Shown here in pieces: positions 1-64,000 of a DNA stretch of 64,000 nucleotides. Source of the DNA: a virus; the IMG/VR virus record IMGVR_UViG_3300036790_000408, positions 70,437 to 134,436 of that record. One strand, given 5' to 3'. Below the pieces are notes generated by a model. It searched no databases. It was not told where the DNA came from and saw only the letters and a program-made list of their open reading frames with translations. Positions within the stretch are counted from its first letter, which is position 1; every line of letters begins with the position of its first letter. The position numbers were made by a program, and so were the translations under genes.

Positions 1-610
1 ACGAAGGGGGCCCGCCGAGGGCCTGAACCGAGGCGAGGAGGTTCAAATCGTAGAAGTACCCAGCCTCCTGATCGGTGCGCCTGCCATAGCCATAGCGTCC
101 GACCCCACTGATCAGTTGGGCGATTGGCCACTGCGCCAGTTTGGTGATCGAACGCTGATAGGGAAACTGCTTCTCCTCGGTGATCGCCAGCCCGAGCTCA
201 AGCGTTACCGGGTTCGGTGAGGCCGTGTGATTGAACTGAACATTGGTCAGGACCATGACCTGGTTCGAGACCGAGGCGATGGTGCAGACTTCGGTGACCG
301 ATGGCACCAGGCGATCAAGGAGAACCGCCTCGCCGACCAAACTATCATTGTCACCGACATAGTTTGGCAGGGGCACTTGGACATTGGCGCCGGCGGAAAT
401 GGGATTGACCGAGGTGTACGTGGCCGACGGTGTCATGAAAGCCATGTACGCCGGCTGCCCGTTCGCATCCGTCTTGTAGATACAGCCCTCAGGACGCCGT
501 AGGAAATGGTCGATCAACTGACTGGCGCGGATGACCTGCGGACCAGAGGCGAGAGGTACGCCATATGTCTCGTAGTCCGTCGGGCCATCCAGATAGGAGG
601 GGAGCGGCAT
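1..610 (-). CDS. Partial virion protein (head-tail connector/adaptor-like position); runs off the window edge
   Basis: I translated the minus strand from ATG 610 (TGATG overlap with the upstream stop): MPLPSYLDGPTDYETYGVPLASGPQVIRASQLIDHFLRRPEG... It stays open to base 1. It is absent from the ORF track because it has no stop in the window. Function is inferred only from its position downstream of the capsid gene. Confidence 0.55.
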   Translation of the reverse strand, partial: MPLPSYLDGPTDYETYGVPLASGPQVIRASQLIDHFLRRPEGCIYKTDANGQPAYMAFMTPSATYTSVNPISAGANVQVPLPNYVGDNDSLVGEAVLLDRLVPSVTEVCTIASVSNQVMVLTNVQFNHTASPNPVTLELGLAITEEKQFPYQRSITKLAQWPIAQLISGVGRYGYGRRTDQEAGYFYDLNLLASVQALGGPPS

Positions 611-1023
611 CAGTCTGAATTCATGATGCAGGCGAAAGCCGCGATCGTGCCAGTCGAGCCAGAGGTGTTATCGACCTCGATCTGGAATGTCAGGAAGGGC
701 AGATCGTCCGTGATATCGACGATCAGCAGTGTGCCGGACACGATCGACGTGGTCGATATCGGCCGCGCTATGGTGCCGCCGATGTCCAGATAGCGGGTTA
801 TGATCAGGGTGCCGGCTTGGTTCATCTGAACCGCGACCGAGATAACCTGATAGCCATCAGCGAAGATGACGCCGCTTTTCCAAGACCCAGACCCGGCAAT
901 GGTCTGGCCGGCAGTCAGAATGCCATTCGGCATCGCGACGGCGGCGATCTGCATCTTGCCGGCGAGACTGATCGGCTGCTCAAATCCGCCGCTGGTTTCA
1001 TAGTCGTGCGCGGCTAAGGGCAT
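610..1023 (-). CDS. Hypothetical protein, probable virion component
   Basis: 137-aa beta-rich ORF in the head operon, translationally coupled to the next gene. Confidence 0.55.
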   Translation of the reverse strand: MPLAAHDYETSGGFEQPISLAGKMQIAAVAMPNGILTAGQTIAGSGSWKSGVIFADGYQVISVAVQMNQAGTLIITRYLDIGGTIARPISTTSIVSGTLLIVDITDDLPFLTFQIEVDNTSGSTGTIAAFACIMNSD

Positions 1024-1032
1024 GCGACTATC

Positions 1033-1308
1033 CTATGCGAACCGGTATCTATGCTGCGGTCGCTGCTTCACGGCGAAGCCATTCTTGACCAAGTACTCGG
1101 CCAACGCCTGATCCCTCACGGTACACATCCCGTCCTCGAAAATCAGATCGAAGTTCTTTGGCCGGGGCGGGATCATTGAAGCGTCCCACCACTTCCCGTT
1201 GTCAGTTTCCAGCGTGTACTGGTTGGGAAGGTGCCCCGCCGGCGAACAGCTCATGAAGTGCTTGTCGCCTGGCGGCTTATTGGGAGATCCCGAGAGATAG
1301 ACGATCAT
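1033..1308 (-). CDS. Hypothetical protein downstream of the major capsid gene
   Basis: 91-aa ORF, co-oriented, with short spacing to its neighbours. Confidence 0.55.
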   Translation of the reverse strand: MIVYLSGSPNKPPGDKHFMSCSPAGHLPNQYTLETDNGKWWDASMIPPRPKNFDLIFEDGMCTVRDQALAEYLVKNGFAVKQRPQHRYRFA

Positions 1309-1327
1309 CAGCTACCTGCGGTTGGGG

Positions 1328-2401
1328 TTAAGTGCGCTGGATGGCCACCACAGCATGCGCATACGAGGCGCCCTTGGCGACGATGGTGTCGAACTGCACA
1401 GCCACGTACTGACCGGACAGGGCGGCCGGCAGACCAAGGCGGTAGAGCTGCGGATCAGGGTTCTGCGTCTGACCAGAGATGTACGGCCGCTCGATCATGC
1501 TCTCGGTCAGGATCGCCGCGTAATAGTTCTTGTAGCCGGAGGTCGGTGCGCCGAAACCGTAAGCCGAAGACGACGACGACGGTAGATATACGTCGGCGAT
1601 GATCGGCAGCGGGCCAGCCTGGGTGTCGATGTTCTTGACGGTGACGCCGGCGACCACGGTAGAGCCCATGGTGATGTTCGTCGCCTTGGCCTCGGTATCG
1701 AGGTAGTGCCCAAGGATCGGGTTCATGTAGATCGCGGTCGGCTTCACTTTGAATGTGGTGTTCGCCATCATCTGTGCGACAGCGAACTTAATTCCATCGA
1801 CCATGGAGGAGCCAGGCAGCACGCTGGACTGCTGGGTGATCTGTGTCAGCAGGCCGACATACTGATCCGTGGTAGCCGTGGTCAGGGAGGTGTCGGTGCC
1901 GGTCCAATAAGCGGAGGCTGCCTCCACAATGATGCCGTTGACGCAATCCTGGATGTCGCGCGACTCCAGGTTATCGAACACGCCCTGCTGTTGCGTGACC
2001 TGCACGTCGAAGAGGGTCAGGTTGATCTGGTTGACCAGCGCCTTGATCAGCACCGACCGCTCAACGCGGGTCGGTCCAGACGGCGTCGGCGTCAGGTTCC
2101 TAGGATCGGTAAAGCCACCCAGCCCGATCAAGAGCTGCTCGATATAACGATGCGGGTGACCGGTGGCGCGGCGAGCCTGAATGCGCTGGCGCAGGACGCC
2201 CTCGCGGCGCACCATGTCCAGGATCTCACGCTCGTAGAGGTTCACCTCGATCGCGCCATTGCCGAAGAAGTCAGCAGCGGCGGCAACGCGCCCAAGGCTT
2301 GCGCTGTTGGAGACGGCGGACCCAAGTTGCGTCATGATCGGGTCGCCGCGGCCAGCCCAGCGCGCAATACCCACCCGATTAGAGTCGGCTATGGAGAGCA
2401 T
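1328..2401 (-). CDS. Major capsid protein (HK97-fold inferred)
   Basis: 357 aa, directly after the protease/scaffold gene in a TerS-TerL-portal-protease operon. Segments such as YEREILDMVRR and ATGHPHRYIEQ resemble phage capsid proteins I recall (not verified by search). Confidence 0.8.
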   Translation of the reverse strand: MLSIADSNRVGIARWAGRGDPIMTQLGSAVSNSASLGRVAAAADFFGNGAIEVNLYEREILDMVRREGVLRQRIQARRATGHPHRYIEQLLIGLGGFTDPRNLTPTPSGPTRVERSVLIKALVNQINLTLFDVQVTQQQGVFDNLESRDIQDCVNGIIVEAASAYWTGTDTSLTTATTDQYVGLLTQITQQSSVLPGSSMVDGIKFAVAQMMANTTFKVKPTAIYMNPILGHYLDTEAKATNITMGSTVVAGVTVKNIDTQAGPLPIIADVYLPSSSSSAYGFGAPTSGYKNYYAAILTESMIERPYISGQTQNPDPQLYRLGLPAALSGQYVAVQFDTIVAKGASYAHAVVAIQRT

Positions 2402-2444
2402 ATCAGAAACCCTTCTTTCGGGTGGTGGTGGGATTGGCGCTGGA

Positions 2445-3983
2445 TTAGTTCTGGTATGCCAACAGACCAGCAGAGGCGAATTGCTTCTTCAGGTCCATCC
2501 GGATCGAGAGATCCGTCACGCCGGCGTCGGCCAGGATCTTGTCGATCTTACCGACCGGGATGGTCTTGCCATCTTCCGGCAGTTCGATGCCGTACTTGTT
2601 GAGCGAGGCCATTACGTCGGAAGGAACCGTTTTGCGGGTCGGTTCCTGACGATCTGCATTCGACGCCGCCGTGATGTCAGCGACCCTGGTCTGCATCGAG
2701 GACACCGCGTCGGCGAGCTGAGCGCTGACCTGGGTCAACTTCTCTTCCAGCGCTGTCTGACTGGCCTTGAGCGCCTTGTACTCCGGCGTCTCTTCAACCT
2801 TCTGCGCCTGCACGACGGGAGCGGCCGAAGCGAAATAACCAGAGTCGTGATAGGAGTCTGGGATCTTGCCGCGGGCGCCGTCGGCACGCATCGAGTCTGC
2901 CATCCGGCGTAGGTGGTGAGCGTGACCATTGCCGGAGACGGAGCCAACGCCATCCTGCTCCATCTTCTCGGCAGCAGCTTCAAGGCGCATAGCGTGCGGC
3001 TCTACCTTGCTCATCGCGGCATTGACGGCCATGACGATGTTCGGGGCCTTCTGCAGCTCAGCGAGTGCGGCAGCCTGCGCAGCAAGAGCGTCCGTAATTG
3101 GCTTGAGGCTCTCGGCCAGGAGACCCTTAACGGCGTCTACAGCTTCAGTCATTTCGTGCTCCTGTGCAGCCGCAGCGGCCAATGAAGTGTTCATGTACGC
3201 AGCGTCGTTTTTCATGAGGATCGCCGCGCCGGTGAAGACGCAGGATCGAATGACGATCGGATCGCCCATGGGCTGATCGACCTTCAATTCCTGTGCTTCG
3301 AAAGAGAAACCGAGCTTGTCTTGCTCAAGGTGGATCTTGATAGCTTCGCGCGGGAAGTCGGCCGCATAGATGAAACCTTCGATCATCAGCGCATCGCCTT
3401 CGATGTGCGCGGATGAAATGAGGCCGATCTTGTTCTGTGCGTCGTGCCCGTTCAGCTCTTTGGTGATACCGATACCCATCCCCATCAGGGATGGCAGGGC
3501 ACTCTCGGCAGCCGCCCTGGTCAGCATAATACGTTTGCCGAAAGCGCCATTTGGCGCGCGGTCGGACGGCGAGTCGATCCGGGTCAGAATGCCAGAGAAC
3601 GGCATCCGGTTGGGATGCCCCTCGATCGTCGGCAGGTTGAGCGACACCGCCTCGAACCGCATGGCACTGATGGTCATCAGCATGGGGCGCGCGGGGATGT
3701 CGGCGGCGGGATTTTGCTCATCAGCTCCGGCATCGACCGAGATGCCAAACTTCTTGGCTGCGCGATGAATGCGCGCCATGGCGCTTTTCTTCTCAGCCGG
3801 AGTTAGTCCCTCAGTCTGATTGAAACGCGCCAAGGCATTGCGCACATGAGCCGCATCATGGATCGGAAGTTTGCGCTTGCCCGGCACAGCGAACTGTTCG
3901 CTTCCGAGACTATCCCGATCCTTGGTGTCGAGAACCTTGGCATCGATGTCCTCGACTTCCTCGGGCTCGACTTCTGGCGGCAT
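2445..3983 (-). CDS. Prohead protease/scaffold with N-terminal DUF6582-like domain
   Basis: N-terminal KRKLPIHDAAHVRNALARFNQ; central protease-like core with a candidate His (NGHD) and Ser (LGFSFE); Ala/Glu-rich helical C-terminal scaffold; lies between portal and capsid genes. Confidence 0.72.
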   Translation of the reverse strand: MPPEVEPEEVEDIDAKVLDTKDRDSLGSEQFAVPGKRKLPIHDAAHVRNALARFNQTEGLTPAEKKSAMARIHRAAKKFGISVDAGADEQNPAADIPARPMLMTISAMRFEAVSLNLPTIEGHPNRMPFSGILTRIDSPSDRAPNGAFGKRIMLTRAAAESALPSLMGMGIGITKELNGHDAQNKIGLISSAHIEGDALMIEGFIYAADFPREAIKIHLEQDKLGFSFEAQELKVDQPMGDPIVIRSCVFTGAAILMKNDAAYMNTSLAAAAAQEHEMTEAVDAVKGLLAESLKPITDALAAQAAALAELQKAPNIVMAVNAAMSKVEPHAMRLEAAAEKMEQDGVGSVSGNGHAHHLRRMADSMRADGARGKIPDSYHDSGYFASAAPVVQAQKVEETPEYKALKASQTALEEKLTQVSAQLADAVSSMQTRVADITAASNADRQEPTRKTVPSDVMASLNKYGIELPEDGKTIPVGKIDKILADAGVTDLSIRMDLKKQFASAGLLAYQN

Positions 3984-3987
3984 GAAA

Positions 3988-4698
3988 TTACGCCGGCGTG
4001 CCGGTGGCCGTCACGGTGCCCTTCAAGGTCAACGTGCCGCCCGCATTCAACGCCGCCACATTGGTGCCGGCGACCGTGAACAGCAGATCGGTGCCACCCG
4101 AGGCGATGGTAAGTTTGCCGGTCGAGCTCAGCAGGGTGGTCGCACCCTGGAACGTGGGGTTACCGTTGGTGTCCAACAGCGCCACGTTCAAGCCGTTTGA
4201 CTGGTATTGCAATGCGTTGCCGATCTCCTGCACTTTGTCTGTGCCGAGCACAACCAGTGCGCCACTCTGGATCCCTAGACGAGTAGCGGCAATGAGCGGT
4301 TGCCCGTTGATGGTGCCGATCTGCGAGCCTGGATCGATCGTCGAACCAGAGGAACCGGAGCCACCGGTGGACGACAGCGTCAGGGCGTTCTGCAGGTAGC
4401 TGTTGAGAACGATGTTGACCGTGAGCGCGAGGAAGTTGCTCGGGACATCCGTCAGAACGGTCCAGTCCCAGTAGCAAATGAGATTGCCATTGGTCAGGGC
4501 GTCGAACATAGCGCCCTTGGTCAGCACACCACCAACCGGGCCGGTCGGGCCGGTGATCTGGGTGACGCTCTGCGTCAGACCCGAGGCAGCCGTGCCCGTC
4601 AGGCTGACCGCTTCGCGCGTATAGGTGGTCGCCTCAGAGAAAACTCCGGCGTTGGTGATGCCGATGCCGAGGGCGTACCAACCGGTGAAAACAGCCAT
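3988..4698 (-). CDS. Putative virion structural/decoration protein
   Basis: 236 aa, Gly/Thr-rich beta-strand composition, inside the head operon. Confidence 0.55.
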   Translation of the reverse strand: MAVFTGWYALGIGITNAGVFSEATTYTREAVSLTGTAASGLTQSVTQITGPTGPVGGVLTKGAMFDALTNGNLICYWDWTVLTDVPSNFLALTVNIVLNSYLQNALTLSSTGGSGSSGSTIDPGSQIGTINGQPLIAATRLGIQSGALVVLGTDKVQEIGNALQYQSNGLNVALLDTNGNPTFQGATTLLSSTGKLTIASGGTDLLFTVAGTNVAALNAGGTLTLKGTVTATGTPA

Positions 4699-4719
4699 AG
4701 CGCGAACTCCTGTCGGAAA

Positions 4720-5226
4720 TTAGATGAAGCGGCTGAGAGCCCGCAGCTTCAACATCGCTGTGGCGTCAGCCCCGCGCATTGCTGCCGGTAGCAGGGGAAT
4801 GATTTCAAGCAGACGGGCCTCAATCCCAAGCAGGGCATTGAAGGCGTCCGGATCGCGCTGGCCGCACGAAATGGCGGCATAGTTCAGCGCCGCGCGCGCC
4901 CGGATCTCTGGGTCACCGGTAGGTTTGCGGTCCGGATGGTCGCCGGGCGCATCCGGGAAGGTCTTGTGGTATTCCTCGCCGTCCGTATCGCCGTCGCCTT
5001 CGTATGGCTCGCGTTCCTTGTTGGGCCAAGGCTTCGGTCCAGCGATGACCGCGCGCGGAGTTTCGCCGCGGAGCCGCGCCATGGCATTTCTCTCGTGCAT
5101 GGTATCCCTCAAACGGTATAATTCGTGGTTACGTTGGCACCAGAGACGCTCATGGTGAGAACCACGGTGTGAGATCAGGAGGCCCCTACACTGAATAGGT
5201 AGCGCTATCAGTTGCTCCAGTGACAC
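4720..5226 (-). CDS. Hypothetical protein (start uncertain)
   Basis: Co-oriented ORF filling the gap in the head operon. Confidence 0.4.
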   Translation of the reverse strand: MSLEQLIALPIQCRGLLISHRGSHHERLWCQRNHELYRLRDTMHERNAMARLRGETPRAVIAGPKPWPNKEREPYEGDGDTDGEEYHKTFPDAPGDHPDRKPTGDPEIRARAALNYAAISCGQRDPDAFNALLGIEARLLEIIPLLPAAMRGADATAMLKLRALSRFI

Positions 5227-5551
5227 TACATGTCACTTGTACGGTATGGGATCCTGAAGTATTCGGTACAGAATGTAGAATGTATGACCACAGACCGTCA
5301 GGAAGATGGGTGTATGACTGACTTACTGGATTAAATGTTGTCCCATCAATCTGGAATAAAAAATCTTCTATATTTCCAGTCTGTTTAGCTACATTAAAAG
5401 ATACCGAGTCACCACCAGAGCTATAGCTTAATGGTAACCAAAATAGAACGGCTGGAGTTGGAATTTTCTCTATTGACGCAGCGATATCAGCAAGGTCGAT
5501 TGCTGTGACTCCACCAGTCGGTATTACCGTGATGTCTGCGCTGGCGGTCAT
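5186..5551 (-). CDS. Hypothetical protein with low-GC C-terminal beta (Ig-like?) segment
   Basis: Start reassigned to ATG 5551 (MTASADITV), which has a GAGG RBS just after the upstream stop. Confidence 0.55.
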   Translation of the reverse strand: MTASADITVIPTGGVTAIDLADIAASIEKIPTPAVLFWLPLSYSSGGDSVSFNVAKQTGNIEDFLFQIDGTTFNPVSQSYTHLPDGLWSYILHSVPNTSGSHTVQVTCSVTGATDSATYSV

Positions 5552-5561
5552 TGATGCCTCA

Positions 5562-5852
5562 TTAGGAGAAGAGAAAAATCTCGATTGTCTCACCGGTAAG
5601 GTTGCCGGAAAGCGCAGCAACATTCAGCGTAAAACCGGTGTTGGTGGGGCTGCTGATGAAGGCGACAGCGGCCTCCTTCATGCAGGGAATAGCGATATAG
5701 GGTGTTGGAACCGGCTCCGTCCAAGTGACTGCAACGGTCGCTGTGCTGGCACTTCCGGCATACGTCGCCGAGACTGAGCCGATGCAAATCCTATCCGCGA
5801 GGTTCGGCAGCAAGCCGTCCGGCGAATAGGCGGTATGAAAAGCTACGCCCAT
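5562..5852 (-). CDS. Hypothetical virion-associated protein
   Basis: 96 aa, beta-rich, coupled to the portal stop codon. Confidence 0.55.
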   Translation of the reverse strand: MGVAFHTAYSPDGLLPNLADRICIGSVSATYAGSASTATVAVTWTEPVPTPYIAIPCMKEAAVAFISSPTNTGFTLNVAALSGNLTGETIEIFLFS

Positions 5853-7309
5853 CAGGGATCTTCCTCGGGTTCGAATGATGCGGCCAGGCGCGGTGGCGCA
5901 GGCCGCGGATTGGCTCCTGCGGCAGGCTTCGCTGGACCCACGGTCGGCGGTTGCTGCGGTCTCGTCTTGTTGGAGGCGAGATCTGGATCGTCGATTACCG
6001 CTGTACCCTTGGCCGCCTGGATGGCGATGTCGGCGTCACTCTTGGTCATGTCACCCCAGGCATTCTCGGCCGGGGCTTCACCAAGCTTTCGGCGGATTTC
6101 GTTCGGGGTGAAAACGTTCGCGCCGTAGTACCGCGTCAGGATGGTGGAGGTCTTTTCCAGGTCTTCCCGCTCAACACCCTTCCACAAGAACCGAAGTTGA
6201 GAGAACCCAAGAGCACCCCAGACCACCTTGCGGGTGAGAGCGTTGGCCAGCACCGTTGCCATCGGCTTGATAGCGTGGATCCACTCTCGATCCTCACCAA
6301 CTTCGGCCGTGCTCCGGTTGACGTCACGTTCCAGGTTCAGCGACATGTTCGAGATGTCGAACGCAGCCGCGACCTCGGTGCGAATGAATTCCTGGTATTG
6401 CAGATAGAGCGCTTTGTCGCCCTCAGGGTAGAGCTTCTGCACCGCCAACCCGCGAGTGCGCCCAGCCCCAGCCTGCCCGTCCACCAGTTCGGTGCCGATG
6501 ATCGGGATCTTGCCCTGACCTTCGATCTCGTTGGTCCAGTACGTGCGCCACGTTTCGACCATGCGGGTCGAGACTTCGCCAAGGTCGATGGCGAACGGTG
6601 GCAGTGCGTTGCCGGCCAGCTTCGCGGCGAATGAGGCTGTGGCAAGCTGGTTCGAGATGCTCTGGAAGGCAACTTCGAGCGGGCCGTAGCCAAACGGCGA
6701 ATGAGTCGATGGATTGGGTCGAATGTAAACGATCTCGTCGTCACGAAGCTTCACGCCGGGCTGCTGGCCTTGGGTGAAGTTGCCGCCATAGCCGAGCGTT
6801 TGTAGGTAGCGCGGCTCGTTCTTACCGCCCTTCCAGCCAGGGAAGATGTTGATCGACAAACCGTCCACCGGCCACAGGAACACCGGGCGATCCGGGAACT
6901 CTGACTTGCCAATCTCGATCACACCGGCGCCGAGACAGACATCGTTGATGACCTGGCTCAACAGGGTGTTGAAGCTGTCATCGTCGTTCGGCAAACTGAA
7001 ACACAGCGTGGCGACTTCGATCTGTCGCCTGATCTCCGAGTTGGGCGATATGCCCTTGTTCGGAGCGATCTCCCACTCAAGCTGGGATAATGGGTTCTTA
7101 ATCGTATTGATCGCGCGGCGGGCGATCGGCGTGTTGGAGAAATAGCGCAGGTTGCGCGGGGTTGGTTTGTAAACAACGCGACTGGATTGAGTGTACGCGT
7201 TCTGCCCAATCATGATCAGATTGGGGAAGGCGATCGACTCTCGTGTCGGCTCCTTGGTCGGTCGACCCAAACGCCGGGGCCGCCAGGTGAAGATATCCTT
7301 GACTGCCAC
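5852..7309 (-). CDS. Phage portal protein
   Basis: 485 aa after TerL. Portal-type segments include LWPVDGLSI, EIVYIRPNPSTHSPFGYGPLE, RTEVAAAFDIS and FTPNEIRRKLGEAP. Confidence 0.88.
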   Translation of the reverse strand: MAVKDIFTWRPRRLGRPTKEPTRESIAFPNLIMIGQNAYTQSSRVVYKPTPRNLRYFSNTPIARRAINTIKNPLSQLEWEIAPNKGISPNSEIRRQIEVATLCFSLPNDDDSFNTLLSQVINDVCLGAGVIEIGKSEFPDRPVFLWPVDGLSINIFPGWKGGKNEPRYLQTLGYGGNFTQGQQPGVKLRDDEIVYIRPNPSTHSPFGYGPLEVAFQSISNQLATASFAAKLAGNALPPFAIDLGEVSTRMVETWRTYWTNEIEGQGKIPIIGTELVDGQAGAGRTRGLAVQKLYPEGDKALYLQYQEFIRTEVAAAFDISNMSLNLERDVNRSTAEVGEDREWIHAIKPMATVLANALTRKVVWGALGFSQLRFLWKGVEREDLEKTSTILTRYYGANVFTPNEIRRKLGEAPAENAWGDMTKSDADIAIQAAKGTAVIDDPDLASNKTRPQQPPTVGPAKPAAGANPRPAPPRLAASFEPEEDP

Positions 7310-7331
7310 GAGCGCCCTCCGGACTAGGGCG

Positions 7332-7850
7332 CTATGGCTTTATCGCACACGCCCAGTCTTGCCTCATGACCAGCACGTCGAACCGCGCATGGATTGCCTT
7401 GCGCCCGCCGACTGTATCCATGTCGTCAAATGCCATAACCCCGCCTGACACCATGCGCGGCCAGAAATTATCAATCACCGCCAGCACGCTTTGGTACTGG
7501 TCGCAGTCACAATGCACGAAGGCGACTTCCTGCACATCATCAGTCAGGGTGCTGGGGAAGACGCCGGCGTGAAAGATAGCGTCTGGAATGTAGGCCTGAA
7601 CGTGCACCAGAGAGGTGTTGGAGAAATCCCCGACCTTGTGTGTATCGAAGTCCTCAGCGTGCGGCATACCAGAGAACGTGTCGTAGAGGTGTAGATCCCG
7701 CTTTTGCGTCCTGGCAACTCTGGATAGATACCAAGCCGATCCGCCCTGGAAAACGCCAACCTCGACGAAGGCGCCGGGAGGCGCGTCGAAAGCGATACTG
7801 GTCAGACAGGCTATCCTGGCTTTGTGGATGACCGAATGTGGAGGTGTCAC
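7332..7850 (-). CDS. TylF/MycF-family O-methyltransferase
   Basis: Motifs GAFVEVGVFQGGS, LYDTFSGMP, FVHCDCDQYQS and GGVMAFDD. The GTG start overlaps the TerL stop. Confidence 0.82.
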   Translation of the reverse strand: MTPPHSVIHKARIACLTSIAFDAPPGAFVEVGVFQGGSAWYLSRVARTQKRDLHLYDTFSGMPHAEDFDTHKVGDFSNTSLVHVQAYIPDAIFHAGVFPSTLTDDVQEVAFVHCDCDQYQSVLAVIDNFWPRMVSGGVMAFDDMDTVGGRKAIHARFDVLVMRQDWACAIKP

Positions 7851-9313
7851 AGGAGGCGCGTTATGATCGGATCGGCGGGGCGCGCAAAGGCGAGAACCAA
7901 ACTATCCCCACGGTCAGGGCTGCGGCCGATACGTTCGATCAAGTCCTCCTTGTCCTCTACCTGCAGACCATTCGTTTTGTAGGTGTACCGCGGCGCGGTG
8001 AGGTCGTTGAGCAACTGGCGGTCGGGCGGAATGGCGAGGTCATCACCAAGATTGGGATCAAGAGCTTCTCGCAGTTTCCACCACCACTCAGTCTTCTTGC
8101 GGGTGAACCCAAGCTGTCCGCTCGAGTCCCTGGCAAAACTACTTTGCCTGGCATCCATCGCGTAGGCTTTGAGGCCAGAGGCTTTGGCCAAGTCATAGAC
8201 GCTGGCGCCAATATTGATGACATCGATGTTGATCGAGGGCCGCTCGCCGGACGGGATCGCACCAGCGATCAGCTCCAGCACCCTGAAACCATCCGGCGTT
8301 TCGGTGCCGGGAAAGGTCATCTGCTCGTCAAACCAAGGTCCGTAACGGGCCGTAATTACGGTATAGTCCTTGCCGCCGCGCGCCACGTCAACGCCGAGCG
8401 AGTCCATCCTGATCCGGGGATCGAGGTCTTCCTTCGGCTTCCAGCGCGCCTGTGCCTGCAACACCCACTCAGTCGGAATGATCTGCCGCGGATGATCTTC
8501 GTGACCGACCAGGAAGTCGCCATGAAGCATCTGGCTTCGCAGCGGCTCCGGCATCGCCTGGAGCACCGACATGTACCCGCTCTGCATGTAGACCGGATTG
8601 TCGGTCAGGCGAGCGCGAATGAATGTTCGGCTAAGCGGTTGAACCGGGTAAGGCTCGCCAGGGACATAGATCAGCCCAGGGCCATCGACCTCGGTATCGA
8701 TCATCCTGCCGGTTTTCTTGTCCTTGATCTGCGCGAACCAACGAAGTTCACCGTCAGCAGCAGGACGAGAATGTTTCGGATCCAGCCAAGGTGACCAGAA
8801 CGCGGTCACCCAGTAGCCCTCTTGGTTTGTCGGCGGGTTGCCAGTGGCCACCACGCGAGACCGCTGACCCCTTACGTCAGAGCGGTTCCAGCCCATCAAG
8901 AACCGGAACTGGCTCTCGTGAAAATGGGTGATCTCGTCGAAGCCCTTCAGGTCATGTGGGCGACCCTGGTAGGCTTGTTCATCGCCGAGGATCTGGCAGG
9001 CGCCAAACTCTACCCGGCGCCGCTTCTCGCCAACCTTGAGCCGCCAGATTTCCTTTTGGCCATTGAAGGTGCCGAACGGCAGATAGAGCGTTTCCGCGCG
9101 CTCCCGGAGACCCTGTAGCTGCTTGAACGATCGTCTAAAAATAATAGACGAAGAATGTTCCGTGCCACTGAGTCCAAGAAGGAGATCGCTCTTGCCTCCG
9201 CCGGCTGCGCCGCCGAAGAATAGGATATCAGCCTTGCTCTCCATTGCCCGCGTCTGAGGGCCCGGGAACGGGGTCCAGATCAACGGCTCCGCTGATTTCG
9301 AGCGGCGCTCCAT
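7847..9313 (-). CDS. terL: Terminase large subunit
   Basis: WTPFPGPQ, Walker A GGAAGGGKS, Walker B GFDEITHF, motif C ATGNPP, and nuclease motifs LGVDVARGGKD and SPDRGDSL. The frame is open to 9415; ATG 9313 has a GAGGTG RBS. Confidence 0.93.
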   Translation of the reverse strand: MERRSKSAEPLIWTPFPGPQTRAMESKADILFFGGAAGGGKSDLLLGLSGTEHSSSIIFRRSFKQLQGLRERAETLYLPFGTFNGQKEIWRLKVGEKRRRVEFGACQILGDEQAYQGRPHDLKGFDEITHFHESQFRFLMGWNRSDVRGQRSRVVATGNPPTNQEGYWVTAFWSPWLDPKHSRPAADGELRWFAQIKDKKTGRMIDTEVDGPGLIYVPGEPYPVQPLSRTFIRARLTDNPVYMQSGYMSVLQAMPEPLRSQMLHGDFLVGHEDHPRQIIPTEWVLQAQARWKPKEDLDPRIRMDSLGVDVARGGKDYTVITARYGPWFDEQMTFPGTETPDGFRVLELIAGAIPSGERPSINIDVINIGASVYDLAKASGLKAYAMDARQSSFARDSSGQLGFTRKKTEWWWKLREALDPNLGDDLAIPPDRQLLNDLTAPRYTYKTNGLQVEDKEDLIERIGRSPDRGDSLVLAFARPADPIITRLL

Positions 9314-9758
9314 TTCGACCGACACCTCGGCCAAGAGCGTTTCCCTCTGTGAGGGATCTAAAGACCGCAGCGAGCGCAGTATCGTCGAGGTTTCTGATTG
9401 TGATTGGCTCACCATTCTTACCCGTCAGTTCTTTGCGGGTAACTTCCTGCCAACCACCGAATTGCCGGAGCCATGCGAGCATCGCACGCATATCGCCGCC
9501 CATCGCGGCATTGACCAATCGAAGCGACACCGCGGCATAGACGTAGTCTTGGCCCATCGCTAGCTCGCTGCTGAACTGCTCCTGCAGCACGTCCTCGGTA
9601 ATTCCCAGCATGTGAGCCATGGCCGGGATGGTCGCCTTGGTCGACGACATCATCCGAACTTGCATAGCCCGCTTGCGGGCGAGTTCGGCGTCCTCTGGCG
9701 GCGGCCGGATCTTCTTTGGCCTGCCTCTGGGTCGACCGGTTACTTCACTGCGCGCCAT
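9228..9758 (-). CDS. terS: Terminase small subunit
   Basis: N-terminal GRPKK and HTH-like MAHMLGITEDVL; C-terminal ELTGKNGEPI; immediately upstream of TerL. Confidence 0.8.
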   Translation of the reverse strand: MARSEVTGRPRGRPKKIRPPPEDAELARKRAMQVRMMSSTKATIPAMAHMLGITEDVLQEQFSSELAMGQDYVYAAVSLRLVNAAMGGDMRAMLAWLRQFGGWQEVTRKELTGKNGEPITIRNLDDTALAAVFRSLTEGNALGRGVGRNGAPLEISGAVDLDPVPGPSDAGNGEQG

Positions 9759-10387
9759 TGGCGATATTCAGCCGCAGCCTCGACGCATTGACGAAAAATA
9801 GTGGACTCGGCGGTCGGCGCGGGACGCAGCCAGACCGGCTTATTCAAACCACCGAACATCGCCTTAGCCCTGCGAATGTCAGCGCTGTCCCGAATGGAAA
9901 CCAGGATCTCGTCGGCCCGCTTGATCGTGTCGGGATGGATGCCAGCCCAGTCGCTCATGGTGTTGGCGCGCAGGGTGGTCCAGGATCCCTCGACGTCGGT
10001 TCTCACATGGCCAGTGGTGTCGATCTGCACTCGACAGCCGCCGGTGATCAGATCGCGCACCAGCATGGTGAGGTCGTGACTGGCGGGCTCCGGACCGTGG
10101 ATCACGATATGATAGCGGTGGTGAGTAAGAGCGAGTTTGGCCAACGTGCTTGGCCCAACATATGAAAACTCAGGGCCGTGGAATTTCTTTCCCAGCATCT
10201 TGTTGAGGCTGATTTCGTTCGACGGATCGTACTCCCAATCCGCGATCGGCTGGAGGGGTCCGTCTTTCCCGGTCGGTACATCGATCTCAGGGTTTTGCAT
10301 CAGCCGGATCATTAGCGCCGGCACACCAGCCCATTGACCATCTGGCTGGATATTGAAGGTGACTGAGTTGACCGGCAGGGAACTCAT
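9740..10387 (-). CDS. QueE (7-carboxy-7-deazaguanine synthase)-like protein lacking the radical-SAM CxxxCxxC motif
   Basis: True start is ATG 10387 (ATGA overlap with the methylase stop). It aligns along its length with QueE: PVNSVTFNIQPDGQWAGVPALMIRL, HIVIHGPEPASHDL, CRVQIDTTG, RADEI, VWLRP. Confidence 0.75.
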   Translation of the reverse strand: MSSLPVNSVTFNIQPDGQWAGVPALMIRLMQNPEIDVPTGKDGPLQPIADWEYDPSNEISLNKMLGKKFHGPEFSYVGPSTLAKLALTHHRYHIVIHGPEPASHDLTMLVRDLITGGCRVQIDTTGHVRTDVEGSWTTLRANTMSDWAGIHPDTIKRADEILVSIRDSADIRRAKAMFGGLNKPVWLRPAPTAESTIFRQCVEAAAEYRQWRAVK

Positions 10388-11682
10388 GCCGCGACGTCGC
10401 TGGTGGGTCGATCGAGCAGGAGCTCCTGGTAGGTCTTGCCGGTCTCCTCGTTGACCGCCTGTTCGCCGGTGAAATCCTGCCAACGCTGGATGCTGACGTC
10501 GATCATCGCCGGGGAGATATCGATCCCGACACAGGTTCGTTGGGTCAGTTCGCAGGCCATCAAGGTCGTGCCACTGCCGATGAAGGGATCGTAGACAACT
10601 TGCCCCTCGCTGGTGTTGTTCTCGATCGGCCGCAGCATGCATTCGACTGGCTTCTGGGTGGCTGAGCCGGTCTCATTCGACGCCTGCTTTTCGATAGTCC
10701 AGAGCGTCGTCTGCTTGGTGCCGCCGTTCCAATTGGCCGTCTTGTTTTTCCGCACCGCATAAAAACAAGGCTCATGCTGCATGTGATACTGGCGCCCTGG
10801 GCTGACGACGAATTTTGTCTTTGCCCAAATGATCTGCTGGCGAACTTCAAACCCAGCATCCTGCAACGCGAGTTGCGCCGTCATCGGGTCTCTCGCGGCG
10901 TGCCAAAGGTAAGTGATGTCGCCGGTGAATAGCTTGATGGCCGGTTGCCAGTTGGCGATCTCTTCATCCGCGGCCGGAACACCCTCAATCGCCCTATTCT
11001 TGCCGGTGGAGAGGCGCTTGCCATTGGCTCGTTTGGCCCTAGCACGCTTGGTCGGGTCGTATTCAATGAACGGTGGGGCAGTGACCATAAGGGTCGGCGA
11101 TATGCCGTTCATCGCGATGTTGGCGGTATCGAACTGGGTGCTGTCGCCGCACACCAGGCGATGCTTGTTCAGGATCCACACGTCACCGAGTTTGGAGACG
11201 GGATCGACTGGGGCTGTTGGGGTGTCGTCCGGATCGGCTTCGTCGTTCTCGGTCGAGCCGTCGGCTACGTCGGTGTAGAATTCGATCTCTTCCGGGTCGA
11301 AACCAGTAAATTCTAAGTCGTAATTCATCCCGTCGAGGTCAAGCAGCTCTAGAGTGACCAGACCTTTATCCCACTCTGCCCATGTTGCTGACCGATTAGC
11401 TAGTAATCGAAACGCTTTTACTTGAGCTTCCGACAATCCGTCAGCCAAGGCTACCGGCAATACTGTCAGACCAAGCTTTTTGGCCGCGTGCAGTCGGAGG
11501 TGGCCGTCGATCACCAGTCCAGTTGAGAGCGCCACGAGCGGAATTCTGAAACCGAACTCCTGGATGGCCGCCACCATCTTGTCAAGTTTATCGGCGTTCT
11601 TCCTGGGATTTCTACCGTACTCGATGAAGCGATCGATCGGCCAGTGCTCAACCTTGAGCTGAACCGATCCCTCAGATGCCAT
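10384..11682 (-). CDS. ParB-like N-terminal domain fused to an N6A/N4C DNA methyltransferase with altered catalytic motif (APPF)
   Basis: YGRNPRKN, FGFRIPLV and IDGHLRL (ParB/Srx); HRLVCGDST; VTAPPF in the DPPY position; HEPCFYAV; TQKPVE; VYDPFIGSGTT. Confidence 0.85.
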   Translation of the reverse strand: MASEGSVQLKVEHWPIDRFIEYGRNPRKNADKLDKMVAAIQEFGFRIPLVALSTGLVIDGHLRLHAAKKLGLTVLPVALADGLSEAQVKAFRLLANRSATWAEWDKGLVTLELLDLDGMNYDLEFTGFDPEEIEFYTDVADGSTENDEADPDDTPTAPVDPVSKLGDVWILNKHRLVCGDSTQFDTANIAMNGISPTLMVTAPPFIEYDPTKRARAKRANGKRLSTGKNRAIEGVPAADEEIANWQPAIKLFTGDITYLWHAARDPMTAQLALQDAGFEVRQQIIWAKTKFVVSPGRQYHMQHEPCFYAVRKNKTANWNGGTKQTTLWTIEKQASNETGSATQKPVECMLRPIENNTSEGQVVYDPFIGSGTTLMACELTQRTCVGIDISPAMIDVSIQRWQDFTGEQAVNEETGKTYQELLLDRPTSDVAA

Positions 11683-11985
11683 ACATGGGATGTCCGGAAT
11701 GGAGGCGTGAAGCGTCTCAGCCCCACCTCTGGGGAACATAGTTCTTTTTATGATGCTGGGGTGAAAGCGTCGTCAAGCATTTGTTCGTGCGGGAAAGTTC
11801 ACATCGGCCCAAGCGCCACGACAAATATGTCACATAGACGCCCAAACATGCATGGATAATTATTGGGCATATCAATGTGTTGGAAGCTTTCCGCGCACCA
11901 GCTTTTCACTTCGTGCGCGGATCATGGTGTGGGTGAAATATTTTATTTTGGGCAACCCAGGGAAAGCGAATCGGGTACGCGCATA

Positions 11986-12537
11986 TCAGGCCGCTTTTCG
12001 ACGTTGGATAGTGCGCACGGAAACTCCATGCGCCGCGGCGATCTCCTTGTCACTCCAACCTTCCACCAGATCGACCACCAACGCCTTGCGCCCCGTGTAT
12101 TTCCCGGCCCGCCGAGCTACGGCGATCCCCTCCTTCTGGCGCTCCAGCATGATCTCCCGCTCCCAGGTGGCCACGCCGGCCAGGATGGTAAGCATCAGCT
12201 TCGAGGTCGGGTTGCGGGTATCGAGGCGCTCGCCGCCCATGGACAGGATCAACAGCCCGACGCCGCGCTTGGACAGGTCAGCCTCGATGGTCAGGAGTTC
12301 GGCCGTCGACCTAGCCAACCGATCAGGCTTGGTGACGGCCAGGGTATCACCGGCCTCCAGTGAGGCTAGGGCGGCGATGAGTTTGTCGCGCTCCACCATG
12401 GAAGAGACCTGCTCTGAAAATATTAGATGGCAGCCTAGCGCCTTAAGGTCTCGCTCCTGGGCTTCAAGTCCAGCGACCTGCTCGACGGTAGAGGTGCGTG
12501 CGTAGCCTACGATCTTGGTCATATCAACCATCCCCAT
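11986..12537 (-). CDS. Small serine recombinase (resolvase/invertase family) with C-terminal HTH
   Basis: GYARTST with the catalytic Ser, VTKPDRLARS, EREIMLERQKEGI, and a C-terminal EIAAAHGVSVRTI HTH. Confidence 0.92.
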   Translation of the reverse strand: MGMVDMTKIVGYARTSTVEQVAGLEAQERDLKALGCHLIFSEQVSSMVERDKLIAALASLEAGDTLAVTKPDRLARSTAELLTIEADLSKRGVGLLILSMGGERLDTRNPTSKLMLTILAGVATWEREIMLERQKEGIAVARRAGKYTGRKALVVDLVEGWSDKEIAAAHGVSVRTIQRRKAA

Positions 12538-12583
12538 TATGGTGGGGAGTTTTTACCACCCATAAAAGGCTCGTTCAAGAAAA

Positions 12584-12865
12584 TTATGACGGACGTCGGC
12601 GTCTCCGATTCTCTTTCGAGTCTCCCTCTCGAAGCAAGGTACGCAGCCCTGACCTGACCACCCATTCCAATGCTGAGGTCTGCGTCTTCATCCGCTTGAG
12701 ATGCTGAATATCGATGATGGCATCCCATAACTCCTCGGGTAGCGAGACGGACTTCCTGGTCAACCTAGAGCCCTCGCCATCACCCATGTTTATTTTTCCT
12801 TGACGCTGACGCCCGGCGAGTTCTAGGAATTGGTGCATCTGGTTCATATGGTGCATCTGGTTCAC
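12584..12865 (-). CDS. Ribbon-helix-helix (CopG/Arc-like) regulator, divergent from the virB operon (start uncertain)
   Basis: RKSVSLPEELWDAI...SALEWVVRSGL fits the beta-alpha-alpha pattern. Confidence 0.6.
   Translation of the reverse strand: MNQMHHMNQMHQFLELAGRQRQGKINMGDGEGSRLTRKSVSLPEELWDAIIDIQHLKRMKTQTSALEWVVRSGLRTLLREGDSKENRRRRRPS
12831..12864. repeat. Tandem 16-bp repeat TGGTGCATCTGGTTCA x2 (18-bp period)
   Basis: Copies at 12831-12846 and 12849-12864, read directly from the sequence. Confidence 0.85.
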
Positions 12866-12904
12866 TCAGCAACAGCATAGGCATACCCTCTAATGTTTCG
12901 CAAT

Positions 12905-12931
12905 AGTTTTATAAGAGGAGTCTATAAAACT
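12905..12931. promoter_or_regulatory. Perfect inverted repeat AGTTTTATA-N9-TATAAAACT, candidate operator between the RHH gene and virB1
   Basis: 9-bp arms at 12905-12913 and 12923-12931, in the divergent intergenic region. Confidence 0.55.
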
Positions 12932-13060
12932 GGACTCGGTTACAAAGGTCAAGTGAAAGATCGTAGCGCCGTGTTTTTGATGATGTTTTCACACCAGCCT
13001 GACGCGAAACGGAAACCGCCTGTTGCATAGACGAAAACAGAGATCGGCTTAGGGGGTCAA

Positions 13061-13690
13061 ATGGCCGTAATGACTTTGGCTGCGGTGTTGAGTTTGGCTG
13101 GAACACCAGCGTGTTCCGTCGAGGGGATGGTTCCATCCTTCTGGCCGCGCGTCGTCACCCAAGAGTCCGGCTATGATCCACTTGCCCTGCATGACGACAC
13201 CACCAGCACTCCGTATCATCCGGCAACAATCGACGAAGCCGAAACTACCGCTCGTAGACTGTTGTCGATGGGTCACAGTGTTGGAGTTGGGCTGTCGCAA
13301 CTGACAGCTAAATCTGAAGACCGCTTCTACATGAAATTCCATATGACGGTGCGGCAAGCGCTTGATCCGTGCTCGAACATGCACGCTGGAGCGCAGCTTT
13401 ACGTCAGCGGCGCCCTATCGATCTACAACTCGGGAGATCCCACCAGATCGCTGCCCTACGCCGCCTCGGTGCAGCGCATCAGGCTGGATGAAACACCGGT
13501 GGCACCACAGCCACCAGAAGCGACGGCTGACGATCCCAAGGATCCAAGGCCACCCGCCTGGAATGCCGACGCGCTCTACGACTGGAACCGGCGCCACAAC
13601 ATTCCAGAATTCACCGACCCAGGATCAGCACAGCGACGTGCCACGCCTGTGGTTATCGAACGCCTTCCTTCTGGAAAGGACGCACAATGA
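13061..13690 (+). CDS. virB1: VirB1-like lytic transglycosylase
   Basis: Signal peptide, VVTQESGYDP (catalytic Glu), SVGVGLSQL, LDPCSN and ALSIYNSG; first gene of the T4SS operon. Confidence 0.88.
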   Translation: MAVMTLAAVLSLAGTPACSVEGMVPSFWPRVVTQESGYDPLALHDDTTSTPYHPATIDEAETTARRLLSMGHSVGVGLSQLTAKSEDRFYMKFHMTVRQALDPCSNMHAGAQLYVSGALSIYNSGDPTRSLPYAASVQRIRLDETPVAPQPPEATADDPKDPRPPAWNADALYDWNRRHNIPEFTDPGSAQRRATPVVIERLPSGKDAQ

Positions 13691-14004
13691 CTTGGATTTG
13701 GCTACAACGACTGCCACGGCCGGCCGTGGCTTGGGCTATGCTCTTCGTCACTCTGCTGCTTTACGGGACCACGCCAGCACTCGCACAATTTGTGGGCGCC
13801 GGCGTCACTGGGACCGGCGGCGGCCTGATCGCCCAGCTCATCTCATACATCAACACCAATTTTGCCAGTGGCTTGATTGAGGCGAGTGTGATGTTGGCGG
13901 GCGGTATGATGATGTTCCAGCGGCACACCATGGCCGGCTTGGCCACGATGGCTTGTGGAGCATTGGTGGTCACCAACTCCGCGGCTATTGGAGCATTGAT
14001 CTAA
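13687..14004 (+). CDS. virB2: VirB2/TrbC pilin
   Basis: Long signal peptide ending PALAQ plus two hydrophobic helices; position between virB1 and virB3. Confidence 0.8.
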   Translation: MTWIWLQRLPRPAVAWAMLFVTLLLYGTTPALAQFVGAGVTGTGGGLIAQLISYINTNFASGLIEASVMLAGGMMMFQRHTMAGLATMACGALVVTNSAAIGALI

Positions 14005-14361
14005 ATGGAACTGGACGACGAGCCGCCACTCGAAACGGCTGTGCTTCATGTGGCGGCTTGCCGTCCGGCCATGATCTACGGTGTTCCATGGGTCATGATC
14101 GTGCCGGTGGCAGTTATATGCTTGGAAATCGAAATGGTTTTCGGCATCAAGTTGGCAGCCCTGATCGACATACCGCTGGTCATCATCGCCTTTGCGACGG
14201 TGCTCTACGACTACAACGCTCCTGGAGTTTGGATGGTCTGGGCGCGCACCATCATGATCATCCTAGATGATCGCAAGTACGGCGGCGCATCAGTCGCCGC
14301 TCACCCAATCAAATCAGAACCGACTATGCCTAGGGGGATACCGTCCGATGCTTGGCGATAG
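14005..14361 (+). CDS. virB3: VirB3
   Basis: LHVAACRPAMIYGVP followed by two TM segments. Confidence 0.85.
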   Translation: MELDDEPPLETAVLHVAACRPAMIYGVPWVMIVPVAVICLEIEMVFGIKLAALIDIPLVIIAFATVLYDYNAPGVWMVWARTIMIILDDRKYGGASVAAHPIKSEPTMPRGIPSDAWR

Positions 14362-16831
14362 AGGTACATTCGAAAGCGCCCCTGACGACCTGCTGCCGTA
14401 CTGGCAGCACATCAGCCCCGGCGTCGTGGCTCTGACCGACGCTACCCTCCTAGCCCAAGTGGTCATGCCTGGCCTGCCGTTCGAACTGGAGTCGAATATC
14501 GAGCGAAACGCGCGACCCGCCTATTTCAACTCCCTCCTGCAGATGATCTCGGATGACAACGTCACCATCCACATCAATTTCGTACACTCTGAAGTCGAGC
14601 CTAAGCTGGTCGAGCAGGACAATTTTCAGACCTCGTTCTCACGGGATGTGTACCGCAAATACGAACGCATGACCTTCGGTGACAGGGTCATGGAGAACAC
14701 CTGGATCATATCCATCCTGGTGCATCCGCGCATCCCGTTCGAGGGCGCGCTGACACGCCTCAAGCGCAAATGGATCTCGCCGCAGATCGGCATCAGCGAA
14801 GAGAGCGAGCGCCAAATCGAAGACGTCATGCAAAACCTGCAGATATGGCTCAATCGATATGGCGCGCGCCGACTTGGGTATCGCTACGGCGAGGGCCAGT
14901 ACGAGGGCTGGATTTACACCGAGATCGGCGAAGCGCTGGCGCTGATCCTGACCTGCAAACACCGGATAATCCCACTGACCAGCGGGATGCTGGGTGGCTG
15001 CGTCTACATTGATCCGGTTGTGTTTCGCGGTTGGCTGGGGCGGCACACCTTCGCGGTGGATCAGCCGTCAGGCATCCACCGCGGAATGATATTCAGCTAC
15101 AAGGATTACCCCACGAAGACCTTGCCAGGCATGTTCAACGGCTTGGTCGGTCTCGATTTCCCTGTCGTGATGACGCACAAAGGCCGGTTCCTGAACCGGA
15201 TCTCGGCCGCCGCAAAGACGCAGTTGAAAGAGACGCAGATGTTGAACGCCAAAGATAAGGCGGTCTCACTGCTGGAAGGTCTCATCAAACTGCAAGACCA
15301 GATCGCCTCAAATGAGGTGGTCATGCTGACGCACCATTTCTCCCTAGCCGTCTATGGTGATCATCGCACCTTGCCGTATCGAGCGACCCAGGTCAGCAAC
15401 ATCATCGCCAAGGGTGGCTCCGTGCTAGTGCGAGAGACGCGCGGCTTGATGGGGGCGTATTTTACCCAGGTTCCCGGCGCCGACAAGATGTATATCACGC
15501 GCCCCGGCGCGGTGAGCAGCCAGAACATAGCGCGCATGTGCTCGCTGGAGGGATACCCGAAGGGAGCGGAGGAAGGCTACTGGGGCGATCCGACGATCCA
15601 GTTCAAGACCAATGGCGGCACAGTATACGACTGGCATGTCCATGTCGGAGAGGTTGGCCACACAGCCGTCTGGGGGCATACCGGCCTCGGTAAGTCGCTG
15701 TTCATAGACTTCATCGCCTGCGCCCTGCAGCGCACCATGAGTGCCACGGACACCTTGGTGATGTTCGACAAGGATATGGGGATGGCGATCACTGTGCTGG
15801 CCAATGGCGGCGAGTACGTTTGCCTACGCCGTGGCACGGCCAGCGGCTCCGCCCCACTCCGAGTCTATGACGATGAGCCACGCAACGTGGCGCACGTCGC
15901 TGCCTTGTTCAAGCGTCTCATCCTGCTGGACAACCGCGGCGAGATTGAGCCATGGGAGGAGGACATGCTGCACCGCGGCGTGGGCCGACAGCTCAAGCTT
16001 CCCGTGCATCTTAGGTCCATGTTGGCCGTCAAGGCATTCCTTGGCATCAGTCCGACTGGCGCCGGCGCGCGTTTCGCTAAGTGGTGCCGCGGCGGCGTCT
16101 ACGGCTGGTTGTTCGACAATGACGAAGACCATATCACGGTTGGCCACGATACCCGCCTGTTGGGCGTCGACTTCACCGATCTTCTACCCAGTGAGGAGCG
16201 TCCAGATGACGGCTGTGCCGGAGCCATGGCGGCCGATCTGATGTTCCGGCTGAAGAATATCATGGATGGCCGCAGGTTCGTTGTGATGATCGATGAGTGC
16301 CGGTACTACGCCGACACCATCGCTGGCATCATGGAGGATTTCGCTCTCACCGGCCGCAAGAAGGAGTTGGTCCTGTTTCTGGCCGCGCAGCAGCCAGGGC
16401 ACCTCCTGGAACGTCCGATGGGTCGATCGATCCTGGCGCAGGTCCAGACCGATTTCGCGCTGCCGGACACCAAGGCTGAGTGGAAGGATTACGGCAAGGA
16501 GGGGCGGGGCTACACCCCGGCCGAGTTCCGCTTCGTCAAGGCTCGTCGATCTGACACTGCCAACGTCAATGCCGAGACCCGCGGCAAGCGTCAGGTGATG
16601 ATCCGCCGCGACGGCGAGTCCGTCGTGGTACAGTTCGACTTGACCGGCATGGAAGATGAGATCGCCATCCTCTCGGGCCGTCCGGACACCTCCGCGCTGA
16701 TGATGCATATCGTCGATGAATTGGGGCCTGACGCTCCGACAGATGACGTTGTCGCTGAGTTCAAAAAGCGCTGGAGGTCGGTGAAGCGCATCGCCCGCAA
16801 GGCCAAGGAAATCGAGGAGGAGTTGGTATGA
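14348..16831 (+). CDS. virB4: VirB4 ATPase
   Basis: Walker A GHTGLGKS, MFDKDMG and Walker B VMIDEC. Start taken at ATG 14348; the ORF is open from 14267. Confidence 0.93.
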   Translation: MLGDRGTFESAPDDLLPYWQHISPGVVALTDATLLAQVVMPGLPFELESNIERNARPAYFNSLLQMISDDNVTIHINFVHSEVEPKLVEQDNFQTSFSRDVYRKYERMTFGDRVMENTWIISILVHPRIPFEGALTRLKRKWISPQIGISEESERQIEDVMQNLQIWLNRYGARRLGYRYGEGQYEGWIYTEIGEALALILTCKHRIIPLTSGMLGGCVYIDPVVFRGWLGRHTFAVDQPSGIHRGMIFSYKDYPTKTLPGMFNGLVGLDFPVVMTHKGRFLNRISAAAKTQLKETQMLNAKDKAVSLLEGLIKLQDQIASNEVVMLTHHFSLAVYGDHRTLPYRATQVSNIIAKGGSVLVRETRGLMGAYFTQVPGADKMYITRPGAVSSQNIARMCSLEGYPKGAEEGYWGDPTIQFKTNGGTVYDWHVHVGEVGHTAVWGHTGLGKSLFIDFIACALQRTMSATDTLVMFDKDMGMAITVLANGGEYVCLRRGTASGSAPLRVYDDEPRNVAHVAALFKRLILLDNRGEIEPWEEDMLHRGVGRQLKLPVHLRSMLAVKAFLGISPTGAGARFAKWCRGGVYGWLFDNDEDHITVGHDTRLLGVDFTDLLPSEERPDDGCAGAMAADLMFRLKNIMDGRRFVVMIDECRYYADTIAGIMEDFALTGRKKELVLFLAAQQPGHLLERPMGRSILAQVQTDFALPDTKAEWKDYGKEGRGYTPAEFRFVKARRSDTANVNAETRGKRQVMIRRDGESVVVQFDLTGMEDEIAILSGRPDTSALMMHIVDELGPDAPTDDVVAEFKKRWRSVKRIARKAKEIEEELV

Positions 16832-18258
16832 AACGCCTATTGCTAGCCGGCGCCGCGGTGCTGTCGGCATGGGCCGTGCCGGCTCGCGCTCAAATCCCCG
16901 GACTGGGGAGCATACCAGGCCTTGGGGGGCTGGGTGGCGGCGCCGGTGGGATTACATGTTCCAACTGTTACACCCAGACCAGCGGCACCACCAATGCCGC
17001 GACCGAAATTCTGAAAATGATCGCGCAAATCGAGCAGCTCATTCAGATCTTTACCATGCTGTCAGGCAATACAAGCGTCAACAGTATGGCAACGATCTTG
17101 AACAGCACTGCTGTTTTCAATCAGATGGGCAGCTTTGGGAATGTCCCGCTGATGATCCAGGGCGGCGCTGTAGGGTCGATGGGCGCGAGCTATCTGGCTG
17201 CCAATACAATCTTTATGCCGGGCGCCAGCAATATGCCGTACATGAACACGGTCGCTCTGATCGAGCAGCGCCAAGCGGCCTCCCTGGCTAATGTCCAAGG
17301 TATGGCGACATCGATGCTGGTGACCAGCAACACCATCCTGACCGGCTTGATGCAGCTTCAGGTTCTCATCGACGCTCAACCAAGCAACCAATTGATGGGT
17401 GGCATCAATTCCAGGATGTCAGCCTACAACGGCAACATCCAAACACAGCAGTACCAACTCGTGCAGATGCAGGCCATGGTCAACGCACAGAACCAGGTTT
17501 TCGAGCAGCAGCGGCGGCAAGCTGGGTTTTGTTCCTCGGTCAGTTGGTACAATGACCGGCAGTACTACTATGGAGCCGGACCCACCGTATCAGGCTCCGG
17601 AACCGGTTGCGCCGGGGCCGGTGGCGGCCTGGTGGCGGGTAGCGCTGATTTACCCACGTCGGGCGCTGGCGGCGGCATCGTTTTGGCCAGCGCTGGGACT
17701 GGCGGTATTGGTAGCCTGGGATCACTCGGCACGGTCGGGCTTGCGGGGGGCGCTGGAGCTCTGTCTCTGGGGTCCACCGGCGCCACAAGCTACGTGCAGG
17801 GCGGAACGCCGCTGGCTGGATATGTGACCAACACCCAAGGGCCTCTGGCTGGATACATCTCCCAGCCCGATACGAGCGGCGCTGCCGGAACAACTGCCAA
17901 TGCATCCTCAACGCTCCCAACTCCTCCAACTCCCCCGACCGGCACGGTCGATGCCACCGTATCTGATGGCGGCTGCGTCGAGACGTCAGACGGCAGTGAC
18001 TGCGGCGGTTTGACCATGGATGACACCGCCAACTTCGACCCGACGGCGCCGGTCTCAGCCCTCCCGCCAACCGGGCCCAGCGTCGGCGACGCCGTCACTA
18101 TCCTGCCTGGAGGTGATCCAACCGCCGGGATTTCGACCGACATCACGGTTTTCAATGACCTGCCGATACCAAAGCCAGCAGATATGGCTGGAATGGCCGT
18201 GGTGGCGCTCCTGAAGCCGCGACGAAGAAAGGATGAGCAGTTGAGGATGGCGGCATGA
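16828..18258 (+). CDS. virB5: VirB5-like minor pilin with a long Gly/Ser/Thr/Pro-rich C-terminal extension
   Basis: Signal peptide and a Gln-rich helical region (QIEQLIQ..., LMQLQVLID, INSRMSAY..IQ..QL); position after virB4. Confidence 0.72.
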   Translation: MKRLLLAGAAVLSAWAVPARAQIPGLGSIPGLGGLGGGAGGITCSNCYTQTSGTTNAATEILKMIAQIEQLIQIFTMLSGNTSVNSMATILNSTAVFNQMGSFGNVPLMIQGGAVGSMGASYLAANTIFMPGASNMPYMNTVALIEQRQAASLANVQGMATSMLVTSNTILTGLMQLQVLIDAQPSNQLMGGINSRMSAYNGNIQTQQYQLVQMQAMVNAQNQVFEQQRRQAGFCSSVSWYNDRQYYYGAGPTVSGSGTGCAGAGGGLVAGSADLPTSGAGGGIVLASAGTGGIGSLGSLGTVGLAGGAGALSLGSTGATSYVQGGTPLAGYVTNTQGPLAGYISQPDTSGAAGTTANASSTLPTPPTPPTGTVDATVSDGGCVETSDGSDCGGLTMDDTANFDPTAPVSALPPTGPSVGDAVTILPGGDPTAGISTDITVFNDLPIPKPADMAGMAVVALLKPRRRKDEQLRMAA

Positions 18259-18593
18259 AAATCCTTGTGGCCGCAATGGGGTTGCTGGCCACAACCGCGA
18301 CTTCTGCTGTGGCTGATCCGCCATGGCAAGTTCACCGCGAGCCCGGTCTGATCTGCATGACTATGCCCAACAGAGGCGTCGCCATCCATTCCGTGCCGGC
18401 CCAGACATCAGACGTCATTGGCTATGCCGACTCGACTGTCTTCATGCCACTGCCGCGGCGCGCTGGAAACGGCTTCGTCATGATCGAGCGGCCAGATAGG
18501 GAACCCGGATGGGTGCCGGAGAAGGGCATGCAGCCCAAGCCCAATTGCACCCCGATGCTCATGTCGAACGGCGCCATCAACGAAGGGAACTGA
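18255..18593 (+). CDS. Secreted protein, SH3b-like
   Basis: Signal peptide; IHSVPAQTSDVIG...NGFVMIE...PGWVP resembles bacterial SH3 domains. Confidence 0.55.
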   Translation: MKILVAAMGLLATTATSAVADPPWQVHREPGLICMTMPNRGVAIHSVPAQTSDVIGYADSTVFMPLPRRAGNGFVMIERPDREPGWVPEKGMQPKPNCTPMLMSNGAINEGN

Positions 18594-18595
18594 CC

Positions 18596-19465
18596 GTGGG
18601 TGGCTTCACCTTCTATGAGCAACTCTACAGCGATTACAATTCGGTGCTCACATCCGCGTCGATGGCCGCTGCCAATCAGTTGATCGGCGGCATAGCGCCT
18701 TATCTCCTAGCCGCCTTGGTGCTCGTGGTCATCATCATCGGCGTCATCATGATGCTCGGGAGATTGGACCAATCGACCGGCGTGCTGTGGATCGTTCGCA
18801 CGGTTGCGGTGGCCAATCTTCTGACGTCGGCGATGTACACCCAGTGGGTGATGACCACATTCCTTACAACAATTCCGGGAGCCATATCGTCGCTGATCGG
18901 CGTCACCGGCGTAACCACCCCAGCGGCGACGTTCGATCATCTGCAGGCTGGCGTCGAGAAGATGACTGCAACCCTCGACGCCGCGGCTGAATGGTGGGAT
19001 GTCGGCTCTCAGTTCCGGATCACGGTAGCTTACTACTTCGCCACCGTACCGCTATTTCTCGGCTTCTGGCTAAGCATTATCACTATGGCATTCGTTTCTG
19101 TTGTTGCTCCGCTAGGAGCGGTTCTGCTATTATTCTACCTGTTCAACAACACCAGACACTACGCCGAAAGGTGGATCGGGAAACTGGTATCGTTGATGAT
19201 TTTGCAACTGATAATAGCCATCCTGATGAACATCATCCTGACAGAGTTCGGAGTCTTTGCCGCACGCATGAACGCCGCCGGCAATCTTGGCGACTTGGCT
19301 GAGCGTATCTCTGTCCTATGGGATATGGGCCTCGGCTTCTTCGTTGGGGTTGGCTTCCTCATTGGTGCACCGATCATTGCCGGCTACATCGGCGGCGGGC
19401 AAGTGACTGCCATGGTTGGCATTCCCGCCAGGATGGCCACTCTCGCTCTGGCGAGGCTGAAATGA
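18596..19465 (+). CDS. virB6: VirB6/TrbL polytopic membrane protein
   Basis: Five or more TM segments and LFNNTRHYAERWIG; GTG start at 18596. Confidence 0.88.
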   Translation: MGGFTFYEQLYSDYNSVLTSASMAAANQLIGGIAPYLLAALVLVVIIIGVIMMLGRLDQSTGVLWIVRTVAVANLLTSAMYTQWVMTTFLTTIPGAISSLIGVTGVTTPAATFDHLQAGVEKMTATLDAAAEWWDVGSQFRITVAYYFATVPLFLGFWLSIITMAFVSVVAPLGAVLLLFYLFNNTRHYAERWIGKLVSLMILQLIIAILMNIILTEFGVFAARMNAAGNLGDLAERISVLWDMGLGFFVGVGFLIGAPIIAGYIGGGQVTAMVGIPARMATLALARLK

Positions 19466-19686
19466 TGCATCCGGTGGCTGAATTCTTTCTGCGCGGATTA
19501 TGGAACTTTGCCAGGGCGGTGCTGCTGTTTTGCACCTTCCTGGCCAAGCCGGTCGCGCTCGTGTTCGCCTTGATCGCCCTCAAGGCGGCAACCCATGGTC
19601 AACCGCTTCTGCTCATCGTCTGCATCGTCATCGGAGCCTTACTCTTCGCAGTAAGAGACTGGATCCGGTTCTCTCGCTGGAACTAA
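19462..19686 (+). CDS. Small two-TM membrane protein
   Basis: MMHPVAEFF..., highly hydrophobic, coupled to the virB6 stop. Confidence 0.55.
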   Translation: MMHPVAEFFLRGLWNFARAVLLFCTFLAKPVALVFALIALKAATHGQPLLLIVCIVIGALLFAVRDWIRFSRWN

Positions 19687-19700
19687 AGGAAAGAAACTAC

Positions 19701-19874
19701 ATGTCAACTACAGCAAAAATTTCTATCGCTATGGTCCTCCTGGTGCTCGCCGGATGCAGCGGCGAGACGCCACCACCATCATGCAAGGGGCCGTGGACCA
19801 GCTTTCCGCAGCCAATGCCAAGTATCGACGGGGCGCCGCCAGCGCCCGAACGACAAACCATGGTACAACACTGA
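19701..19874 (+). CDS. virB7: VirB7-like lipoprotein
   Basis: 57 aa, lipobox LAGC, Pro-rich; AAGGA RBS; directly before virB8. Confidence 0.75.
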   Translation: MSTTAKISIAMVLLVLAGCSGETPPPSCKGPWTSFPQPMPSIDGAPPAPERQTMVQH

Positions 19875-20611
19875 TGTGGAACCCGTTCAAACGCACCATC
19901 GTGCTCCCGCAGGCGCAAGCGATCACCAGGACACCGCTGACCCGGCAGGAGCAGCAAGTGCGCACTATGGTCGCGCGGGAAATGAAAAGAAATCTCCGCA
20001 CGCGACAGGGATTACTGCTGGTCTGCGTCGTCTCCATGGCCACGAACACCGCGCTGGCTATCGCCCTGGCCGGCACGGTGCCGCTGATCCGCATCGTGCC
20101 CATGCTGCTGCAAACCAGGAAGGATGGATCGACCCGCGTTGAGCCCGTGATGTCGATGATGTCGGTCGAGGACGCGCAGGATCCGGTCAAGCGCGCAACC
20201 ATGTGGCAGTACGTGGAATGGCGGGAAGGGTTCACCCGCGACACGGCCAAGTTCCGCTTCGACTTCGTCGTGGCGCTCAGCGCCGGCGATGTCGGTGAGG
20301 CTTACTCAAAATGGTATGCCTATACCAACCCAGAAAGCCCGCAGGCAAAGTACTCCAAAAACAACGGCACAGTCACCATCACATACGACACGTCTGATTA
20401 TTCGTCTGATCCGAACATCTTCGTGGTGAACTTCTATCGTGAAGTGCATGTGCCGGGACAATTGCCCTCCAGGTCTCACTGGTCTGCCTCCATCCACTAC
20501 AAGCTGATGCAAGCCATCCCAGCGATCGAACGCGGCACCATCAACCCAAGCGCTCTCAAGGTCACCGACTACGTGCTGACCGAGACGGATGATCCAGGAA
20601 CCAAGTCATGA
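19874..20611 (+). CDS. virB8: VirB8
   Basis: Single TM segment then PLIRIVP, QYVEWREG, NPESP and NPSALKVTDY. Confidence 0.88.
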   Translation: MWNPFKRTIVLPQAQAITRTPLTRQEQQVRTMVAREMKRNLRTRQGLLLVCVVSMATNTALAIALAGTVPLIRIVPMLLQTRKDGSTRVEPVMSMMSVEDAQDPVKRATMWQYVEWREGFTRDTAKFRFDFVVALSAGDVGEAYSKWYAYTNPESPQAKYSKNNGTVTITYDTSDYSSDPNIFVVNFYREVHVPGQLPSRSHWSASIHYKLMQAIPAIERGTINPSALKVTDYVLTETDDPGTKS

Positions 20612-21510
20612 GGAAGCTTCTGCTTGCCGGCGCAGCGCTCGCCGCCCTGTCATCATCTGCCTTAGCGGCCACGGAATGCAAGCCGACCAAGGAAGACAGC
20701 CGGGTATGCACCGTGCCCTACAACCCCAATCAGGTCGTCTCGATCTGGGGCACGGTGCGTTCCGTCGTGGTCGTCGAATTCGGCAAGACCGAACAGATAA
20801 CCCACGTCTCGGCGGGGGATATCGATGCCCTGAAGCCAGAAAACATGGGTAGCAATGTTTTGTCTCTCAGGCCAGTGCCGACAATCACGGTGGCTCAGCA
20901 AATACAGCCAGTCGCCGTAACAACGTCGCTGCCGGACGGCAGTAATCGCCTCTACATGATCGAGTTCAATGAACGTCCAGGCGGCTCCATCCTGCCTGGC
21001 ACCAATGGCGCTCAATTTCTGGTCCGCTTCACCTACCCAGGCGACGTTGCGGCCGCGGCGGCAGAAGCGTGGCGGGTGAAGGAGCGTGCCAAGATCGAGC
21101 ATGAGATGGAGGCCAAGCTCGGCACCATCGGGCGCGGCAGCATATCCGGCCAGAACGGATACGCCTGCGACTATATCTACCAGACCGATCCCAAGCATCA
21201 CCCAGTCTTCGTGCCAACTCGGGTGTGCGATGACGGGCAAAAAACCTACATCCTGTTCCCCGGCAACACGCCGCTTCCGGCTATCAGCGTCGATGGACCG
21301 GACGGTCAACCGATGATCACCGATGGATCGTTTGACAGCATCGGCTCGTACTACGTCATCAACCGGGTGGTGCGGCATATCTATCTGCGCTCAGGCGACC
21401 TCGTGGTGTGCGTCTGGAAACAGAGCGAGCCCAACCCTGCGGGCTTCAATCCAGGGACGAATACCTCAGTGCGCGGCGTCGAACGCACGATCAAGGGATC
21501 GGATCAATGA
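20608..21510 (+). CDS. virB9: VirB9/TrbG
   Basis: Signal peptide, DSRVCTVPYNPNQVV, PTRVCDDGQKTYI and YLRSGD. Confidence 0.88.
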   Translation: MRKLLLAGAALAALSSSALAATECKPTKEDSRVCTVPYNPNQVVSIWGTVRSVVVVEFGKTEQITHVSAGDIDALKPENMGSNVLSLRPVPTITVAQQIQPVAVTTSLPDGSNRLYMIEFNERPGGSILPGTNGAQFLVRFTYPGDVAAAAAEAWRVKERAKIEHEMEAKLGTIGRGSISGQNGYACDYIYQTDPKHHPVFVPTRVCDDGQKTYILFPGNTPLPAISVDGPDGQPMITDGSFDSIGSYYVINRVVRHIYLRSGDLVVCVWKQSEPNPAGFNPGTNTSVRGVERTIKGSDQ

Positions 21511-22550
21511 GCGGGATGCAGGATGATGGTATCGGCGCAGCAAAATCTCCGCCGGGGCCATGGAAGTACATCTTCATCGCCTTTCTGTGCTTCTGCGCCG
21601 TGGCATTTATCTTCTGGCTATTCAAATCCAGCGGTTACCTGCATCAGCACGCCGAGAAGCCAATTCAGTCGACCGACGTCGCTCACGCTGATGCTTACCA
21701 GGGCCCTCCAGACCTTAAGGAAAATGCTGCATTCAGGGCCAGCGTGCCGCCAACGCCAAGGCCGCAGCCGCCACCACCGATCGACGAGTCCTCAGTGTGG
21801 GCTGGCAAGACCGTGTGGAGCCCGCAGGGGCTACAGCAATCACTTCAGCCGCCGGGTGCCACACCACAGGAGAACCCTCAGGCACAAGGCGGCGGCGCCG
21901 GTCAGGGCGATAGCCTGCTGCACGGCACCACCGTCGCCTACAAGATCCCGCACCCGATGTTCACCGTCCCCGAGGGGAAGGTCATATCGTGCAAGCAGAT
22001 CACCAAGCTGAGCACCGCCTCGGGTGGCAATGTTCTGGTCACCGCCATTGTCGACGAGGATGTCTGGGGAATTGGCAATCAGGTTATCCTGATGAACAAG
22101 GGCACCGAGGTCATCGGCGAGGTTGCTCATGGGATGATCAATGGGCTGGATCGCCTGCAGGTGGTCTGGCGGCGCGGACGCACGCCGCCGCCCTACAACA
22201 TCCGCTTCACGCTCGACGCGCCGGCCGCCGGGCCACTTGGCGAGGGCGGGCTGGACGGCGATATCAACCGCCACGAATGGCAGAAAATTAAGGGTGTGTT
22301 GCTGTTTACCCTGCTCGACTGGGGCGGCGCCATCGCTCAGTCGGCCTTGGCCGCGCGCGGCACAACCAGCATCAACCTAGGGAGCACCAATACCCAATCC
22401 ACCGCGGAAGCTGCAGGGACGATCCTGCTACAATCGATGATCAATATTCCCGACACGATCACTCGCAACCAAGGAAAATCCTGCTCGATCTTCATGGCAG
22501 GCGATGTGGATTTCTCCAACGTCTATGGATTGAAGGAAGTAAGAAAATGA
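21507..22550 (+). CDS. virB10: VirB10/TrbI
   Basis: TM segment, Pro-rich linker, then LMNKGTEVIG, RLQVVWRR, GPLGEGGLDGDINRHEW and INIPDTITRNQG. Confidence 0.9.
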   Translation: MSGMQDDGIGAAKSPPGPWKYIFIAFLCFCAVAFIFWLFKSSGYLHQHAEKPIQSTDVAHADAYQGPPDLKENAAFRASVPPTPRPQPPPPIDESSVWAGKTVWSPQGLQQSLQPPGATPQENPQAQGGGAGQGDSLLHGTTVAYKIPHPMFTVPEGKVISCKQITKLSTASGGNVLVTAIVDEDVWGIGNQVILMNKGTEVIGEVAHGMINGLDRLQVVWRRGRTPPPYNIRFTLDAPAAGPLGEGGLDGDINRHEWQKIKGVLLFTLLDWGGAIAQSALAARGTTSINLGSTNTQSTAEAAGTILLQSMINIPDTITRNQGKSCSIFMAGDVDFSNVYGLKEVRK

Positions 22551-22789
22551 GCATGTCAGACAACTATAAGCAGAACCCGACCATCAGTGCCCGTTGGTCC
22601 GACCTTAGGCATGGGCGCATCCACCTCTCGAAGTGGGAGTTGGTGATCGCCTTCGTGCTCACCCTGCTCCTATTCGTGAACCTGTTCTTTAATCAGGGGA
22701 TCGGATCCCTGATCTTCTTCATCATCATGGGAACCGCCACAATGATGGCGTGGAAAACCCGACGTGATGCCCGCAAGGGCACGCAGTGA
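22547..22789 (+). CDS. Small membrane protein between virB10 and virB11
   Basis: 80 aa, two TM segments, coupled to neighbours on both sides. Confidence 0.6.
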   Translation: MSMSDNYKQNPTISARWSDLRHGRIHLSKWELVIAFVLTLLLFVNLFFNQGIGSLIFFIIMGTATMMAWKTRRDARKGTQ

Positions 22790-23835
22790 CCACGGCCACA
22801 CTACAGCTCCAGCATATGTTGGAGCCCTTCTTTCCGTTGCTTGCCGACGGCACAGAAGACATCGCGATCAACCGCCCAAGAGAGGCCTGGGTGCGTCGCT
22901 ACGGCGTCTGGACACCGTTCGACGTACCGGACATGGACTATGACACTCTGCTGGACATGACGATCATGGCGGCGTCGATTTCTCAGCAGGAAACCAACGC
23001 ACGCAACCCGCTCTTGTTCACGGACATCCCGATGGACAAGGGACCAGCATTGCGGCTGATGGCCATTCAACCGCCGGCGGTCGAGGGCGGCCTTATGTCC
23101 TGGACCCTCCGCCAACCTAGCGGCAAAGTCCACCCGATCGAGACGATGACCAAGCGCTACAAGACAGACCGCTGGAACAAGTGGGAGCGCAGGAAGGAGA
23201 ACAAGAACCACGACGCAGCCTTGGCGCTCTACGACGCTGGGGAGTTGACAGCATTTTTGACCCACCTGGTGCAGCAGCGGTACAACATCATCTGCTGCGG
23301 CGCGACCGGCGCCGGCAAGACCGAGGCCGGGAACACGATCCTCTCGGCCATCCCTGATAGCGACCGAATCATCACCATCGAGAACACCAGGGAGTACCGG
23401 CTGAAACAGCCAAACTGCCTGCATCTGCTCTACTCGCAGGGCGGTATGGGCGTCGCCGATGTCTCCCAGGCCGACCTGCAGCGCGCCAGCCTACGGTGCC
23501 GGCCAACCCGCGTGCTGGTACAGGAGATTTTGGACGCCGACGCAGCGGCCACCTACATCATGGAAGTGGTCTCGGGTCACCCTGGCTCGATCACCACCAT
23601 CCACGGCGAGAACCCGTCCCAGGCGTTCAAGCGTCTCTTCGGCATGGTCATGGCATCGGCCGGTGGGGCCGCGCAGCAGGTCGAGAATGTCCTCTCGATG
23701 CTGGAGAGTACGGTGGACTGCATCATCCCATTCCGCAACGACGCCTCGGTGTTCTCGGTCGGTGAGGTATTCTTCGCTCCGGCCGCACGCCGCCGCGGAG
23801 AAATGCTCCGCTCCCTGCTGACGGACGTCGATTGA
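22786..23835 (+). CDS. virB11: VirB11 ATPase
   Basis: EDIAINRP, Walker A GATGAGKT, RIITIEN, LRCRPTR and His box HPGSITTIHG. Confidence 0.93.
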   Translation: MTTATLQLQHMLEPFFPLLADGTEDIAINRPREAWVRRYGVWTPFDVPDMDYDTLLDMTIMAASISQQETNARNPLLFTDIPMDKGPALRLMAIQPPAVEGGLMSWTLRQPSGKVHPIETMTKRYKTDRWNKWERRKENKNHDAALALYDAGELTAFLTHLVQQRYNIICCGATGAGKTEAGNTILSAIPDSDRIITIENTREYRLKQPNCLHLLYSQGGMGVADVSQADLQRASLRCRPTRVLVQEILDADAAATYIMEVVSGHPGSITTIHGENPSQAFKRLFGMVMASAGGAAQQVENVLSMLESTVDCIIPFRNDASVFSVGEVFFAPAARRRGEMLRSLLTDVD

Positions 23836-24233
23836 TCCGCCGGTTGCCGTGGACGCTGCGGGCCACCCTGGTCTTCGCAGCGTGCATCCTGACCTTCGTC
23901 CTATGGACTGGGGCAGCGTCAGTTCTCTTCATCAACCTCATGAAATTCGGGAGATACTATCCGTATGACTATCCGCCGACTTATTGGCAGTGGTGGGCCT
24001 ACTTACTCGACCCAGAGTGGCCTCCCAGCATCAACAAGTGGCTCGCCCTCTCCGGACTCGTGCCGCTATTCCCTCCGGGTGCCTTCCTTGCGCGCCGGCT
24101 ACTTGATCGCCGGTCCGTATCGTATTCTGCCACAGGCCCCCGACCACTCTACGGCGAAAGTCATCCAGCCACTCGATCCGAAATGCAGAGCGGCGGCATC
24201 ATCTGGAAAAAGAAACTACCGGGGCAACGATAA
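23832..24233 (+). CDS. N-terminal membrane-anchor part of the VirD4 coupling protein (separate ORF)
   Basis: Two TM segments and LYGESHPATRSEMQSGGI, which corresponds to the VirD4/TraG LHGSARWA..EI..AGL motif. Confidence 0.7.
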   Translation: MIRRLPWTLRATLVFAACILTFVLWTGAASVLFINLMKFGRYYPYDYPPTYWQWWAYLLDPEWPPSINKWLALSGLVPLFPPGAFLARRLLDRRSVSYSATGPRPLYGESHPATRSEMQSGGIIWKKKLPGQR

Positions 24234-25669
24234 TGTGGGCTGGCGATGTCATCATCGGGCGCGACGAAAACAGCGAATACGGCACCCTGCCTGGGCACGA
24301 GCACGTCGCCCTCTACGCCAAGACCCGGAGCGGGAAGACCACCAGCAGCGTCATCCCGAACGCTTTCAATTTCCCCGGCTCCATGGTCGTGCTCGATGTG
24401 CGGCGCGAAATTTTCGCGGCCACAGCCGGCCATAGAGCCTTCAACATGGGGCAGGAGGTCTACCTTCTTGATCCGGCATCACCGAACGGTCGGTCTCACC
24501 GGTGGAACCCGCTCGACATTGTCGACCGTACGTCGGTGGAGAGGTTTGACCAGATATCCCGTATCGCCCTGATGATGTTCCCAGATCACACCGGCTCCAG
24601 CGGCACCACGAACACCGATAAGTTCTGGGATCCGGCCGGGCGCTCCGCGTACACGGCGGTTGCCGCACTGATCGCCGAGACACCCGAGTGGCAACTGAAC
24701 CACGCTATGATCCTTCGGATGTTCTCCGGCGCCGGGTTGGATATGGTCATCGAGGCGGTCAATGCCCGCCGGGCCCAGAGCGCCAAACCACCCTACAGCC
24801 AGAATGTGATCGACGGTCTGTCCGGGTACATGTCAGGCGACACTCAGCTTGTGGACGGCATCCGAAAGACTGTGGAGGTCAAGCTTCAGGCATGGTTCAA
24901 CCACAAGATTGCTGCGGCGACATCAGGCAGCGACTTCGACCTGCGCGACCTGCGCCGACGCCCCATGACCGTCTATGTCGGCATCTCCCCCGGCAATATG
25001 GCGCGCTGGAGGAGCTACCTCGCCCTCTTTTTCGAACAACTCGTCAACCTGAATACCGACGTCACTCCGCAGGAAGATCCGACTCTCCAAATCCCCCTAC
25101 TGGTGATGATGGATGAGTTCGCCCGGCTAGGCCGGATGCAGACCATCGCCGAGGCCGCCCAGTACGCCGCCGGTTATGGGGTTCGGTTCTTCTACGTGAT
25201 CCAGAACAAGCGACAGTTGGAAGCGATCTATGGCGACGCCGCCAGCGCTGACATCTTCGACAACACCGGGGCTGAGATCGTTTTCGGCACCAATGACCTG
25301 AAAACCACTGAGGAAGTCAGCCGGCGCTTTGGTGACGACACGGTCAATATCCGCACCCAAAACAGACCTAGGTATTTCTCCTGGGCCAACTGGAAAAAGC
25401 AAACCGAGGCTGAGCACCCCCACCGCCGCCCCTATCTGCTACCACAGGAGGTCGCCCGACTGCCGCGGAACAAGCAAATCGTCCTGCGCGCCGGCATGCA
25501 GGGGTCCATCACCGACCGCATTCCATGGTTCGAGGATCCGGCCATGCGCCGCCTCAAGCTTGATCCGCCCCAGATCCCGATCCTGGATTGGAAGATCGAT
25601 CCGGACGATGGGAAAACTAAGCTGATCAAACCAAAACCAAGAGACGCCCAGACCGAGACCAAAGGATAG
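24233..25669 (+). CDS. virD4: VirD4/TraG type IV coupling protein, ATPase part
   Basis: HVALYAKTRSGKTTSSVIPN, VVLDVRRE, HRWNPLD, DKFWD, DFDLRDLRR and Walker B MMDEFARLG. No TM segments in this ORF. Confidence 0.9.
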   Translation: MWAGDVIIGRDENSEYGTLPGHEHVALYAKTRSGKTTSSVIPNAFNFPGSMVVLDVRREIFAATAGHRAFNMGQEVYLLDPASPNGRSHRWNPLDIVDRTSVERFDQISRIALMMFPDHTGSSGTTNTDKFWDPAGRSAYTAVAALIAETPEWQLNHAMILRMFSGAGLDMVIEAVNARRAQSAKPPYSQNVIDGLSGYMSGDTQLVDGIRKTVEVKLQAWFNHKIAAATSGSDFDLRDLRRRPMTVYVGISPGNMARWRSYLALFFEQLVNLNTDVTPQEDPTLQIPLLVMMDEFARLGRMQTIAEAAQYAAGYGVRFFYVIQNKRQLEAIYGDAASADIFDNTGAEIVFGTNDLKTTEEVSRRFGDDTVNIRTQNRPRYFSWANWKKQTEAEHPHRRPYLLPQEVARLPRNKQIVLRAGMQGSITDRIPWFEDPAMRRLKLDPPQIPILDWKIDPDDGKTKLIKPKPRDAQTETKG

Positions 25670-25702
25670 TCAGACTCGGAAGCGTCTCGATATCATCGGC
25701 GG

Positions 25703-26101
25703 ATGGACCGGAAGCTTTGCTCCTGCGGACGGGTAAAATACGGCATTGGGCGGCTCTGCGCCTTGTGCCAGCAGCAGAAGCGCAGCCTCAAGGTCAAGCC
25801 CACCAGGAAGCCCCGCAAGGGCAGTAACCCAAAGCATTTAGAGTGGATCAGAACCCTCCCCTGCATCGTCGATGGGTGCAGAGGAGGCGGTGATCCGGCG
25901 CATGTGCGGATGCCTGGAACGGGTGGTGGGATGAAACTCAAACCACCCGATGTCTGGACCGTCCCATTATGTCGAGAGCATCACCGAGAGCAACACGACA
26001 TCGGGCACCCCGCCTTCGAGAGGAAATACTGCATCGACTTCCGGCGCTCAGCCATGGAGTTGGCGGCCCTGTCACCATACCAAGGGGAAGAGATCGCGTG
26101 A
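25703..26101 (+). CDS. DUF968-like HNH-type nuclease (phage)
   Basis: WIRTLPCIVDGC..DPAHVR...GMKLKPPD..TVPLCREHHREQH. Confidence 0.75.
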   Translation: MDRKLCSCGRVKYGIGRLCALCQQQKRSLKVKPTRKPRKGSNPKHLEWIRTLPCIVDGCRGGGDPAHVRMPGTGGGMKLKPPDVWTVPLCREHHREQHDIGHPAFERKYCIDFRRSAMELAALSPYQGEEIA

Positions 26102-26700
26102 ATTACATGGATCAGGATATGGGCGGCGAAGGCATGCACCCACACCGGCATAATCCAGGTGGGAAATCCAAACCGGCCTGGGATAAACGGTCCATCGTCT
26201 CCGCGGTATTCTCCGACTGCGACCGCTACCGCTACGAGTTGATCGAAACGTGGGATCCGCGCGGCCCCAAGGTGATGTTCCTGATGATGAACCCATCGGT
26301 GGCAGGACTAGAGCACTCCGACCCAACGCTCGTTCGTACCGGGAACTATGCTCGCAAGTGGGGCTATGGGTGTCAGATGGTCGGCAATGTCCACGCCTAT
26401 CGCGTCACTGATAGCAAGGAGCTATTGAAGGTCGCTGACCCGATAGGACCGGCCAACGATATTGCTATTCTGCGCATGGCGGGGGAGTGCTCCGAGATCA
26501 TCCTCGGGTACGGCATGCCGCCCGGTCAACCGAGACAGGTGGCAATCGCGAGACAACAATCTAAAAGAATTATTGAAGTTCTCAGGAACGCTGGAGCGAA
26601 CATAAAGTATCTGGCATTATGTAAAGACGGAATAACACCAAGACATCCGCTGTATCTCAAGGGGGATCTACTCCCTCAACCCTACCTTGTGGAGGCATGA
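26098..26700 (+). CDS. DUF1643 family protein
   Basis: AVFSDCDRYRYEL, FLMMNPS, DPT, GNVHAYRVT and PRHPLY. Confidence 0.8.
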   Translation: MNYMDQDMGGEGMHPHRHNPGGKSKPAWDKRSIVSAVFSDCDRYRYELIETWDPRGPKVMFLMMNPSVAGLEHSDPTLVRTGNYARKWGYGCQMVGNVHAYRVTDSKELLKVADPIGPANDIAILRMAGECSEIILGYGMPPGQPRQVAIARQQSKRIIEVLRNAGANIKYLALCKDGITPRHPLYLKGDLLPQPYLVEA

Positions 26701-27045
26701 ATGCCATTCGACAACACACCAGACAGGCTTGAGACATCCATAACGACTTTGCTGAGAGGGACCAAGGAACGCATCAAACACCATGAGAATTGGTGCCAAG
26801 GCGTACTACGGATGCGTGGGAGCGCTATACCAAAGTACTGCTTACTTGGAGCGATGGATGTAGCTAAAATTGAGATCAGATCATCATGGGATGATGTGTG
26901 GGCGGCCACGGAAGTCGTCCGTAATGTCGCGATAAAACGTGGATATAATTCCCCAGCCGAGTTTAATGATGCGGATGAAACCACCCACACAACAATCATG
27001 GATGCTCTCGACGAGGCCATCTGGACCTCCATGGAGGTGATATGA
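26701..27045 (+). CDS. DUF6197-like phage protein
   Basis: WCQG...CLLGAM...FNDA..TH pattern. Confidence 0.5.
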   Translation: MPFDNTPDRLETSITTLLRGTKERIKHHENWCQGVLRMRGSAIPKYCLLGAMDVAKIEIRSSWDDVWAATEVVRNVAIKRGYNSPAEFNDADETTHTTIMDALDEAIWTSMEVI

Positions 27046-27458
27046 AACCTCTGTTCGGTATCTCATCTCTGGTGCTGATGATCGTCGCCGGTCATCCGGC
27101 ACCGGTAGCAATTCCACCCGATCCGATGATCATCCGGGTACACCTCCCATCGGGCTATCCTGATCCAGACGGCAAGATACAGGCGTGGATGGTCCGTCAA
27201 AAAAATATGAACGGCGGCTCATGCTGCGATCCAAATGACCACACCGCCATTCTCGAGAACGAACAATGGAAGATCGACGTCGACCATTATAGCGTCAAGG
27301 TAAATGGAGTTTGGGTCAGCATCCCACCCTACACCTTACTCCTGCATCGAGACACCGATCCAAACCCGACCGGCAAGGGAGTGCTTTGGAGCGGCTTCAA
27401 TAGGAATATGCCAGGACAAGTTGTCATCTACTGCTTTGCCCCAGGCACCGGCACATGA
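27042..27458 (+). CDS. Secreted Cys-containing hypothetical protein
   Basis: Signal peptide, GGSCCDPND, NPTGKGVLW and IYCFAPG. Confidence 0.6.
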   Translation: MKPLFGISSLVLMIVAGHPAPVAIPPDPMIIRVHLPSGYPDPDGKIQAWMVRQKNMNGGSCCDPNDHTAILENEQWKIDVDHYSVKVNGVWVSIPPYTLLLHRDTDPNPTGKGVLWSGFNRNMPGQVVIYCFAPGTGT

Positions 27459-27631
27459 GCCTCTCTCCAGAGAATAAGGAATGGATCCGGGACTGCATGA
27501 TGCAGCGCAAGCGGGTCTTGAAGGGTGAGTACGTCCACTGGTGCCCCGAGTGGGATGAGCTGCCGATGGATGAAACCTGCATGGAGTGGCCGTGCGGCTG
27601 CTCCGTCAGTGACGCAGCCCTTCGGAAATAG
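27455..27631 (+). CDS. Small Cys/His-rich hypothetical protein (58 aa)
   Basis: Translated by hand: MSLSPENKEWIRDC...HWCPEWDELPMDETCMEWPCGC. ATGA-coupled to the upstream gene. Confidence 0.45.
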   Translation: MSLSPENKEWIRDCMMQRKRVLKGEYVHWCPEWDELPMDETCMEWPCGCSVSDAALRK

Positions 27632-30600
27632 ACCGCGACTGCGCACGCTCGTGCGCCGGATACGCTCGCTCCATCGTCACGTTCATCTGTCGGCCCTGCA
27701 CCATGTTCCTGATGTGAGAATAGGTCATCGGTGGCGTTCGGTTCACCGTTTGGTGCAGGGTCTTCAACGCTCCGCGGCGGATCTCGGTCAGCCGGTCGAG
27801 TAGGCCGAGGGCCGAGTCCATCTTCGTCTTGGTGGCGAACTGCTTGGCGACATTGGCCCATTTGTCGTCGAGAGTGATGTCGTGCAGATCATTGATCGGC
27901 CGCGACTCCTTGACCGCCAGTCGCTCGGCCGACTCGCTAGTGATCAGCCAGGAGCGCTGCTGATGCCGGGTGTTGCCGGTGTACGCCTGCGCGCCAGTGA
28001 CGCCATGGCTGCCGGATGGCAGTGCTAGGATGTGCTCGCCGACCGATGAGCCCTGCGCCGTATGGATGGTCGTGGCGTCGCCGTAGGCCAGCATAACGCG
28101 ACCAGAGTTCACGTGCTTCGAGGTCAACGAACTCCACTCCACCCGCCCCACGACACCGTCTGAGTTGCGAAGGAGAAGTCCCCTCTGTCGATCGGCGTCG
28201 ACCACATCGAGTACCGTGCCGTTGCGACCGATCGACCGCATCGTGCCATTTGGCAGCTCGGCCTTGGTGGACTGGAATAGCCGCACCTTGTCACCGACCG
28301 CGATCGATAGGAGATAATTGCGATCCCCGTCGGTGGCCTTGATCCCCATGACCTTGTCAGGCCCGACCAAACTCATTTCCCGCCTAGCTTCCCTGACCGC
28401 CATGCCGATCTGATGCGCGTCGGAATTGGTTGGAGCGCTGATCGTTGGAGCGTGCCCGGTTTCTTTGAGGCGCTCAATGTAGAGCTTGGCGGTGCGCTCG
28501 ATCACGCCGGCCCGGCCGCCGTAAGCCATCTCCGCGGTGCCGTCGTCGCGCTTCATACTCAGCGCTTGGTGCGCCTCGCCACGCCGGAGCAGATTGACGA
28601 TCGAGAGCTCTCGCTCAGTTTTCTGGCGGACGGTCGTCAGGATCTCAGGCACCTGGGATGGGCCTAGGGCGCGACGGGACAGCTCAATGATCGCTCCAGC
28701 CTCGATGCTGGCGCACTGCTTGTCGTCGCCCAGCGCTACCACGGTGAAACCAAGACGGTCCTGCGCGCGCATAAGATGAAGGGCCTGCCGAGTACCGAGC
28801 AGGCCCCATTCGTCGATGGCGATGACGGTATTAGTGCCGGCGCGTATGATGCCCTTATCGAACCCCTCCATCAAGACCGAGAAAGCTTTGACGTTGCGCT
28901 TGTCGATGCCAGCGCCACGCAGATCGTCCGCCTGACGCCAAGCCAGTGAAGCACCAAGAACTTCCCGTCCCTGCTCTTTCCAGGCGGCTACAAGCGGTTT
29001 CAGGAGCGTCGTTTTACCGCTGCCTGCAGCGCCGACAACAACTCCGAACCTGGCACCAGAAGCAAGGCGCTCCATTGCGGCTTTTTGGTTTTTGCCGTGC
29101 TCACTGGCGAAGTCCAGATCAGGGAACTGAGCAATTTTTCGCTCAAGAAGGGAGCGAGGAATGGCTCCGGTTTTATCGCCGGCCGCGGCGCGCGCGAGGC
29201 GCACGAACTCTCGCTCATCCGTCTCATGGAGGGAGGTTGTGACACTGGTGTACCGTTGGTTCCGCTCCTGGCCCCATACCAGGTTCGTTAACTCACCATA
29301 CTGGAGAACGCCGCTTTTTACCATTTCATGGGTAACATGTCTGATATCCGTCAGATTGTTGGCGCCATGCTCAATCAGCCCGCGCAGCGCGGCGAGGCGC
29401 AAATCCCAGTGTGGTACAACTGCACTATGCTCAAGTTTTTTTTCGAGCCATGGCAATGCAGTCTCGTATGCCTTCTTGTAGCGCTGCTCCGGCGTCAGTG
29501 GCGGGAGTTGCGGGCCGATCAGTTGAAAGGTTCGAGGGGTCCAGCCGACTTCCTTGGCTTGCACCTTCCATCCGTCGAAGTCAGCCAGATCGTCCTTGCC
29601 TCCCTTGACCTTCTGGTCGAGGCTTTGGGTGGCTCGCTTGATCCGCTCTTGACGCTGAGGCTCCGCCAAATCCTCCCAGACCTCACCCTTCTGCCGGGTG
29701 TAGAGCATAGCTATCGCTTCGCCGGCGTTGGTTCGCTTGGAGAATATGATCCGCAGGTCATCTGATATGGCGGTCATGCGGGCGGCACCGGTGCGCTCAT
29801 CCAACACCACCTCGAAACCAACTTCGCGCAACTTGGTCGCCAGCCGCGCCTGATAGTATCCATCCGCCTCGAAAATGAAGCCCTTGATCGCTTCGGTGTC
29901 GAGCGAGCCAACGTGGCCGTTGGGGCAAAAGACGGCATTGGGGATCAGGAAATGGGTATGGATACCAGGATCCCCGCGAACCTCCTTGTCCGGCTCAATC
30001 ACCACTTGGCCGTTCCGCACCGACACCATGGTCTTGCGGGCGGTATGGTGGGTGAACTCCAGCCACGCGACATAGCCGGCCAGGAAGCCATCCTTGCCGC
30101 CGTCGCCGAGTCTGGCGTGGCCAACCTCCGAGGCGATGTACCCGACCGCCTCACGCGCTGCCTCGATATGCGCGTTCATGAGCATGGCCTGCTCAACCGG
30201 TCCGGCTAGGGCCCAGGCCACTGAAACGCTCTTGTCCGGCGTCGGGCAGAAATCATAGGAGCCGATCGGCGTGCTCCATTTGCGCTCGCCGGTCTTCGGG
30301 TTGACCGGCATCTGACGTTCGGTCGCGTACTTCTTGTCGGCGATCTGGCTGCCATCAGCCTTACGCCCCGCCAATAGAGCCGCGACCTCGTCCTGCCGCA
30401 GTGGCCTGGTGTTGTCGATGCCAAGCCCCACCAGCACCGACGGATGAATGTCTGGGCGCACGATGGCGAGGTGACCGACCTCGTCAGCTTTCGACTCTTT
30501 GACATCGACCCGGTACATCTCACGATTGAGAGCCACGTCCCACTGCTTCATGGTGCGGCTCATCATCTGCTCGATCTCTCGGGACGACTTGCCGATCAGA

Positions 30601-31013
30601 TGGTCGGGACCGGGATCGATCTCCGGTATGCCGTGCAGCGCACGGGCCTCTGGGGGGATGTCGGCGCCCCCGCTCTCCCGGTGCACCGCGGCGTTGATAC
30701 CGGCCTGGAAGTCGCTCCGCAGCCTGTCCTCGACCTCCTGCACCGACATCGCGGCATCAGGCGCCGCGGCATAGGCGGCAATCAGATCGACATTCGGCGC
30801 CACGCGATCATCCAGCCACATATGAACGTGGTCATCGATCTTCTGCTCCCGAATGATCTCGTGCGCCTCTTCGGCGGTGGTCGCCGCCATGCCGCGCTCG
30901 TAGTACGCGGCGACCCTGGAGCGCTCCTGGCTCATGGTCAGGTTCATGAGGTGGTTGACCATCCCCGAGGTAGATGACGGCGCGCCACCGGCGATTTTCT
31001 GGAAGCCGATCAT
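27606..31013 (-). CDS. MOBF (TrwC/TraI-type) relaxase-helicase
   Basis: N-terminal AAYY, YDFCPTPDKSVS, FTHHTAR, and GDPGIHTH (3H motif); helicase Walker A GAAGSGKTT, IDEWGL, LGDDKQC, VRQK and AYGDATTIHTAQGSS. Confidence 0.92.
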   Translation of the reverse strand: MIGFQKIAGGAPSSTSGMVNHLMNLTMSQERSRVAAYYERGMAATTAEEAHEIIREQKIDDHVHMWLDDRVAPNVDLIAAYAAAPDAAMSVQEVEDRLRSDFQAGINAAVHRESGGADIPPEARALHGIPEIDPGPDHLIGKSSREIEQMMSRTMKQWDVALNREMYRVDVKESKADEVGHLAIVRPDIHPSVLVGLGIDNTRPLRQDEVAALLAGRKADGSQIADKKYATERQMPVNPKTGERKWSTPIGSYDFCPTPDKSVSVAWALAGPVEQAMLMNAHIEAAREAVGYIASEVGHARLGDGGKDGFLAGYVAWLEFTHHTARKTMVSVRNGQVVIEPDKEVRGDPGIHTHFLIPNAVFCPNGHVGSLDTEAIKGFIFEADGYYQARLATKLREVGFEVVLDERTGAARMTAISDDLRIIFSKRTNAGEAIAMLYTRQKGEVWEDLAEPQRQERIKRATQSLDQKVKGGKDDLADFDGWKVQAKEVGWTPRTFQLIGPQLPPLTPEQRYKKAYETALPWLEKKLEHSAVVPHWDLRLAALRGLIEHGANNLTDIRHVTHEMVKSGVLQYGELTNLVWGQERNQRYTSVTTSLHETDEREFVRLARAAAGDKTGAIPRSLLERKIAQFPDLDFASEHGKNQKAAMERLASGARFGVVVGAAGSGKTTLLKPLVAAWKEQGREVLGASLAWRQADDLRGAGIDKRNVKAFSVLMEGFDKGIIRAGTNTVIAIDEWGLLGTRQALHLMRAQDRLGFTVVALGDDKQCASIEAGAIIELSRRALGPSQVPEILTTVRQKTERELSIVNLLRRGEAHQALSMKRDDGTAEMAYGGRAGVIERTAKLYIERLKETGHAPTISAPTNSDAHQIGMAVREARREMSLVGPDKVMGIKATDGDRNYLLSIAVGDKVRLFQSTKAELPNGTMRSIGRNGTVLDVVDADRQRGLLLRNSDGVVGRVEWSSLTSKHVNSGRVMLAYGDATTIHTAQGSSVGEHILALPSGSHGVTGAQAYTGNTRHQQRSWLITSESAERLAVKESRPINDLHDITLDDKWANVAKQFATKTKMDSALGLLDRLTEIRRGALKTLHQTVNRTPPMTYSHIRNMVQGRQMNVTMERAYPAHERAQSRSISEGLRH

Positions 31014-31016
31014 GAC

Positions 31017-31790
31017 CTATTTGAGATGCATCACCGTCTCGGCAAGCAGATCATCGAGAAGGTCGGTCGGCACCAATCTCTCCTCGAATTTCTCTGTGAT
31101 GTTCTCATTGTCTCTGAACCAAGAGGTAATGAATTCATTCAGATAAGTGGATCGGTATAGCTCTTTCTCTGGTGAGAGCATCTTGAACCGCAGCAGCTTG
31201 TTGACCTCCCTCTTTAGCTCATGCGGCAGCGTCATGGCCGTCGTGATGTCGAGGAGCCTCACTGGAGGCATCCGCATGGGGTGCATCTGCATCCACATGA
31301 TGCAGAGGATCGGCCGAAGGGCGTAGAGGTATTCTTTGCAGGTATGGTCACCGGCGAAAACCTCCTGGAGGTGACCCTTCGAGTTATTCTTGGCAAAATT
31401 GACGTAGTGATGAACAAGAGCTTTGGGCGAAAAGTACTCGTACATGACGTCGAGTAACTTGCCCTGGAACCCGTATTCGTCGGCGTAAATGATAGGCGAC
31501 CGAAGCCACTCCAGCAGCGCTGGGTTCGACTTCTGAGCCAATACAAGTGCCTTGCGAATGTCCCACCCAGAGTAGTCGTATAGATCACCATCTTCCTCGA
31601 AACGCAACGTCTTGAGGGAGTCATGGATCACTAGGTAACCGTTCAGGTTCTTGGCGAATATGAAGCGCACATCATAGTCGCTGTCAGGCGACTGGAAGCC
31701 CCACGCACGACTGCCGCTCTCTGCGGCGAAGAGAAGGTGCAGGCTATCAGCCTCAAGCCGATCCTGCAGCTTGGATATGTTGATGGTCAT
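31017..31790 (-). CDS. DNA polymerase beta superfamily nucleotidyltransferase (YcgL/RlaP-like)
   Basis: ESGSRAWGFQSPDSDYDVRFI, GWDIRKAL, KSNPALLEWLRSP and YLYALRP. Confidence 0.85.
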   Translation of the reverse strand: MTINISKLQDRLEADSLHLLFAAESGSRAWGFQSPDSDYDVRFIFAKNLNGYLVIHDSLKTLRFEEDGDLYDYSGWDIRKALVLAQKSNPALLEWLRSPIIYADEYGFQGKLLDVMYEYFSPKALVHHYVNFAKNNSKGHLQEVFAGDHTCKEYLYALRPILCIMWMQMHPMRMPPVRLLDITTAMTLPHELKREVNKLLRFKMLSPEKELYRSTYLNEFITSWFRDNENITEKFEERLVPTDLLDDLLAETVMHLK

Positions 31791-32065
31791 TTCACCTCTC
31801 CCGTAGAGACTGCGCGCGCCACGTTGGCCGGCAGTTCGTTCAGCCCATCCCGGATCTCGTTGACCGACGACACCAGTTGCCGGATCAAGCCCGGCAAGTC
31901 CGACGACGGCGGCTCGTCCATCTTCTTGATCAGGTCAGCGGTCAGAGCGTTGGTCACCTCGACGATGCCGCCGAGGGTCTCCATCGCCGCGATGAGCACT
32001 TCCGTGCGTTGATCGAGGTGATCGAACCGCTCCTGCAGGAAGTCGAGCAGCACCGACTCAGTCAT
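31787..32065 (-). CDS. Hypothetical helical protein in the relaxase operon
   Basis: 92 aa, coupled to neighbours. Confidence 0.55.
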   Translation of the reverse strand: MTESVLLDFLQERFDHLDQRTEVLIAAMETLGGIVEVTNALTADLIKKMDEPPSSDLPGLIRQLVSSVNEIRDGLNELPANVARAVSTGEVK

Positions 32066-32279
32066 CGAGAGGGCCTATCTTCGAGTGACGGCGGTCGGCC
32101 GCAGCATGCGCGATGGTGTTGAATGCGCGGCGGGCGATCTCGGCGTTCAAGCGAGCCAACCCAGTTCGTTGCGAACGGGTGACCGCATCCTCGATGCCGA
32201 CGCACGCATCGAGATCACTCTCGAAGTCGTCGCGCATTGAGCCCAGCGCCACCATGATGATGTGCCGGTCCTCGATCAT
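32058..32279 (-). CDS. Hypothetical protein
   Basis: 73 aa, overlapping start/stop with neighbours. Confidence 0.5.
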   Translation of the reverse strand: MIEDRHIIMVALGSMRDDFESDLDACVGIEDAVTRSQRTGLARLNAEIARRAFNTIAHAAADRRHSKIGPLDD

Positions 32280-32677
32280 TGAAGATCGGCGTCGTCAGCA
32301 ATTAGGCCTTTGGCCTTCGCCAATTCCAGTCCAGCCGCACAACCACCCTGGCTAGGGAACCAGAAGAGACTGGTTTCGTCACCGTCCTTTGAAATAGCAA
32401 TCCTGACATAAACGATCTGACCATCGTCATCCTTCTGGACGTCGACTGTATCCGCCACACCGCCAGCACGAAGCGCCTTGTGTGCCGCGTCGGGGGTTCG
32501 TCCCATGCGACCACCCACCGCCTTACTCGCCTCAACGCATCGCCCGCTACCGAAATCCAGAATCCACCACACCCGCGCCGGTGGCTTTGATGCAACCTTG
32601 TCCGGTGGCGCCGCGTGGCTGGTGGCGATGGTGAGCGCCAGAGAGGCGACGGCGGATAGGATGGTGAGCGTTTTCAT
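32276..32677 (-). CDS. Secreted hypothetical protein
   Basis: Signal peptide ending SHA-A; two Cys. Confidence 0.6.
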   Translation of the reverse strand: MKTLTILSAVASLALTIATSHAAPPDKVASKPPARVWWILDFGSGRCVEASKAVGGRMGRTPDAAHKALRAGGVADTVDVQKDDDGQIVYVRIAISKDGDETSLFWFPSQGGCAAGLELAKAKGLIADDADLQ

Positions 32678-33432
32678 TGTGGTTCCTCATGATGGATGTA
32701 AGTTTCGTTGAATTGAGCCGCGCAAAGATTAGCGTGCATCTGAACCAACTGCCGGTATCCAGGACTGACGTGCTTGTCGGCGCATAAGAACAACTGCAAT
32801 TTGGAGCCATCATAAAAGGAGAAATATGCCGTTCGCCCCAGAACGAGCACCTTCCCCGTAAACACGCATGATGGACATTGAAACTGCAGAAGTTCCTTGG
32901 CCTTTGGGCTAAAGGTAGCCTTGTCGTCAGAGATATCATTGAGGAGCGCGAGATCGCCGTGGTGCTCCTGCGCGAGCCGATTATAGGCCCTTGCGGCATC
33001 CTCTGCGGTGACATGACAATAACTGGTGTACCGTTTTCTCTTACAAGAAACGCACGCTTTATACAGCCCATCAGGCATTTCTTGAATGCCGTGATAGCCG
33101 ATAGTGTTGGACAACAGGCGACGACGATGCAGAACACTCTCATGAGGCGTTAACCACCGAAGATTGTCCCGCCGATTGTCCAGTGGGTCGTGGTTTCTAT
33201 GATCCACGAACAGAGAGCGACCTGGAACCGTCATGAACGGGTCCATGACCTCTCTCTGCATCTCCCGGCAAATAGACTTCTCGGCAGACCAGATCATCCT
33301 CTGAGCGTACCACGCACCTCTCCGACCCTTTTTCGGTGACCAATCATAGCGGGCGATGCGATCGTAATCGCAGTCGTCGACAACGGCCACGAGGCCATTT
33401 TTCAGCGAAATCTCTTGCATGAAGCGGTTCAT
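32674..33432 (-). CDS. HNH endonuclease with AP2 domain
   Basis: VDHRNHDPLDNRRDNL (HNH) and GYHGI...YKA...AEDAARAYNRLAQEHHG (AP2). Confidence 0.85.
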   Translation of the reverse strand: MNRFMQEISLKNGLVAVVDDCDYDRIARYDWSPKKGRRGAWYAQRMIWSAEKSICREMQREVMDPFMTVPGRSLFVDHRNHDPLDNRRDNLRWLTPHESVLHRRRLLSNTIGYHGIQEMPDGLYKACVSCKRKRYTSYCHVTAEDAARAYNRLAQEHHGDLALLNDISDDKATFSPKAKELLQFQCPSCVFTGKVLVLGRTAYFSFYDGSKLQLFLCADKHVSPGYRQLVQMHANLCAAQFNETYIHHEEPQ

Positions 33433-33483
33433 AGGCGTATAATTGGATTATTGTCAACGATCGTTTTTGATTATTCTTGCTCA

Positions 33484-33510
33484 GCATCGCGATGCATATT
33501 GTCTTTCGCT
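33484..33510 (+). other. Candidate oriT nic site (MOBF type)
   Basis: GCATC-GC-GATGC hairpin immediately followed by ATATTGTCT. Compare the R388 nic: GCACC-GAAA-GGTGC then GTATTGTCT/. Lies between the divergent relaxase and Stb-like operons. Confidence 0.6.
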
Positions 33511-33637
33511 AATCCCCCCTCTACCCAAACTCCAAAACCATCCCAACTTCAAACCTCACCATGCGCCAAACGATCAAACACAAGCGCATCAGCATATTCC
33601 ATTTGACACACATACGAACATATGTCATCGTGTTTGA

Positions 33638-34009
33638 ATGTCAGATGATAACTTCCAACAGCATGCCAGGGCGCACCTAGCCGCCGCACTCGCCCGTCGA
33701 TCAACCCAATATCGCTGGTTCTGGGATAACTGGGATTGGTTCCAAACCGAGCTCAAAAAGACGCCTCACCCGGATTGGGATGCGTTTGCTGAAGCGATGG
33801 GCAAGCTCGGAATAACCAACGCGCGCGGTGGTACACCGACCGCCAGCACCACACGCCAGACCTATGGCCGGATCAAGAAACTCAAGCTGAAACAGACCGA
33901 GTCAGATCAGCCTGACGTGGATGCTCCCTCTCTCGCACCCAACCTGCCGGCCGCCGACTTGGCTGGTGGCTTCTCTCTGCGCCCACAAAAACCAATCCAA
34001 AAAGGATAA
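33638..34009 (+). CDS. StbA/TraK-like oriT-adjacent DNA-binding protein
   Basis: First gene beside the candidate oriT; RRSTQYRWFWDN..DWDAFAEAM..G..PTASTTRQTY. Confidence 0.55.
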   Translation: MSDDNFQQHARAHLAAALARRSTQYRWFWDNWDWFQTELKKTPHPDWDAFAEAMGKLGITNARGGTPTASTTRQTYGRIKKLKLKQTESDQPDVDAPSLAPNLPAADLAGGFSLRPQKPIQKG

Positions 34010-34012
34010 TCC

Positions 34013-34858
34013 ATGGCGTCACCCCTCCGACTGATCCGCACGAACCTGAACCGGCTCCTGGGATCGGATGAAGAGCCGGCCGAGGTGCCCCTGGTCATCG
34101 ACCGCATTGTCGGTGATGAGCAACCTGAGGCGCGCGTTCGGTCCAGCCTCGATCTGACCGGCAAGGATAAGCTGGTGATGGTCCTCGGTGCAGGATCGTC
34201 CGGCAAGACCACGCTGATGCGCTGGATCACAGAGCGCACTCTGAACGATGGCAGGGAGCTGTCGATCGCCACCACCGATGTCGGTCGGGCGACCCTCCGT
34301 CGATTTTTTAAGGATGCTGACGGCCCCACCAATGAGGCGGGGATCAATCTCTGGCTCGAGGGCCTGTTCGGCTTCCTGATCCGGTCACCAATGACGGCCG
34401 CGGTCGATTTCCGCGCCGACATGACGCTGGTGCCGATCCTCGAAGGCGTACCCGATATGCACCGTATGTTGGAGCGCGCCGGGGTGCACCCGGTGGTGCT
34501 CTACATGCTGACACCGCGGGTCGAGGATTTGACCGTGCTGCGCGCCATGGAGGCGGTGGGGTTCCAGCCCAAGGCTACGGCGCTGGTGATGAACGTCGGT
34601 AAGGCGATCAACCCAGCCGACGCGATGGCTGAGTTTCGAGCGATTCGCGCGCACTCGCTGTTCCAGTCGGTGGTCAAGCGTGGCGCGGTGCAACTCTGGA
34701 TGCCAAATCTCGTACCGGCCCGCGATATCGAGAACGCCGGTCTGTCGTTTACCGACACGCAAAAGCTAGAGACCGAGCCAGTGACCGCATCGCGGACGTT
34801 CCACTGGCTGCGCGAAATGGAGATGGCCTTTGACCCGATCGCCACCTGGCTCCCCTAA
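34013..34858 (+). CDS. StbB/TraL-like ParA-superfamily P-loop NTPase
   Basis: VMVLGAGSSGKTT, IATTDVG and AAVDF; second gene of the oriT-adjacent operon. Confidence 0.65.
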   Translation: MASPLRLIRTNLNRLLGSDEEPAEVPLVIDRIVGDEQPEARVRSSLDLTGKDKLVMVLGAGSSGKTTLMRWITERTLNDGRELSIATTDVGRATLRRFFKDADGPTNEAGINLWLEGLFGFLIRSPMTAAVDFRADMTLVPILEGVPDMHRMLERAGVHPVVLYMLTPRVEDLTVLRAMEAVGFQPKATALVMNVGKAINPADAMAEFRAIRAHSLFQSVVKRGAVQLWMPNLVPARDIENAGLSFTDTQKLETEPVTASRTFHWLREMEMAFDPIATWLP

Positions 34859-35246
34859 CCCTGTCGTCGAGTTTCCCGCCGCCAAACAGGCGATCGTCGG
34901 CCGGCTGCTGACGGCGGATCCTCTCAAGCCGGTTATCGACAGCCTGCACACAGCCCTCGACAAATTAGAGGCGGCCGAACAGCGTGCCAACGATAAGAAC
35001 GACGCAGCCTCCGACAAGGCTATGCGCGACATCCTCAAACGACTTCCAGCAGCGGTGGATAAATTATGCCTAGAGATGTACTGGAACAAGGTAGTGGCGG
35101 CCGGTTTCGTCTTGATATTCGGCTGCTCGATTGGCTTTGGGATCGGCTGGTACTTCGGCCACGATCCGTGGGTGATCACTCGCTGCGACGTACAAGAGGG
35201 AGCAAACATCTGCTCGGGGTGGATGTCGACGCCAATCAGCAGGTAG
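34830..35246 (+). CDS. StbC/TraM-like membrane protein
   Basis: Helical N-terminus plus one C-terminal TM segment; third gene of the operon. Confidence 0.5.
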   Translation: MTRSPPGSPNPVVEFPAAKQAIVGRLLTADPLKPVIDSLHTALDKLEAAEQRANDKNDAASDKAMRDILKRLPAAVDKLCLEMYWNKVVAAGFVLIFGCSIGFGIGWYFGHDPWVITRCDVQEGANICSGWMSTPISR

Positions 35247-35472
35247 ACCTGTCCTGCCCAGCCTGCAGCGGTCATGCCTCCTACGTCTTTGGCACGCAGC
35301 GGCGGTGCATCAAGTGCGGCAGCAGTTGGGATCCAAAGGTCGGCGCGGATAGCCTGAACGTCGGCGAAATGCTGCTGTTCGACATCCGGCGCCGTATCGA
35401 CAGTCCGAATTGCAGCAGCGCACACCGCGCCATTCTGATGGCAACCTTAGATCGATTGGAAACAAAACAGGG

Positions 35473-35991
35473 ATGATCTGGTTGCTCTCATCGAGCTCAG
35501 ATCGGCGCGCTCTCGATGTGGTAGATGGCACCGGCATCTGTGTTGGACATGGTCCGCATTACTCACGCCGCACGCCGGGCAGCAAAACGTTTACCGGCGT
35601 CGGACAAGAGATTGTGCTGGTAACTGATTGCGGTCGAGCCGTTTGGGCTTGTGTTCGACAAAAGACACCTATGGCGCCCGGAACCGGCGCTAGCCGCGGT
35701 CGAGATGGCCAGACCGACCAAAAGGCGCGCTACCTGTGGCGCAACATGATGTTCAGGAACCTTGGTGCCGGCCTGTCGTCGGACCTGATCCGCGAAGCTT
35801 ATGCGATGACATTGACAGAATGGCAACGACGATACGGCATCCTTCCGGATGAACGACTTCGAACAGAGATAGGCGTGAAGCATATTGCTTCGCGCAACCC
35901 TGGATACTGCTATCTCATGGCCGGCTGGGAAAAGGGAGCTACCAGAAACGGCAAGTTATTCCTATGGGCTCCACTGGAAGCGAGGCTCTGA
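35473..35991 (+). CDS. Conserved phage protein, possibly Mom-like GNAT DNA-modification enzyme
   Basis: HYSRR near the N-terminus, FRN...LSSDLIREA, and NPGYCYLMAGW..G.T, which parallels the C-terminal motif of Mom-type proteins. Function is inference. Confidence 0.5.
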   Translation: MIWLLSSSSDRRALDVVDGTGICVGHGPHYSRRTPGSKTFTGVGQEIVLVTDCGRAVWACVRQKTPMAPGTGASRGRDGQTDQKARYLWRNMMFRNLGAGLSSDLIREAYAMTLTEWQRRYGILPDERLRTEIGVKHIASRNPGYCYLMAGWEKGATRNGKLFLWAPLEARL

Positions 35992-36302
35992 TGCTGAGAC
36001 CGCAGCACACGCGCGCCCTAATGTCGGCCGTCGGTTTTATGACGTCTGGCGGGACCGGCGGCGTACCTGAGTCGAGGGTGACGAACGCCATCGATGCGGC
36101 AACAATAATGGCCTCTGCGCCAGCCCTGGCTGAATGGATACCATTCTCACACCGGGAGCTGCATATGCTTTGGGTCGCGCTGGAAAATGGCGCCGAAGCC
36201 ATCCTCCAACCCTCATCCGGAATGCGCCCAGATCAACGCAGAGCGTTCCGCAGCGTCGCCAACCGGATTGGTGATGCTGTCGGCAGCCGGCTGAAATTCT
36301 AA
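35991..36302 (+). CDS. Hypothetical protein
   Basis: TGATG-coupled ORF. Confidence 0.5.
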   Translation: MLRPQHTRALMSAVGFMTSGGTGGVPESRVTNAIDAATIMASAPALAEWIPFSHRELHMLWVALENGAEAILQPSSGMRPDQRRAFRSVANRIGDAVGSRLKF

Positions 36303-36314
36303 AGGAACAAAACA

Positions 36315-36521
36315 ATGGGCGACGTGACCTTCCTGCCGTGCCCGTTCTGCGGCAAGGAACCCGATACCGTACAGAGTAAAAGCTCACCGATATGGTGGCG
36401 CCTCTATCACCGCTGTGAAGTGATCGGATATTTCGAGATCAACTGGCGCCAAGCCAAGCAGGAGCTCGCCGACACCTGGAACACCAGAGCCGATGTAGGA
36501 ATATATACCCAGGATAAATAA
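36315..36521 (+). CDS. Lar-family (restriction alleviation)-like Zn-ribbon protein
   Basis: LPCPFCG...ADTWNTRA; AGGA RBS. Confidence 0.72.
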   Translation: MGDVTFLPCPFCGKEPDTVQSKSSPIWWRLYHRCEVIGYFEINWRQAKQELADTWNTRADVGIYTQDK

Positions 36522-36544
36522 TTACAGAAACTATGCATTTACCC

Positions 36545-36573
36545 TTGCGTCTACCAGTATAACTTGGTATACT
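36545..36573 (+). promoter_or_regulatory. Sigma70-type promoter TTGCGT-N17-TATACT
   Basis: AT-rich upstream element; TACCA-N8-TGGTA inverted repeat across the spacer; precedes a GGAGG RBS and the 36602 ORF. Confidence 0.6.
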
Positions 36574-36601
36574 TCTAGTCCTCACCAGATGGAGGCAGCA
36601 A

Positions 36602-36784
36602 ATGTCCAAGTGGTTCACGAACGAAGAGATATTAGCCCTAGTAATGGCCGATACCTTGCCACAGAGCTTCCATGACACCGTCGAGGCCCGCTACTACCGG
36701 AAGAACCATCCGGAGAAGAACCCCCCGCCGCCGGTGACACCACGGGAACCGGAAGTGTCACCACAACTGGAATTGGCCCTCTGA
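36602..36784 (+). CDS. Hypothetical protein
   Basis: 60 aa with a GGAGG RBS. Confidence 0.55.
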   Translation: MSKWFTNEEILALVMADTLPQSFHDTVEARYYRKNHPEKNPPPPVTPREPEVSPQLELAL

Positions 36785-36785
36785 A

Positions 36786-37241
36786 GTGAGCGATCCAATT
36801 GAAAGGAGGATAAGCAGTCGAGAAGGGTGGGTCTACGTGGCGACCCACCCGGCCTGGTCGAGGGTCGGTATGGTCAAGATCGGCATGACCACCCGCACGC
36901 CCCAGGGTCGGCTCGCCGAGATAACCTCCGTCTCCGGCCTGCTTAAACCTGCGACCATCCACTACTGCGTCTACGTGCCGGATTGCCGTCGAGCCGAACG
37001 CTTCATCCATTTGCAACTGGATGACTGCCGCGCGTCCCGGCGCCGGGAGTTCTTCAAGATCGACCCCGACAAGGCGGCGCAGATCATCGATAGCTGTCAC
37101 CCCCTGGCGATGCAGGTCACCATCACATCGCCGTCCAGGCGCAGGGTGGTCTATCGGCGCCCCTCGAAGATCCTGGTAGCCTTCGTGCTCACGGTCCTGA
37201 CCTGTGTCGGCACCGTGATTGTCGCTTGGTCCAGTCAGTAA
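36786..37241 (+). CDS. GIY-YIG (T5orf172-like) domain protein with C-terminal TM segment
   Basis: GWVYVA...VKIGMTTRTPQGRLAEI...AERFIH..L...REFF. Confidence 0.8.
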   Translation: MSDPIERRISSREGWVYVATHPAWSRVGMVKIGMTTRTPQGRLAEITSVSGLLKPATIHYCVYVPDCRRAERFIHLQLDDCRASRRREFFKIDPDKAAQIIDSCHPLAMQVTITSPSRRRVVYRRPSKILVAFVLTVLTCVGTVIVAWSSQ

Positions 37242-37268
37242 CTACGAAACGCAAACAAATTTAGGTGT

Positions 37269-37685
37269 ATGATGGAAGAATTTAGGCCAACGATCTGCAT
37301 CGACTTCGATGGCGTAATCCACAGCTATGAGCGTGGATGGCAAGACGGCGTAATCTATGGGGAGGTCGTTCCAGGCTTCTTCGAGTGGGTTGAAACAGTG
37401 CGCGATCGGGTCTCGTTGGTGATCTACTCATCAAGGTCAAAGTCAGATGAGGGCGTGCTGGCAATGGGCATCTGGCTGCATGAGAAACGCAACGCCTGGA
37501 TCATGGGCGGTGGTCATCGCGATCCAATCAAACCTCTCACGTTCGAATTCGCGCACGAGAAGCCGGCAGCTTGGCTCACGATAGACGATCGCGCCATATG
37601 CTTTCGCGGCGACTGGGCGGCGCCAGAGTTGACCAAATCTGCAATCCTCGCGTTCAAGCCATGGAATGCCAGGAAAACGAAATAA
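37269..37685 (+). CDS. HAD-superfamily hydrolase (phage type)
   Basis: [21 protein letters not shown] and IDDRA. Confidence 0.8.
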
Positions 37686-37697
37686 CCGGAGGAACCA

Positions 37698-37889
37698 ATG
37701 AAATTCGGCATGAGAACGCCCAGCCTGAAAAAACGCCTTGCCGCGCGCACCTCGTGGAAGCGCTACGTGCGGCACTCTCTCGGCTTCAAGGCGCCGCGTG
37801 GCTGGGGATGGATAACAAATCCCAAACGAGCCGCCTATAACCGGGTGTATCATCGCACGACGTTCGACATCTTCCGGTTCTTTCGCTAG
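37698..37889 (+). CDS. Small basic conserved phage protein
   Basis: MKFGMRTPSLKKRLAARTS...GWITNPKRAAYNRVY pattern. Confidence 0.65.
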   Translation: MKFGMRTPSLKKRLAARTSWKRYVRHSLGFKAPRGWGWITNPKRAAYNRVYHRTTFDIFRFFR

Positions 37890-37960
37890 TAGCTTGAAAC
37901 GAGCCGGCCAATCTCTTAACCTCAAGGCGCACAGCCAAAAACCCATCGAAGGGAACGAAC

Positions 37961-38308
37961 ATGACCATCAAGTCAACGCTCATCGTCTCGGCTCTGGCTA
38001 TCGCTCTCCCGCTCGCCCCTGCGCTCGCCGGCGGTAATGGCGGCCATGGAGGCACCGTTGTCGTCCATGGGAATGGCGGCTGGCACGGCGGATACGCGGG
38101 TCATCCCTATTATGGCGGAGGCTGGCACGGTGGCGGCGGTGGATGGGGCTGCGGATGGGGCTGCGGTCTCGGGGTTGGCGCTGGCGTCGCGGCCCTCGGT
38201 GCGCTCGCATGGGGACTGGCTACGCCCGGTTATGGTTACGCCCCACCCGTTGTTGTCCGTCAGCCGCAGTTGGTGTGCAATCAGTTCGGGCAGTGCTGGT
38301 ATCAGTGA
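37961..38308 (+). CDS. Secreted/membrane Gly-rich protein
   Basis: Signal peptide, GGWHGG repeats and a hydrophobic segment. Confidence 0.6.
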   Translation: MTIKSTLIVSALAIALPLAPALAGGNGGHGGTVVVHGNGGWHGGYAGHPYYGGGWHGGGGGWGCGWGCGLGVGAGVAALGALAWGLATPGYGYAPPVVVRQPQLVCNQFGQCWYQ

Positions 38309-39667
38309 TCAGGCTGCCGGGATCGACGCCATCCGCGTCAAAGCCTCGCTTACGTCCCTGATGACCGACTCCCAATCTCCGGGGGTCGGTTGACGCCATA
38401 GCCGCGCGGTCGGATACCATTCCGAGTGCAATCCCTGCATCCCCCAGCGCCACTCTGACGGCTTCGCCAGCATGATCCAGGTCGGTTTGCCCAGCGTCGC
38501 GGCGAGGTGTCCCACCGCAGTGTCGACCGTAATCACCAGATCGAGGTTCAGAATGTGCTCGGCGGTATCCTGCCATCCCCTGACGCCGGTCAAGAGCTTC
38601 ACGTCCGCCCCCAGCGCCGCCGTCTCCTCCTCGGTCTGATCCAACTGCAGGCTATAGAAGGCGCATTTCGGCGAAGCTAGTAGGCGAAGTATCTGCCGCA
38701 CCTGCATTGATCGGCGCGCATCAGCCCGATGTTCCTTGCGCCCATGCCAGCATATCCCCACCTTCAAACAATCAGCCGGCTCGGTGTAAAAAAACATGTC
38801 GCGCCTAGCTTTGACGCGACGATCTTCGACCTTGAAGTCGGTCGGCGGCGGCAGCAATTTCGTGCCGTAGATCATTGGCAGATCGATCATACCGACATGC
38901 ATGGCGTGCGGCGGAAATTCCCGAAACTGCGAAATAACCCGGTTTTTCGGAAATGCACGCACGAACATCTTCGTGATCTCCGGGCAACTGGCGATGACAA
39001 CGTCACTACACTGCTCGTTGACGTAGGGGATGAAGCGCGAGAACTGGATGCAGTCGCCAAACCCGCCCTCGGTCATGACGATCAAAGTGCCGTTGCGCAG
39101 CCTTTGCCCGGCCCACTCTGCGCTACAGGGCCGCGGGTCGATGCCGGTGAACACCTTCTTGCGCCAAGCATACTCGCGCCATCCTGGCTCGTACTCGCGG
39201 CGGTGGAGCAACAGCTCGCCCATCGCCATATGCGCCCTGGGATTGGTCCAGTCATGAGCTAAGGCTCGGAGGATCAGGGCTTCTGAGCGCTGGCTGCAAT
39301 CGTCCTGGCTGATGTTGGCAGCCGCGATGGCCATGTTGACAAGACCGTCCACGTCAACCACATCGAGCTGCTGTGCGATGTCGCCGCAAACCAGACATCC
39401 GGTATAATTATGCAGGTAGAAGTGGGATTTGCTGAGGGCCCACCACCATACTCCCTGACGCTGGTCGATCGCGATCGCTTTGTCATAGAATTTGACCGCT
39501 TCAAGCCATTCCCCCTTACAGTGATGGATGTCGGCCAACATGGCAAAGACCTGTGGGTTGTCGCCCATAGCCTCCAGCATATCCTCACATATACCCCGAG
39601 CCTCGCCATAGTGTTTGCGCTCGATCGCGACGCTGACCTTGTCGTACGACAGCAGATCGAGGTCCAT
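38309..39667 (-). CDS. TPR-repeat glycosyltransferase (GT-B, family 9-like C-terminus)
   Basis: N-terminal TPRs; EGGFGDCIQFSRFI, VGICWHG and LDLVITVDTAVGHLAATLGKP. True start is ATG 39667 (TGATG overlap with the upstream giant gene). Confidence 0.85.
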   Translation of the reverse strand: MDLDLLSYDKVSVAIERKHYGEARGICEDMLEAMGDNPQVFAMLADIHHCKGEWLEAVKFYDKAIAIDQRQGVWWWALSKSHFYLHNYTGCLVCGDIAQQLDVVDVDGLVNMAIAAANISQDDCSQRSEALILRALAHDWTNPRAHMAMGELLLHRREYEPGWREYAWRKKVFTGIDPRPCSAEWAGQRLRNGTLIVMTEGGFGDCIQFSRFIPYVNEQCSDVVIASCPEITKMFVRAFPKNRVISQFREFPPHAMHVGMIDLPMIYGTKLLPPPTDFKVEDRRVKARRDMFFYTEPADCLKVGICWHGRKEHRADARRSMQVRQILRLLASPKCAFYSLQLDQTEEETAALGADVKLLTGVRGWQDTAEHILNLDLVITVDTAVGHLAATLGKPTWIMLAKPSEWRWGMQGLHSEWYPTARLWRQPTPGDWESVIRDVSEALTRMASIPAA

Positions 39668-42600
39668 CAGGTAAACAGCCCCACCGACTGCCGCACCATA
39701 AGCCCGAGACTGGCTTGGTCGGCGCTGGACATCGTTCCAGAGTAAATTGCAAATGCGCCCATCACCGGCAGCGCATTGCCGCCAGGCTGATTGAGGTAAT
39801 TCGACACCGACGCGCCCCAGCCACAGGTCGTGCAATCGAACGCCGTGGTGTCGGTGATCGTGCCGGCCTGCATCGCCCCGCCGTTCAATTGCCAGGAGAA
39901 CGAGGCGCCATTCTTGACTAGAGTGCTGCTGCCCCATTGGCTCGACGTCAAACCGACACTCGGGCTGACGAATTCACCGGAAGCGGCATCGTCGTACTGT
40001 GCGGCGAACTGGCCGGCGTGCCAACGTCCAGCGGTCAGATAATTGACCGTGCTGCTGGTCAGCCACGAGCCCCAGAGCAGCCCAGCGCCGTAACCCGCAT
40101 TCACCCCACCATCGACCGTGACATCGACATAGAAGGCCTGCGCGATCACGTACGCCCCAGTGGTCATGTTGGTCGTGTTCGGCAGGGTGATCAGCGGATC
40201 GTTGACGTTGTTCGGGCTGTTCCCGACCGTGCCGGCAGTGAAAAAATTCGCGTTCGGGTCCAACTGATTGTCGAGGATGCTGGTCGGCGTCATTTTCACC
40301 AGCGAGCGCAGGCCGTCAGAGCCGCTGGTGCGCTGCATCGGCGCCGCGGGGCCTACGGCAGCCTTGGCGAGATTGAACGCCTGTGGCGCCTGCGTAAGGG
40401 CTGGCGGCACACTGGCAATCGGCGCCGGCGGCAGATCGAGTGGGCCCAGCACCATGAACCGGCCGGAGCCATACGCGTCGTTGATCTGCAGCACGTTGCC
40501 GTTCTGATCGAGCGTCGTGCAAGCCGGATTGGCCGGATCGAAATAGAACAGCAGTCCCGCGCCCGATACCACGTTCGGCGTGAACGCGGAGACAGTGAAC
40601 GCGCCCATCTTGCCGACGACGGACGGGATCTGAGTGTCGCGGATTTGGCAATAACCGGCTGGAATGGACTGGGCTGGCAGGCCGGCGGCGTAGGTGGCGC
40701 TGCCGGTGTACGTGTTCTGGTTTAGGCCAAGATTTGCCGCCGGGATCGTGCTCCAGGTCGCGCCGTTGTTGAAGGTGACATCGATCGACGTCGGAATGCC
40801 GCCAACCCAGATGAAGTTGAGCGGGATCGGCTGATTAGCCACCTGCTGATTGAGCGTGAACAGCGTAAAGGCGTAATTGAGCAGCGTTTGGTTGAGGATG
40901 GTGACGCCAACCGGCCTGGTGGTCGTATTGACCGTGCCGTCACTCCAATCGACCGTCAGCGTCTTGCCGGCGGACAATGCCCAGTTGCCCGGCGCCGCGG
41001 TCCAAGTGCCGTTGGTTTGCGGCTGAAGTTGGATCGGACCGCCGGGAACCGATGCGAGATCCACGATACCGCCGCCGGTAACCGAGTCTGTGTTGACCGT
41101 AAAACTGACCGATCCGGTGATCGGCGCGCTGGCGCTGACCGTGGTATCCTCGATCAACAGCGTATTGGTGCCCAGCGCGGCACAGGACATCGGCACGGTG
41201 AGGATTTGCCCGGTCGCGTCCCAGGTCGGCGTCGCTGAAGCGACCGATACCGCCAACGGCGCCCCCGGTGTCGGCACGGTCGAATTGCCACCAGCCGTGG
41301 CGCCGGCCTGCGTCACGAAAGATACCTGCGCCGAACGAATGCCGCTGTCGCTGGTATCGAATATCTGGAAGCTCCAGGTTGTTGCGGTATTGAAATTGAA
41401 AGTGAACGTCGCAAGCTGGCCGGTGCTGTCCCAGGTAATCGTTCCGTTGTTGGAGAGGCCGGTTGAGAACGCGGTGACGGTGGTCCCATTGACAACGGTG
41501 GTCGGACTGGCGTCAGGCGGAGTGTAGAAAAGATTGTTCCGATTTGGAACGTAATTGAACCCGACCTGGATGCTGAATGGCGTTCCGGTCTTCTGATTGG
41601 GAATGGAGGCCGGCACGGTGATCGTCGCACCTGGTGGCAGGATGCAATAATTGGCCAGCGCGGTCGGCGTGCCGCCAGTGGTGCCGACCTCGATCAGGAT
41701 GTTGTTCTGCGGCGTGCCGGCGGGGGCTGATGGATTGTTAGCTTGATAGTTGAAGCCGACCTCAACCGCGCAGGCTTGCCCCTGAAGCTGATCTGGTATG
41801 GTCGGAAAGGTGATCGTCGCCGCCGCCGAGTTATTGACCGTGGTCGCCGCCAGATTGGCGTTGGTCGAATAGTACATCGTCGAGGCAACGAGGTTCGGCG
41901 AGCCATTGACGGGGGTGTTGCCGGTGCCGGTCGAGCTCCCGGCCGGAGCCGGAGCGGTCAGGTTCATTGTCGCCGAGAACGAGCCGCCGGATAGCTTCGC
42001 CAGCACCACGATCGGTGAAGTGGCGAGATTGTACTGGCTCGGGGCCCAGGCCAGCCAAATGTTCGAAATGGTGCCGGTGTACGAGCCGCTGATCAGTTGC
42101 GAGCCGGCGACCAGTGGGCTCGGCACGTTGACCGTGACCGATGGCGCGATCACCACCGGATTGAGCAGAGACGTGAGGGCCGCGCTGTTCGCCGTGGCCA
42201 GGGTCACGTGGCCGGCTGGCGTCGGGTAGATGTTGCCCGATTGAAGCTGACCATTGGTCCGCATCGCCGCGGCAAATGTGCCGCCATGATCCACCGTCTG
42301 AATGTTGCTGCCGGCGGTATTCGCTTGAGCGACCGCGGCGAGCAGGCAAGTGACGTACGTGGCGCCGGTAGCGAATGCGGTCGAGTCCTCCAGGCCAAAC
42401 GGGATTTCCAGCACGATAAGCGTCGCGGTCGAGGATGCCGCTCGGAGCGCGGCGAATGCGGCGACCATTCTGGCCTGTAGCGTGGCCACAGCAACCGCCG
42501 CGGTGCAGTCGGCTTCGGCCAGACAGATCCAGATCACGTTGGGCGGGGTGTTCGCCGCTCCCTGGGCACTGATCAATCCACTCACGAGACCAGTCTGCCC

Positions 42601-44259
42601 GGCCGGGTCGACCAAATCCCATAGGCTGTTTCCCGTCGCGGCATAGTACTGCAGCCCGGTTTCGCCCGAGGTGACCGTCCAGCCATCGCCGTTCGAGGCC
42701 TGCACTGCGACATCCCAGTTGGTGAAGCCAAGGCTCTTGGCCATCAGGAACGGGTAAGCGTTGGTGGCAAATGTGCCGTTCGGCTGCATCAAGCCGTCGC
42801 CGACCATCAGCATCCATTTCGATGGGGTGGCAGGGGCGGTGCCCGAGGTCGAGCCGCTGTCGATCACCGCGCTGGTGAGCGTGATGTGGGTCAGGGCCTC
42901 ACTGTCTTCCGACAGGTAAATCCGCACCCAGTTGGCGCCGCTGTTCACTAGCCCAGTCAGAACCTTGAGCACGGTGCCGCCGGTCAGTGCCACGCCCTGG
43001 CTGACGATCGCGCCATTGATCAGGATATCGAACAGCGGTGTGCCGCCGGTCGAGGCGACGTTGTAAAACAGCGTTGCGGCCGAGCTTCCGGTGAAGGAGA
43101 AGTCCCAGAACGCCCCGCACCATGAAGTGGACATCGATGCCGCCGGCGCGCGGCCAGTGCTGCTGTACCAGTTGTATGGGGAGAAACGAAAAGATTTATC
43201 GGTGGGCGCAACCGTCGTCGTCGTGCCCGCGACAGCGACGTAATTGATCGTCAGGACACCAGACTGGATACCGCTCGATGCGCTTGAAACGGCGATGATG
43301 TGGGTCGCCAGCGTGTTGCCGGCGCTGGTCAGGGCGATAGTCGCGGTCAGGTTGTTGTTTGACAGCGTGACGGTGCCAACCGGCGTCGAGTACGCTATCG
43401 CTTCGGTGGTCAGACCAACACTGATCAGCACGTCCGCCACGCTGGCGAACGGGCCGCCTGTCGCGGTCACCACCACGGTGAGCGGCTTGGTCACTGTCGC
43501 CGGGTTAGGCGTCGCCACCGGCGTGCTGATGGCGGTCATCGGGTTGGTCACCACCGTGCCGCCGTCGAGGTTGGTGTACCCGGTCTGCGGATAGGTTAGG
43601 GATTGCCCGGAGCCGCCGCCAAGACAGGTCACGGTGAAGCCGCCGAGCCACCAGCCAAGAGTCCGGAACGTGATGGTCTCGCCGGCAAAGGCGGCGATGC
43701 TGAACGTGCCGGTATTGTAGCCGCTGGTGGTGACCGGAGAGCCACTCTCGATGATGGTGACTTCGCCGTTGCTGTCGTGATAAATCCATGAAATCAGGTT
43801 ATCGACCCGATCGACCAGCATGGTTAGAATGCCGTTGGCGTGCCAGATGGACGGCGCGGCATTGATCGGAAGATTGTAGGGTGAGCTGGTGAATTTGCCG
43901 GCGACCGGGTCCACATCGCCCTGTGGGTCAGCTAGAATGGCTCCTGTGTTACCACCCTCGTCGTGCAGGGAAATGCCCAGGTTGTAGGACATCAGTATGT
44001 TGTTGCTGAGATTTCCGACCTGGCAGATGCCGATTTCGAGCGCGCTCTGCAGGAAAGCGTAACTGCCGGGTGGGGTGCCGAGCTTGAACTCCATCTGCGT
44101 TTTCTGGCCGGCGGGGAAGGTCTGCGCGCCGACCGCCCCGGTGACATTGGAACTCGGGTTGGTCGCATTCTGCGTGCGCCCCGGGTTGGGATCCGTGCAA
44201 ACGTTCCCGGATGGGCTCCAGGAGGTGTTATCGAACGAGGTGGTCGACCATGTGGCCAT
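39667..44259 (-). CDS. 1530-aa Thr/Ser/Gly-rich multidomain beta protein (putative receptor-binding/fibre or adhesin) with a degenerate SGNH domain and a C-terminal lectin-like domain
   Basis: No signal peptide. N-terminal SPRY/ConA-like region, CE2-like region (WCGAFWDFSFTG), SGNH-like blocks, internal beta repeats and a C-terminal LLFYFDP..LamG-like region. Confidence 0.65.
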   Translation of the reverse strand: MATWSTTSFDNTSWSPSGNVCTDPNPGRTQNATNPSSNVTGAVGAQTFPAGQKTQMEFKLGTPPGSYAFLQSALEIGICQVGNLSNNILMSYNLGISLHDEGGNTGAILADPQGDVDPVAGKFTSSPYNLPINAAPSIWHANGILTMLVDRVDNLISWIYHDSNGEVTIIESGSPVTTSGYNTGTFSIAAFAGETITFRTLGWWLGGFTVTCLGGGSGQSLTYPQTGYTNLDGGTVVTNPMTAISTPVATPNPATVTKPLTVVVTATGGPFASVADVLISVGLTTEAIAYSTPVGTVTLSNNNLTATIALTSAGNTLATHIIAVSSASSGIQSGVLTINYVAVAGTTTTVAPTDKSFRFSPYNWYSSTGRAPAASMSTSWCGAFWDFSFTGSSAATLFYNVASTGGTPLFDILINGAIVSQGVALTGGTVLKVLTGLVNSGANWVRIYLSEDSEALTHITLTSAVIDSGSTSGTAPATPSKWMLMVGDGLMQPNGTFATNAYPFLMAKSLGFTNWDVAVQASNGDGWTVTSGETGLQYYAATGNSLWDLVDPAGQTGLVSGLISAQGAANTPPNVIWICLAEADCTAAVAVATLQARMVAAFAALRAASSTATLIVLEIPFGLEDSTAFATGATYVTCLLAAVAQANTAGSNIQTVDHGGTFAAAMRTNGQLQSGNIYPTPAGHVTLATANSAALTSLLNPVVIAPSVTVNVPSPLVAGSQLISGSYTGTISNIWLAWAPSQYNLATSPIVVLAKLSGGSFSATMNLTAPAPAGSSTGTGNTPVNGSPNLVASTMYYSTNANLAATTVNNSAAATITFPTIPDQLQGQACAVEVGFNYQANNPSAPAGTPQNNILIEVGTTGGTPTALANYCILPPGATITVPASIPNQKTGTPFSIQVGFNYVPNRNNLFYTPPDASPTTVVNGTTVTAFSTGLSNNGTITWDSTGQLATFTFNFNTATTWSFQIFDTSDSGIRSAQVSFVTQAGATAGGNSTVPTPGAPLAVSVASATPTWDATGQILTVPMSCAALGTNTLLIEDTTVSASAPITGSVSFTVNTDSVTGGGIVDLASVPGGPIQLQPQTNGTWTAAPGNWALSAGKTLTVDWSDGTVNTTTRPVGVTILNQTLLNYAFTLFTLNQQVANQPIPLNFIWVGGIPTSIDVTFNNGATWSTIPAANLGLNQNTYTGSATYAAGLPAQSIPAGYCQIRDTQIPSVVGKMGAFTVSAFTPNVVSGAGLLFYFDPANPACTTLDQNGNVLQINDAYGSGRFMVLGPLDLPPAPIASVPPALTQAPQAFNLAKAAVGPAAPMQRTSGSDGLRSLVKMTPTSILDNQLDPNANFFTAGTVGNSPNNVNDPLITLPNTTNMTTGAYVIAQAFYVDVTVDGGVNAGYGAGLLWGSWLTSSTVNYLTAGRWHAGQFAAQYDDAASGEFVSPSVGLTSSQWGSSTLVKNGASFSWQLNGGAMQAGTITDTTAFDCTTCGWGASVSNYLNQPGGNALPVMGAFAIYSGTMSSADQASLGLMVRQSVGLFT

Positions 44260-44402
44260 CAGGCAGAAGCTCCCATCAATTTCCGCCTTATGCCAGGAAT
44301 TGTGTCGAGTCTGCCACCCTAGGCAAAATCCTTGCCGCGAATGGGAGGGTCACTTAATATGCTCACGGGGATGACTACTCTGTTACAGAAGAAATATCAG
44401 AT

Positions 44403-44783
44403 GTGGCTCCGCCACCCAACAGAGCGACTAGGATATTAGAAATGCTCGACGTTGAAAAAGCAGATGACGCTTGGGATTACGCTTTCAAAAATGTGTCCGA
44501 AGACAAGCTTGATCGAGTAGGGAAAAGCTTACTCAGAAGCCTGAATAAACGTCACTTTCGTTTAGCCCAAAAATTACACGCCACCGGCCGCACCGATCTG
44601 CGTGATTTGGTTTTTAGAGGGGAAATGAAGACGGCAACGGCGTTGAGGCTTGCAGAGGGGCGACCAGGGATACCTCCTCGATATGTGGCGCTCAAGCGCG
44701 CCTGGAATTTAGCAAGCCCGGAAGATCGTCGGAAGCTACTTTTGGAAGCCGCGGCCAATGGCGCGGATATGAAAATCGATTAG
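44403..44783 (+). CDS. Hypothetical protein
   Basis: First gene of the operon divergent from the giant gene. Confidence 0.5.
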   Translation: MAPPPNRATRILEMLDVEKADDAWDYAFKNVSEDKLDRVGKSLLRSLNKRHFRLAQKLHATGRTDLRDLVFRGEMKTATALRLAEGRPGIPPRYVALKRAWNLASPEDRRKLLLEAAANGADMKID

Positions 44784-44792
44784 GAGACGCCT

Positions 44793-46049
44793 ATGCGACC
44801 GCAGCCCCCGACAATTCCATTCCACGATTTGACCAATCAACCCAGAGATGAATTACCCCAAGATTTAGTCGTAAGGTTTCACCGTTTCGCCGAGATATTC
44901 CCCATGATGACTCGGGAGGAACATGACGATCTGGTAACCGATATCGAGAAGCACGGTCTACGGGAGCCCATCGTTAAGTACGAAGGAAAAATCCTGGATG
45001 GCCGCAATCGCTTTGTAGCCGCATTAGAGGCCGAGGTCGAGATCACCGAGGTGGAATACGACGGCGACGACGCGCTTGAATTCGTCATGTCGAAAAACAA
45101 ACACCGCCGACATCTCAGCGAACCTCAAAAACACGACGTCGGCGCTGAGTACGCCAATCTTCGTAGGGGGCGCCCCCAGAAGGGAAAACCGGCAACGTTG
45201 CCTATTTTAGCTAAAGCAATAGAAAGGGATCGCGTTACCCAAGCTGAAGCCTCCAAGGTAATGGGCGTGTCGGAGCGATCGATACGAGCTGCCACCGTGG
45301 TTCATGAGAAAGCTATTCCAGCAATCCGGAAACGCTATAAGCAGGGACACGTCGCAACCCACATCGCACAAAAAATTGCCAGGATGCCCTCCGAGCAGCA
45401 AGAGGAGATCGCCGAACTTCCAACGAAAGACATCCCTGGAGCGGTCAAAAAGGTGCAGCGAGCAGTCAAGGAGAAAGAACTCGGCGAAGCCACCAGGAAG
45501 GCCGCCAAGAGGCTCGGAAGCGCACTCTACAACGTCATCTATGCGGACCCGCCGTGGCGCTTCGAGCCGCGCTCGCGCGACACTGGGATGGATCGGGCGG
45601 CCGACAATCACTATCCGACCTTGTCGCTAAGCGACATCATAGCGATCAAGGTGCCAGCAGCAGACGATTGCGTGCTGTTTCTGTGGGCAACCGTGCCGAT
45701 GCTGCCGGACGCGCTCCAACTCATGGAGAGTTGGGATTTCGACTATCGCAGCCATCAGGTCTGGGACAAGCAGCACATCGGCACCGGGTACTGGTTCCGC
45801 AACAGGCATGAGCTGCTTCTGGTGGGTACTCGAGGCGATATGCCGGCCCCAGCCCCAGGGCAGCAATACGAGTCGTTGATCTCGATCCAGGCGACCCGGC
45901 ACAGCGAGAAGCCGTTCGCATTCAGGGAGATGATCGACGAGCTCTATCCCACCGCTTCGAAACTGGAAATGTTCGCCCGTGGCGGCGACATTGCCGGCTG
46001 GGATCGATGGGGCTCAGAAGCGACCGAGGCGGAGGAAGCCGCGGATTAA
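44793..46049 (+). CDS. ParB-like domain fused to an MT-A70 family N6-adenine methyltransferase
   Basis: GLREPIV..ILDGRNR (ParB); VIYADPPW, LFLWAT, YWFRNRHELLLVGTRG, HSEKP and KLEMFAR. Confidence 0.9.
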   Translation: MRPQPPTIPFHDLTNQPRDELPQDLVVRFHRFAEIFPMMTREEHDDLVTDIEKHGLREPIVKYEGKILDGRNRFVAALEAEVEITEVEYDGDDALEFVMSKNKHRRHLSEPQKHDVGAEYANLRRGRPQKGKPATLPILAKAIERDRVTQAEASKVMGVSERSIRAATVVHEKAIPAIRKRYKQGHVATHIAQKIARMPSEQQEEIAELPTKDIPGAVKKVQRAVKEKELGEATRKAAKRLGSALYNVIYADPPWRFEPRSRDTGMDRAADNHYPTLSLSDIIAIKVPAADDCVLFLWATVPMLPDALQLMESWDFDYRSHQVWDKQHIGTGYWFRNRHELLLVGTRGDMPAPAPGQQYESLISIQATRHSEKPFAFREMIDELYPTASKLEMFARGGDIAGWDRWGSEATEAEEAAD

Positions 46050-46055
46050 CGGGAG

Positions 46056-46319
46056 ATGGACATGCAGACGTGGCCGAGTGATAAGCCGAAAAAGACGCCG
46101 ATGCTACAGGTGGAACTGCGGGCGCCGAACGGCGCTCGTATGGTGGCGTGGATCGAGAAAGAGCACGCGATCGTCGGCCGGCGAATGGATTTCAACATGG
46201 GCGAGGGGAAACGCACCCCGGTCATGGAAGTTATCCAGGCGTGGACCATCGAGCGAGACATCACTGAAATTTCTCAACGACAATCCGACCAGCGGGATTA
46301 TGGCGGATCGATACACTGA
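46056..46319 (+). CDS. Hypothetical protein
   Basis: 87 aa, co-oriented. Confidence 0.5.
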   Translation: MDMQTWPSDKPKKTPMLQVELRAPNGARMVAWIEKEHAIVGRRMDFNMGEGKRTPVMEVIQAWTIERDITEISQRQSDQRDYGGSIH

Positions 46320-46468
46320 GGAGGCCGGGGTGCCCAACAACCACATGGCGTTCTGGAACGCGATGACCGACGAGGTGGTGTTCGATTGGGATCTGATCGA
46401 GACGATAGCCGGGCGCCCCAAGCATCCGCGGTACTCACTTGCTCGAATTTTTCAGGAGGCCAGAGCGC

Positions 46469-46729
46469 ATGGAGCACGAACTAAAGTGCTACCCGTCGTA
46501 CTTCGACGCAATGAAACGAGGGGAGAAAAACTTCGAGGTGCGGCGTGACGATCGCGGGTTCCAACGCGGCGACACGCTGCAACTGCGCCGATATGAACGG
46601 ACATATGGTGGAACCTACACCGGCGACCGGCTTTACAAGCGCATCACCTGGATCCTGTCCGGCGGACAGCTCGGCATAGAGCCGGGCTATGTCGTGCTGG
46701 CCCTGGTTGACATCGGAGACCCCCAATGA
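46469..46729 (+). CDS. DUF3850/ASCH-like (PUA) domain protein
   Basis: HELKCYPSYF...GEKNFEVRRDDRGFQRGD; AGGAGG RBS. Confidence 0.8.
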   Translation: MEHELKCYPSYFDAMKRGEKNFEVRRDDRGFQRGDTLQLRRYERTYGGTYTGDRLYKRITWILSGGQLGIEPGYVVLALVDIGDPQ

Positions 46730-46941
46730 TCGTGCCCAGCAGAATGGAATGCGACAACTGCGGCCAGGTGAAGAACTCTGAGCACTTTTTCACCCTGCAG
46801 AAGAACACCTTTCCGGATCGTCACTTTTGTAGCTTTGAATGTCTCGAAAAGTGGGTTATGAAACGTCCTGAAGAGACACCACTAGGTAAAGCACACGATT
46901 TCGGATGGCGACCACGTACTGGATCCCCCTACTCATCCTAG
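46726..46941 (+). CDS. Small Zn-binding protein (TRASH-like)
   Basis: CDNC...FCSFEC. Confidence 0.55.
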   Translation: MIVPSRMECDNCGQVKNSEHFFTLQKNTFPDRHFCSFECLEKWVMKRPEETPLGKAHDFGWRPRTGSPYSS

Positions 46942-46986
46942 GCCTGGTGGCGCTCGCCGCGATCTCGATCAGTCTGGGGAAGTGAC

Positions 46987-47241
46987 ATGGTCACCGCTTA
47001 TGTGGTGATCCTCATTTTCCTCAGTTTTGTGCAGATTTTGACCATCGTGATGATCCACCACTTCTCCACCGAGCTGCAAAAACACATGGCGGACCACAGC
47101 CGGCACCTGCGTGATCTGTTCGATATTATCGACGGAAATCGTGCCATGAACACACCAAAACACGGCTTCCAATATGGCCGTATATACAGCGGAAAAGCAC
47201 CCGAAGAGGATCAAAATACCGACCAGAAAGCGGATAATTGA
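46987..47241 (+). CDS. Small protein with N-terminal TM segment
   Basis: Hydrophobic N-terminus, then a polar tail. Confidence 0.45.
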   Translation: MVTAYVVILIFLSFVQILTIVMIHHFSTELQKHMADHSRHLRDLFDIIDGNRAMNTPKHGFQYGRIYSGKAPEEDQNTDQKADN

Positions 47242-47280
47242 CCGCAAAGTCAGCGCTTGAATGAATTGACTTTCGATAAG

Positions 47281-47472
47281 TCAATTCGAGCGCGGGATAA
47301 CCCGCCCAGCTTTGTCAAAATTCGGCCTTAATTCAGTTTGCGCCTCATAGCTCTCGGCGAGCCCGAGCAGGCCGGTTTCCCAGCAGGCCATGCATATCCC
47401 CTCATTCTCCAGGAACGCCAGCTCAAAGCCGCCGAGAGGGGCTTTGCATTCGGTGCAAATGAAATCAGGCAC
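47281..47472 (-). CDS. Hypothetical Zn-binding protein
   Basis: CTEC...CMAC. Confidence 0.45.
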   Translation of the reverse strand: MPDFICTECKAPLGGFELAFLENEGICMACWETGLLGLAESYEAQTELRPNFDKAGRVIPRSN

Positions 47473-47725
47473 CTTCCACCCCCATCATGGCGACGATCGC
47501 CGCATTGATCAGGGCGTCCTTGGCTTCTGCCTCGGTGTTGTAGTAGCCAACCGTCGTTCCATCCCTGCCGGTGCGCACCCAGGCCTTCCAGGGCTGGGGG
47601 AGACGCGGGAACTGCTGGGCGATGCGTATGACCGGGCCAACAAAGAAGTGGCCCATGAACAGGTTGTCGCCGGGATCGGGGTTGTTGACGCGCCAGGTGA
47701 AGGTGGGGAACATTCGCTCTCTCAC
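47465..47725 (-). CDS. Hypothetical protein
   Basis: Coupled chain of small minus-strand ORFs. Confidence 0.45.
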   Translation of the reverse strand: MRERMFPTFTWRVNNPDPGDNLFMGHFFVGPVIRIAQQFPRLPQPWKAWVRTGRDGTTVGYYNTEAEAKDALINAAIVAMMGVEGA

Positions 47726-48045
47726 TGTTGGATCAATCCATTCGAAAGGATGACGGCGATCATGGTTGCGCTATCTTGGCACAGTCGCCAAGCGGTAATA
47801 TCGTCGCCGAGCGTCTTGGCGATTTCGGATAGCACGAGAGTGATGTAGTCGATGATCTCGGGGAGCTTCCAGACTTCATCGAGCTTCTCGTCGTAGCCGG
47901 ATATGGCGATGGCGAATTGCGCGTTTCGATAGTGCTGTTGTGATGAAATGAAACTCTGGGCGGCCAATATCCCCTCGGCTGACGACAGCCTGCCGCGCCC
48001 GCCGATGATTACAATAACCTCGTCAACGTCGCACGGATCCGTCAT
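47722..48045 (-). CDS. Hypothetical protein
   Basis: 107 aa with a GGA RBS. Confidence 0.5.
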   Translation of the reverse strand: MTDPCDVDEVIVIIGGRGRLSSAEGILAAQSFISSQQHYRNAQFAIAISGYDEKLDEVWKLPEIIDYITLVLSEIAKTLGDDITAWRLCQDSATMIAVILSNGLIQQ

Positions 48046-48491
48046 GACACATCCACGAATAGGGATGCCCCGGTCCGCGGCGATGGGGTCATCGCGAACC
48101 GGGGGTTAGCGCCGATCAGAACCCACCACCAAAGGGGCTATCGACCGGATAAAGCATATTGGTCACCGGTGCTATTTAGCAAGAATTTTATGCACCAGAT
48201 GCACCAATTTCACACAGTATCCTCCCGTGATGATCACGCTAACGTAAAATAAACTTCAGGGATAGTGCGGAGATTACCCACACGCGGAACTAGAATATTT
48301 CGATGTATGGTGGCATACTGTACTGTAGCGTACATTTGCGGTTGAGACGGAAAACTACCACGTGACGCCGTGCGGGGTATCCTCGTGGTAATTCTCACCG
48401 CGGCATGACGGGAGCCGTCCACGGATACCCGTCCATAACATTCGACGGCCGAGTCGCTAGCTCGGTTTGTTCTTCACGTTTTCGTTGTGGG

Positions 48492-48758
48492 CTAGCTCTG
48501 GGGTAGGTGGGCAGTGCCGCCGAGCACATCACCCAGGCTGATGCCTTGGGCCTCGGCCTCGGCCCGCTGTTCGTCGGTCATGGACCTCCAGGTGGTGGTC
48601 AGGTGTTCGGCCATGAAGGCGTCGGTAGCGGCCATGATGACATCGGCGAGGCCGAGCGCCAGAATGTCCTGCACATCCTGGCCGAACGGTGGCGGCACCG
48701 GGAAGAGCAGCAGCCGGGCGAATTTGAGCGCGGTCTGGTTAAATTCCGATTGTTCCAC
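48492..48758 (-). CDS. Hypothetical protein
   Basis: AAGGAG RBS before the GTG start. Confidence 0.5.
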   Translation of the reverse strand: MEQSEFNQTALKFARLLLFPVPPPFGQDVQDILALGLADVIMAATDAFMAEHLTTTWRSMTDEQRAEAEAQGISLGDVLGGTAHLPQS

Positions 48759-48820
48759 GGCAAGGCTCCTTGGTGGTGATTTTGAAATTCCAGCCGCTCA
48801 GGAAACGGCATTAAGTTGCG

Positions 48821-49357
48821 TCAGAGGGGTTTGACGTAGGTCCATCCATATGACGCCGCGCGGCTTGGGGTGCGGTGAGCGACCCCTACGGCTTTCCAGG
48901 TCTGATCGGTCCAGAGGGCGGGGAAGTCGACCGGTTCGGAGTCTTTCACCAGTATGCCGTGGAGGGTATGCCATGTGAGGTTCCTGGTGCCTGCAGGAGG
49001 TTCGCAGTTGGGGATATGTTCGCTGCGCCGGGTGCGTTGGATGGTTAGGCGAAAGCAGACGACGCAAACATCGGTGCGCAGCCATCTGCCCTCGGTGTGG
49101 CCGAATTTGCAGGGGGCATCATAGTATCTCGTGGCGGGTGGCTTGACCTCGGCCGGATGGTCGATCCGCCACTGGCGGATCCTGGCCAGGTCCGCGTCGA
49201 CATTCGCCTGGCACTGGACGCAGCGACGATTATGGACATAACGCTCGGTCAAATGCCCACGGATGCAGGGTTTGACCGCGGGGAAGGTGTCCTTGCCAGC
49301 TTTGATGGCGGCATTGCGAGCCAAGCGGGAAGCGTGCTTAAGGTCAAGCTCGCTCAC
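48821..49357 (-). CDS. Protein with two CxxGH..R..CxxC Zn modules
   Basis: Start reassigned to GTG 49357 (GTGA overlap). Modules: PCIRGHLTERYVHNRRCVQC and PCKFGHTEGRWLRTDVCVVC. Confidence 0.6.
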   Translation of the reverse strand: MSELDLKHASRLARNAAIKAGKDTFPAVKPCIRGHLTERYVHNRRCVQCQANVDADLARIRQWRIDHPAEVKPPATRYYDAPCKFGHTEGRWLRTDVCVVCFRLTIQRTRRSEHIPNCEPPAGTRNLTWHTLHGILVKDSEPVDFPALWTDQTWKAVGVAHRTPSRAASYGWTYVKPL

Positions 49358-49602
49358 GGCATATTCTCTTTCATGAGGTCGAGGACGGTCTGTCCGACCA
49401 CCATGACGGCCTTGGTTCCGGCTTCCCACATAGCTGTTGCAACGCCCTCGATCAGGATGGCTCGGAGGTCCGGATTGAGTTCGTTGAATGGGGTGTCTTT
49501 CCCGTCCTCCGAGGTGCATTGGAGCATGGCTTTGGCAGCGCCAGCCGTGGCCTGGATGGCCTGCTGCTGATGTTTGATCTGGGCGGGAGATAGTTCAGCC
49601 AT
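49354..49602 (-). CDS. Hypothetical protein (paralogue of its neighbour)
   Basis: 82 aa, coupled. Confidence 0.55.
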   Translation of the reverse strand: MAELSPAQIKHQQQAIQATAGAAKAMLQCTSEDGKDTPFNELNPDLRAILIEGVATAMWEAGTKAVMVVGQTVLDLMKENMP

Positions 49603-49876
49603 GGTCGAGATCCTTGACGAATTTTTTGAATTCCAGAAGAGAGACAGCCTCCCCGATGAACAGCCGGGCTTGGTCGACCATCACCTTGGAGCATCCTTCG
49701 ATCATGGCTGCGCGGATCAGGTCGGGTAATTTTGAGAACTGCGAAGTCCCGTCGGCCGGATCGACGATGCCCCTGGTCAACAGCGAAATTGACAGATCGC
49801 GTACTTGTCGTTCGATGTGCTCGTTGGACGGATCGGGTGGCTGTGACTGGTCGGAACTGACGTCTTCATGCTCCAT
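49595..49876 (-). CDS. Hypothetical protein (paralogue of its neighbour)
   Basis: 93 aa, coupled. Confidence 0.55.
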   Translation of the reverse strand: MEHEDVSSDQSQPPDPSNEHIERQVRDLSISLLTRGIVDPADGTSQFSKLPDLIRAAMIEGCSKVMVDQARLFIGEAVSLLEFKKFVKDLDHG

Positions 49877-50117
49877 TCTTCTGCTCCTTCAGCCTGGCCC
49901 GGTAGGCCTGATGATAATCCGGATGCTGACGCAGCCAGTTTGCTCGGGAGGCTTGGCTCTGGGGCTTGAGCGCGTGCGCCTTGGCACACTCGACGCAAAC
50001 CGACCCGCTGGTATAGCGCAGGGAGTGATGACCCTGCCGACAGGGGTAGCCGGGATCGTAAAACCGGTCACCCTTGGCCATGGCAAGCTGCCGCGGGGAG
50101 TTGGGGTCCAGCCTCAT
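49866..50117 (-). CDS. Protein with one CxxGH..RY..CxxC module
   Basis: PCRQGHHSLRYTSGSVCVEC. Confidence 0.6.
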   Translation of the reverse strand: MRLDPNSPRQLAMAKGDRFYDPGYPCRQGHHSLRYTSGSVCVECAKAHALKPQSQASRANWLRQHPDYHQAYRARLKEQKNGA

Positions 50118-50273
50118 GAGTGCTCCGAAATATTGGATTTCTTATATTTCGGTTGGAGGGCGAAGGGAAGAGAAATATTTGACTGATAGGTGGTGTGGAA
50201 TAAAGTGTTATGGTTCAGTGTTATGTATATACGGATGTAGTGTGTAAACCCGGTGATCCGGGAGACTTTTTGG

Positions 50274-50990
50274 TCATTCGCAGACCAGTCGTTGCCCTTT
50301 CGAGCGATTGCAGGAGCGGTGGGCGACCTGGAGGTTGGAGCGATGGTGCGTGCCGCCGGCCGAGATTGGGATCCGATGGTCGATCTCTCGCGGCTGGTCC
50401 TGGTCGATGGGCTGGGTGCAAATGCCGCACAGGCCGTCATGGTTGGCGAGGAGCCATATGGCGTCAGATGGCTTGATCTTGCCCACTCTGGCCCTGCTGG
50501 CGTTCTTTGAGGCGCGCTTGCACACCACACAGGATCCAGAAGCCCAGCGACCTTCTGTGTGGCCTCTGCGGCAGGATATGGAGCCGGCACCGAGCTTTCC
50601 CGACACCCTTATGGTCGGCGCTTGTCCTCGTCGCTCTTTTTCGTTCGATACCGCGACGCATCTAAGGCAGGTGGTACTCGATGTGTATCTCAGGCTGCCA
50701 TGCCCGGCCTTTTTACAGGGTTTTCCTAGATAAGTCAGGGCACCGGCTGCTTTTGCCACAGAGCGCGGGGAAGTCCCTCGTGGGAATTTGGATCGAGGCA
50801 TCCTCGGCACTCTGGCCCTTCCGCCTCTCCATCGCCGCTTCTTCTCTCTACCGCACTTGGTACACCGACCATCCGACACAAAGCGTCCGACGGTATTGGG
50901 GTGGCCGTTGCGGCAAGATTTCCCGACAAACGTCTTGGCTCCAGCCATAAAGGCCGCGGCCCTGGCTGCTTTGGATGCCGTAAGGTCCAA
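50274..50990 (-). CDS. HNH endonuclease with three N-terminal CxxGH..CxxC modules
   Basis: C-terminal CGICTQPI...EIDHRIPISAGGTHHRSNLQVAHRSCNRSKG. Confidence 0.82.
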   Translation of the reverse strand: MDLTASKAARAAAFMAGAKTFVGKSCRNGHPNTVGRFVSDGRCTKCGREKKRRWRGGRARVPRMPRSKFPRGTSPRSVAKAAGALTYLGKPCKKAGHGSLRYTSSTTCLRCVAVSNEKERRGQAPTIRVSGKLGAGSISCRRGHTEGRWASGSCVVCKRASKNASRARVGKIKPSDAIWLLANHDGLCGICTQPIDQDQPREIDHRIPISAGGTHHRSNLQVAHRSCNRSKGQRLVCE

Positions 50991-51573
50991 GTCGACATTT
51001 CCTATTTTGATATTTTTGAAAATCCAGTGATCGTCTGTGAGTATAGCAGATTGGGGGTTCTTGTTTCAAAAATTTTGAGGCTCTGCATGTGCTCGGTGAC
51101 GGAGTCTTCGAATAGAAGTGAGACTCCGCGTTGGTTCGTGGATGGGACCCGCCTCGTATTGGGCATGTTGTGGCTCAAAACCCAGCCTCATAGGCCGAGT
51201 ACACTCCTATCGTGGACTGGTGGAACGCACCAGGTTCGACGCTCTCACGGGCCTTCTGAGAGCCACTAGATGTAGATGTGACAGTAGACCCTACTCTACT
51301 GTCATACTCACGCTTACGTGACTTGTGTCATAGTGTGAGAAATGCTAGGACTACGGCCGGTTAGGCTAGTGGTCATGAGTGAGTACGGTGACGATAGTCA
51401 CCGCCCCCACCCGCTCTTTCGGGACAAAATCCTCTTTCCCGATGACCATTCAAATCCCCTACCTAACCGGAGGCTTTGTATATACATAGCCCAATAACTG
51501 GCGGAAATCCAGCGTATTCTGGCATGCAATGTAGCGCATGCTCGTTAAAATGATAAAAACTATGCATTTCCTC

Positions 51574-51602
51574 TTTACATATATGCATTCCTGATCCATG
51601 TT
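51574..51602 (+). promoter_or_regulatory. Repeated promoter, degenerate copy (TTTACA-TATATG-N11-CATGTT)
   Basis: Same architecture as the copies at 52501, 54988 and 56174. Confidence 0.5.
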
Positions 51603-52005
51603 CCTCTCTCGCTTAATGCGTTGGGAGGCTTCTCATGCTCTACCGGGTCACTGCACAGTGTATCATTGGTATCCAACGGATATCTCGGGTCATATATGCT
51701 GTTGACGATACTGCGGCACTCCGGGCGGTTGCCTCAGTACTGCAGGATCATGGATACTATGTGATTGATATCACACCGGTTTAGCGCTCGTTTGGGCGCT
51801 TGCCGCTCCGCGTCACCGGGCTCTCGTGCTGCGCATCGAGCCGCTCCGCGTCTCGACCCTGCGGGCTTCGATCCCTAGCGCGTCCGTGTCAAGCCCCGTC
51901 AGTCCGGATCAGTCACGCGCACCCGATTAATCGACCGCACGACTATCTCGCTTTTCGACCATCGATTTGCCGGCCTTCAGACCTACCACCAAAGGCTTTA
52001 ACACT

Positions 52006-52260
52006 ATGAAAACTCTATCGGTCGTCTCACTCTGCCTAACCCTCTCAGCACCCGCCCTAGGCGCGGCACACGATAGGTATTTCATCAACGGCACCCAGTA
52101 CGACATCACCTACGGCGACCCAGTCGAAACACCACTCGGGACCATCGCGCAGGAAACCGTCACGCAACACGATGATCGCGGTCACGTGCGCCAGTGGACG
52201 GCTTGCGAGCTCCAAACCAAACAAGGCTGGACTGAAACCCAATGCCCGGAGTCAGACTAA
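52006..52260 (+). CDS. Small secreted protein
   Basis: Signal peptide; C-terminal WTACE..GW..C. Confidence 0.55.
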   Translation: MKTLSVVSLCLTLSAPALGAAHDRYFINGTQYDITYGDPVETPLGTIAQETVTQHDDRGHVRQWTACELQTKQGWTETQCPESD

Positions 52261-52475
52261 TGCGCAACGCAAGCCATACCGACGCCAATGGGCAAAAACG
52301 CCTTATGGCGACCAGCGTCGGCGAGGATAGCGAACATTGGATCGCCCGCCCCATCATCTATACCGCTGGCGACTATGGCTGCGATGTCGTCGGCGACGGC
52401 ACATTCCGCATGGTGCCGTCTGGCGATATCGTCGATTACGCCGAACGCTGCCGCAGATTGAACAAACGAAAATAA
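52260..52475 (+). CDS. Hypothetical protein
   Basis: TAATG-coupled. Confidence 0.45.
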   Translation: MRNASHTDANGQKRLMATSVGEDSEHWIARPIIYTAGDYGCDVVGDGTFRMVPSGDIVDYAERCRRLNKRK

Positions 52476-52500
52476 TTCGTACGATCCTTCACTTTCTCTC

Positions 52501-52529
52501 TTGACTAATATGCACCGTCAGTCCATATT
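52501..52529 (+). promoter_or_regulatory. Repeated sigma70-type promoter TTGACT-N17-CATATT with internal AATATG/CATATT inverted repeat
   Basis: Read directly; followed by a GAGGA RBS and ATG 52560. Confidence 0.7.
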
Positions 52530-52559
52530 GCATCTATCAGCACGAGAGGAAACCACATC

Positions 52560-52772
52560 ATGTCCGACGCCGAACAAATCGCTGCTTTCCTTGCCACCCG
52601 TGGCGCCACAAAGGTCGCGGAAGGCGAATGCGCGATGGACCACCGCGCCATGTACCGCGCTGTCCGCGGCGAGCGGTCCGATCCTACGCAAGAGCGTCAC
52701 CTACGCGCGATCGATCACATGGGCCGCGAATTGTGGGTCAATGGCCTGGGCGAGCCTGTATGCATCGTCTGA
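52560..52772 (+). CDS. Hypothetical protein
   Basis: Promoter plus RBS upstream. Confidence 0.6.
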   Translation: MSDAEQIAAFLATRGATKVAEGECAMDHRAMYRAVRGERSDPTQERHLRAIDHMGRELWVNGLGEPVCIV

Positions 52773-52835
52773 TAGCCTGGGAAGCCGGGTTCGCCCGGTT
52801 TCCTCGACTACCAGAAGCCAAGGGGAGTTAGTTTG

Positions 52836-53087
52836 ATGACACCAGCAATGCATTTATCAGCCATTAAGGCTTCGTATTCTCATTATCCCGATGCCGCCAC
52901 AATTTCCCATGATCTAGAACGCGCGTTTTCGCTTGGTCATGAGTTCGGCCTTGAGCGCGCGGCCGAGTTAGTGGATCGGTGCAATCGGGAAGGACCATAT
53001 AACGCCATTGGCGCGGCATCCCGGATACGCGCGTTGGAAGTTGTGACAGTCGCTCCAGTCAATACGATCGACAAAGATTTCATATAA
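52836..53087 (+). CDS. Hypothetical protein
   Basis: Starts within repeat copy 1. Confidence 0.55.
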   Translation: MTPAMHLSAIKASYSHYPDAATISHDLERAFSLGHEFGLERAAELVDRCNREGPYNAIGAASRIRALEVVTVAPVNTIDKDFI

Positions 53088-53132
53088 ACACTGTCAACAT
53101 CGCCACACTGGAAGCCAAGGGGAGTTAGTTTG

Positions 53133-53312
53133 ATGACACGCATTGACGCTATCAATGAAGCAGTCTCACAGTCTCAAGCAAACAGTGGAGACAGGAGATA
53201 CGCAGTCAAATGGAACCATCCTGATGGCGAACATTGGACGGTAGAAACGCGCAAACCAAGTCTCGCTGGCGAATGCATTCTCGCGATTGACGGAGCCCTA
53301 GAACATGCATGA
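53133..53312 (+). CDS. Hypothetical protein
   Basis: Starts within repeat copy 2. Confidence 0.55.
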   Translation: MTRIDAINEAVSQSQANSGDRRYAVKWNHPDGEHWTVETRKPSLAGECILAIDGALEHA

Positions 53313-53787
53313 CATTATAACAGATATACCACTCCACCACACCGATGATTTGTCAGTTGACTCTTTCGCGTCTGCGATGAAGCGTAAAATGTCAATTTCC
53401 AGGGGCAAGGGACGCTCGGGTTGGGAAACCTGCCCCATTGCTGATTTGTGGGACATGCTTCGTGAACATATCATCAAAGGCGATCCTGTTGATGTAGCAA
53501 ACCTCGCCATGATGATTTGGCACAATTGTGTTTGTCCTCACGACCGCCCCCTACATCAACACGACAATCGTTTGGGCGATATTCTTGCCCAGGGTCCAGT
53601 TAATAGTATGAGCGAACAAGATAGCGAAGGGTCTTACATTCTCCTGACATTTACAATCGATAGCGGGAATATTCAAAGAATGCGCATTTCACACGGTCAA
53701 GCTGAGCTACTGAATGCGGAAATACATAACATTCTAGAGCGAAGGGAAACGCTGCAGCATTCGGGGCCGAAGCATAATTTCGTTTGA
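53305..53787 (+). CDS. Hypothetical phage protein
   Basis: KMSISRGKGRSGW..C....L...L.EH..KGDPVDVANLAMMIW, a pattern I recall from phage proteins. Confidence 0.6.
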   Translation: MHDIITDIPLHHTDDLSVDSFASAMKRKMSISRGKGRSGWETCPIADLWDMLREHIIKGDPVDVANLAMMIWHNCVCPHDRPLHQHDNRLGDILAQGPVNSMSEQDSEGSYILLTFTIDSGNIQRMRISHGQAELLNAEIHNILERRETLQHSGPKHNFV

Positions 53788-53872
53788 CACCATACCCGAT
53801 AAGGATCAAAGCCCTGCGGGGAGAATGGCCGTCATAACTACTACTCAATCGAAGCCAAGGGGAGTTAGTTTG

Positions 53873-54052
53873 ATGCTTCAACATCGCGCAGCGACCGCCC
53901 TAGATCGCACTCACTGCTATCAAGGTGTATTTCTAAATGAACCGCCATTCATCAAGTCCCGCCTCTATCTGGCGGCATGGCTTGACGGCAAGCGGATGAA
54001 GCAAACGTTCATCATCGCTTGTTGTCGCTATCTCGAAATGGCGCGCGGATAG
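53873..54052 (+). CDS. Hypothetical protein
   Basis: Starts within repeat copy 3. Confidence 0.5.
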   Translation: MLQHRAATALDRTHCYQGVFLNEPPFIKSRLYLAAWLDGKRMKQTFIIACCRYLEMARG

Positions 54053-54056
54053 CGCC

Positions 54057-54266
54057 ATGCACCGAACCATCATCGCACTGGCTCTATGCGCCACCACTGG
54101 CGCCGCACATGCCACGGAATACCGCTTTGCCAAGATCGGCTCACACATCGCTGCCAACGGTCAGACGGTCACGGAATACCGCGTCACGTCGGCCGGCAAG
54201 GTCTGGCACACATGCGAGACTGCCGAAGGCTTCGAAGTCGATTGCCGCACTGGAAGGGAACCATAA
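54057..54266 (+). CDS. Small secreted protein
   Basis: Signal peptide ending AHA; C-terminal WHTCE..GF..C. Confidence 0.55.
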   Translation: MHRTIIALALCATTGAAHATEYRFAKIGSHIAANGQTVTEYRVTSAGKVWHTCETAEGFEVDCRTGREP

Positions 54267-54268
54267 CC

Positions 54269-54529
54269 ATGGCCTATTTCTCACAAGATGGCTCTATGCA
54301 TGGCTACAACGCCCCACACGGCTACATTCCTGCGGCGCCCGTCACGCGCGTTCTGTGCGATGACTGCGCTAAGCCGGAAGTGCCATTCGAGACGATCACG
54401 ATCGATGCGGGCATCGATGCGCATGGCGTCGAATATGCGCCATCTTACACCCATCGACGCCAATGCCGACCATGGAAATGGGCGCCGATCTATGGTGCGC
54501 CATGCCACCGATGCGGAAAGCCGGCATGA
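54269..54529 (+). CDS. Small Zn-binding hypothetical protein
   Basis: LCDDC...PCHRCG. Confidence 0.5.
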   Translation: MAYFSQDGSMHGYNAPHGYIPAAPVTRVLCDDCAKPEVPFETITIDAGIDAHGVEYAPSYTHRRQCRPWKWAPIYGAPCHRCGKPA

Positions 54530-54957
54530 CACCTACCGAGCTCCGCGCTTGCCTGGATGCCCTTGGATGGGATGCAATCGAACTATCCAAGCGCATCGGT
54601 TCGTCAAGATCGCTCGTGTATCAATGGCTTGGCGGGGGATCAAAAATCCATCCGGACGTTGCCACATGGCTCCGAGCTCGCGCCGACGCCATGACCAACA
54701 ATCCCCCGCCACCCGTAACCTTTCGATCTGGCCGCAAGCCGTGGAAAGGTTCACCATTAGGAGTCGGCGCCGTGCGACGCGTTCTTGAAGCCTATCATAC
54801 CATCAAGCCACCACACCTAATCAAAGCACAGATGATCGAGATCGCCGATGATGGCACTAGGCGCATAATGTTCGGACTGAATAATCCCAAACTGCCGAAC
54901 GTGCACAAAGCGGCAAAGGGCTATGATGCTGAAATCATTTGGATAACTCCAAAGTAA
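54526..54957 (+). CDS. XRE-like HTH protein (paralogue of 59268-59672)
   Basis: MTPTELRACLDALGW..ELSKRIG..LVYQW..G..KIHPDVATWL. Confidence 0.65.
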   Translation: MTPTELRACLDALGWDAIELSKRIGSSRSLVYQWLGGGSKIHPDVATWLRARADAMTNNPPPPVTFRSGRKPWKGSPLGVGAVRRVLEAYHTIKPPHLIKAQMIEIADDGTRRIMFGLNNPKLPNVHKAAKGYDAEIIWITPK

Positions 54958-54987
54958 ATTAATTCATACAAATTATCACTTTCTCTC

Positions 54988-55016
54988 TTGACCTATATGC
55001 ACTGTTAGTCCATATT
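54988..55016 (+). promoter_or_regulatory. Repeated promoter TTGACC-TATATG-N11-CATATT
   Basis: Shares the upstream CACTTTCTCTC with the 52501 copy. Confidence 0.7.
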
Positions 55017-55041
55017 CTGTCTATCAACGGAGCGACACCAA

Positions 55042-55212
55042 ATGACCGACCTGCCACGCTACTACATCGAACGCGAGGACTATGTGACCGCGCCAGACCG
55101 CCCCGATTTCTTCGTTATGGATCGCCAAACCGGAATTGTAGTGGACGTCAGCAGCATCGAAGCAAACGCCTTGCGCTACTGCGCAACGTTCAATCGGAAA
55201 GAGCGGTCATGA
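55042..55212 (+). CDS. Hypothetical protein (56 aa)
   Basis: Translated by hand (MTDLPRYYIERE...); GGAG RBS after the promoter. Confidence 0.5.
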   Translation: MTDLPRYYIEREDYVTAPDRPDFFVMDRQTGIVVDVSSIEANALRYCATFNRKERS

Positions 55213-55309
55213 CCGACAAGCTTTGCATCCGCGTTCTGTCCATCGCGATCGGACCCGGCTTCGTGATTACCGGCTTCATCTGGCTTACAATCCTTGGAGT
55301 GATCTGACC

Positions 55310-55471
55310 ATGACATTGTCACGTGCCCGCCTAATCGTTCACAATCGCCTCGCCTATCGCCCTAGCGAAGTCCGTGAGGCTGCTGTGTGGCTACTCGGGA
55401 GCCTATCAGCCACGCAAGAGGATATCGCCACTGCGTCGCGTGCCATCGCCATTGGCACCCGCGATCGCTGA
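55310..55471 (+). CDS. Hypothetical protein
   Basis: Ends at a repeated post-stop hairpin. Confidence 0.45.
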   Translation: MTLSRARLIVHNRLAYRPSEVREAAVWLLGSLSATQEDIATASRAIAIGTRDR

Positions 55472-55537
55472 TAGCCTAATAAGCCGGTTTCGGCCGGCTT
55501 ATTCGACTACCAGACTCAATCGATGGGGATTGATCCA

Positions 55538-56149
55538 ATGGCACGCAAAACGCTCAAATACGCTACCGTGGCTGGCAAGCATTTCCAAGGCGACACTGTC
55601 GCCGACGCTAAGAATAGGGGCGCCGACCAGGTCGCGCGCATGGTTTACGAAGCTGACCTTGGACCATCCGTCTACCACGTGAACGGTCTGACCGCAGTGA
55701 TCTTTCCGACGCTCTATGATGGCTGGATGTACTCCATCCTGACCGGCAAGGAAGCCGGCTTGTTCAACGGCAACACCGTGACCATGGGCGGAACCCGCCA
55801 ACAGGCAGCGCGCGCGGCAGTATCGCACATGGCGCAAAACACATGGTCGCATGATGTGACCGATGATCGTGAATTCTTTTCGCAAGCATTCTTCAACATT
55901 AAAATTCACTCCGACACTGAAGCAAGTTTCATCATGACCAGCGTGCGCGACAATGTGAGCCACGCGGAGTGGCATCGTCGCTGGAAGGCAGCAAACGACA
56001 TCATAGGTGATCGCAACGCGGCGCACGATATCGCTTCGCGCACTGCCTCAATCGACGATGTTATCGCCATGGCGAAGCGTGAGACTGCCGTAGCCGTCCA
56101 TCTATCCGACACCGCTGGCGAAGATGGTGAGTGTCACTCGGATAAATAA
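55538..56149 (+). CDS. Hypothetical protein
   Basis: 203 aa with a GGGGA RBS. Confidence 0.55.
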   Translation: MARKTLKYATVAGKHFQGDTVADAKNRGADQVARMVYEADLGPSVYHVNGLTAVIFPTLYDGWMYSILTGKEAGLFNGNTVTMGGTRQQAARAAVSHMAQNTWSHDVTDDREFFSQAFFNIKIHSDTEASFIMTSVRDNVSHAEWHRRWKAANDIIGDRNAAHDIASRTASIDDVIAMAKRETAVAVHLSDTAGEDGECHSDK

Positions 56150-56173
56150 AATACGAAAACTATGAATTACCTG

Positions 56174-56202
56174 TTGACTAATATGCACGGATGATCCATA
56201 TT
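56174..56202 (+). promoter_or_regulatory. Repeated promoter TTGACT-AATATG-N11-CATATT
   Basis: Followed by an AGGAG RBS and ATG 56229. Confidence 0.7.
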
Positions 56203-56228
56203 CCGTGCATCAACACAGGAGACAAGCG

Positions 56229-56480
56229 ATGAGCTTCATTCGCGCCAGCCAACGCCACATCAACCACGCCCATAGCGCCATCGCCGACGCGGAAGCCCGG
56301 CTGATCCATTCCTTTACCCCCGAGGATATCGCTGCCGCTGATGACGAAATGATGGGCGCGGTTCGCTACCTCGCTCGCGCGGTTCAAGCGCAACGGGACT
56401 GGGATGCAGTCGATCATGACGATTACGAGGAGTATCCGCACGTCCCGACCCCCGCCGAGGAGCAATTGACGCTGATCTGA
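56229..56480 (+). CDS. Hypothetical protein
   Basis: Promoter plus RBS upstream. Confidence 0.55.
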   Translation: MSFIRASQRHINHAHSAIADAEARLIHSFTPEDIAAADDEMMGAVRYLARAVQAQRDWDAVDHDDYEEYPHVPTPAEEQLTLI

Positions 56481-56910
56481 CCTATGCGGTAGCGCGTGCG
56501 GGACATGCGCTACAGCCTAAGCCAGACACAAGGAAGGAAACACCATGATCGCACAACCTAATCTTGAACCTCGAGGCTGGAACGGCGGACCGATGAAATA
56601 TGGCGCCAGCCTAGGAAACGTCCGAATTAGTTTCGCACGACGACGTGTCCGACGACGTGCGCGAGCTCGATCCTAACGATATCGTGGAAGGCTGCATCGG
56701 CATTACCCTGATCGACGACGACGGCAAACGCGTACGCGATCTTATCGGAGTGCCTACCACGTGCATCCAATTGGGTGAGCCGCTTAACGTTGACCTGGAA
56801 GACATTGACGACGACGAATAAGGAGCGGCTCGCGGAAACTGATTGGTTGACGGTAGCTAGCTAGCTCGTGGGCTGGCTACAGCCTACTCAAATCAGGAGG
56901 TCTCGCGGAA

Positions 56911-57213
56911 ATGGCATATCTCACTGCACCCGATGGCACGCTTATCCTCGGCACGTTGGAGCGACTATCTGGACGGGCCGAAATATCCGGCGCAACCCGC
57001 AATCCGGACGGCAAGTACGAACTGGATTACAGCGGCGGGACCGAAATCTTTTATGACGATCAGGTAACCGAAATGCGCGACGGACAGCGCGTGTTCCTCG
57101 ATGAAGCTGGCGAGGAGTACCTGGAAAACGAACTCGTGCTTGTCGAAGACCTGGTGGAGCTCACTCGCGGAATTTGTCTACCAATAATCAGGAGGTCTCG
57201 CGAAAATGGATGA
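56911..57213 (+). CDS. Hypothetical protein
   Basis: AGGAGG RBS; acidic. Confidence 0.55.
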   Translation: MAYLTAPDGTLILGTLERLSGRAEISGATRNPDGKYELDYSGGTEIFYDDQVTEMRDGQRVFLDEAGEEYLENELVLVEDLVELTRGICLPIIRRSRENG

Positions 57214-57427
57214 CATGGAAGAACCCCCGACCGACGCGAAATGGTTTGCTCAGAATATCCGGGAGAACCTCCCGAGCATGCGCTACCAAATCGTTAGAAC
57301 ACATATCGCGGACAATTTCGGTAAGCGCCAGCGCATCTATGATCTGTCCGCCAAGACGGAATATTGCGCCACTAAGCGAGAGGCGGACATCCGCACTGCA
57401 TTCCTTAACGGCCGCGAAAGCCGATAA
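57206..57427 (+). CDS. Hypothetical protein
   Basis: AGGAGG RBS. Confidence 0.5.
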   Translation: MDDMEEPPTDAKWFAQNIRENLPSMRYQIVRTHIADNFGKRQRIYDLSAKTEYCATKREADIRTAFLNGRESR

Positions 57428-57747
57428 ACTCGCAACCTACCGATAATCAGGAGGATACCACCATGCCCAAAGAAGACGAAGTTACCGCTAACCTTCGCAA
57501 GCTATCTGCCAACCTATTAACCGCCGCATCGCAACGGCGACATGATCCGCGTCGGCGGGTTCCAGGTTGACCATATCAACCCGGATGGCTCGTTCCAAGC
57601 CGGTTGCCACAATTTCAACTGGCCGGAGATCGAGGCCGCGGCAAAACAAGCCGGCGTAGCCTGACGCATACGGTAGCGGAGCTCCACGGCCCGCTACAGC
57701 ATACGCCAGACCGAATGAACGGCTCGCGGAAATTAGGAGGGAATGGA

Positions 57748-58026
57748 ATGAATACCAAACTTCTACGTCTCGCGCGTCGAGACAGCAGAAACATAAGATA
57801 TTGGACCGTGCCGGGCTACAGCAATGGCGCCAGGCTAGCGCCATCCCGTCACACACTCCTGGATTGGGGTCCGGCGTTCTACTGGCCTGCGCGCGACGAA
57901 CGGGGCGAGATGACGCGCGGCGTTGACCTCAACCGGCACCGCTCAATGGCAAAGCGGTACGCCCGTGAACTCATTAAGGAATGCCAGGCAATGGCACGCT
58001 CAAATAGAAAGAGGAAAAATCCATGA
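57748..58026 (+). CDS. Basic hypothetical protein
   Basis: AGGAGG RBS. Confidence 0.5.
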   Translation: MNTKLLRLARRDSRNIRYWTVPGYSNGARLAPSRHTLLDWGPAFYWPARDERGEMTRGVDLNRHRSMAKRYARELIKECQAMARSNRKRKNP

Positions 58027-58232
58027 ACGAATATCTGCGCGGACTCGAGGCGGCCCTGGATGCCATCGGCGAGGACATGACCGACTTCCAGGCCAAGGCC
58101 ACGATCAAGCAGTTGATCTATGAGGAGGAGCGGCGCGACGGCTCGGTCGGTCAGCGTGACGAGAACGCCGAACTCCGTAATGCCGTGCGCAAGGCTGTGG
58201 CCGACCTGACGTCAGCGATGCGCCGGCAATAG
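58023..58232 (+). CDS. Hypothetical protein
   Basis: ATGA-coupled. Confidence 0.5.
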   Translation: MNEYLRGLEAALDAIGEDMTDFQAKATIKQLIYEEERRDGSVGQRDENAELRNAVRKAVADLTSAMRRQ

Positions 58233-58315
58233 GAAACGGCTCGCGGAATTCGAGGTCGCCACCACAGAGACCTTTCGCTCAAGACCAACCCGGCGGCCCT
58301 TACAGGAATAAGTTC

Positions 58316-58525
58316 ATGGCAAAACATTTCACAATCGGCGGATATCCCAATCCAGATCCACATTATATCAGCCCAGAGGAGGAAAATGAAATTCTAAAGG
58401 CAGAATATGCTACGCGTGATTTTGACTATGAGTGTCAAAACTGCATTGGAATGATGGATCAAGGGTGTTACTGCAAGGCGATGGGAGCAATCCGGCCCGG
58501 AGGCCCGGCGCACGAAAATGAATAA
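58316..58525 (+). CDS. Small Cys-containing hypothetical protein
   Basis: CQNC...GCYC. Confidence 0.45.
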   Translation: MAKHFTIGGYPNPDPHYISPEEENEILKAEYATRDFDYECQNCIGMMDQGCYCKAMGAIRPGGPAHENE

Positions 58526-58760
58526 TAAATCAGCGGAACGCTCCCGCTCCAAACCAAGGCGAACCGCGGCGCTAACGCGGACAAACAAGAATGCTACAGC
58601 CATGCCGCTCGTTTGAATGGATGGGCGCCAGGCGGCGCGCGAATGGGCGAATTAGTTCGCGTCGACCATGACGTCTATGGCGTTTGCCAGCCCGCGCAAG
58701 GTCACTGAATAAGGCAACGACTCGCGGAATTCGTCGCCTCCTACCACCATTCCGCAACAG

Positions 58761-58964
58761 ATGGGGACCACAATGACCGACCAATTCAACGCGGCCCTGG
58801 AGGCCGCTGGTGTCCAGTTCGACGACATGCCTGACCTGGAAGATGACGACAGCCCACCAAATGCAGTGACGCGCACCGCCATGCGCTTCGCTGTAGCCGG
58901 GTTGATCGTCGCGATCCTGACCATCGCCTGTGTGGTGATCGAACTCTGTGGCGGGGTGGCGTGA
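58761..58964 (+). CDS. Small membrane protein
   Basis: Acidic N-terminus plus a C-terminal TM segment. Confidence 0.45.
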   Translation: MGTTMTDQFNAALEAAGVQFDDMPDLEDDDSPPNAVTRTAMRFAVAGLIVAILTIACVVIELCGGVA

Positions 58965-59267
58965 TAAGCGTCAGTGCCAGCCTGCCTTGGGTTATCGCAG
59001 GGATTATGATCTGCTTCATCGTCTTCCTGAAATACACCGCCAGAGGCAGAGACTAAAAAATAAGCTACAAAAAATATCATTTAGATTGACAATCTATATG
59101 CAATTATAATACAGTTTCCCGGTTATCCAATGGTGGACCCGGCGCCTCAAGATCAGGGAGTGCGTGTCATGTAACCCGTCGACAACCCCGTCGATTTGAA
59201 ATGCCAGACAGGGCCGCCGCGTTCGATCGTAAGAGACGGCGGCCCACATCATGAGTGGGAGAGAAAA

Positions 59268-59672
59268 ATGCCAGCGAAGCCACAACCTGGGACTGATATT
59301 CGCACCGAATTGCAGCGGCTCGCGGATATGGTGCCGACCGGTCCGATGGATCATGGGGAAATTAACGCCTGCCTCAACGTGCTAGGGTGGTGCACCACTG
59401 ATCTGATCAGGGGGCTGGGATTTGATCCCAGCATCGGCACCGGCCGCACACCTATTTTCGCCTGGGTAGCGGGCGAGCGGAAAATTCCCGATGACGTCGC
59501 CAATTGGCTGCGGGTGCGCGCGGCGCTGACCAACGCCATGCCGCCGCCGCCCGAGGTGACGTTCCCGCACATGGGCAGACCACGCAAAGGTCAGCCGCTA
59601 GTCGAGGCGGAGCGCCTGTACGCAACTCTGTCGCCCGAGGAGCAGGCGGAGCTCATGGAAGACGCGGATTAA
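59268..59672 (+). CDS. XRE-like HTH protein (paralogue of 54526-54957)
   Basis: EINACLNVLGW..DL..G...IFAW..G.RKIPDDVANWLRVRA...PPPP..GRPRKG.PL. Confidence 0.65.
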   Translation: MPAKPQPGTDIRTELQRLADMVPTGPMDHGEINACLNVLGWCTTDLIRGLGFDPSIGTGRTPIFAWVAGERKIPDDVANWLRVRAALTNAMPPPPEVTFPHMGRPRKGQPLVEAERLYATLSPEEQAELMEDAD

Positions 59673-59711
59673 AGGAGCGGCTCGCGAAATTCAGGAGTGT
59701 GGAAATCATCC

Positions 59712-60173
59712 ATGAGCGCCAACGATCCAGCACCAGCGAGGGGTCCAGACGGCAAATATGAGCCGCCATATCTGGACGAATTCCCCTATACTCGGACGAT
59801 AAACTCAGAGCCGGCGCTATCCGATGGTGGTCCGTGGGAAATCGAGGTTGAACCGATGGAAAATCCCATCGATACAGCTCTCCGGCAGGCCGTGGAAGCG
59901 GTCGACGAGCTGATCATCACCATAGAGCGCGAGGAGGGCGCCGGCAGCCTCCACCAGGCCGCGGAGCGCGCGCGAGGGCACTTGCTCCAACATGCTAGGC
60001 TGGAGGTCGAACCGCACCCGACGATGGCAAACCTCCTGGGGCTGCCACCGTGGGCCATCATCGCTTTCATCCTGGTGGTGCTGTTCGTGGCTGGTCTAGC
60101 CTCATTTGGGAACGACTCGCGGAATTCAGACGACTCACAACAATGGAGCGCAAGAGCACATGACACACGGTGA
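59712..60173 (+). CDS. Hypothetical protein with C-terminal TM segment
   Basis: AGGAG RBS. Confidence 0.5.
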   Translation: MSANDPAPARGPDGKYEPPYLDEFPYTRTINSEPALSDGGPWEIEVEPMENPIDTALRQAVEAVDELIITIEREEGAGSLHQAAERARGHLLQHARLEVEPHPTMANLLGLPPWAIIAFILVVLFVAGLASFGNDSRNSDDSQQWSARAHDTR

Positions 60174-60567
60174 ACCCTGGCCCGCACCAGAGCGCATAGC
60201 GGCGTGGCGCCCGCAACGGCTGGAGCCGGAACCTGATGACGGCTTCACCTCGATCTCGGTGCCGGTGCAAACAATCGAAATGCGGGCGTGGCGCGGCGAG
60301 TACCAAACCCATTTTGGTCGGGAGTGGAAAGGCTCACCCGACCTGCTGTCGCAGATCATGGGCGAGGCCGGAAGCGGAGCCCAGATATTCTCGCGCATGT
60401 GGGAGACGGATGAACCGGATCACCCACGCCAGCCGCCTAGGGAGGGCCGTAGGGCGATGGGGCGACCGGTGGATATCAGCGAAGCGCTGGTAACCGCCAT
60501 GACCGTCCTGGGTGTCTTCCTGGCACTTTGTCTGGTGGCCGCGGCGCTCGCTGGAATATTCAAATGA
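60160..60567 (+). CDS. Hypothetical protein with C-terminal TM segment
   Basis: Overlapping start; hydrophobic tail. Confidence 0.5.
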   Translation: MTHGEPWPAPERIAAWRPQRLEPEPDDGFTSISVPVQTIEMRAWRGEYQTHFGREWKGSPDLLSQIMGEAGSGAQIFSRMWETDEPDHPRQPPREGRRAMGRPVDISEALVTAMTVLGVFLALCLVAAALAGIFK

Positions 60568-60800
60568 GCGGCGTGACATCGGGTGAGCACTCAGGCTGGG
60601 TGCCGGTGGATTTTAACGGCATCGGCAGCAGGACTGAGCGCATGGCGGTGCCTGGAGGTTGGCTCTACCGCACCATGCTATGGTCATCCAGCGGCGTCGA
60701 TGTTGCCGCGGCTATGGTCTTCGTGCCCAGTCCAATACAAGGGCCAGCGACAGTACAACTGTCGGCCGACGACATTCACGCCATGAGCCGGAGGAAGTAG
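60564..60800 (+). CDS. Conserved small phage protein
   Basis: TERMAVPGGWLYRT...AMVFVP pattern. Confidence 0.55.
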   Translation: MSGVTSGEHSGWVPVDFNGIGSRTERMAVPGGWLYRTMLWSSSGVDVAAAMVFVPSPIQGPATVQLSADDIHAMSRRK

Positions 60801-61102
60801 TAAAGAACCCCCGACCGGGGCCGGGGGTCAAGGTTGGGAGGAAAACGTCCAAGAAAGCTGTGGCAAAGCAACAGCAGTGATACAATTCCACATGCCCCCG
60901 ATTCGTTTGGAGCGGTTTCTAAAATGTGGAGAAATGGTAATATGGACGATGAGCTTTCCTACATCGACACGGATGTGGAGGTTTTGCGCTGCGAATGTGA
61001 CACGAACCGATCATCCTCGTCGATTGGTGTGGGGGTTTTGCTCTTTTCAGCGCTTATCGTTGTGTCCGTAGTCTATTTCTCCTGCCGGATGGTCTGGGGC
61101 TG

Positions 61103-61330
61103 ATGTGGATCAAGTCCACCACCGGACGGTACGTCAATCTCGACAACGTCGCGCACATGAGCCCGGTCGATGACCGCGGCTTCGTCAGCCTCTACAGCGG
61201 CGCCGGTCTGCATCTTGGTGAGTGGGATCTGATATTCGCCGACACCTGGCCATCACCCAATCCGCTCGTGCTGCACCTGCGAGCAATTGCCCATCGAGCG
61301 GCGAAACTCGTTGACGAACCGATTGCTTAG
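61103..61330 (+). CDS. Hypothetical protein
   Basis: WIKS..GRYVNLDNV pattern. Confidence 0.5.
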   Translation: MWIKSTTGRYVNLDNVAHMSPVDDRGFVSLYSGAGLHLGEWDLIFADTWPSPNPLVLHLRAIAHRAAKLVDEPIA

Positions 61331-61459
61331 TGGTTTGCTGCGACGCATGAAAGCGAGAGCACTCGACATCCTATGCGGAGCGATCATCGCGGTGATCAGC
61401 TACTACACACTCGGATTGCTCGTGACCGGATACGATCCCAGCACAGCGATGCCCTGGTA

Positions 61460-61663
61460 ATGAAAAGGAAGTCTGACCCTGGCTTCGTTCACTACAAACG
61501 GGATCCCGATCAGTTGCCATTGGCGATGGACATCCCGGAGACGATGCTTGGCTGCGTCCGGTGCGCGCGCCAGTTCGAGAACTCGATCGAGCTACAGCGG
61601 CACTACAAATCGGCACACAAGGTGCTGGCGCCACTGGTCGTCATCAGGCGTTTGACGGCTTAG
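61460..61663 (+). CDS. Small protein with a classical C2H2 zinc finger
   Basis: CVRCARQFENSIELQRHYKSAH. Confidence 0.55.
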   Translation: MKRKSDPGFVHYKRDPDQLPLAMDIPETMLGCVRCARQFENSIELQRHYKSAHKVLAPLVVIRRLTA

Positions 61664-61919
61664 CCGACCTGGGAGCCGGCTGCCAAGGCTTGGGGATCAT
61701 CGCCTCGATCTCGGGATTGAAAAAGATGGGGCGAAGCTCGATGAATGATTGCGGGTCTGGATTATGCGCCTTCTTGCCCATGCGGGCGGTCTTGTATCGC
61801 GGCACCACAGCCAAAAACTCGGTAAACGACATGAGGCCGAGCGATACCTCACCCGGCCTCGGTTGCTCCTCTGGGGGCGGCTTCCTGACCGCCCGACCAG
61901 TTGTTGCCTTCTTAGCCAT
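61644..61919 (-). CDS. Hypothetical protein
   Basis: Directly downstream of ssb. Confidence 0.5.
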   Translation of the reverse strand: MAKKATTGRAVRKPPPEEQPRPGEVSLGLMSFTEFLAVVPRYKTARMGKKAHNPDPQSFIELRPIFFNPEIEAMIPKPWQPAPRSAKPSNA

Positions 61920-61927
61920 TATTCATT

Positions 61928-62413
61928 TCAAAATGGAATTTGATCATCCTCAACAGACCCACCACTCTTCGGCGAGCCCCAGGACGGACCGGAATTGTCG
62001 TCTTCCTCGCGCCCGGCCGCGGGACGTTCGGAGCGGCGGTTGTCTCGGTTATCATCCTTGTCCTGGGGCGTCAGCAGGGTCACCTCGCCCTTGAATGGAC
62101 CGATCACGATCTCGGTGGTGTAGCGGTCCTGGCCGTTCTTGTCCTGCCATTTGCGGCTCTTGATCTGCCCCTCGACCGCGACCTTGTGACCCTTGCGCAG
62201 GTACTTCTCAACCACATCCGCAACGCGCTCATTGAACACCACGACGGTGTGCCATTCGGTCTGATCGCGCCGCTCGCCGGACCCTTTGTCGGTCCAGCTC
62301 TCCGACGTCGCCACACTGAAGTTCGCGATCTTCTTGCCGTCGCGCGTCATGCGGATCTCAGGGTCTTTGCCGACATTCCCGATAAGAATTGCGAGGTTCT
62401 TGCTACCAGCCAT
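61928..62413 (-). CDS. ssb: Single-stranded DNA-binding protein
   Basis: [43 protein letters not shown] and an acidic C-terminal DDQIPF. Confidence 0.95.
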
Positions 62414-62488
62414 GTTACGCTCCCATGATGTTAACTAAGTTAATCAGATCGAAACAATACTCCTGAACCGATGATTATATCAAGTGAA

Positions 62489-62689
62489 TTAGACCGGCAT
62501 AATGTTGGTGCCGAGCGCGACCTCCGCGGCGAAAGCGATAATCCGATTGACCTGCGGCGTCTCGTCGGCCATGCGCCAACCTTCGCGCCACGCCTCGTTC
62601 TGCGTCGGGTTATCCGGTTCCTGATAATGCCGCGCCAGCCAGCCGTCGTAGAACTCATTCCTACCGCGATAACGCACTGGTTCACGCAT
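62489..62689 (-). CDS. Hypothetical protein
   Basis: Coupled chain of small ORFs. Confidence 0.45.
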   Translation of the reverse strand: MREPVRYRGRNEFYDGWLARHYQEPDNPTQNEAWREGWRMADETPQVNRIIAFAAEVALGTNIMPV

Positions 62690-62869
62690 CGTCGTCTCCG
62701 TCTGTCACCCATTCAACGCCGACAGTAAGGCAAAGTCGGCCACCATCCTCATCCGGCTTCGACGTGGTACAAAGCGTCGGCAGAGTGCCATCGAACATCG
62801 GATTAGCCAGCATCGCCTCAACTTGGGCGACCAGCGTGCGTAGGGTGGTGACGATCTGTTGGTTTGTCA

Positions 62870-63097
62870 TCAGCTTCCACTTGCCTGCCGTTGTTCCCGG
62901 CGCATGTATTTCGGATGCTCGTGCGCCTCGCGGGCCTCCGCCATCGAAGGAGACGGTTGGCCGCGCCACCTGATGGCACAGTCCGCGTGCTGCACGCGCC
63001 ACTTACCAGACGCGGTCGGATGCTTCTCAAAATGTCCACCGCCGGACAGAACTTCCATGCCGCAGCGGTAGCATTGACCGGGGTATCTATTTCTCAT
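62870..63097 (-). CDS. Small Zn-ribbon protein
   Basis: NRYPGQCYRCG...HADC. Confidence 0.55.
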   Translation of the reverse strand: MRNRYPGQCYRCGMEVLSGGGHFEKHPTASGKWRVQHADCAIRWRGQPSPSMAEAREAHEHPKYMRREQRQASGS

Positions 63098-63339
63098 AGT
63101 TTCCTCTCGCTCAGATCGCCGCCCGGCTTGAAGCGCGCCGCCATTTCATCGAGCGCGTCGCACTCGGCAATCAGGCTGTTGATCGCCGCCTCGATCTTCT
63201 CAAACGGCAATTTCTTTTGGACCCACAGATCGTAATCCAGCGCCGTGACCACCACAGGATCACGTATCCAGTGACCGGGCGCCTTCGCCGTCGGGTTGGG
63301 GCGCTGGATGGAGATAAAGAGCTTGCGCTCGCTGGCCAA
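63094..63339 (-). CDS. Hypothetical protein
   Basis: Coupled. Confidence 0.5.
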   Translation of the reverse strand: MASERKLFISIQRPNPTAKAPGHWIRDPVVVTALDYDLWVQKKLPFEKIEAAINSLIAECDALDEMAARFKPGGDLSERKL

Positions 63340-63341
63340 AA

Positions 63342-63947
63342 TTATAGCCTCCGAAATATCGTCATGACACGAAACCGATGGTTCGTCGATTTTACGATGC
63401 CGATCACCGCATCGATAGCGAATGTGTCCTTGCGATACATCGGGAGCACCTGATCGAGCCAGACGACGTGAGCGCCAGGCGTCAATCGACCGAGCGCCTG
63501 CATCACTAGGTTCCGTTTCACCATGGTGGTCTTATAGCGCTCCGCATCCTCGACCGAGTAGGGTGGATCGCAGAGCACCAGATCGTACTGCTCCAGGGGC
63601 ACACTTTCCAACTTTTGCGCATCGTCGACATAGGTCGGCTCCAACTCCGGATTTATGTCCACCGTATCACCCGGTAGAACCTCAAGGTCCACCCTCCCGG
63701 AGAAGAGGTGCAGCACCCGGCTCTTGTCGGGGAACAGAGACTTGACTCGACGCAAGTACCCGGCCGGGTACCCACCGTAGAAGCCGCTCTTGACGCGATA
63801 GTCATTGCCCATGATCCAAGTGCCCACCACCCGGCCATCCTCAGCGATAAATAGCGACTGGGGGAATTTGGTCTGGCGCACATAGTTGTCGATCCGACGC
63901 TGCCAGGTCCACGCATGGACCTGGCATGCTCCGGTTTCATCGTCCAT
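63342..63947 (-). CDS. Small amino (N6A/N4C-type) DNA methyltransferase
   Basis: Motif I LHLFSG, DTVDI and motif IV LVLCDPPY. Confidence 0.75.
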   Translation of the reverse strand: MDDETGACQVHAWTWQRRIDNYVRQTKFPQSLFIAEDGRVVGTWIMGNDYRVKSGFYGGYPAGYLRRVKSLFPDKSRVLHLFSGRVDLEVLPGDTVDINPELEPTYVDDAQKLESVPLEQYDLVLCDPPYSVEDAERYKTTMVKRNLVMQALGRLTPGAHVVWLDQVLPMYRKDTFAIDAVIGIVKSTNHRFRVMTIFRRL

Positions 63948-64000
63948 TTATTTTCGCCTCATCTTTGGCCAGTATGGCCTCTCGCTCATCGGCTAACTGG

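Follow-up and report, generated by a model that had tools for sequence, protein, structure and literature searches.

Genes and features of the locus

The window (the whole stretch of DNA that was analysed, 64,000 nucleotides) is the final 64 kb of a circular virus genome of about 134.3 kb. Its first part holds a phage head and packaging operon, and back-to-back with this lies an operon for a type IV secretion system (T4SS), followed by genes for a coupling protein and a relaxase, a candidate oriT and a divergent three-gene operon. The first-pass annotation had placed a phage head operon and a complete conjugation system on one element, and the two are indeed found on one genome.

The major capsid protein (1328..2401, minus strand) has no match in Pfam or PHROG, nor among 50,697 GenBank phage records. 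Its AF2 model, built from a 36-sequence alignment (pLDDT 85.5), has the HK97 fold and matches the capsids of SPO1, HK97 and T5 with a Foldseek probability of 1.0. Next to it is a 512-aa DUF6582 protein (2445..3983, minus strand; PF20223), a probable prohead protease-scaffold fusion. The model (pLDDT 58.6) shows a beta domain and, after it, long coiled coils. The protease-scaffold label of the first-pass annotation is only partly supported, since the likeness to the T4 gp21 prohead protease is weak (E 3e-3) and comes from a low-confidence model. A head protein (Gp80-like, or phrog_240; 3988..4698, minus strand) is named from two weak matches. The portal protein (5852..7309, minus strand; PF04860, E 1.4e-34) is 94% identical to that of a relative with a 123-kb genome. 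The large terminase TerL, given here as the longest ORF (7847..9415, minus strand), has the Walker A motif GAAGGGKS, is 45% identical to the TerL of BPP-1 and has 7,982 homologues; the 465-aa gene calls of relatives suggest a true start near 9244. The small terminase TerS (9228..9758, minus strand) matches phrog_309 (E 6e-5). Thus the TerS, TerL, portal and capsid ORFs that had been read from the sequence are borne out. Tail genes lie directly upstream of the window, at 55.5-68.2 kb of the genome: a sheath (phrog_23), a baseplate wedge (phrog_6), fibres and other tail proteins. With an HK97-fold capsid, portal, TerL, sheath, baseplate and fibres the genome belongs to a tailed phage (Caudoviricetes), and its genes for virion, packaging and tail are complete, as is expected of a phage-plasmid.

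The head operon ends with an N6/N4 DNA methyltransferase (10384..11739, minus strand; PF01555, E 4e-21) that is conserved in relatives. Between the head and T4SS operons lies a small serine recombinase of the resolvase/invertase type (11986..12537, minus strand; 183 aa; PF00239, E 3e-34), the sole copy in the genome and conserved in the 123-kb relative. It had been overlooked when the first-pass annotation reported neither transposase nor integrase; the integrase part of that report stands, as a search of the whole genome found no tyrosine integrase. A further small ORF (12584..12865, minus strand), in which we read a ribbon-helix-helix-like motif (SVSLPEELWDAI), is a candidate regulator or relaxosome accessory protein.

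The conjugation module

All eleven VirB genes are present on the plus strand in the canonical order, as had been claimed, with two members identified less directly than the others. VirB1 (an SLT lytic transglycosylase), the VirB2 pilin and VirB3 occupy 13061..14361 (PF01464, PF04956 and PF05101); the VirB2 match scores 20.2 bits, under the cut-off of 27.9. The VirB4 ATPase (14267..16831; PF03135) has the Walker A motif GHTGLGKS and likely starts at 14348, giving 827 aa. In the VirB5-like protein (16828..18258), PF07996 covers residues 53-229 and is followed by a C-terminal extension of about 240 aa that is rich in Gly, Ser, Thr and Pro. VirB6/TrbL (18509..19465; PF04610) precedes a 57-aa VirB7-like lipoprotein (19701..19874) recognized by its LAGC lipobox and its position, where a relative has a 55-aa ORF. 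VirB8, VirB9 (CagX) and VirB10 (TrbI) follow at 19754..22550 (PF04335, PF03524, PF03743). The VirB11 ATPase (22786..23835; PF00437) carries the Walker A motif GATGAGKT. The coupling protein of the first-pass annotation is a clear VirD4 (24233..25669, plus strand; PF02534, E 1e-84, with PF12696 and PF10412; Walker A AKTRSGKT). A VirB4 with intact Walker A, a coupling protein and the accessory VirB set make this an MPF-T (VirB/D4-type) system.

Between VirB10 and VirB11 is a small membrane protein with hydrophobic helices (22547..22789, plus strand), just 36% identical to its counterpart in a relative. R388 and pKM101 have their entry-exclusion gene in this slot, and by analogy the protein may act in exclusion.

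The relaxase-helicase (27606..31013, minus strand) combines a TrwC domain (PF08751, E 3e-33) with a C-terminal SF1 helicase (AAA_30, PF13604, E 2e-33), in keeping with its earlier assignment to MOBF. It shows the motifs AAYYERG at residue 35, DFCPTPDKSVS, HHTAR...DPGIHTH and GAAGSGKT, and AAYYERG is kept in 108 of 121 homologues. The tyrosine and His-triad motifs presumably have the catalytic roles of those in TrwC. The protein is 50% identical to a Roseomonas plasmid MobF; a phmmer search against PDB sequences found nothing.

The nic-like site noted in the first pass, at 33484-33504, forms the centre of a candidate oriT (33476..33513, plus strand). A short palindrome of 12 bp, GCATCGCGATGC (33484-33495), is followed by AT and then by ATTGTCT (33498-33504), and TATTGTCT occurs a single time in the window. 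The R388 substrate is GGTGCGT-ATTGTCT|AT (PMC4176350), so the 7-nt nic core is the same in both, and the predicted nick would fall after 33504 on the plus strand. The surrounding block of about 45 bp is the best-conserved part of the spacer between the relaxase and three-gene operons: it has two differences from a relative, amid an otherwise diverged spacer.

The divergent operon (33638..35246, plus strand) encodes orf123, a ParA/MinD-like P-loop protein (34013..34858, plus strand; Walker A GAGSSGKT) and orf138, which is membrane-anchored. It had been described as StbABC/TraKLM-like. The middle gene and the position fit that description: compared with Atlas ParA/MinD-like clusters the protein has a feature score of 0.96 and a TM of 0.84, and its look-alikes there include a 'mobilization protein' cluster and PRK13886. 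The other two genes lend it no support, and the operon has no Pfam or NCBIfam family match. A relative keeps the operon as 121, 280 and 114 aa.

Phage-type genes flank the conjugation module on both sides and occur within it. Between VirD4 and the relaxase (25703..27458, plus strand) are DUF968/HNHc, DUF1643, DUF6197 and a secreted 138-aa ORF, a set whose content and order match the 123-kb relative. An RlaP-family nucleotidyltransferase (31017..31790, minus strand; PF10127, E 2e-61) abuts the relaxase gene and is also conserved in a relative. An HNH endonuclease (32674..33432, minus strand; PF13392) and orf133 (32276-32677) are both missing from one relative, L020, and we take them for a mobile insert on that account. 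The side of oriT that is predicted to lead in transfer has a Lar-like ORF (36333-36491) and a T5orf172 protein (together 36315..37241, plus strand), and DUF3850 lies at 46475-46702. Of the phage-type genes listed in the first pass, DUF968, DUF1643, HNH, T5orf172 and DUF3850 hold; the Lar match is below its cut-off.

A single circular genome

The contig ends overlap by 127 bp, which closes the circle; in IMG/VR the record is classed as viral, with direct terminal repeats, and CheckV puts its completeness at 100%. A Logan assembly, made independently from the same source run, gives a single contig of 134,339 bp with 0 differences; its depth is even at 16.2, and the circle is cut at another place (a permuted start). 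The conjugation module, with a GC content of 0.589 and a tetranucleotide r of 0.977, matches the remaining genome. An inserted ICE would be expected to bring an integrase and a foreign composition; the genome has neither, only the 183-aa resolvase. Judged by the integrase search and composition, no att-flanked ICE was found. The tests that had been named beforehand as able to refute a single element (a coverage break or chimeric join, a foreign insertion, missing tail genes, loss of one module in relatives) all favoured one element.

The same junction between head and T4SS operons is found in contigs of four other assemblies, with TerL/VirB4 identities of 91/79, 77/61, 76/37 and 66/27%. In a fifth relative TerL is 94% and the relaxase 93% identical, and both list a longest contig of 57,170 bp. 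These five nearest relatives, all from other samples, keep both modules in the same order. For two relatives that are more remote (TerL identities of 64% and 58%) no T4SS lies less than 10 kb from TerL, and a contig with a VirB4 of the same clade (L012) has no head genes within 10 kb. Since the identity declines more steeply for VirB4 than for the head genes, the module may be swapped between elements and not be inherited strictly vertically. There are no close relatives in 185,579 species genomes (TerL at most 52%, and no VirB4 of the clade).

The T4SS and relaxase genes all have their full length, and the Walker A motifs and those of the relaxase are intact. The T4SS genes have dN/dS of 0.09-0.24 (VirB4 0.09, VirD4 0.11, VirB8, VirB9 and VirB10 0.11-0.15) at a dS above 0.9, which is saturating; the strongest constraint is on the virion genes (portal 0.03, TerL 0.04). 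VirB4 falls in a long-stemmed clade of 18 members, all from metagenomes, whose sister clade holds another VirB4 in a phage context, and plasmid VirB4s are at most 41% identical to that of the phage. As far as sequence comparison goes, the conjugation module is old, integral, selectively maintained and not recently acquired. The probable host is an alphaproteobacterium (Acetobacteraceae/Rhodospirillales).

Replication and lifestyle

The first-pass annotation proposed a candidate conjugative phage-plasmid and advised a search for rep and par genes. This search did not bear out the plasmid half of the proposal. None of the three Rep families searched, Rep_3, RepC (RP-C) and RPA, was found, so there is no plasmid replication initiator among these families. 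No AAA_31 ParA was found either, and the one ParB_N match is weak and located within an MT-A70 methyltransferase; the Stb-like operon does contain the ParA/MinD-like protein described above. The replication genes found are DnaB, DUF1376, ERF and SSB; a family-A DNA polymerase was not found. The search for lysis genes and a repressor gave nothing but a weak HTH match. Without recognized plasmid Rep or classical Par genes the term phage-plasmid is unproven; the same holds for the stable carriage that would allow time for mating.

Comparison with known systems

The closest parallel for the module is R388 (IncW). Both relaxases are members of one family and join a TrwC domain to a helicase at the C-terminus; the VirB1-11 and T4CP set is complete; and the candidate oriT is placed likewise, with the relaxase operon on one side and, divergent from it, three genes including one for a ParA-like ATPase on the other. 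The ATTGTCT core is identical and preceded by an inverted repeat, as in R388 (PMC4176350). The differences are that sequence similarity is low, that about 150 aa are inserted behind the tyrosine motif of the phage relaxase, that no StbA or TrwA homologue was recognized in the phage, and that the carrier is a 134-kb tailed-phage genome instead of a 34-kb plasmid.

The nearest cultured homologues are conjugative plasmids of Acetobacteraceae, Azospirillaceae and Rhizobiales (MobF 46-50%, VirB4 37-38% identical), for example those of Roseomonas mucosa (NZ_CP034904) and Skermanella (NZ_CP067421) and the Agrobacterium/Rhizobium plasmids with VirB4. None of these is reported with virion genes, and the phage VirB4s form a separate clade. 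The phage TerL has no match above 46% on plasmids.

On the virion side TerL is 37-46% identical to that of the Bordetella phage BPP-1 group, Planktothrix phage PaV-LD and Aphanizomenon phage CL131, and the tail sheath is 31-35% identical to those of Ralstonia phage Hyacinthe and Komagataeibacter phage phiKX1. VirB4 is missing from all of these phages; unlike them, the lineage described here has no isolated member.

Phage-plasmids of the P1, N15, SSU5 and VP882 groups are similarly circular and integrase-free, with a complete tailed-virion set and some plasmid-type genes. Rep and Par genes are present in them and a conjugation system is not (Pfeifer et al. 2021, PMC7969092), whereas the present genome is the other way round, with conjugation genes in full and no recognizable Rep or Par. 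Virion genes and conjugal transfer are also reported to be linked on one DNA molecule in the E. coli cointegrate p1002-1, a fusion of two recognizable plasmids (bioRxiv 10.1101/2025.03.14.643293), and in Phi1207.3 of Streptococcus pyogenes, termed a 'conjugative prophage' (PMC4260502). In contrast to these sporadic hybrids, the present module is old, ameliorated in its composition and conserved in a lineage of phages.

What might the module do?

Several suggestions can be made. The one that we consider probable, from the genes and sites described above, is that this is a lineage of self-conjugative, contractile-tailed soil phages, whose genome carries a module of about 22 kb with a VirB/D4 (MPF-T) T4SS, a T4CP, a MOBF relaxase and a putative R388-like oriT. 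Gene content, integrity, conservation and the similarity of the nic-like site are observations; from these we infer that conjugal transfer occurs and when it would take place. With the phage genome circular in the cell, the relaxase would nick the plus strand after ATTGTCT at 33504 and keep hold of the 5' end. VirD4 would pass the relaxase-DNA complex to the T4SS channel, and the entire genome would enter a touching cell as single-stranded DNA. The 'early' side with the Stb-like, Lar and methyltransferase genes would go first and the relaxase gene last. Transfer might take place during plasmid-like carriage or before lysis.

A clearly less likely suggestion, which we still take seriously, is that the module is functional but serves another cargo or purpose: it might mobilize DNA of the host, of satellites or of plasmids, export DNA or effector proteins, or form a pilus or adhesin through which the infected cell comes into contact with new host cells. 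The long low-complexity extension on VirB5 would suit such a role, as would a 790-aa cellulase-domain protein within the operon of one relative, and T4SSs are reported to have been exapted for effector delivery and DNA release (PMC3548315). However, effector-type genes were not recognized, and the phage genome itself has the MOBF relaxase-helicase and the coupling protein as well as a conserved nic-like site. In known systems that have a relaxase, a coupling protein and a cognate nic site, the replicon that carries them is the substrate.

It is unlikely, to our judgement, that the element is a conjugative plasmid that absorbed a phage, its captured virion genes being possibly defective or GTA-like. 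Plasmid-like features are the Stb-type operon with its ParA-like protein, the resolvase and the missing integrase; replication by DnaB, DUF1376 and SSB without a family-A DNA polymerase would fit, and conjugative megaplasmids bearing prophages have been described (PMC12934698). Against this, the three Rep families gave no plasmid Rep, no att site or integrase was found to bound a prophage, and the virion set is complete and its genes the most constrained. HNH endonucleases, a DnaB intein, many DNA methyltransferases and a size of 123-137 kb, which the genome shares with relatives without a T4SS near TerL, are phage-like, and the module has phage genes to its left and right.

Very improbable is a decaying remnant with no present function. 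The VirB2 and Lar matches are under curated cut-offs, and in one long-read relative VirB4 is split into pieces; but the portal is split in the same contig, which points to sequencing frameshifts instead of decay, and full-length genes with intact motifs and low dN/dS at saturating dS speak against it as well. An assembly chimera, or a recent ICE or plasmid insertion into a phage contig, as might be feared of a metagenome assembled from short reads, has a negligible chance and is refuted by the identical, evenly covered Logan circle and the junctions shared with relatives, with uniform composition and no integrase besides.

According to a 2025 review, the combination of virion spread with cell-to-cell DNA transfer had not been found. 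If the self-conjugative reading is true, these phages would have two routes of spread, one by virions and the other by mating that is independent of the receptor.

A single circular phage genome

The window is part (bases 70,437-134,436) of a single contig of 134,436 bp. The two ends of this contig are identical over 127 bp and the molecule is therefore a circle, with a size of 134,309 bp and a GC content of 58.7%. IMG/VR classes it as a virus with direct terminal repeats, and its CheckV completeness is 100%. Logan contigs from the probable source run, labelled as soil metagenome, served as an independent assembly. One Logan contig of 134,339 bp matches window positions 5000-24999, which take in the junction of the head genes and the type IV secretion system (T4SS), with 0 differences at a flat depth of 16.2. 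Since this contig ends at about 14743-14772, within VirB4, it is the same circle opened elsewhere. A chimeric join at the head/T4SS junction, about which the first-pass annotation had cautioned, is thus no longer a worry.

The conjugation module also resembles the genome's other parts in composition: its GC content (0.589) and tetranucleotide correlation (r 0.977) are both inside the range of other genome segments. The initial statement that no integrase is present holds for tyrosine integrases, none of which was found in the whole genome, but it overlooked a serine resolvase of 183 aa at 11986-12537. No RNA dataset is among the sequencing runs listed as sharing sequence with the genome. Runs other than the source run share about 5-6% of the words, and their short contigs are 90-95% identical. 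Because this sharing is weak, we name no habitat beyond the source label.

Virion, replication and modification genes

Head and packaging genes occupy the minus strand of window positions 1-11.7 kb. The operon encodes a portal (PF04860, E 1e-34), a TerL 45% identical to that of Bordetella phage BPP-1, a TerS (phrog_309) and a TylF-type methyltransferase. The 357-aa ORF at 1328-2401 has no HMM match; its model, built from a 36-sequence alignment (pLDDT 85.5), matches HK97-fold capsids (SPO1, HK97, T5) with probability 1.0. The proposed head and packaging genes are hence borne out for portal, TerL, TerS and capsid protein. A DUF6582 protein of 512 aa was modelled at low confidence as a beta domain leading into long coiled coils, with a weak resemblance to gp21, the prohead protease of T4. 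Tail genes, for which a search had been recommended, are present upstream of the window on the same strand as the head genes: sheath (phrog_23), baseplate wedge (phrog_6), tail proteins and a fibre-like protein of 2769 aa. Several TerL relatives (P0007, P0020, P0032 and the one at L010 10001-12004) are 640-850 aa long and have Hom_end or LAGLIDADG domains, which suggests terminase inteins.

Replication genes in the genome comprise DnaB (genome 10592-13048, locus L014), which bears a LAGLIDADG intein-like insert, DUF1376, ERF and SSB; a family-A polymerase was not found. Judged from these genes, the replicon looks host-polymerase-dependent and temperate-style. Searches of the genome for Rep_3, RepC, RPA and AAA_31 ParA gave no match, and ParB_N matched weakly within a methylase. 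With these plasmid hallmarks missing, it is unproven that the element is a phage-plasmid in the strict sense. Phage_lysozyme had no match, and a single weak match to an HTH profile was seen.

Methyltransferases are unusually many (TylF-type, N6/N4, MT-A70 with a ParB_N-like N-terminus and two class-I SAM enzymes; window 7332-7850, 10384-11739 and 44793-46049, genome 35352-36679). The genome also carries a dCMP deaminase and a QueE-like ORF, and the whole set fits heavy DNA protection or modification.

The conjugation module

Starting from 13,061 on the plus strand, VirB1, B2, B3, B4, B5, B6, B8, B9, B10, B11 and VirD4 match their Pfam families in canonical order, VirB2 below the cut-off, and VirB7 is a 57-aa lipoprotein, so the eleven VirB genes and the coupling protein seen at first pass are all there. 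VirB4, VirB11, VirD4 and the helicase of the relaxase each have an intact Walker A motif. VirB5 (16828-18258) has a C-terminal extension of about 240 aa rich in Gly, Ser, Thr and Pro. A 36-kb relative (L013) encodes, between VirB5 and VirB6, a protein of 790 aa that includes a cellulase (GH5) domain (13175-15547). In both cases this may be an adaptation of the pilus tip or the cell surface. A small ORF (12584-12865) with a ribbon-helix-helix-like N-terminal motif separates the resolvase gene from the T4SS operon, and its position is taken by a 67-aa ORF in a relative. It could encode a regulator of the operon or a TrwA-like relaxosome accessory protein. A scan of 11600-13200 gave no sigma-70-like promoter, and NCBIfam gave nothing useful on ten small ORFs of the module.

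The relaxase gene (27606-31013, minus strand) encodes TrwC and AAA_30 domains. Its product carries AAYYERG at residue 35, kept in 108 of 121 homologues, together with DFCPTPDKSVS and HHTAR...DPGIHTH. A phmmer search against PDB sequences gave no match, which precluded residue-level alignment to TrwC, and the motifs were consequently read by eye. With its two domains and its Tyr and His motifs, the protein is a MOBF relaxase-helicase, as originally assigned. An insert of about 150 aa (residues ~45-190) separates the N-terminal Tyr motif from the remaining TrwC domain; most plasmid homologues align from about residue 186, and one MobF of a Skermanella plasmid aligns from residue 1. Abutting the relaxase gene is a gene for an RlaP-family nucleotidyltransferase (31017-31790; pol-beta type, RNA-repair pathway), which is kept in a relative. 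We know of no RlaP-type partner in plasmid relaxosomes.

The relaxase operon and a divergent operon of three genes are 206 bp apart. On its plus strand this spacer (33432-33638) includes GCATCGCGATGC-AT-ATTGTCT-TT, a candidate oriT. The substrate of TrwC from plasmid R388 is GCGCACCGAAAGGTGCGT-ATTGTCT|ATAGCC (PMC4176350); in both, an inverted repeat precedes an identical U-turn and nic core of 7 nt. The 64-kb window has a single copy of TATTGTCT, and searching the literature for the R388 nic string in its exact form gave no relevant match. The spacer was aligned to that of a 123-kb relative (L020), in whose genes synonymous sites are saturated. Around the candidate oriT, some 45 bp form a block with only two differences, and the remaining spacer is diverged. 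The nic-like site noticed at first pass stands as a candidate.

Orientation of the candidate oriT follows R388 logic, by which the side of the three-gene operon would lead the way into the recipient and the relaxase gene would be the last to arrive. That operon (33638-35246) had been called StbABC-like. The name may suit its middle gene, which encodes a ParA/MinD-like P-loop protein with a Walker A motif and whose Atlas look-alikes (0.96 by features, 0.84 by TM) include a 'mobilization protein' cluster and PRK13886, but neither StbA nor StbC has an HMM family match there. Also on the predicted leading side are genes for a 1530-aa protein (39667-44259), with no family match and, in the Atlas, a lead below threshold that points to viral GDSL/SGNH esterases, and an adjoining TPR/GT9-like protein (38309-39937); both are kept in the 123-kb relative. 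A gene for an HNH endonuclease and an ORF for a secreted protein of 133 aa (32276-33432) sit between oriT and the relaxase operon. They look like a mobile homing-type insert beside the transfer origin, because both are missing from L020 at this place.

Relatives with both modules

Long contigs from other samples carry TerL homologues that are 66-94% identical. The head/T4SS junction is alike in all four relative contigs compared, which answers the question whether relatives keep both modules in synteny, and a fifth contig also has both. The relatives are JGI 3300079560 (123 kb; TerL 91%, VirB4 79%, relaxase 79%), Logan SRR29078258 (65 kb; TerL 77%, VirB4 61%), JGI 3300064043 (36 kb; TerL 76%, VirB4 37%), ENA ERZ25039592 (136 kb; TerL 66%, VirB4 27% on fragments, with long-read frameshifts that split the portal too) and a 57-kb Logan contig (TerL 94%, relaxase 93%). 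The far side of the module is conserved in the 123-kb relative as well, with relaxase, RlaP, oriT, Stb-like operon, Lar, T5orf172, TPR protein and a 1535-aa protein; the HNH gene and its neighbouring ORF are all that is missing. Between window and this relative, dN/dS is 0.09-0.24 for all T4SS genes (dS 0.9-2.7) and 0.03-0.24 for other phage genes.

In the VirB4 tree, the phage protein falls in a fully supported clade of 18 rows, metagenomic throughout. Its sister clade (support 90) includes the third phage-context VirB4, and the plasmid-borne VirB4s of cultured Rhizobiales and Acetobacteraceae group in a separate clade at no more than 41% identity. One contig with a clade-member VirB4 has regulators upstream, not head genes. 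VirB4 has no real homologue among 50,697 GenBank phage records and no relatives in IMG/VR contigs, and two peptide patterns found no relative of the clade in 185,579 species genomes. A TerL search of IMG/VR and JGI metagenome contigs gave a 4.6-kb fragment at 72% and otherwise relatives at 32-44%. No T4SS gene lies within 10 kb of a related TerL at any of 80 bacterial-genome loci (TerL identity at most 52%), nor in two further relatives (TerL 64% and 58%), whose contigs measure 136.9 kb and 125.9 kb.

VirB4 identity drops far faster than head-gene identity across relatives: in L013 and the 136-kb relative (L009), head genes are 66-76% identical and the VirB4 at the same position 27-37%. Replacement of the T4SS cassette at a fixed site and fast vertical evolution are equally likely. 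The conjugation module is a trait of the lineage, not an accident.

Likely host

Among cultured bacteria, the nearest relaxases are encoded by plasmids of Roseomonas (50%) and Skermanella (46%), then Acidiphilium, Acetobacter and Lichenicola; related protein clusters named Rhodopila, Roseicella and Falsiroseomonas are about 50% identical. For the tail sheath the matches are to phages of Ralstonia and Komagataeibacter, and the 185,579 species genomes contain no close relative of the phage. From the relaxase, cluster and tail-sheath matches we infer that the host is probably an acetobacterial or rhodospirillal soil bacterium. As an environmental organism, it raises no safety concern.

Can a virus mate?

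Horizontal gene transfer is seen as driven by two separate engines, phages and conjugative elements. The proposal that one element carries both transmission machineries is supported by sequence and by comparison. It is almost certain that the module is intact and conserved and that it belongs to the phage genome. That the genome transfers by mating is more likely than not, and a self-conjugative phage lineage is the explanation that we favour. That this is a lineage of self-conjugative viruses, tailed phages passing their whole genome both in virions and via their own T4SS, we regard as an even bet. Mating would give receptor-independent entry into new hosts and spread without killing the donor.

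In the literature found, 'conjugative phage-plasmids' receive only passing mentions. A single-cell survey notes vOTUs that bear hallmarks of a T4SS or a relaxase (bioRxiv 10.64898/2025.12.20.690322), p1002-1 is a single E. coli cointegrate called a conjugative phage-plasmid (bioRxiv 10.1101/2025.03.14.643293) and an abstract terms Phi1207.3 a 'conjugative prophage' (PMC4260502). Conjugative megaplasmids carrying prophages have also been described (PMC12934698). No phage lineage with a conserved MPF-T and MOBF module is described in any of these texts.

A conserved phage lineage that keeps a complete and constrained conjugation system, with an oriT of its own, would blur the boundary between phages and conjugative elements, and would have consequences for the sorting of elements by geNomad, CONJScan and similar classifiers. 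With oriT and relaxase defined, whether a virus can mate would become a directly testable question. Self-conjugation would offer phages a receptor-free mechanism of host-range expansion.

Follow-up and report, generated by a model that had tools for sequence, protein, structure and literature searches.

A QueE-like protein without cluster ligands, encoded between DNA-methylase and terminase genes of a soil phage-type element

Introduction

What can a QueE protein still do when the cysteines that ligate its [4Fe-4S] cluster have disappeared? This question is raised by a gene located between a DNA-methylase gene and the terminase genes of a viral element from soil. The gene lies in a stretch of 64,000 nucleotides, positions 70,437 to 134,436 of IMG/VR record IMGVR_UViG_3300036790_000408 (hereafter called the window), which is part of a complete record of 134,436 bp with terminal repeats. 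A preliminary description, made from the letters of the window, proposed that the gene encodes a full-length QueE homologue in which the radical-SAM cysteine motif is replaced, and that this fold is kept for a new role, for example as a decoy for host QueE or Dpd systems or as a packaging accessory. Enzyme families often give rise to inactive relatives with new roles. Here, the gene, its relatives and its genomic surroundings are examined, and the possible functions of its product are weighed.

The QueE-like gene and its product

The features of the window that are relevant here are the following.

5852-7309, minus strand: portal protein
7332-7850: TylF/macrocin-O-methyltransferase-like gene, between the large-terminase and portal genes
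7847-9415, minus strand: large terminase (terL), 522 aa
9228-9758, minus strand: candidate small terminase (terS), 176 aa, assigned by its position and by homologues located after the methylase gene in relatives, with no match to a family
9740-10387, stop codon included, minus strand: QueE-like cluster-less protein, 215 aa (P0001)
10384-10387, minus strand: ATGA, overlap of the methylase stop codon and the QueE-like start codon, the same in two related loci (L002 and L003, see below) and generic for the methylase family
10384-11739, minus strand: fusion of a ParB-like domain and an N6/N4 DNA methyltransferase, with TAPPF as motif IV

In the list of open reading frames, the gene appears as a 300-aa version (9740-10642) that starts within the methylase gene. 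This version is evidently an artefact, due to a frame that stays open further upstream, because all members of the family share the internal start Met of P0001 and because the GC content by codon position of the additional 85 codons (0.82/0.58/0.44) is of a non-coding type; that of the 215-aa ORF (0.59/0.46/0.70) is as in the methylase and terL genes. Thus, the N-terminal extension of 85 aa is false, as was suspected in the preliminary description, which also considered the ORF intact: the 215-aa frame at 9740-10387 is uninterrupted, and intact frames are found across the clade described below. The 3' end of the gene overlaps the start of the terS candidate by 19 nt.

The protein is a QueE homologue, with a similarity far beyond chance. 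A phmmer search against PDB sequences aligned its residues 4-212 colinearly with residues 23-231 of Escherichia coli QueE (6NHL; E 7.6e-10), and the NCBIfam model for E. coli-type QueE, TIGR04322, matched with an E value of 7.6e-16 at 58.2 bits, which is far under the curated cut-off of 200 bits of that model. The PHROGs family phrog_2076 ("QueE-like radical SAM domain") was matched with an E value of 1.6e-7. A Pfam search yielded no family at E values up to 10, the radical-SAM models PF04055, Fer4_12 and Fer4_14 included, and a word-indexed protein search returned the query alone.

The structural search that had been suggested at the outset recovers QueE as well. An AF2 model of P0001 (pLDDT 91.4, pTM 0.88, with a loop at residues 41-45 below 50) gave 6NHL as the top Foldseek match (TM 0.80, E 1e-14), followed by the QueE proteins of B. 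subtilis and B. multivorans, and a Foldseek search of BFVD matched phage QueE-like proteins. Because the input alignment of the AF2 model consisted mostly of canonical QueE sequences, the separate model of P0001 in the ESM Atlas (pTM 0.80, TM 0.78 to QueE clusters) is a useful cross-check.

Catalytic residues and pathway partners

To collect homologues, 1.84 billion cluster representatives were scanned exhaustively with HMMER, which yielded 105 matches. The nine full-length best matches (P0002-P0010; 210-229 aa, 33-47% identity, E 5e-54 to 1.5e-17) all lack CxxxCxxC. Cysteines are also missing in a fragment of 118 aa (P0011), in the near-copies P0106 (92% identity) and P0107 (88%), and in the protein encoded by L002; the protein encoded by L003 is identical to P0009. 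In all, the Cys-less family comprises about 11 divergent metagenome sequences, or about a dozen sequences altogether, and is very rare. A scan of genome contigs found no cultured genome with the family; a match in Glycomyces (L005) was rejected as spurious, as it is not a QueE-like ORF. When P0001 alone was compared with viral contigs, no related locus was found.

The roles of individual residues were taken from E. coli QueE (PMC11142719), and their occurrence was counted in an alignment of 52 sequences. Two segments of P0001 stand out.

10223-10300, minus strand: replaced cluster loop, residues 30-55, rich in Pro and acidic residues, with CxxxCxxC and the Mg-binding Thr gone; the part of the model with the lowest confidence
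10085-10096, minus strand: G-P-E-P where canonical QueE has the SAM-binding GGEP motif, residues 98-101

The replacement of the cluster motif, claimed in the preliminary description together with the change of GGEP into GPEP, is borne out by the alignment. P0001 has two Cys in total (118 and 201), hence none in residues 1-117 or in the cluster loop. CxxxCxxC is found in none of the 14 rows of the clade (P0001-P0010, P0106, P0107 and the L002 and L003 proteins) versus all 38 more distant homologues that were classified, and the columns of C31 and C35 are likewise occupied by Cys in 0/11 Cys-less members versus 38/38 canonical sequences. The same distribution was found for the second Gly of GGEP, G94 (P99 in P0001). 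Two other residues are also absent from all 11 Cys-less members, i.e., S136 (present in 36/38 canonical sequences; R140 in P0001) and Q189 (34/38; R188 in P0001). R27 is present in 3/11 Cys-less members versus 37/38 canonical sequences, and the clade lacks the Mg ligand T40, where ten of the 11 members have Pro (P47 in P0001, as placed by the alignment with 6NHL). P0001 has Leu instead of the Lys of the "EIK" strand, and the C-terminal QxHKY tail is missing in the clade. Because the ligands of the [4Fe-4S] cluster, the Mg ligand, three SAM contacts, the tail and, in most members, the substrate-binding Arg are gone, P0001 is predicted to be incapable of cleaving SAM or making 7-carboxy-7-deazaguanine (CDG) and, hence, of working as a QueE.

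The genomic surroundings agree with the statement in the preliminary description that queC, queD, folE and dpdA are missing from the window, and this absence extends beyond the window: no TGT/DpdA, QueC, PTPS/QueD or GTP cyclohydrolase I (FolE) is encoded in the complete 134-kb record. That record has no second QueE either, and L002, a relative of 34 kb, has neither TGT nor QueC.

Other residues of the barrel face have been retained. P0001 has equivalents of the substrate contacts in Q14, D16 (for E15) and R28 (for R27). Within the clade, 8/11 members have Q14 and 9/11 an acid at the position of E15, and the glutamate of GGE is E or D in 11/11, as many as contain Q121, T124 and E160. Possibly, then, the protein is still an enzyme, of a non-radical type, or a specific binder of a small molecule (guanine-like, pterin, 7-deazaguanine or adenosyl) that, for example, sequesters CDG. 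Q13 and E15 contact the substrate in E. coli QueE (PMC11142719), and CDG, the product of QueE, is the substrate of Cap9, a QueC-like defence enzyme of type IV CBASS, which conjugates it to proteins (bioRxiv 10.1101/2025.04.06.647259). QatC, too, is reported to use 7-deazaguanine chemistry in defence. However, few members retain R27, a residue whose loss is in itself enough to make E. coli QueE unable to support queuosine (Q) synthesis (PMC11142719); neither the Mg ligand nor the C-terminal tail is left, and P0004, P0006, P0009 and P0010 lack Q14 or the acid at the E15 position, so the canonical pocket is not a constraint on the whole family. Furthermore, the usual anchor of SAM is absent from the protein. 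SAM normally binds through the cluster. On balance, a remaining enzymatic or small-molecule-binding function is considered unlikely, although a residual ligand pocket has to be taken seriously as a rival to the reading favoured below.

Origin and retention of the Cys-less clade

In a quick maximum-likelihood tree, the Cys-less rows are all found on one side of a branch with an SH-aLRT support of 99. The loss of the motif requires one change on this tree, which was never equalled in 500 shuffles, and the internal branches of the clade measure 0.4-1.2 substitutions per site. To our knowledge, the cluster motif is present in every other type of QueE and in the radical-SAM superfamily at large. 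Because of this distribution and the single branch in the tree, the loss is best regarded as derived, as having occurred once, and as old.

Since then, the gene appears to have been maintained. The clade contains 18 invariant columns. Positions conserved specifically in the family are located within or close to the former cluster loop and the insert that follows it (W19, P47, E58, L61, L65, G78 and L82) and, in addition, at T81, L139 and P143. The 18 residues that differ between P0106 and P0001 are mostly conservative replacements (E/D, I/V, K/R, S/T), clustered in the replaced loop. A relative from another soil study has a stretch of methylase, QueE-like and terS genes with ~85% nucleotide identity to that in the window, and there is no indel in its QueE-like gene. 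A rough omega of ~0.05-0.1 is obtained from ~100 nucleotide versus 18-26 amino-acid differences, on the assumption that the contigs with ~85% identity encode P0106 or P0107. The conservation in the clade argues for purifying selection, because the divergent ORFs are intact, columns are invariant, replacements are conservative and indels are absent.

These data bear on the possibility that the gene is the functionless and decaying residue of a 7-deazaguanine cassette that the phage once had. As an orphan without pathway partners, it would fit such a remnant, and it encodes the least conserved of the late-operon proteins shared with the sister element L002, next to a methylase in which a motif is altered, too. 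However, open frames of similar length have persisted in ~11 lineages with identities down to 33%, and the 18 invariant columns, the conservative substitutions in close relatives and the coding-type GC content at third codon positions are not what decay would leave. We consider decay highly improbable. Rather, the protein is a predicted pseudoenzyme, the catalytic residues of which were lost while the intact gene was retained in the long term. Two points of the preliminary description can be judged from this clade. The close homologues of P0001 form one supported clade and do not contain CxxxCxxC, and the idea that a QueE fold unable to bind a cluster is kept for something other than CDG synthesis is strengthened by the age of this clade of intact ORFs.

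Genomic context

The 134-kb element, which was assembled as a circle, contains both a full virion module of the myovirus type (sheath, tape measure, baseplate, portal and terminase) and a type IV secretion system of the VirB type (VirB1, B2, B4, B6, B8 and others), as seen at positions 1-26000 of the window and 50437-70436 of the record. Its terL shares 45% identity with terminases from proteobacterial phages, Bordetella BPP-1-like ones among them, and its VirB4 is ~37% identical to VirB4 of Rhizobiales plasmids. None of the sequencing runs listed for this DNA is an RNA run.

Two further loci with a QueE-like gene were recovered, i.e., L002, a viral contig of 34.5 kb that is also the contig of L004, and L003, of 12.5 kb. 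This brings the genomic contexts to three, two of which are from one lineage. L002 is a true sister element, with VirB4, resolvase, methylase, terS, terL, portal and capsid at 36-73% identity to those of the window. Its VirB4 gene (2713-5154 in L002) is located beside the same block of resolvase, methylase and terminase genes, which points to a conserved soil lineage of phage/conjugation hybrids. The QueE-like proteins of the two elements are 39% identical, the lowest value among the shared late-operon genes and to be compared with 47-73% for the other proteins in common; VirB4 is lower, at 36%.

Several other features of these elements were observed. Directly upstream of the late operon in the window, and on the same strand, a serine recombinase of the resolvase/invertase type with an HTH is encoded (11986-12537), with 65% identity to its counterpart in the sister element. 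The TylF-like gene at 7332-7850 is missing from the sister element and is probably another accessory gene. The terL gene of L002 (11009-13567) encodes a protein of 852 aa with a Hint (intein-type) insert, which the terL of the window lacks. In the methylase of the window, motif IV (near 11068-11082) reads TAPPF and is followed by a deletion of one residue, whereas the methylases of L002 and L003 have TDPPY; the SAM motif DPFxGSGT is intact. The ParB-methylase of the window may be inactive or of altered chemistry.

In both L002 and L003, the ParB-methylase gene is followed, via ATGA, by the QueE-like gene and then by a terS homologue, after which terL and portal genes are found in L002. A partner or regulator of the ParB-DNA-methylase or the terminase, i.e., a translationally coupled accessory of DNA modification or packaging, could account for this arrangement, since the order of methylase, QueE-like and candidate terS genes and the ATGA are the same in 3/3 loci even though the QueE-like proteins are 33-39% identical. 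The significance of this linkage was assessed in a comparison set of 80 IMG/VR loci (L007-L086) with related ParB-methylases (43-52% identity). Among these, the QueE-like gene is found in one contig (L002), and the profile of the clade picked up no other. In at least eight of the 80 loci, the gene that follows the methylase is the terS homologue itself, which overlaps the methylase gene by 3-22 nt. Other occupants of the slot are an ORF of ~395 aa (a C5 cytosine methylase in the one that was scanned), an ORF of 75 aa (DUF7220 in the one that was scanned), a Terminase_4-type terS and an M48 peptidase. A 4-nt overlap of the ATGA type between the methylase and the next gene is found in ~30 of the 80 loci.

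Thus, the preliminary description was correct in placing the QueE-like gene between the methylase and terS genes, with an order and an ATGA that recur in three loci, but the coupling that it emphasized is less specific than it seemed, since the overlap is generic and the slot is variable. The QueE-like gene is best described as inserted at the start of the packaging operon, in a slot where the accessory genes vary, and its coupling as presumably inherited from that operon rather than as a specific sign of a partnership with the methylase. With a variable slot and a generic overlap, linkage to the methylase and the terminase is weak evidence of such a partnership. The methylase overlaps whichever gene comes next in >30 related loci, terS is directly next in at least eight, and most relatives have no QueE-like gene. 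Furthermore, the methylase of the window has lost DPPY, whilst the QueE-like gene next to it is maintained. A role as partner of the methylase or the terminase is, therefore, rated as quite unlikely.

Possible function

The reading that we favour, tentatively and with a probability of roughly 0.45, is that P0001 is an exapted pseudoenzyme with the fold of QueE, encoded by an accessory gene, which acts by binding rather than by catalysis and most likely binds a host protein. The cluster ligands were lost a single time, at the base of a small clade that is known only from soil-type metagenome phage contigs, and the gene has since been retained intact as an accessory in the slot between the ParB-DNA-methylase and terS. 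With the radical chemistry gone, the partial TIM-barrel scaffold would have been kept for binding, with a host protein as the probable target. The likely contact surface is formed by the Pro/acid loop and the conserved helical insert around the former cluster site. This surface is favoured because family-specific conservation (E58, L61, L65, G78, L82) is found in the loop and the insert. The corresponding surface of E. coli QueE is required for an effect on cell division and has been associated with specificity for flavodoxin (PMC11142719). The protein could thus serve as an accessory in host interaction or in counter-defence.

Some observations do not sit easily with this reading. Q14, D16, E100, Q121, T124 and E160 are largely conserved and may form a residual ligand pocket rather than reflect the binding of a host protein. 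Fast evolution is usual in genes for host interaction; however, the low conservation of the protein between the sister elements could also be due to relaxed constraint. The position of the gene in the late operon with the terminase genes is unusual for early counter-defence genes. A decoy in the narrower sense is very unlikely. Such a protein would either sequester CDG or another 7-deazaguanine intermediate or bind host QueE or the flavodoxin by which radical-SAM enzymes are reduced, and so disarm immunity based on 7-deazaguanines or on radical-SAM chemistry. Were it true, the affected systems would be deazaguanylation by type IV CBASS, Qat, Dpd or viperins. A PADLOC scan of P0001 was empty. 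A DNA mimic or a basic DNA-binding protein was also considered but finds no support, since the members of the family have a net charge close to zero.

The effect of E. coli QueE on cell division suggests yet another possibility, i.e., that P0001 is an inhibitor of division. It descends from E. coli-type QueE and retains a helical insert that aligns with E45-W67, the insert that is required for filamentation by E. coli QueE (PMC11142719). However, the C31A, C35A and C38A mutants of E. coli QueE lose the filamentation activity, and the effect is not seen outside enterobacteria (PMC11142719). Also K60, T61 and W67, which are conserved in enterobacteria, are unmatched in P0001. Inhibition of division by this protein is, consequently, hardly to be expected.

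Comparison with known systems

P0001 resembles E. coli-type QueE (CDG synthase, EC 4.3.99.3; TIGR04322; 6NHL) over its full length in a colinear fashion, with ~25-29% identity. Both have a modified partial TIM-barrel (TM 0.80) with a helical insert after the cluster loop, and they share Q14, G21, P23, E100, P101, Q121, T124, W136, E160, D170 and C201 (numbering of P0001). In contrast to that enzyme, P0001 has no CxxxCxxC, has Pro for the Mg-binding Thr and a degenerate GGEP, shows replacement of S136 and Q189 and loss of the QxHKY tail, and reaches 58 bits where 200 are demanded; in its clade, moreover, R27 is mostly lost, and its element does not encode QueC, QueD, FolE or DpdA as partners.

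The QueE proteins of phage 7-deazaguanine clusters (phrog_2076) are a second group for comparison. Such phage QueEs are described as acting with DpdA and the preQ0 pathway in the 7-deazaguanine modification of DNA (Hutinet et al., 2019, PMC6884629). P0001 is similarly a tailed-phage homologue of QueE, but it stands alone and has no cluster ligands.

A third comparison is with the moonlighting activity of E. coli QueE (PMC11142719). It provides a precedent for a QueE scaffold that acts via protein contacts, independently of Q synthesis, with an insert near the cluster. However, this activity depends on C31 and C35 and is confined to the QueE of enterobacteria, whereas P0001 is Cys-less and stems from a soil element.

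In the literature that was searched, neither a Cys-less QueE nor a conserved protein that derives from a radical-SAM enzyme and is fully devoid of cluster ligands was found to be described. The rarity of the family, with about a dozen metagenome sequences, limits its immediate importance. If its target were a component of host defence or a redox partner, there would be a connection between phage accessory genes and the recently discovered immune systems that depend on 7-deazaguanines. More generally, the clade indicates that the scaffold of QueE remains stable and useful when the cofactor is gone, and this natural "cluster-free QueE" also offers a means to ask what the non-catalytic surfaces of QueE do.
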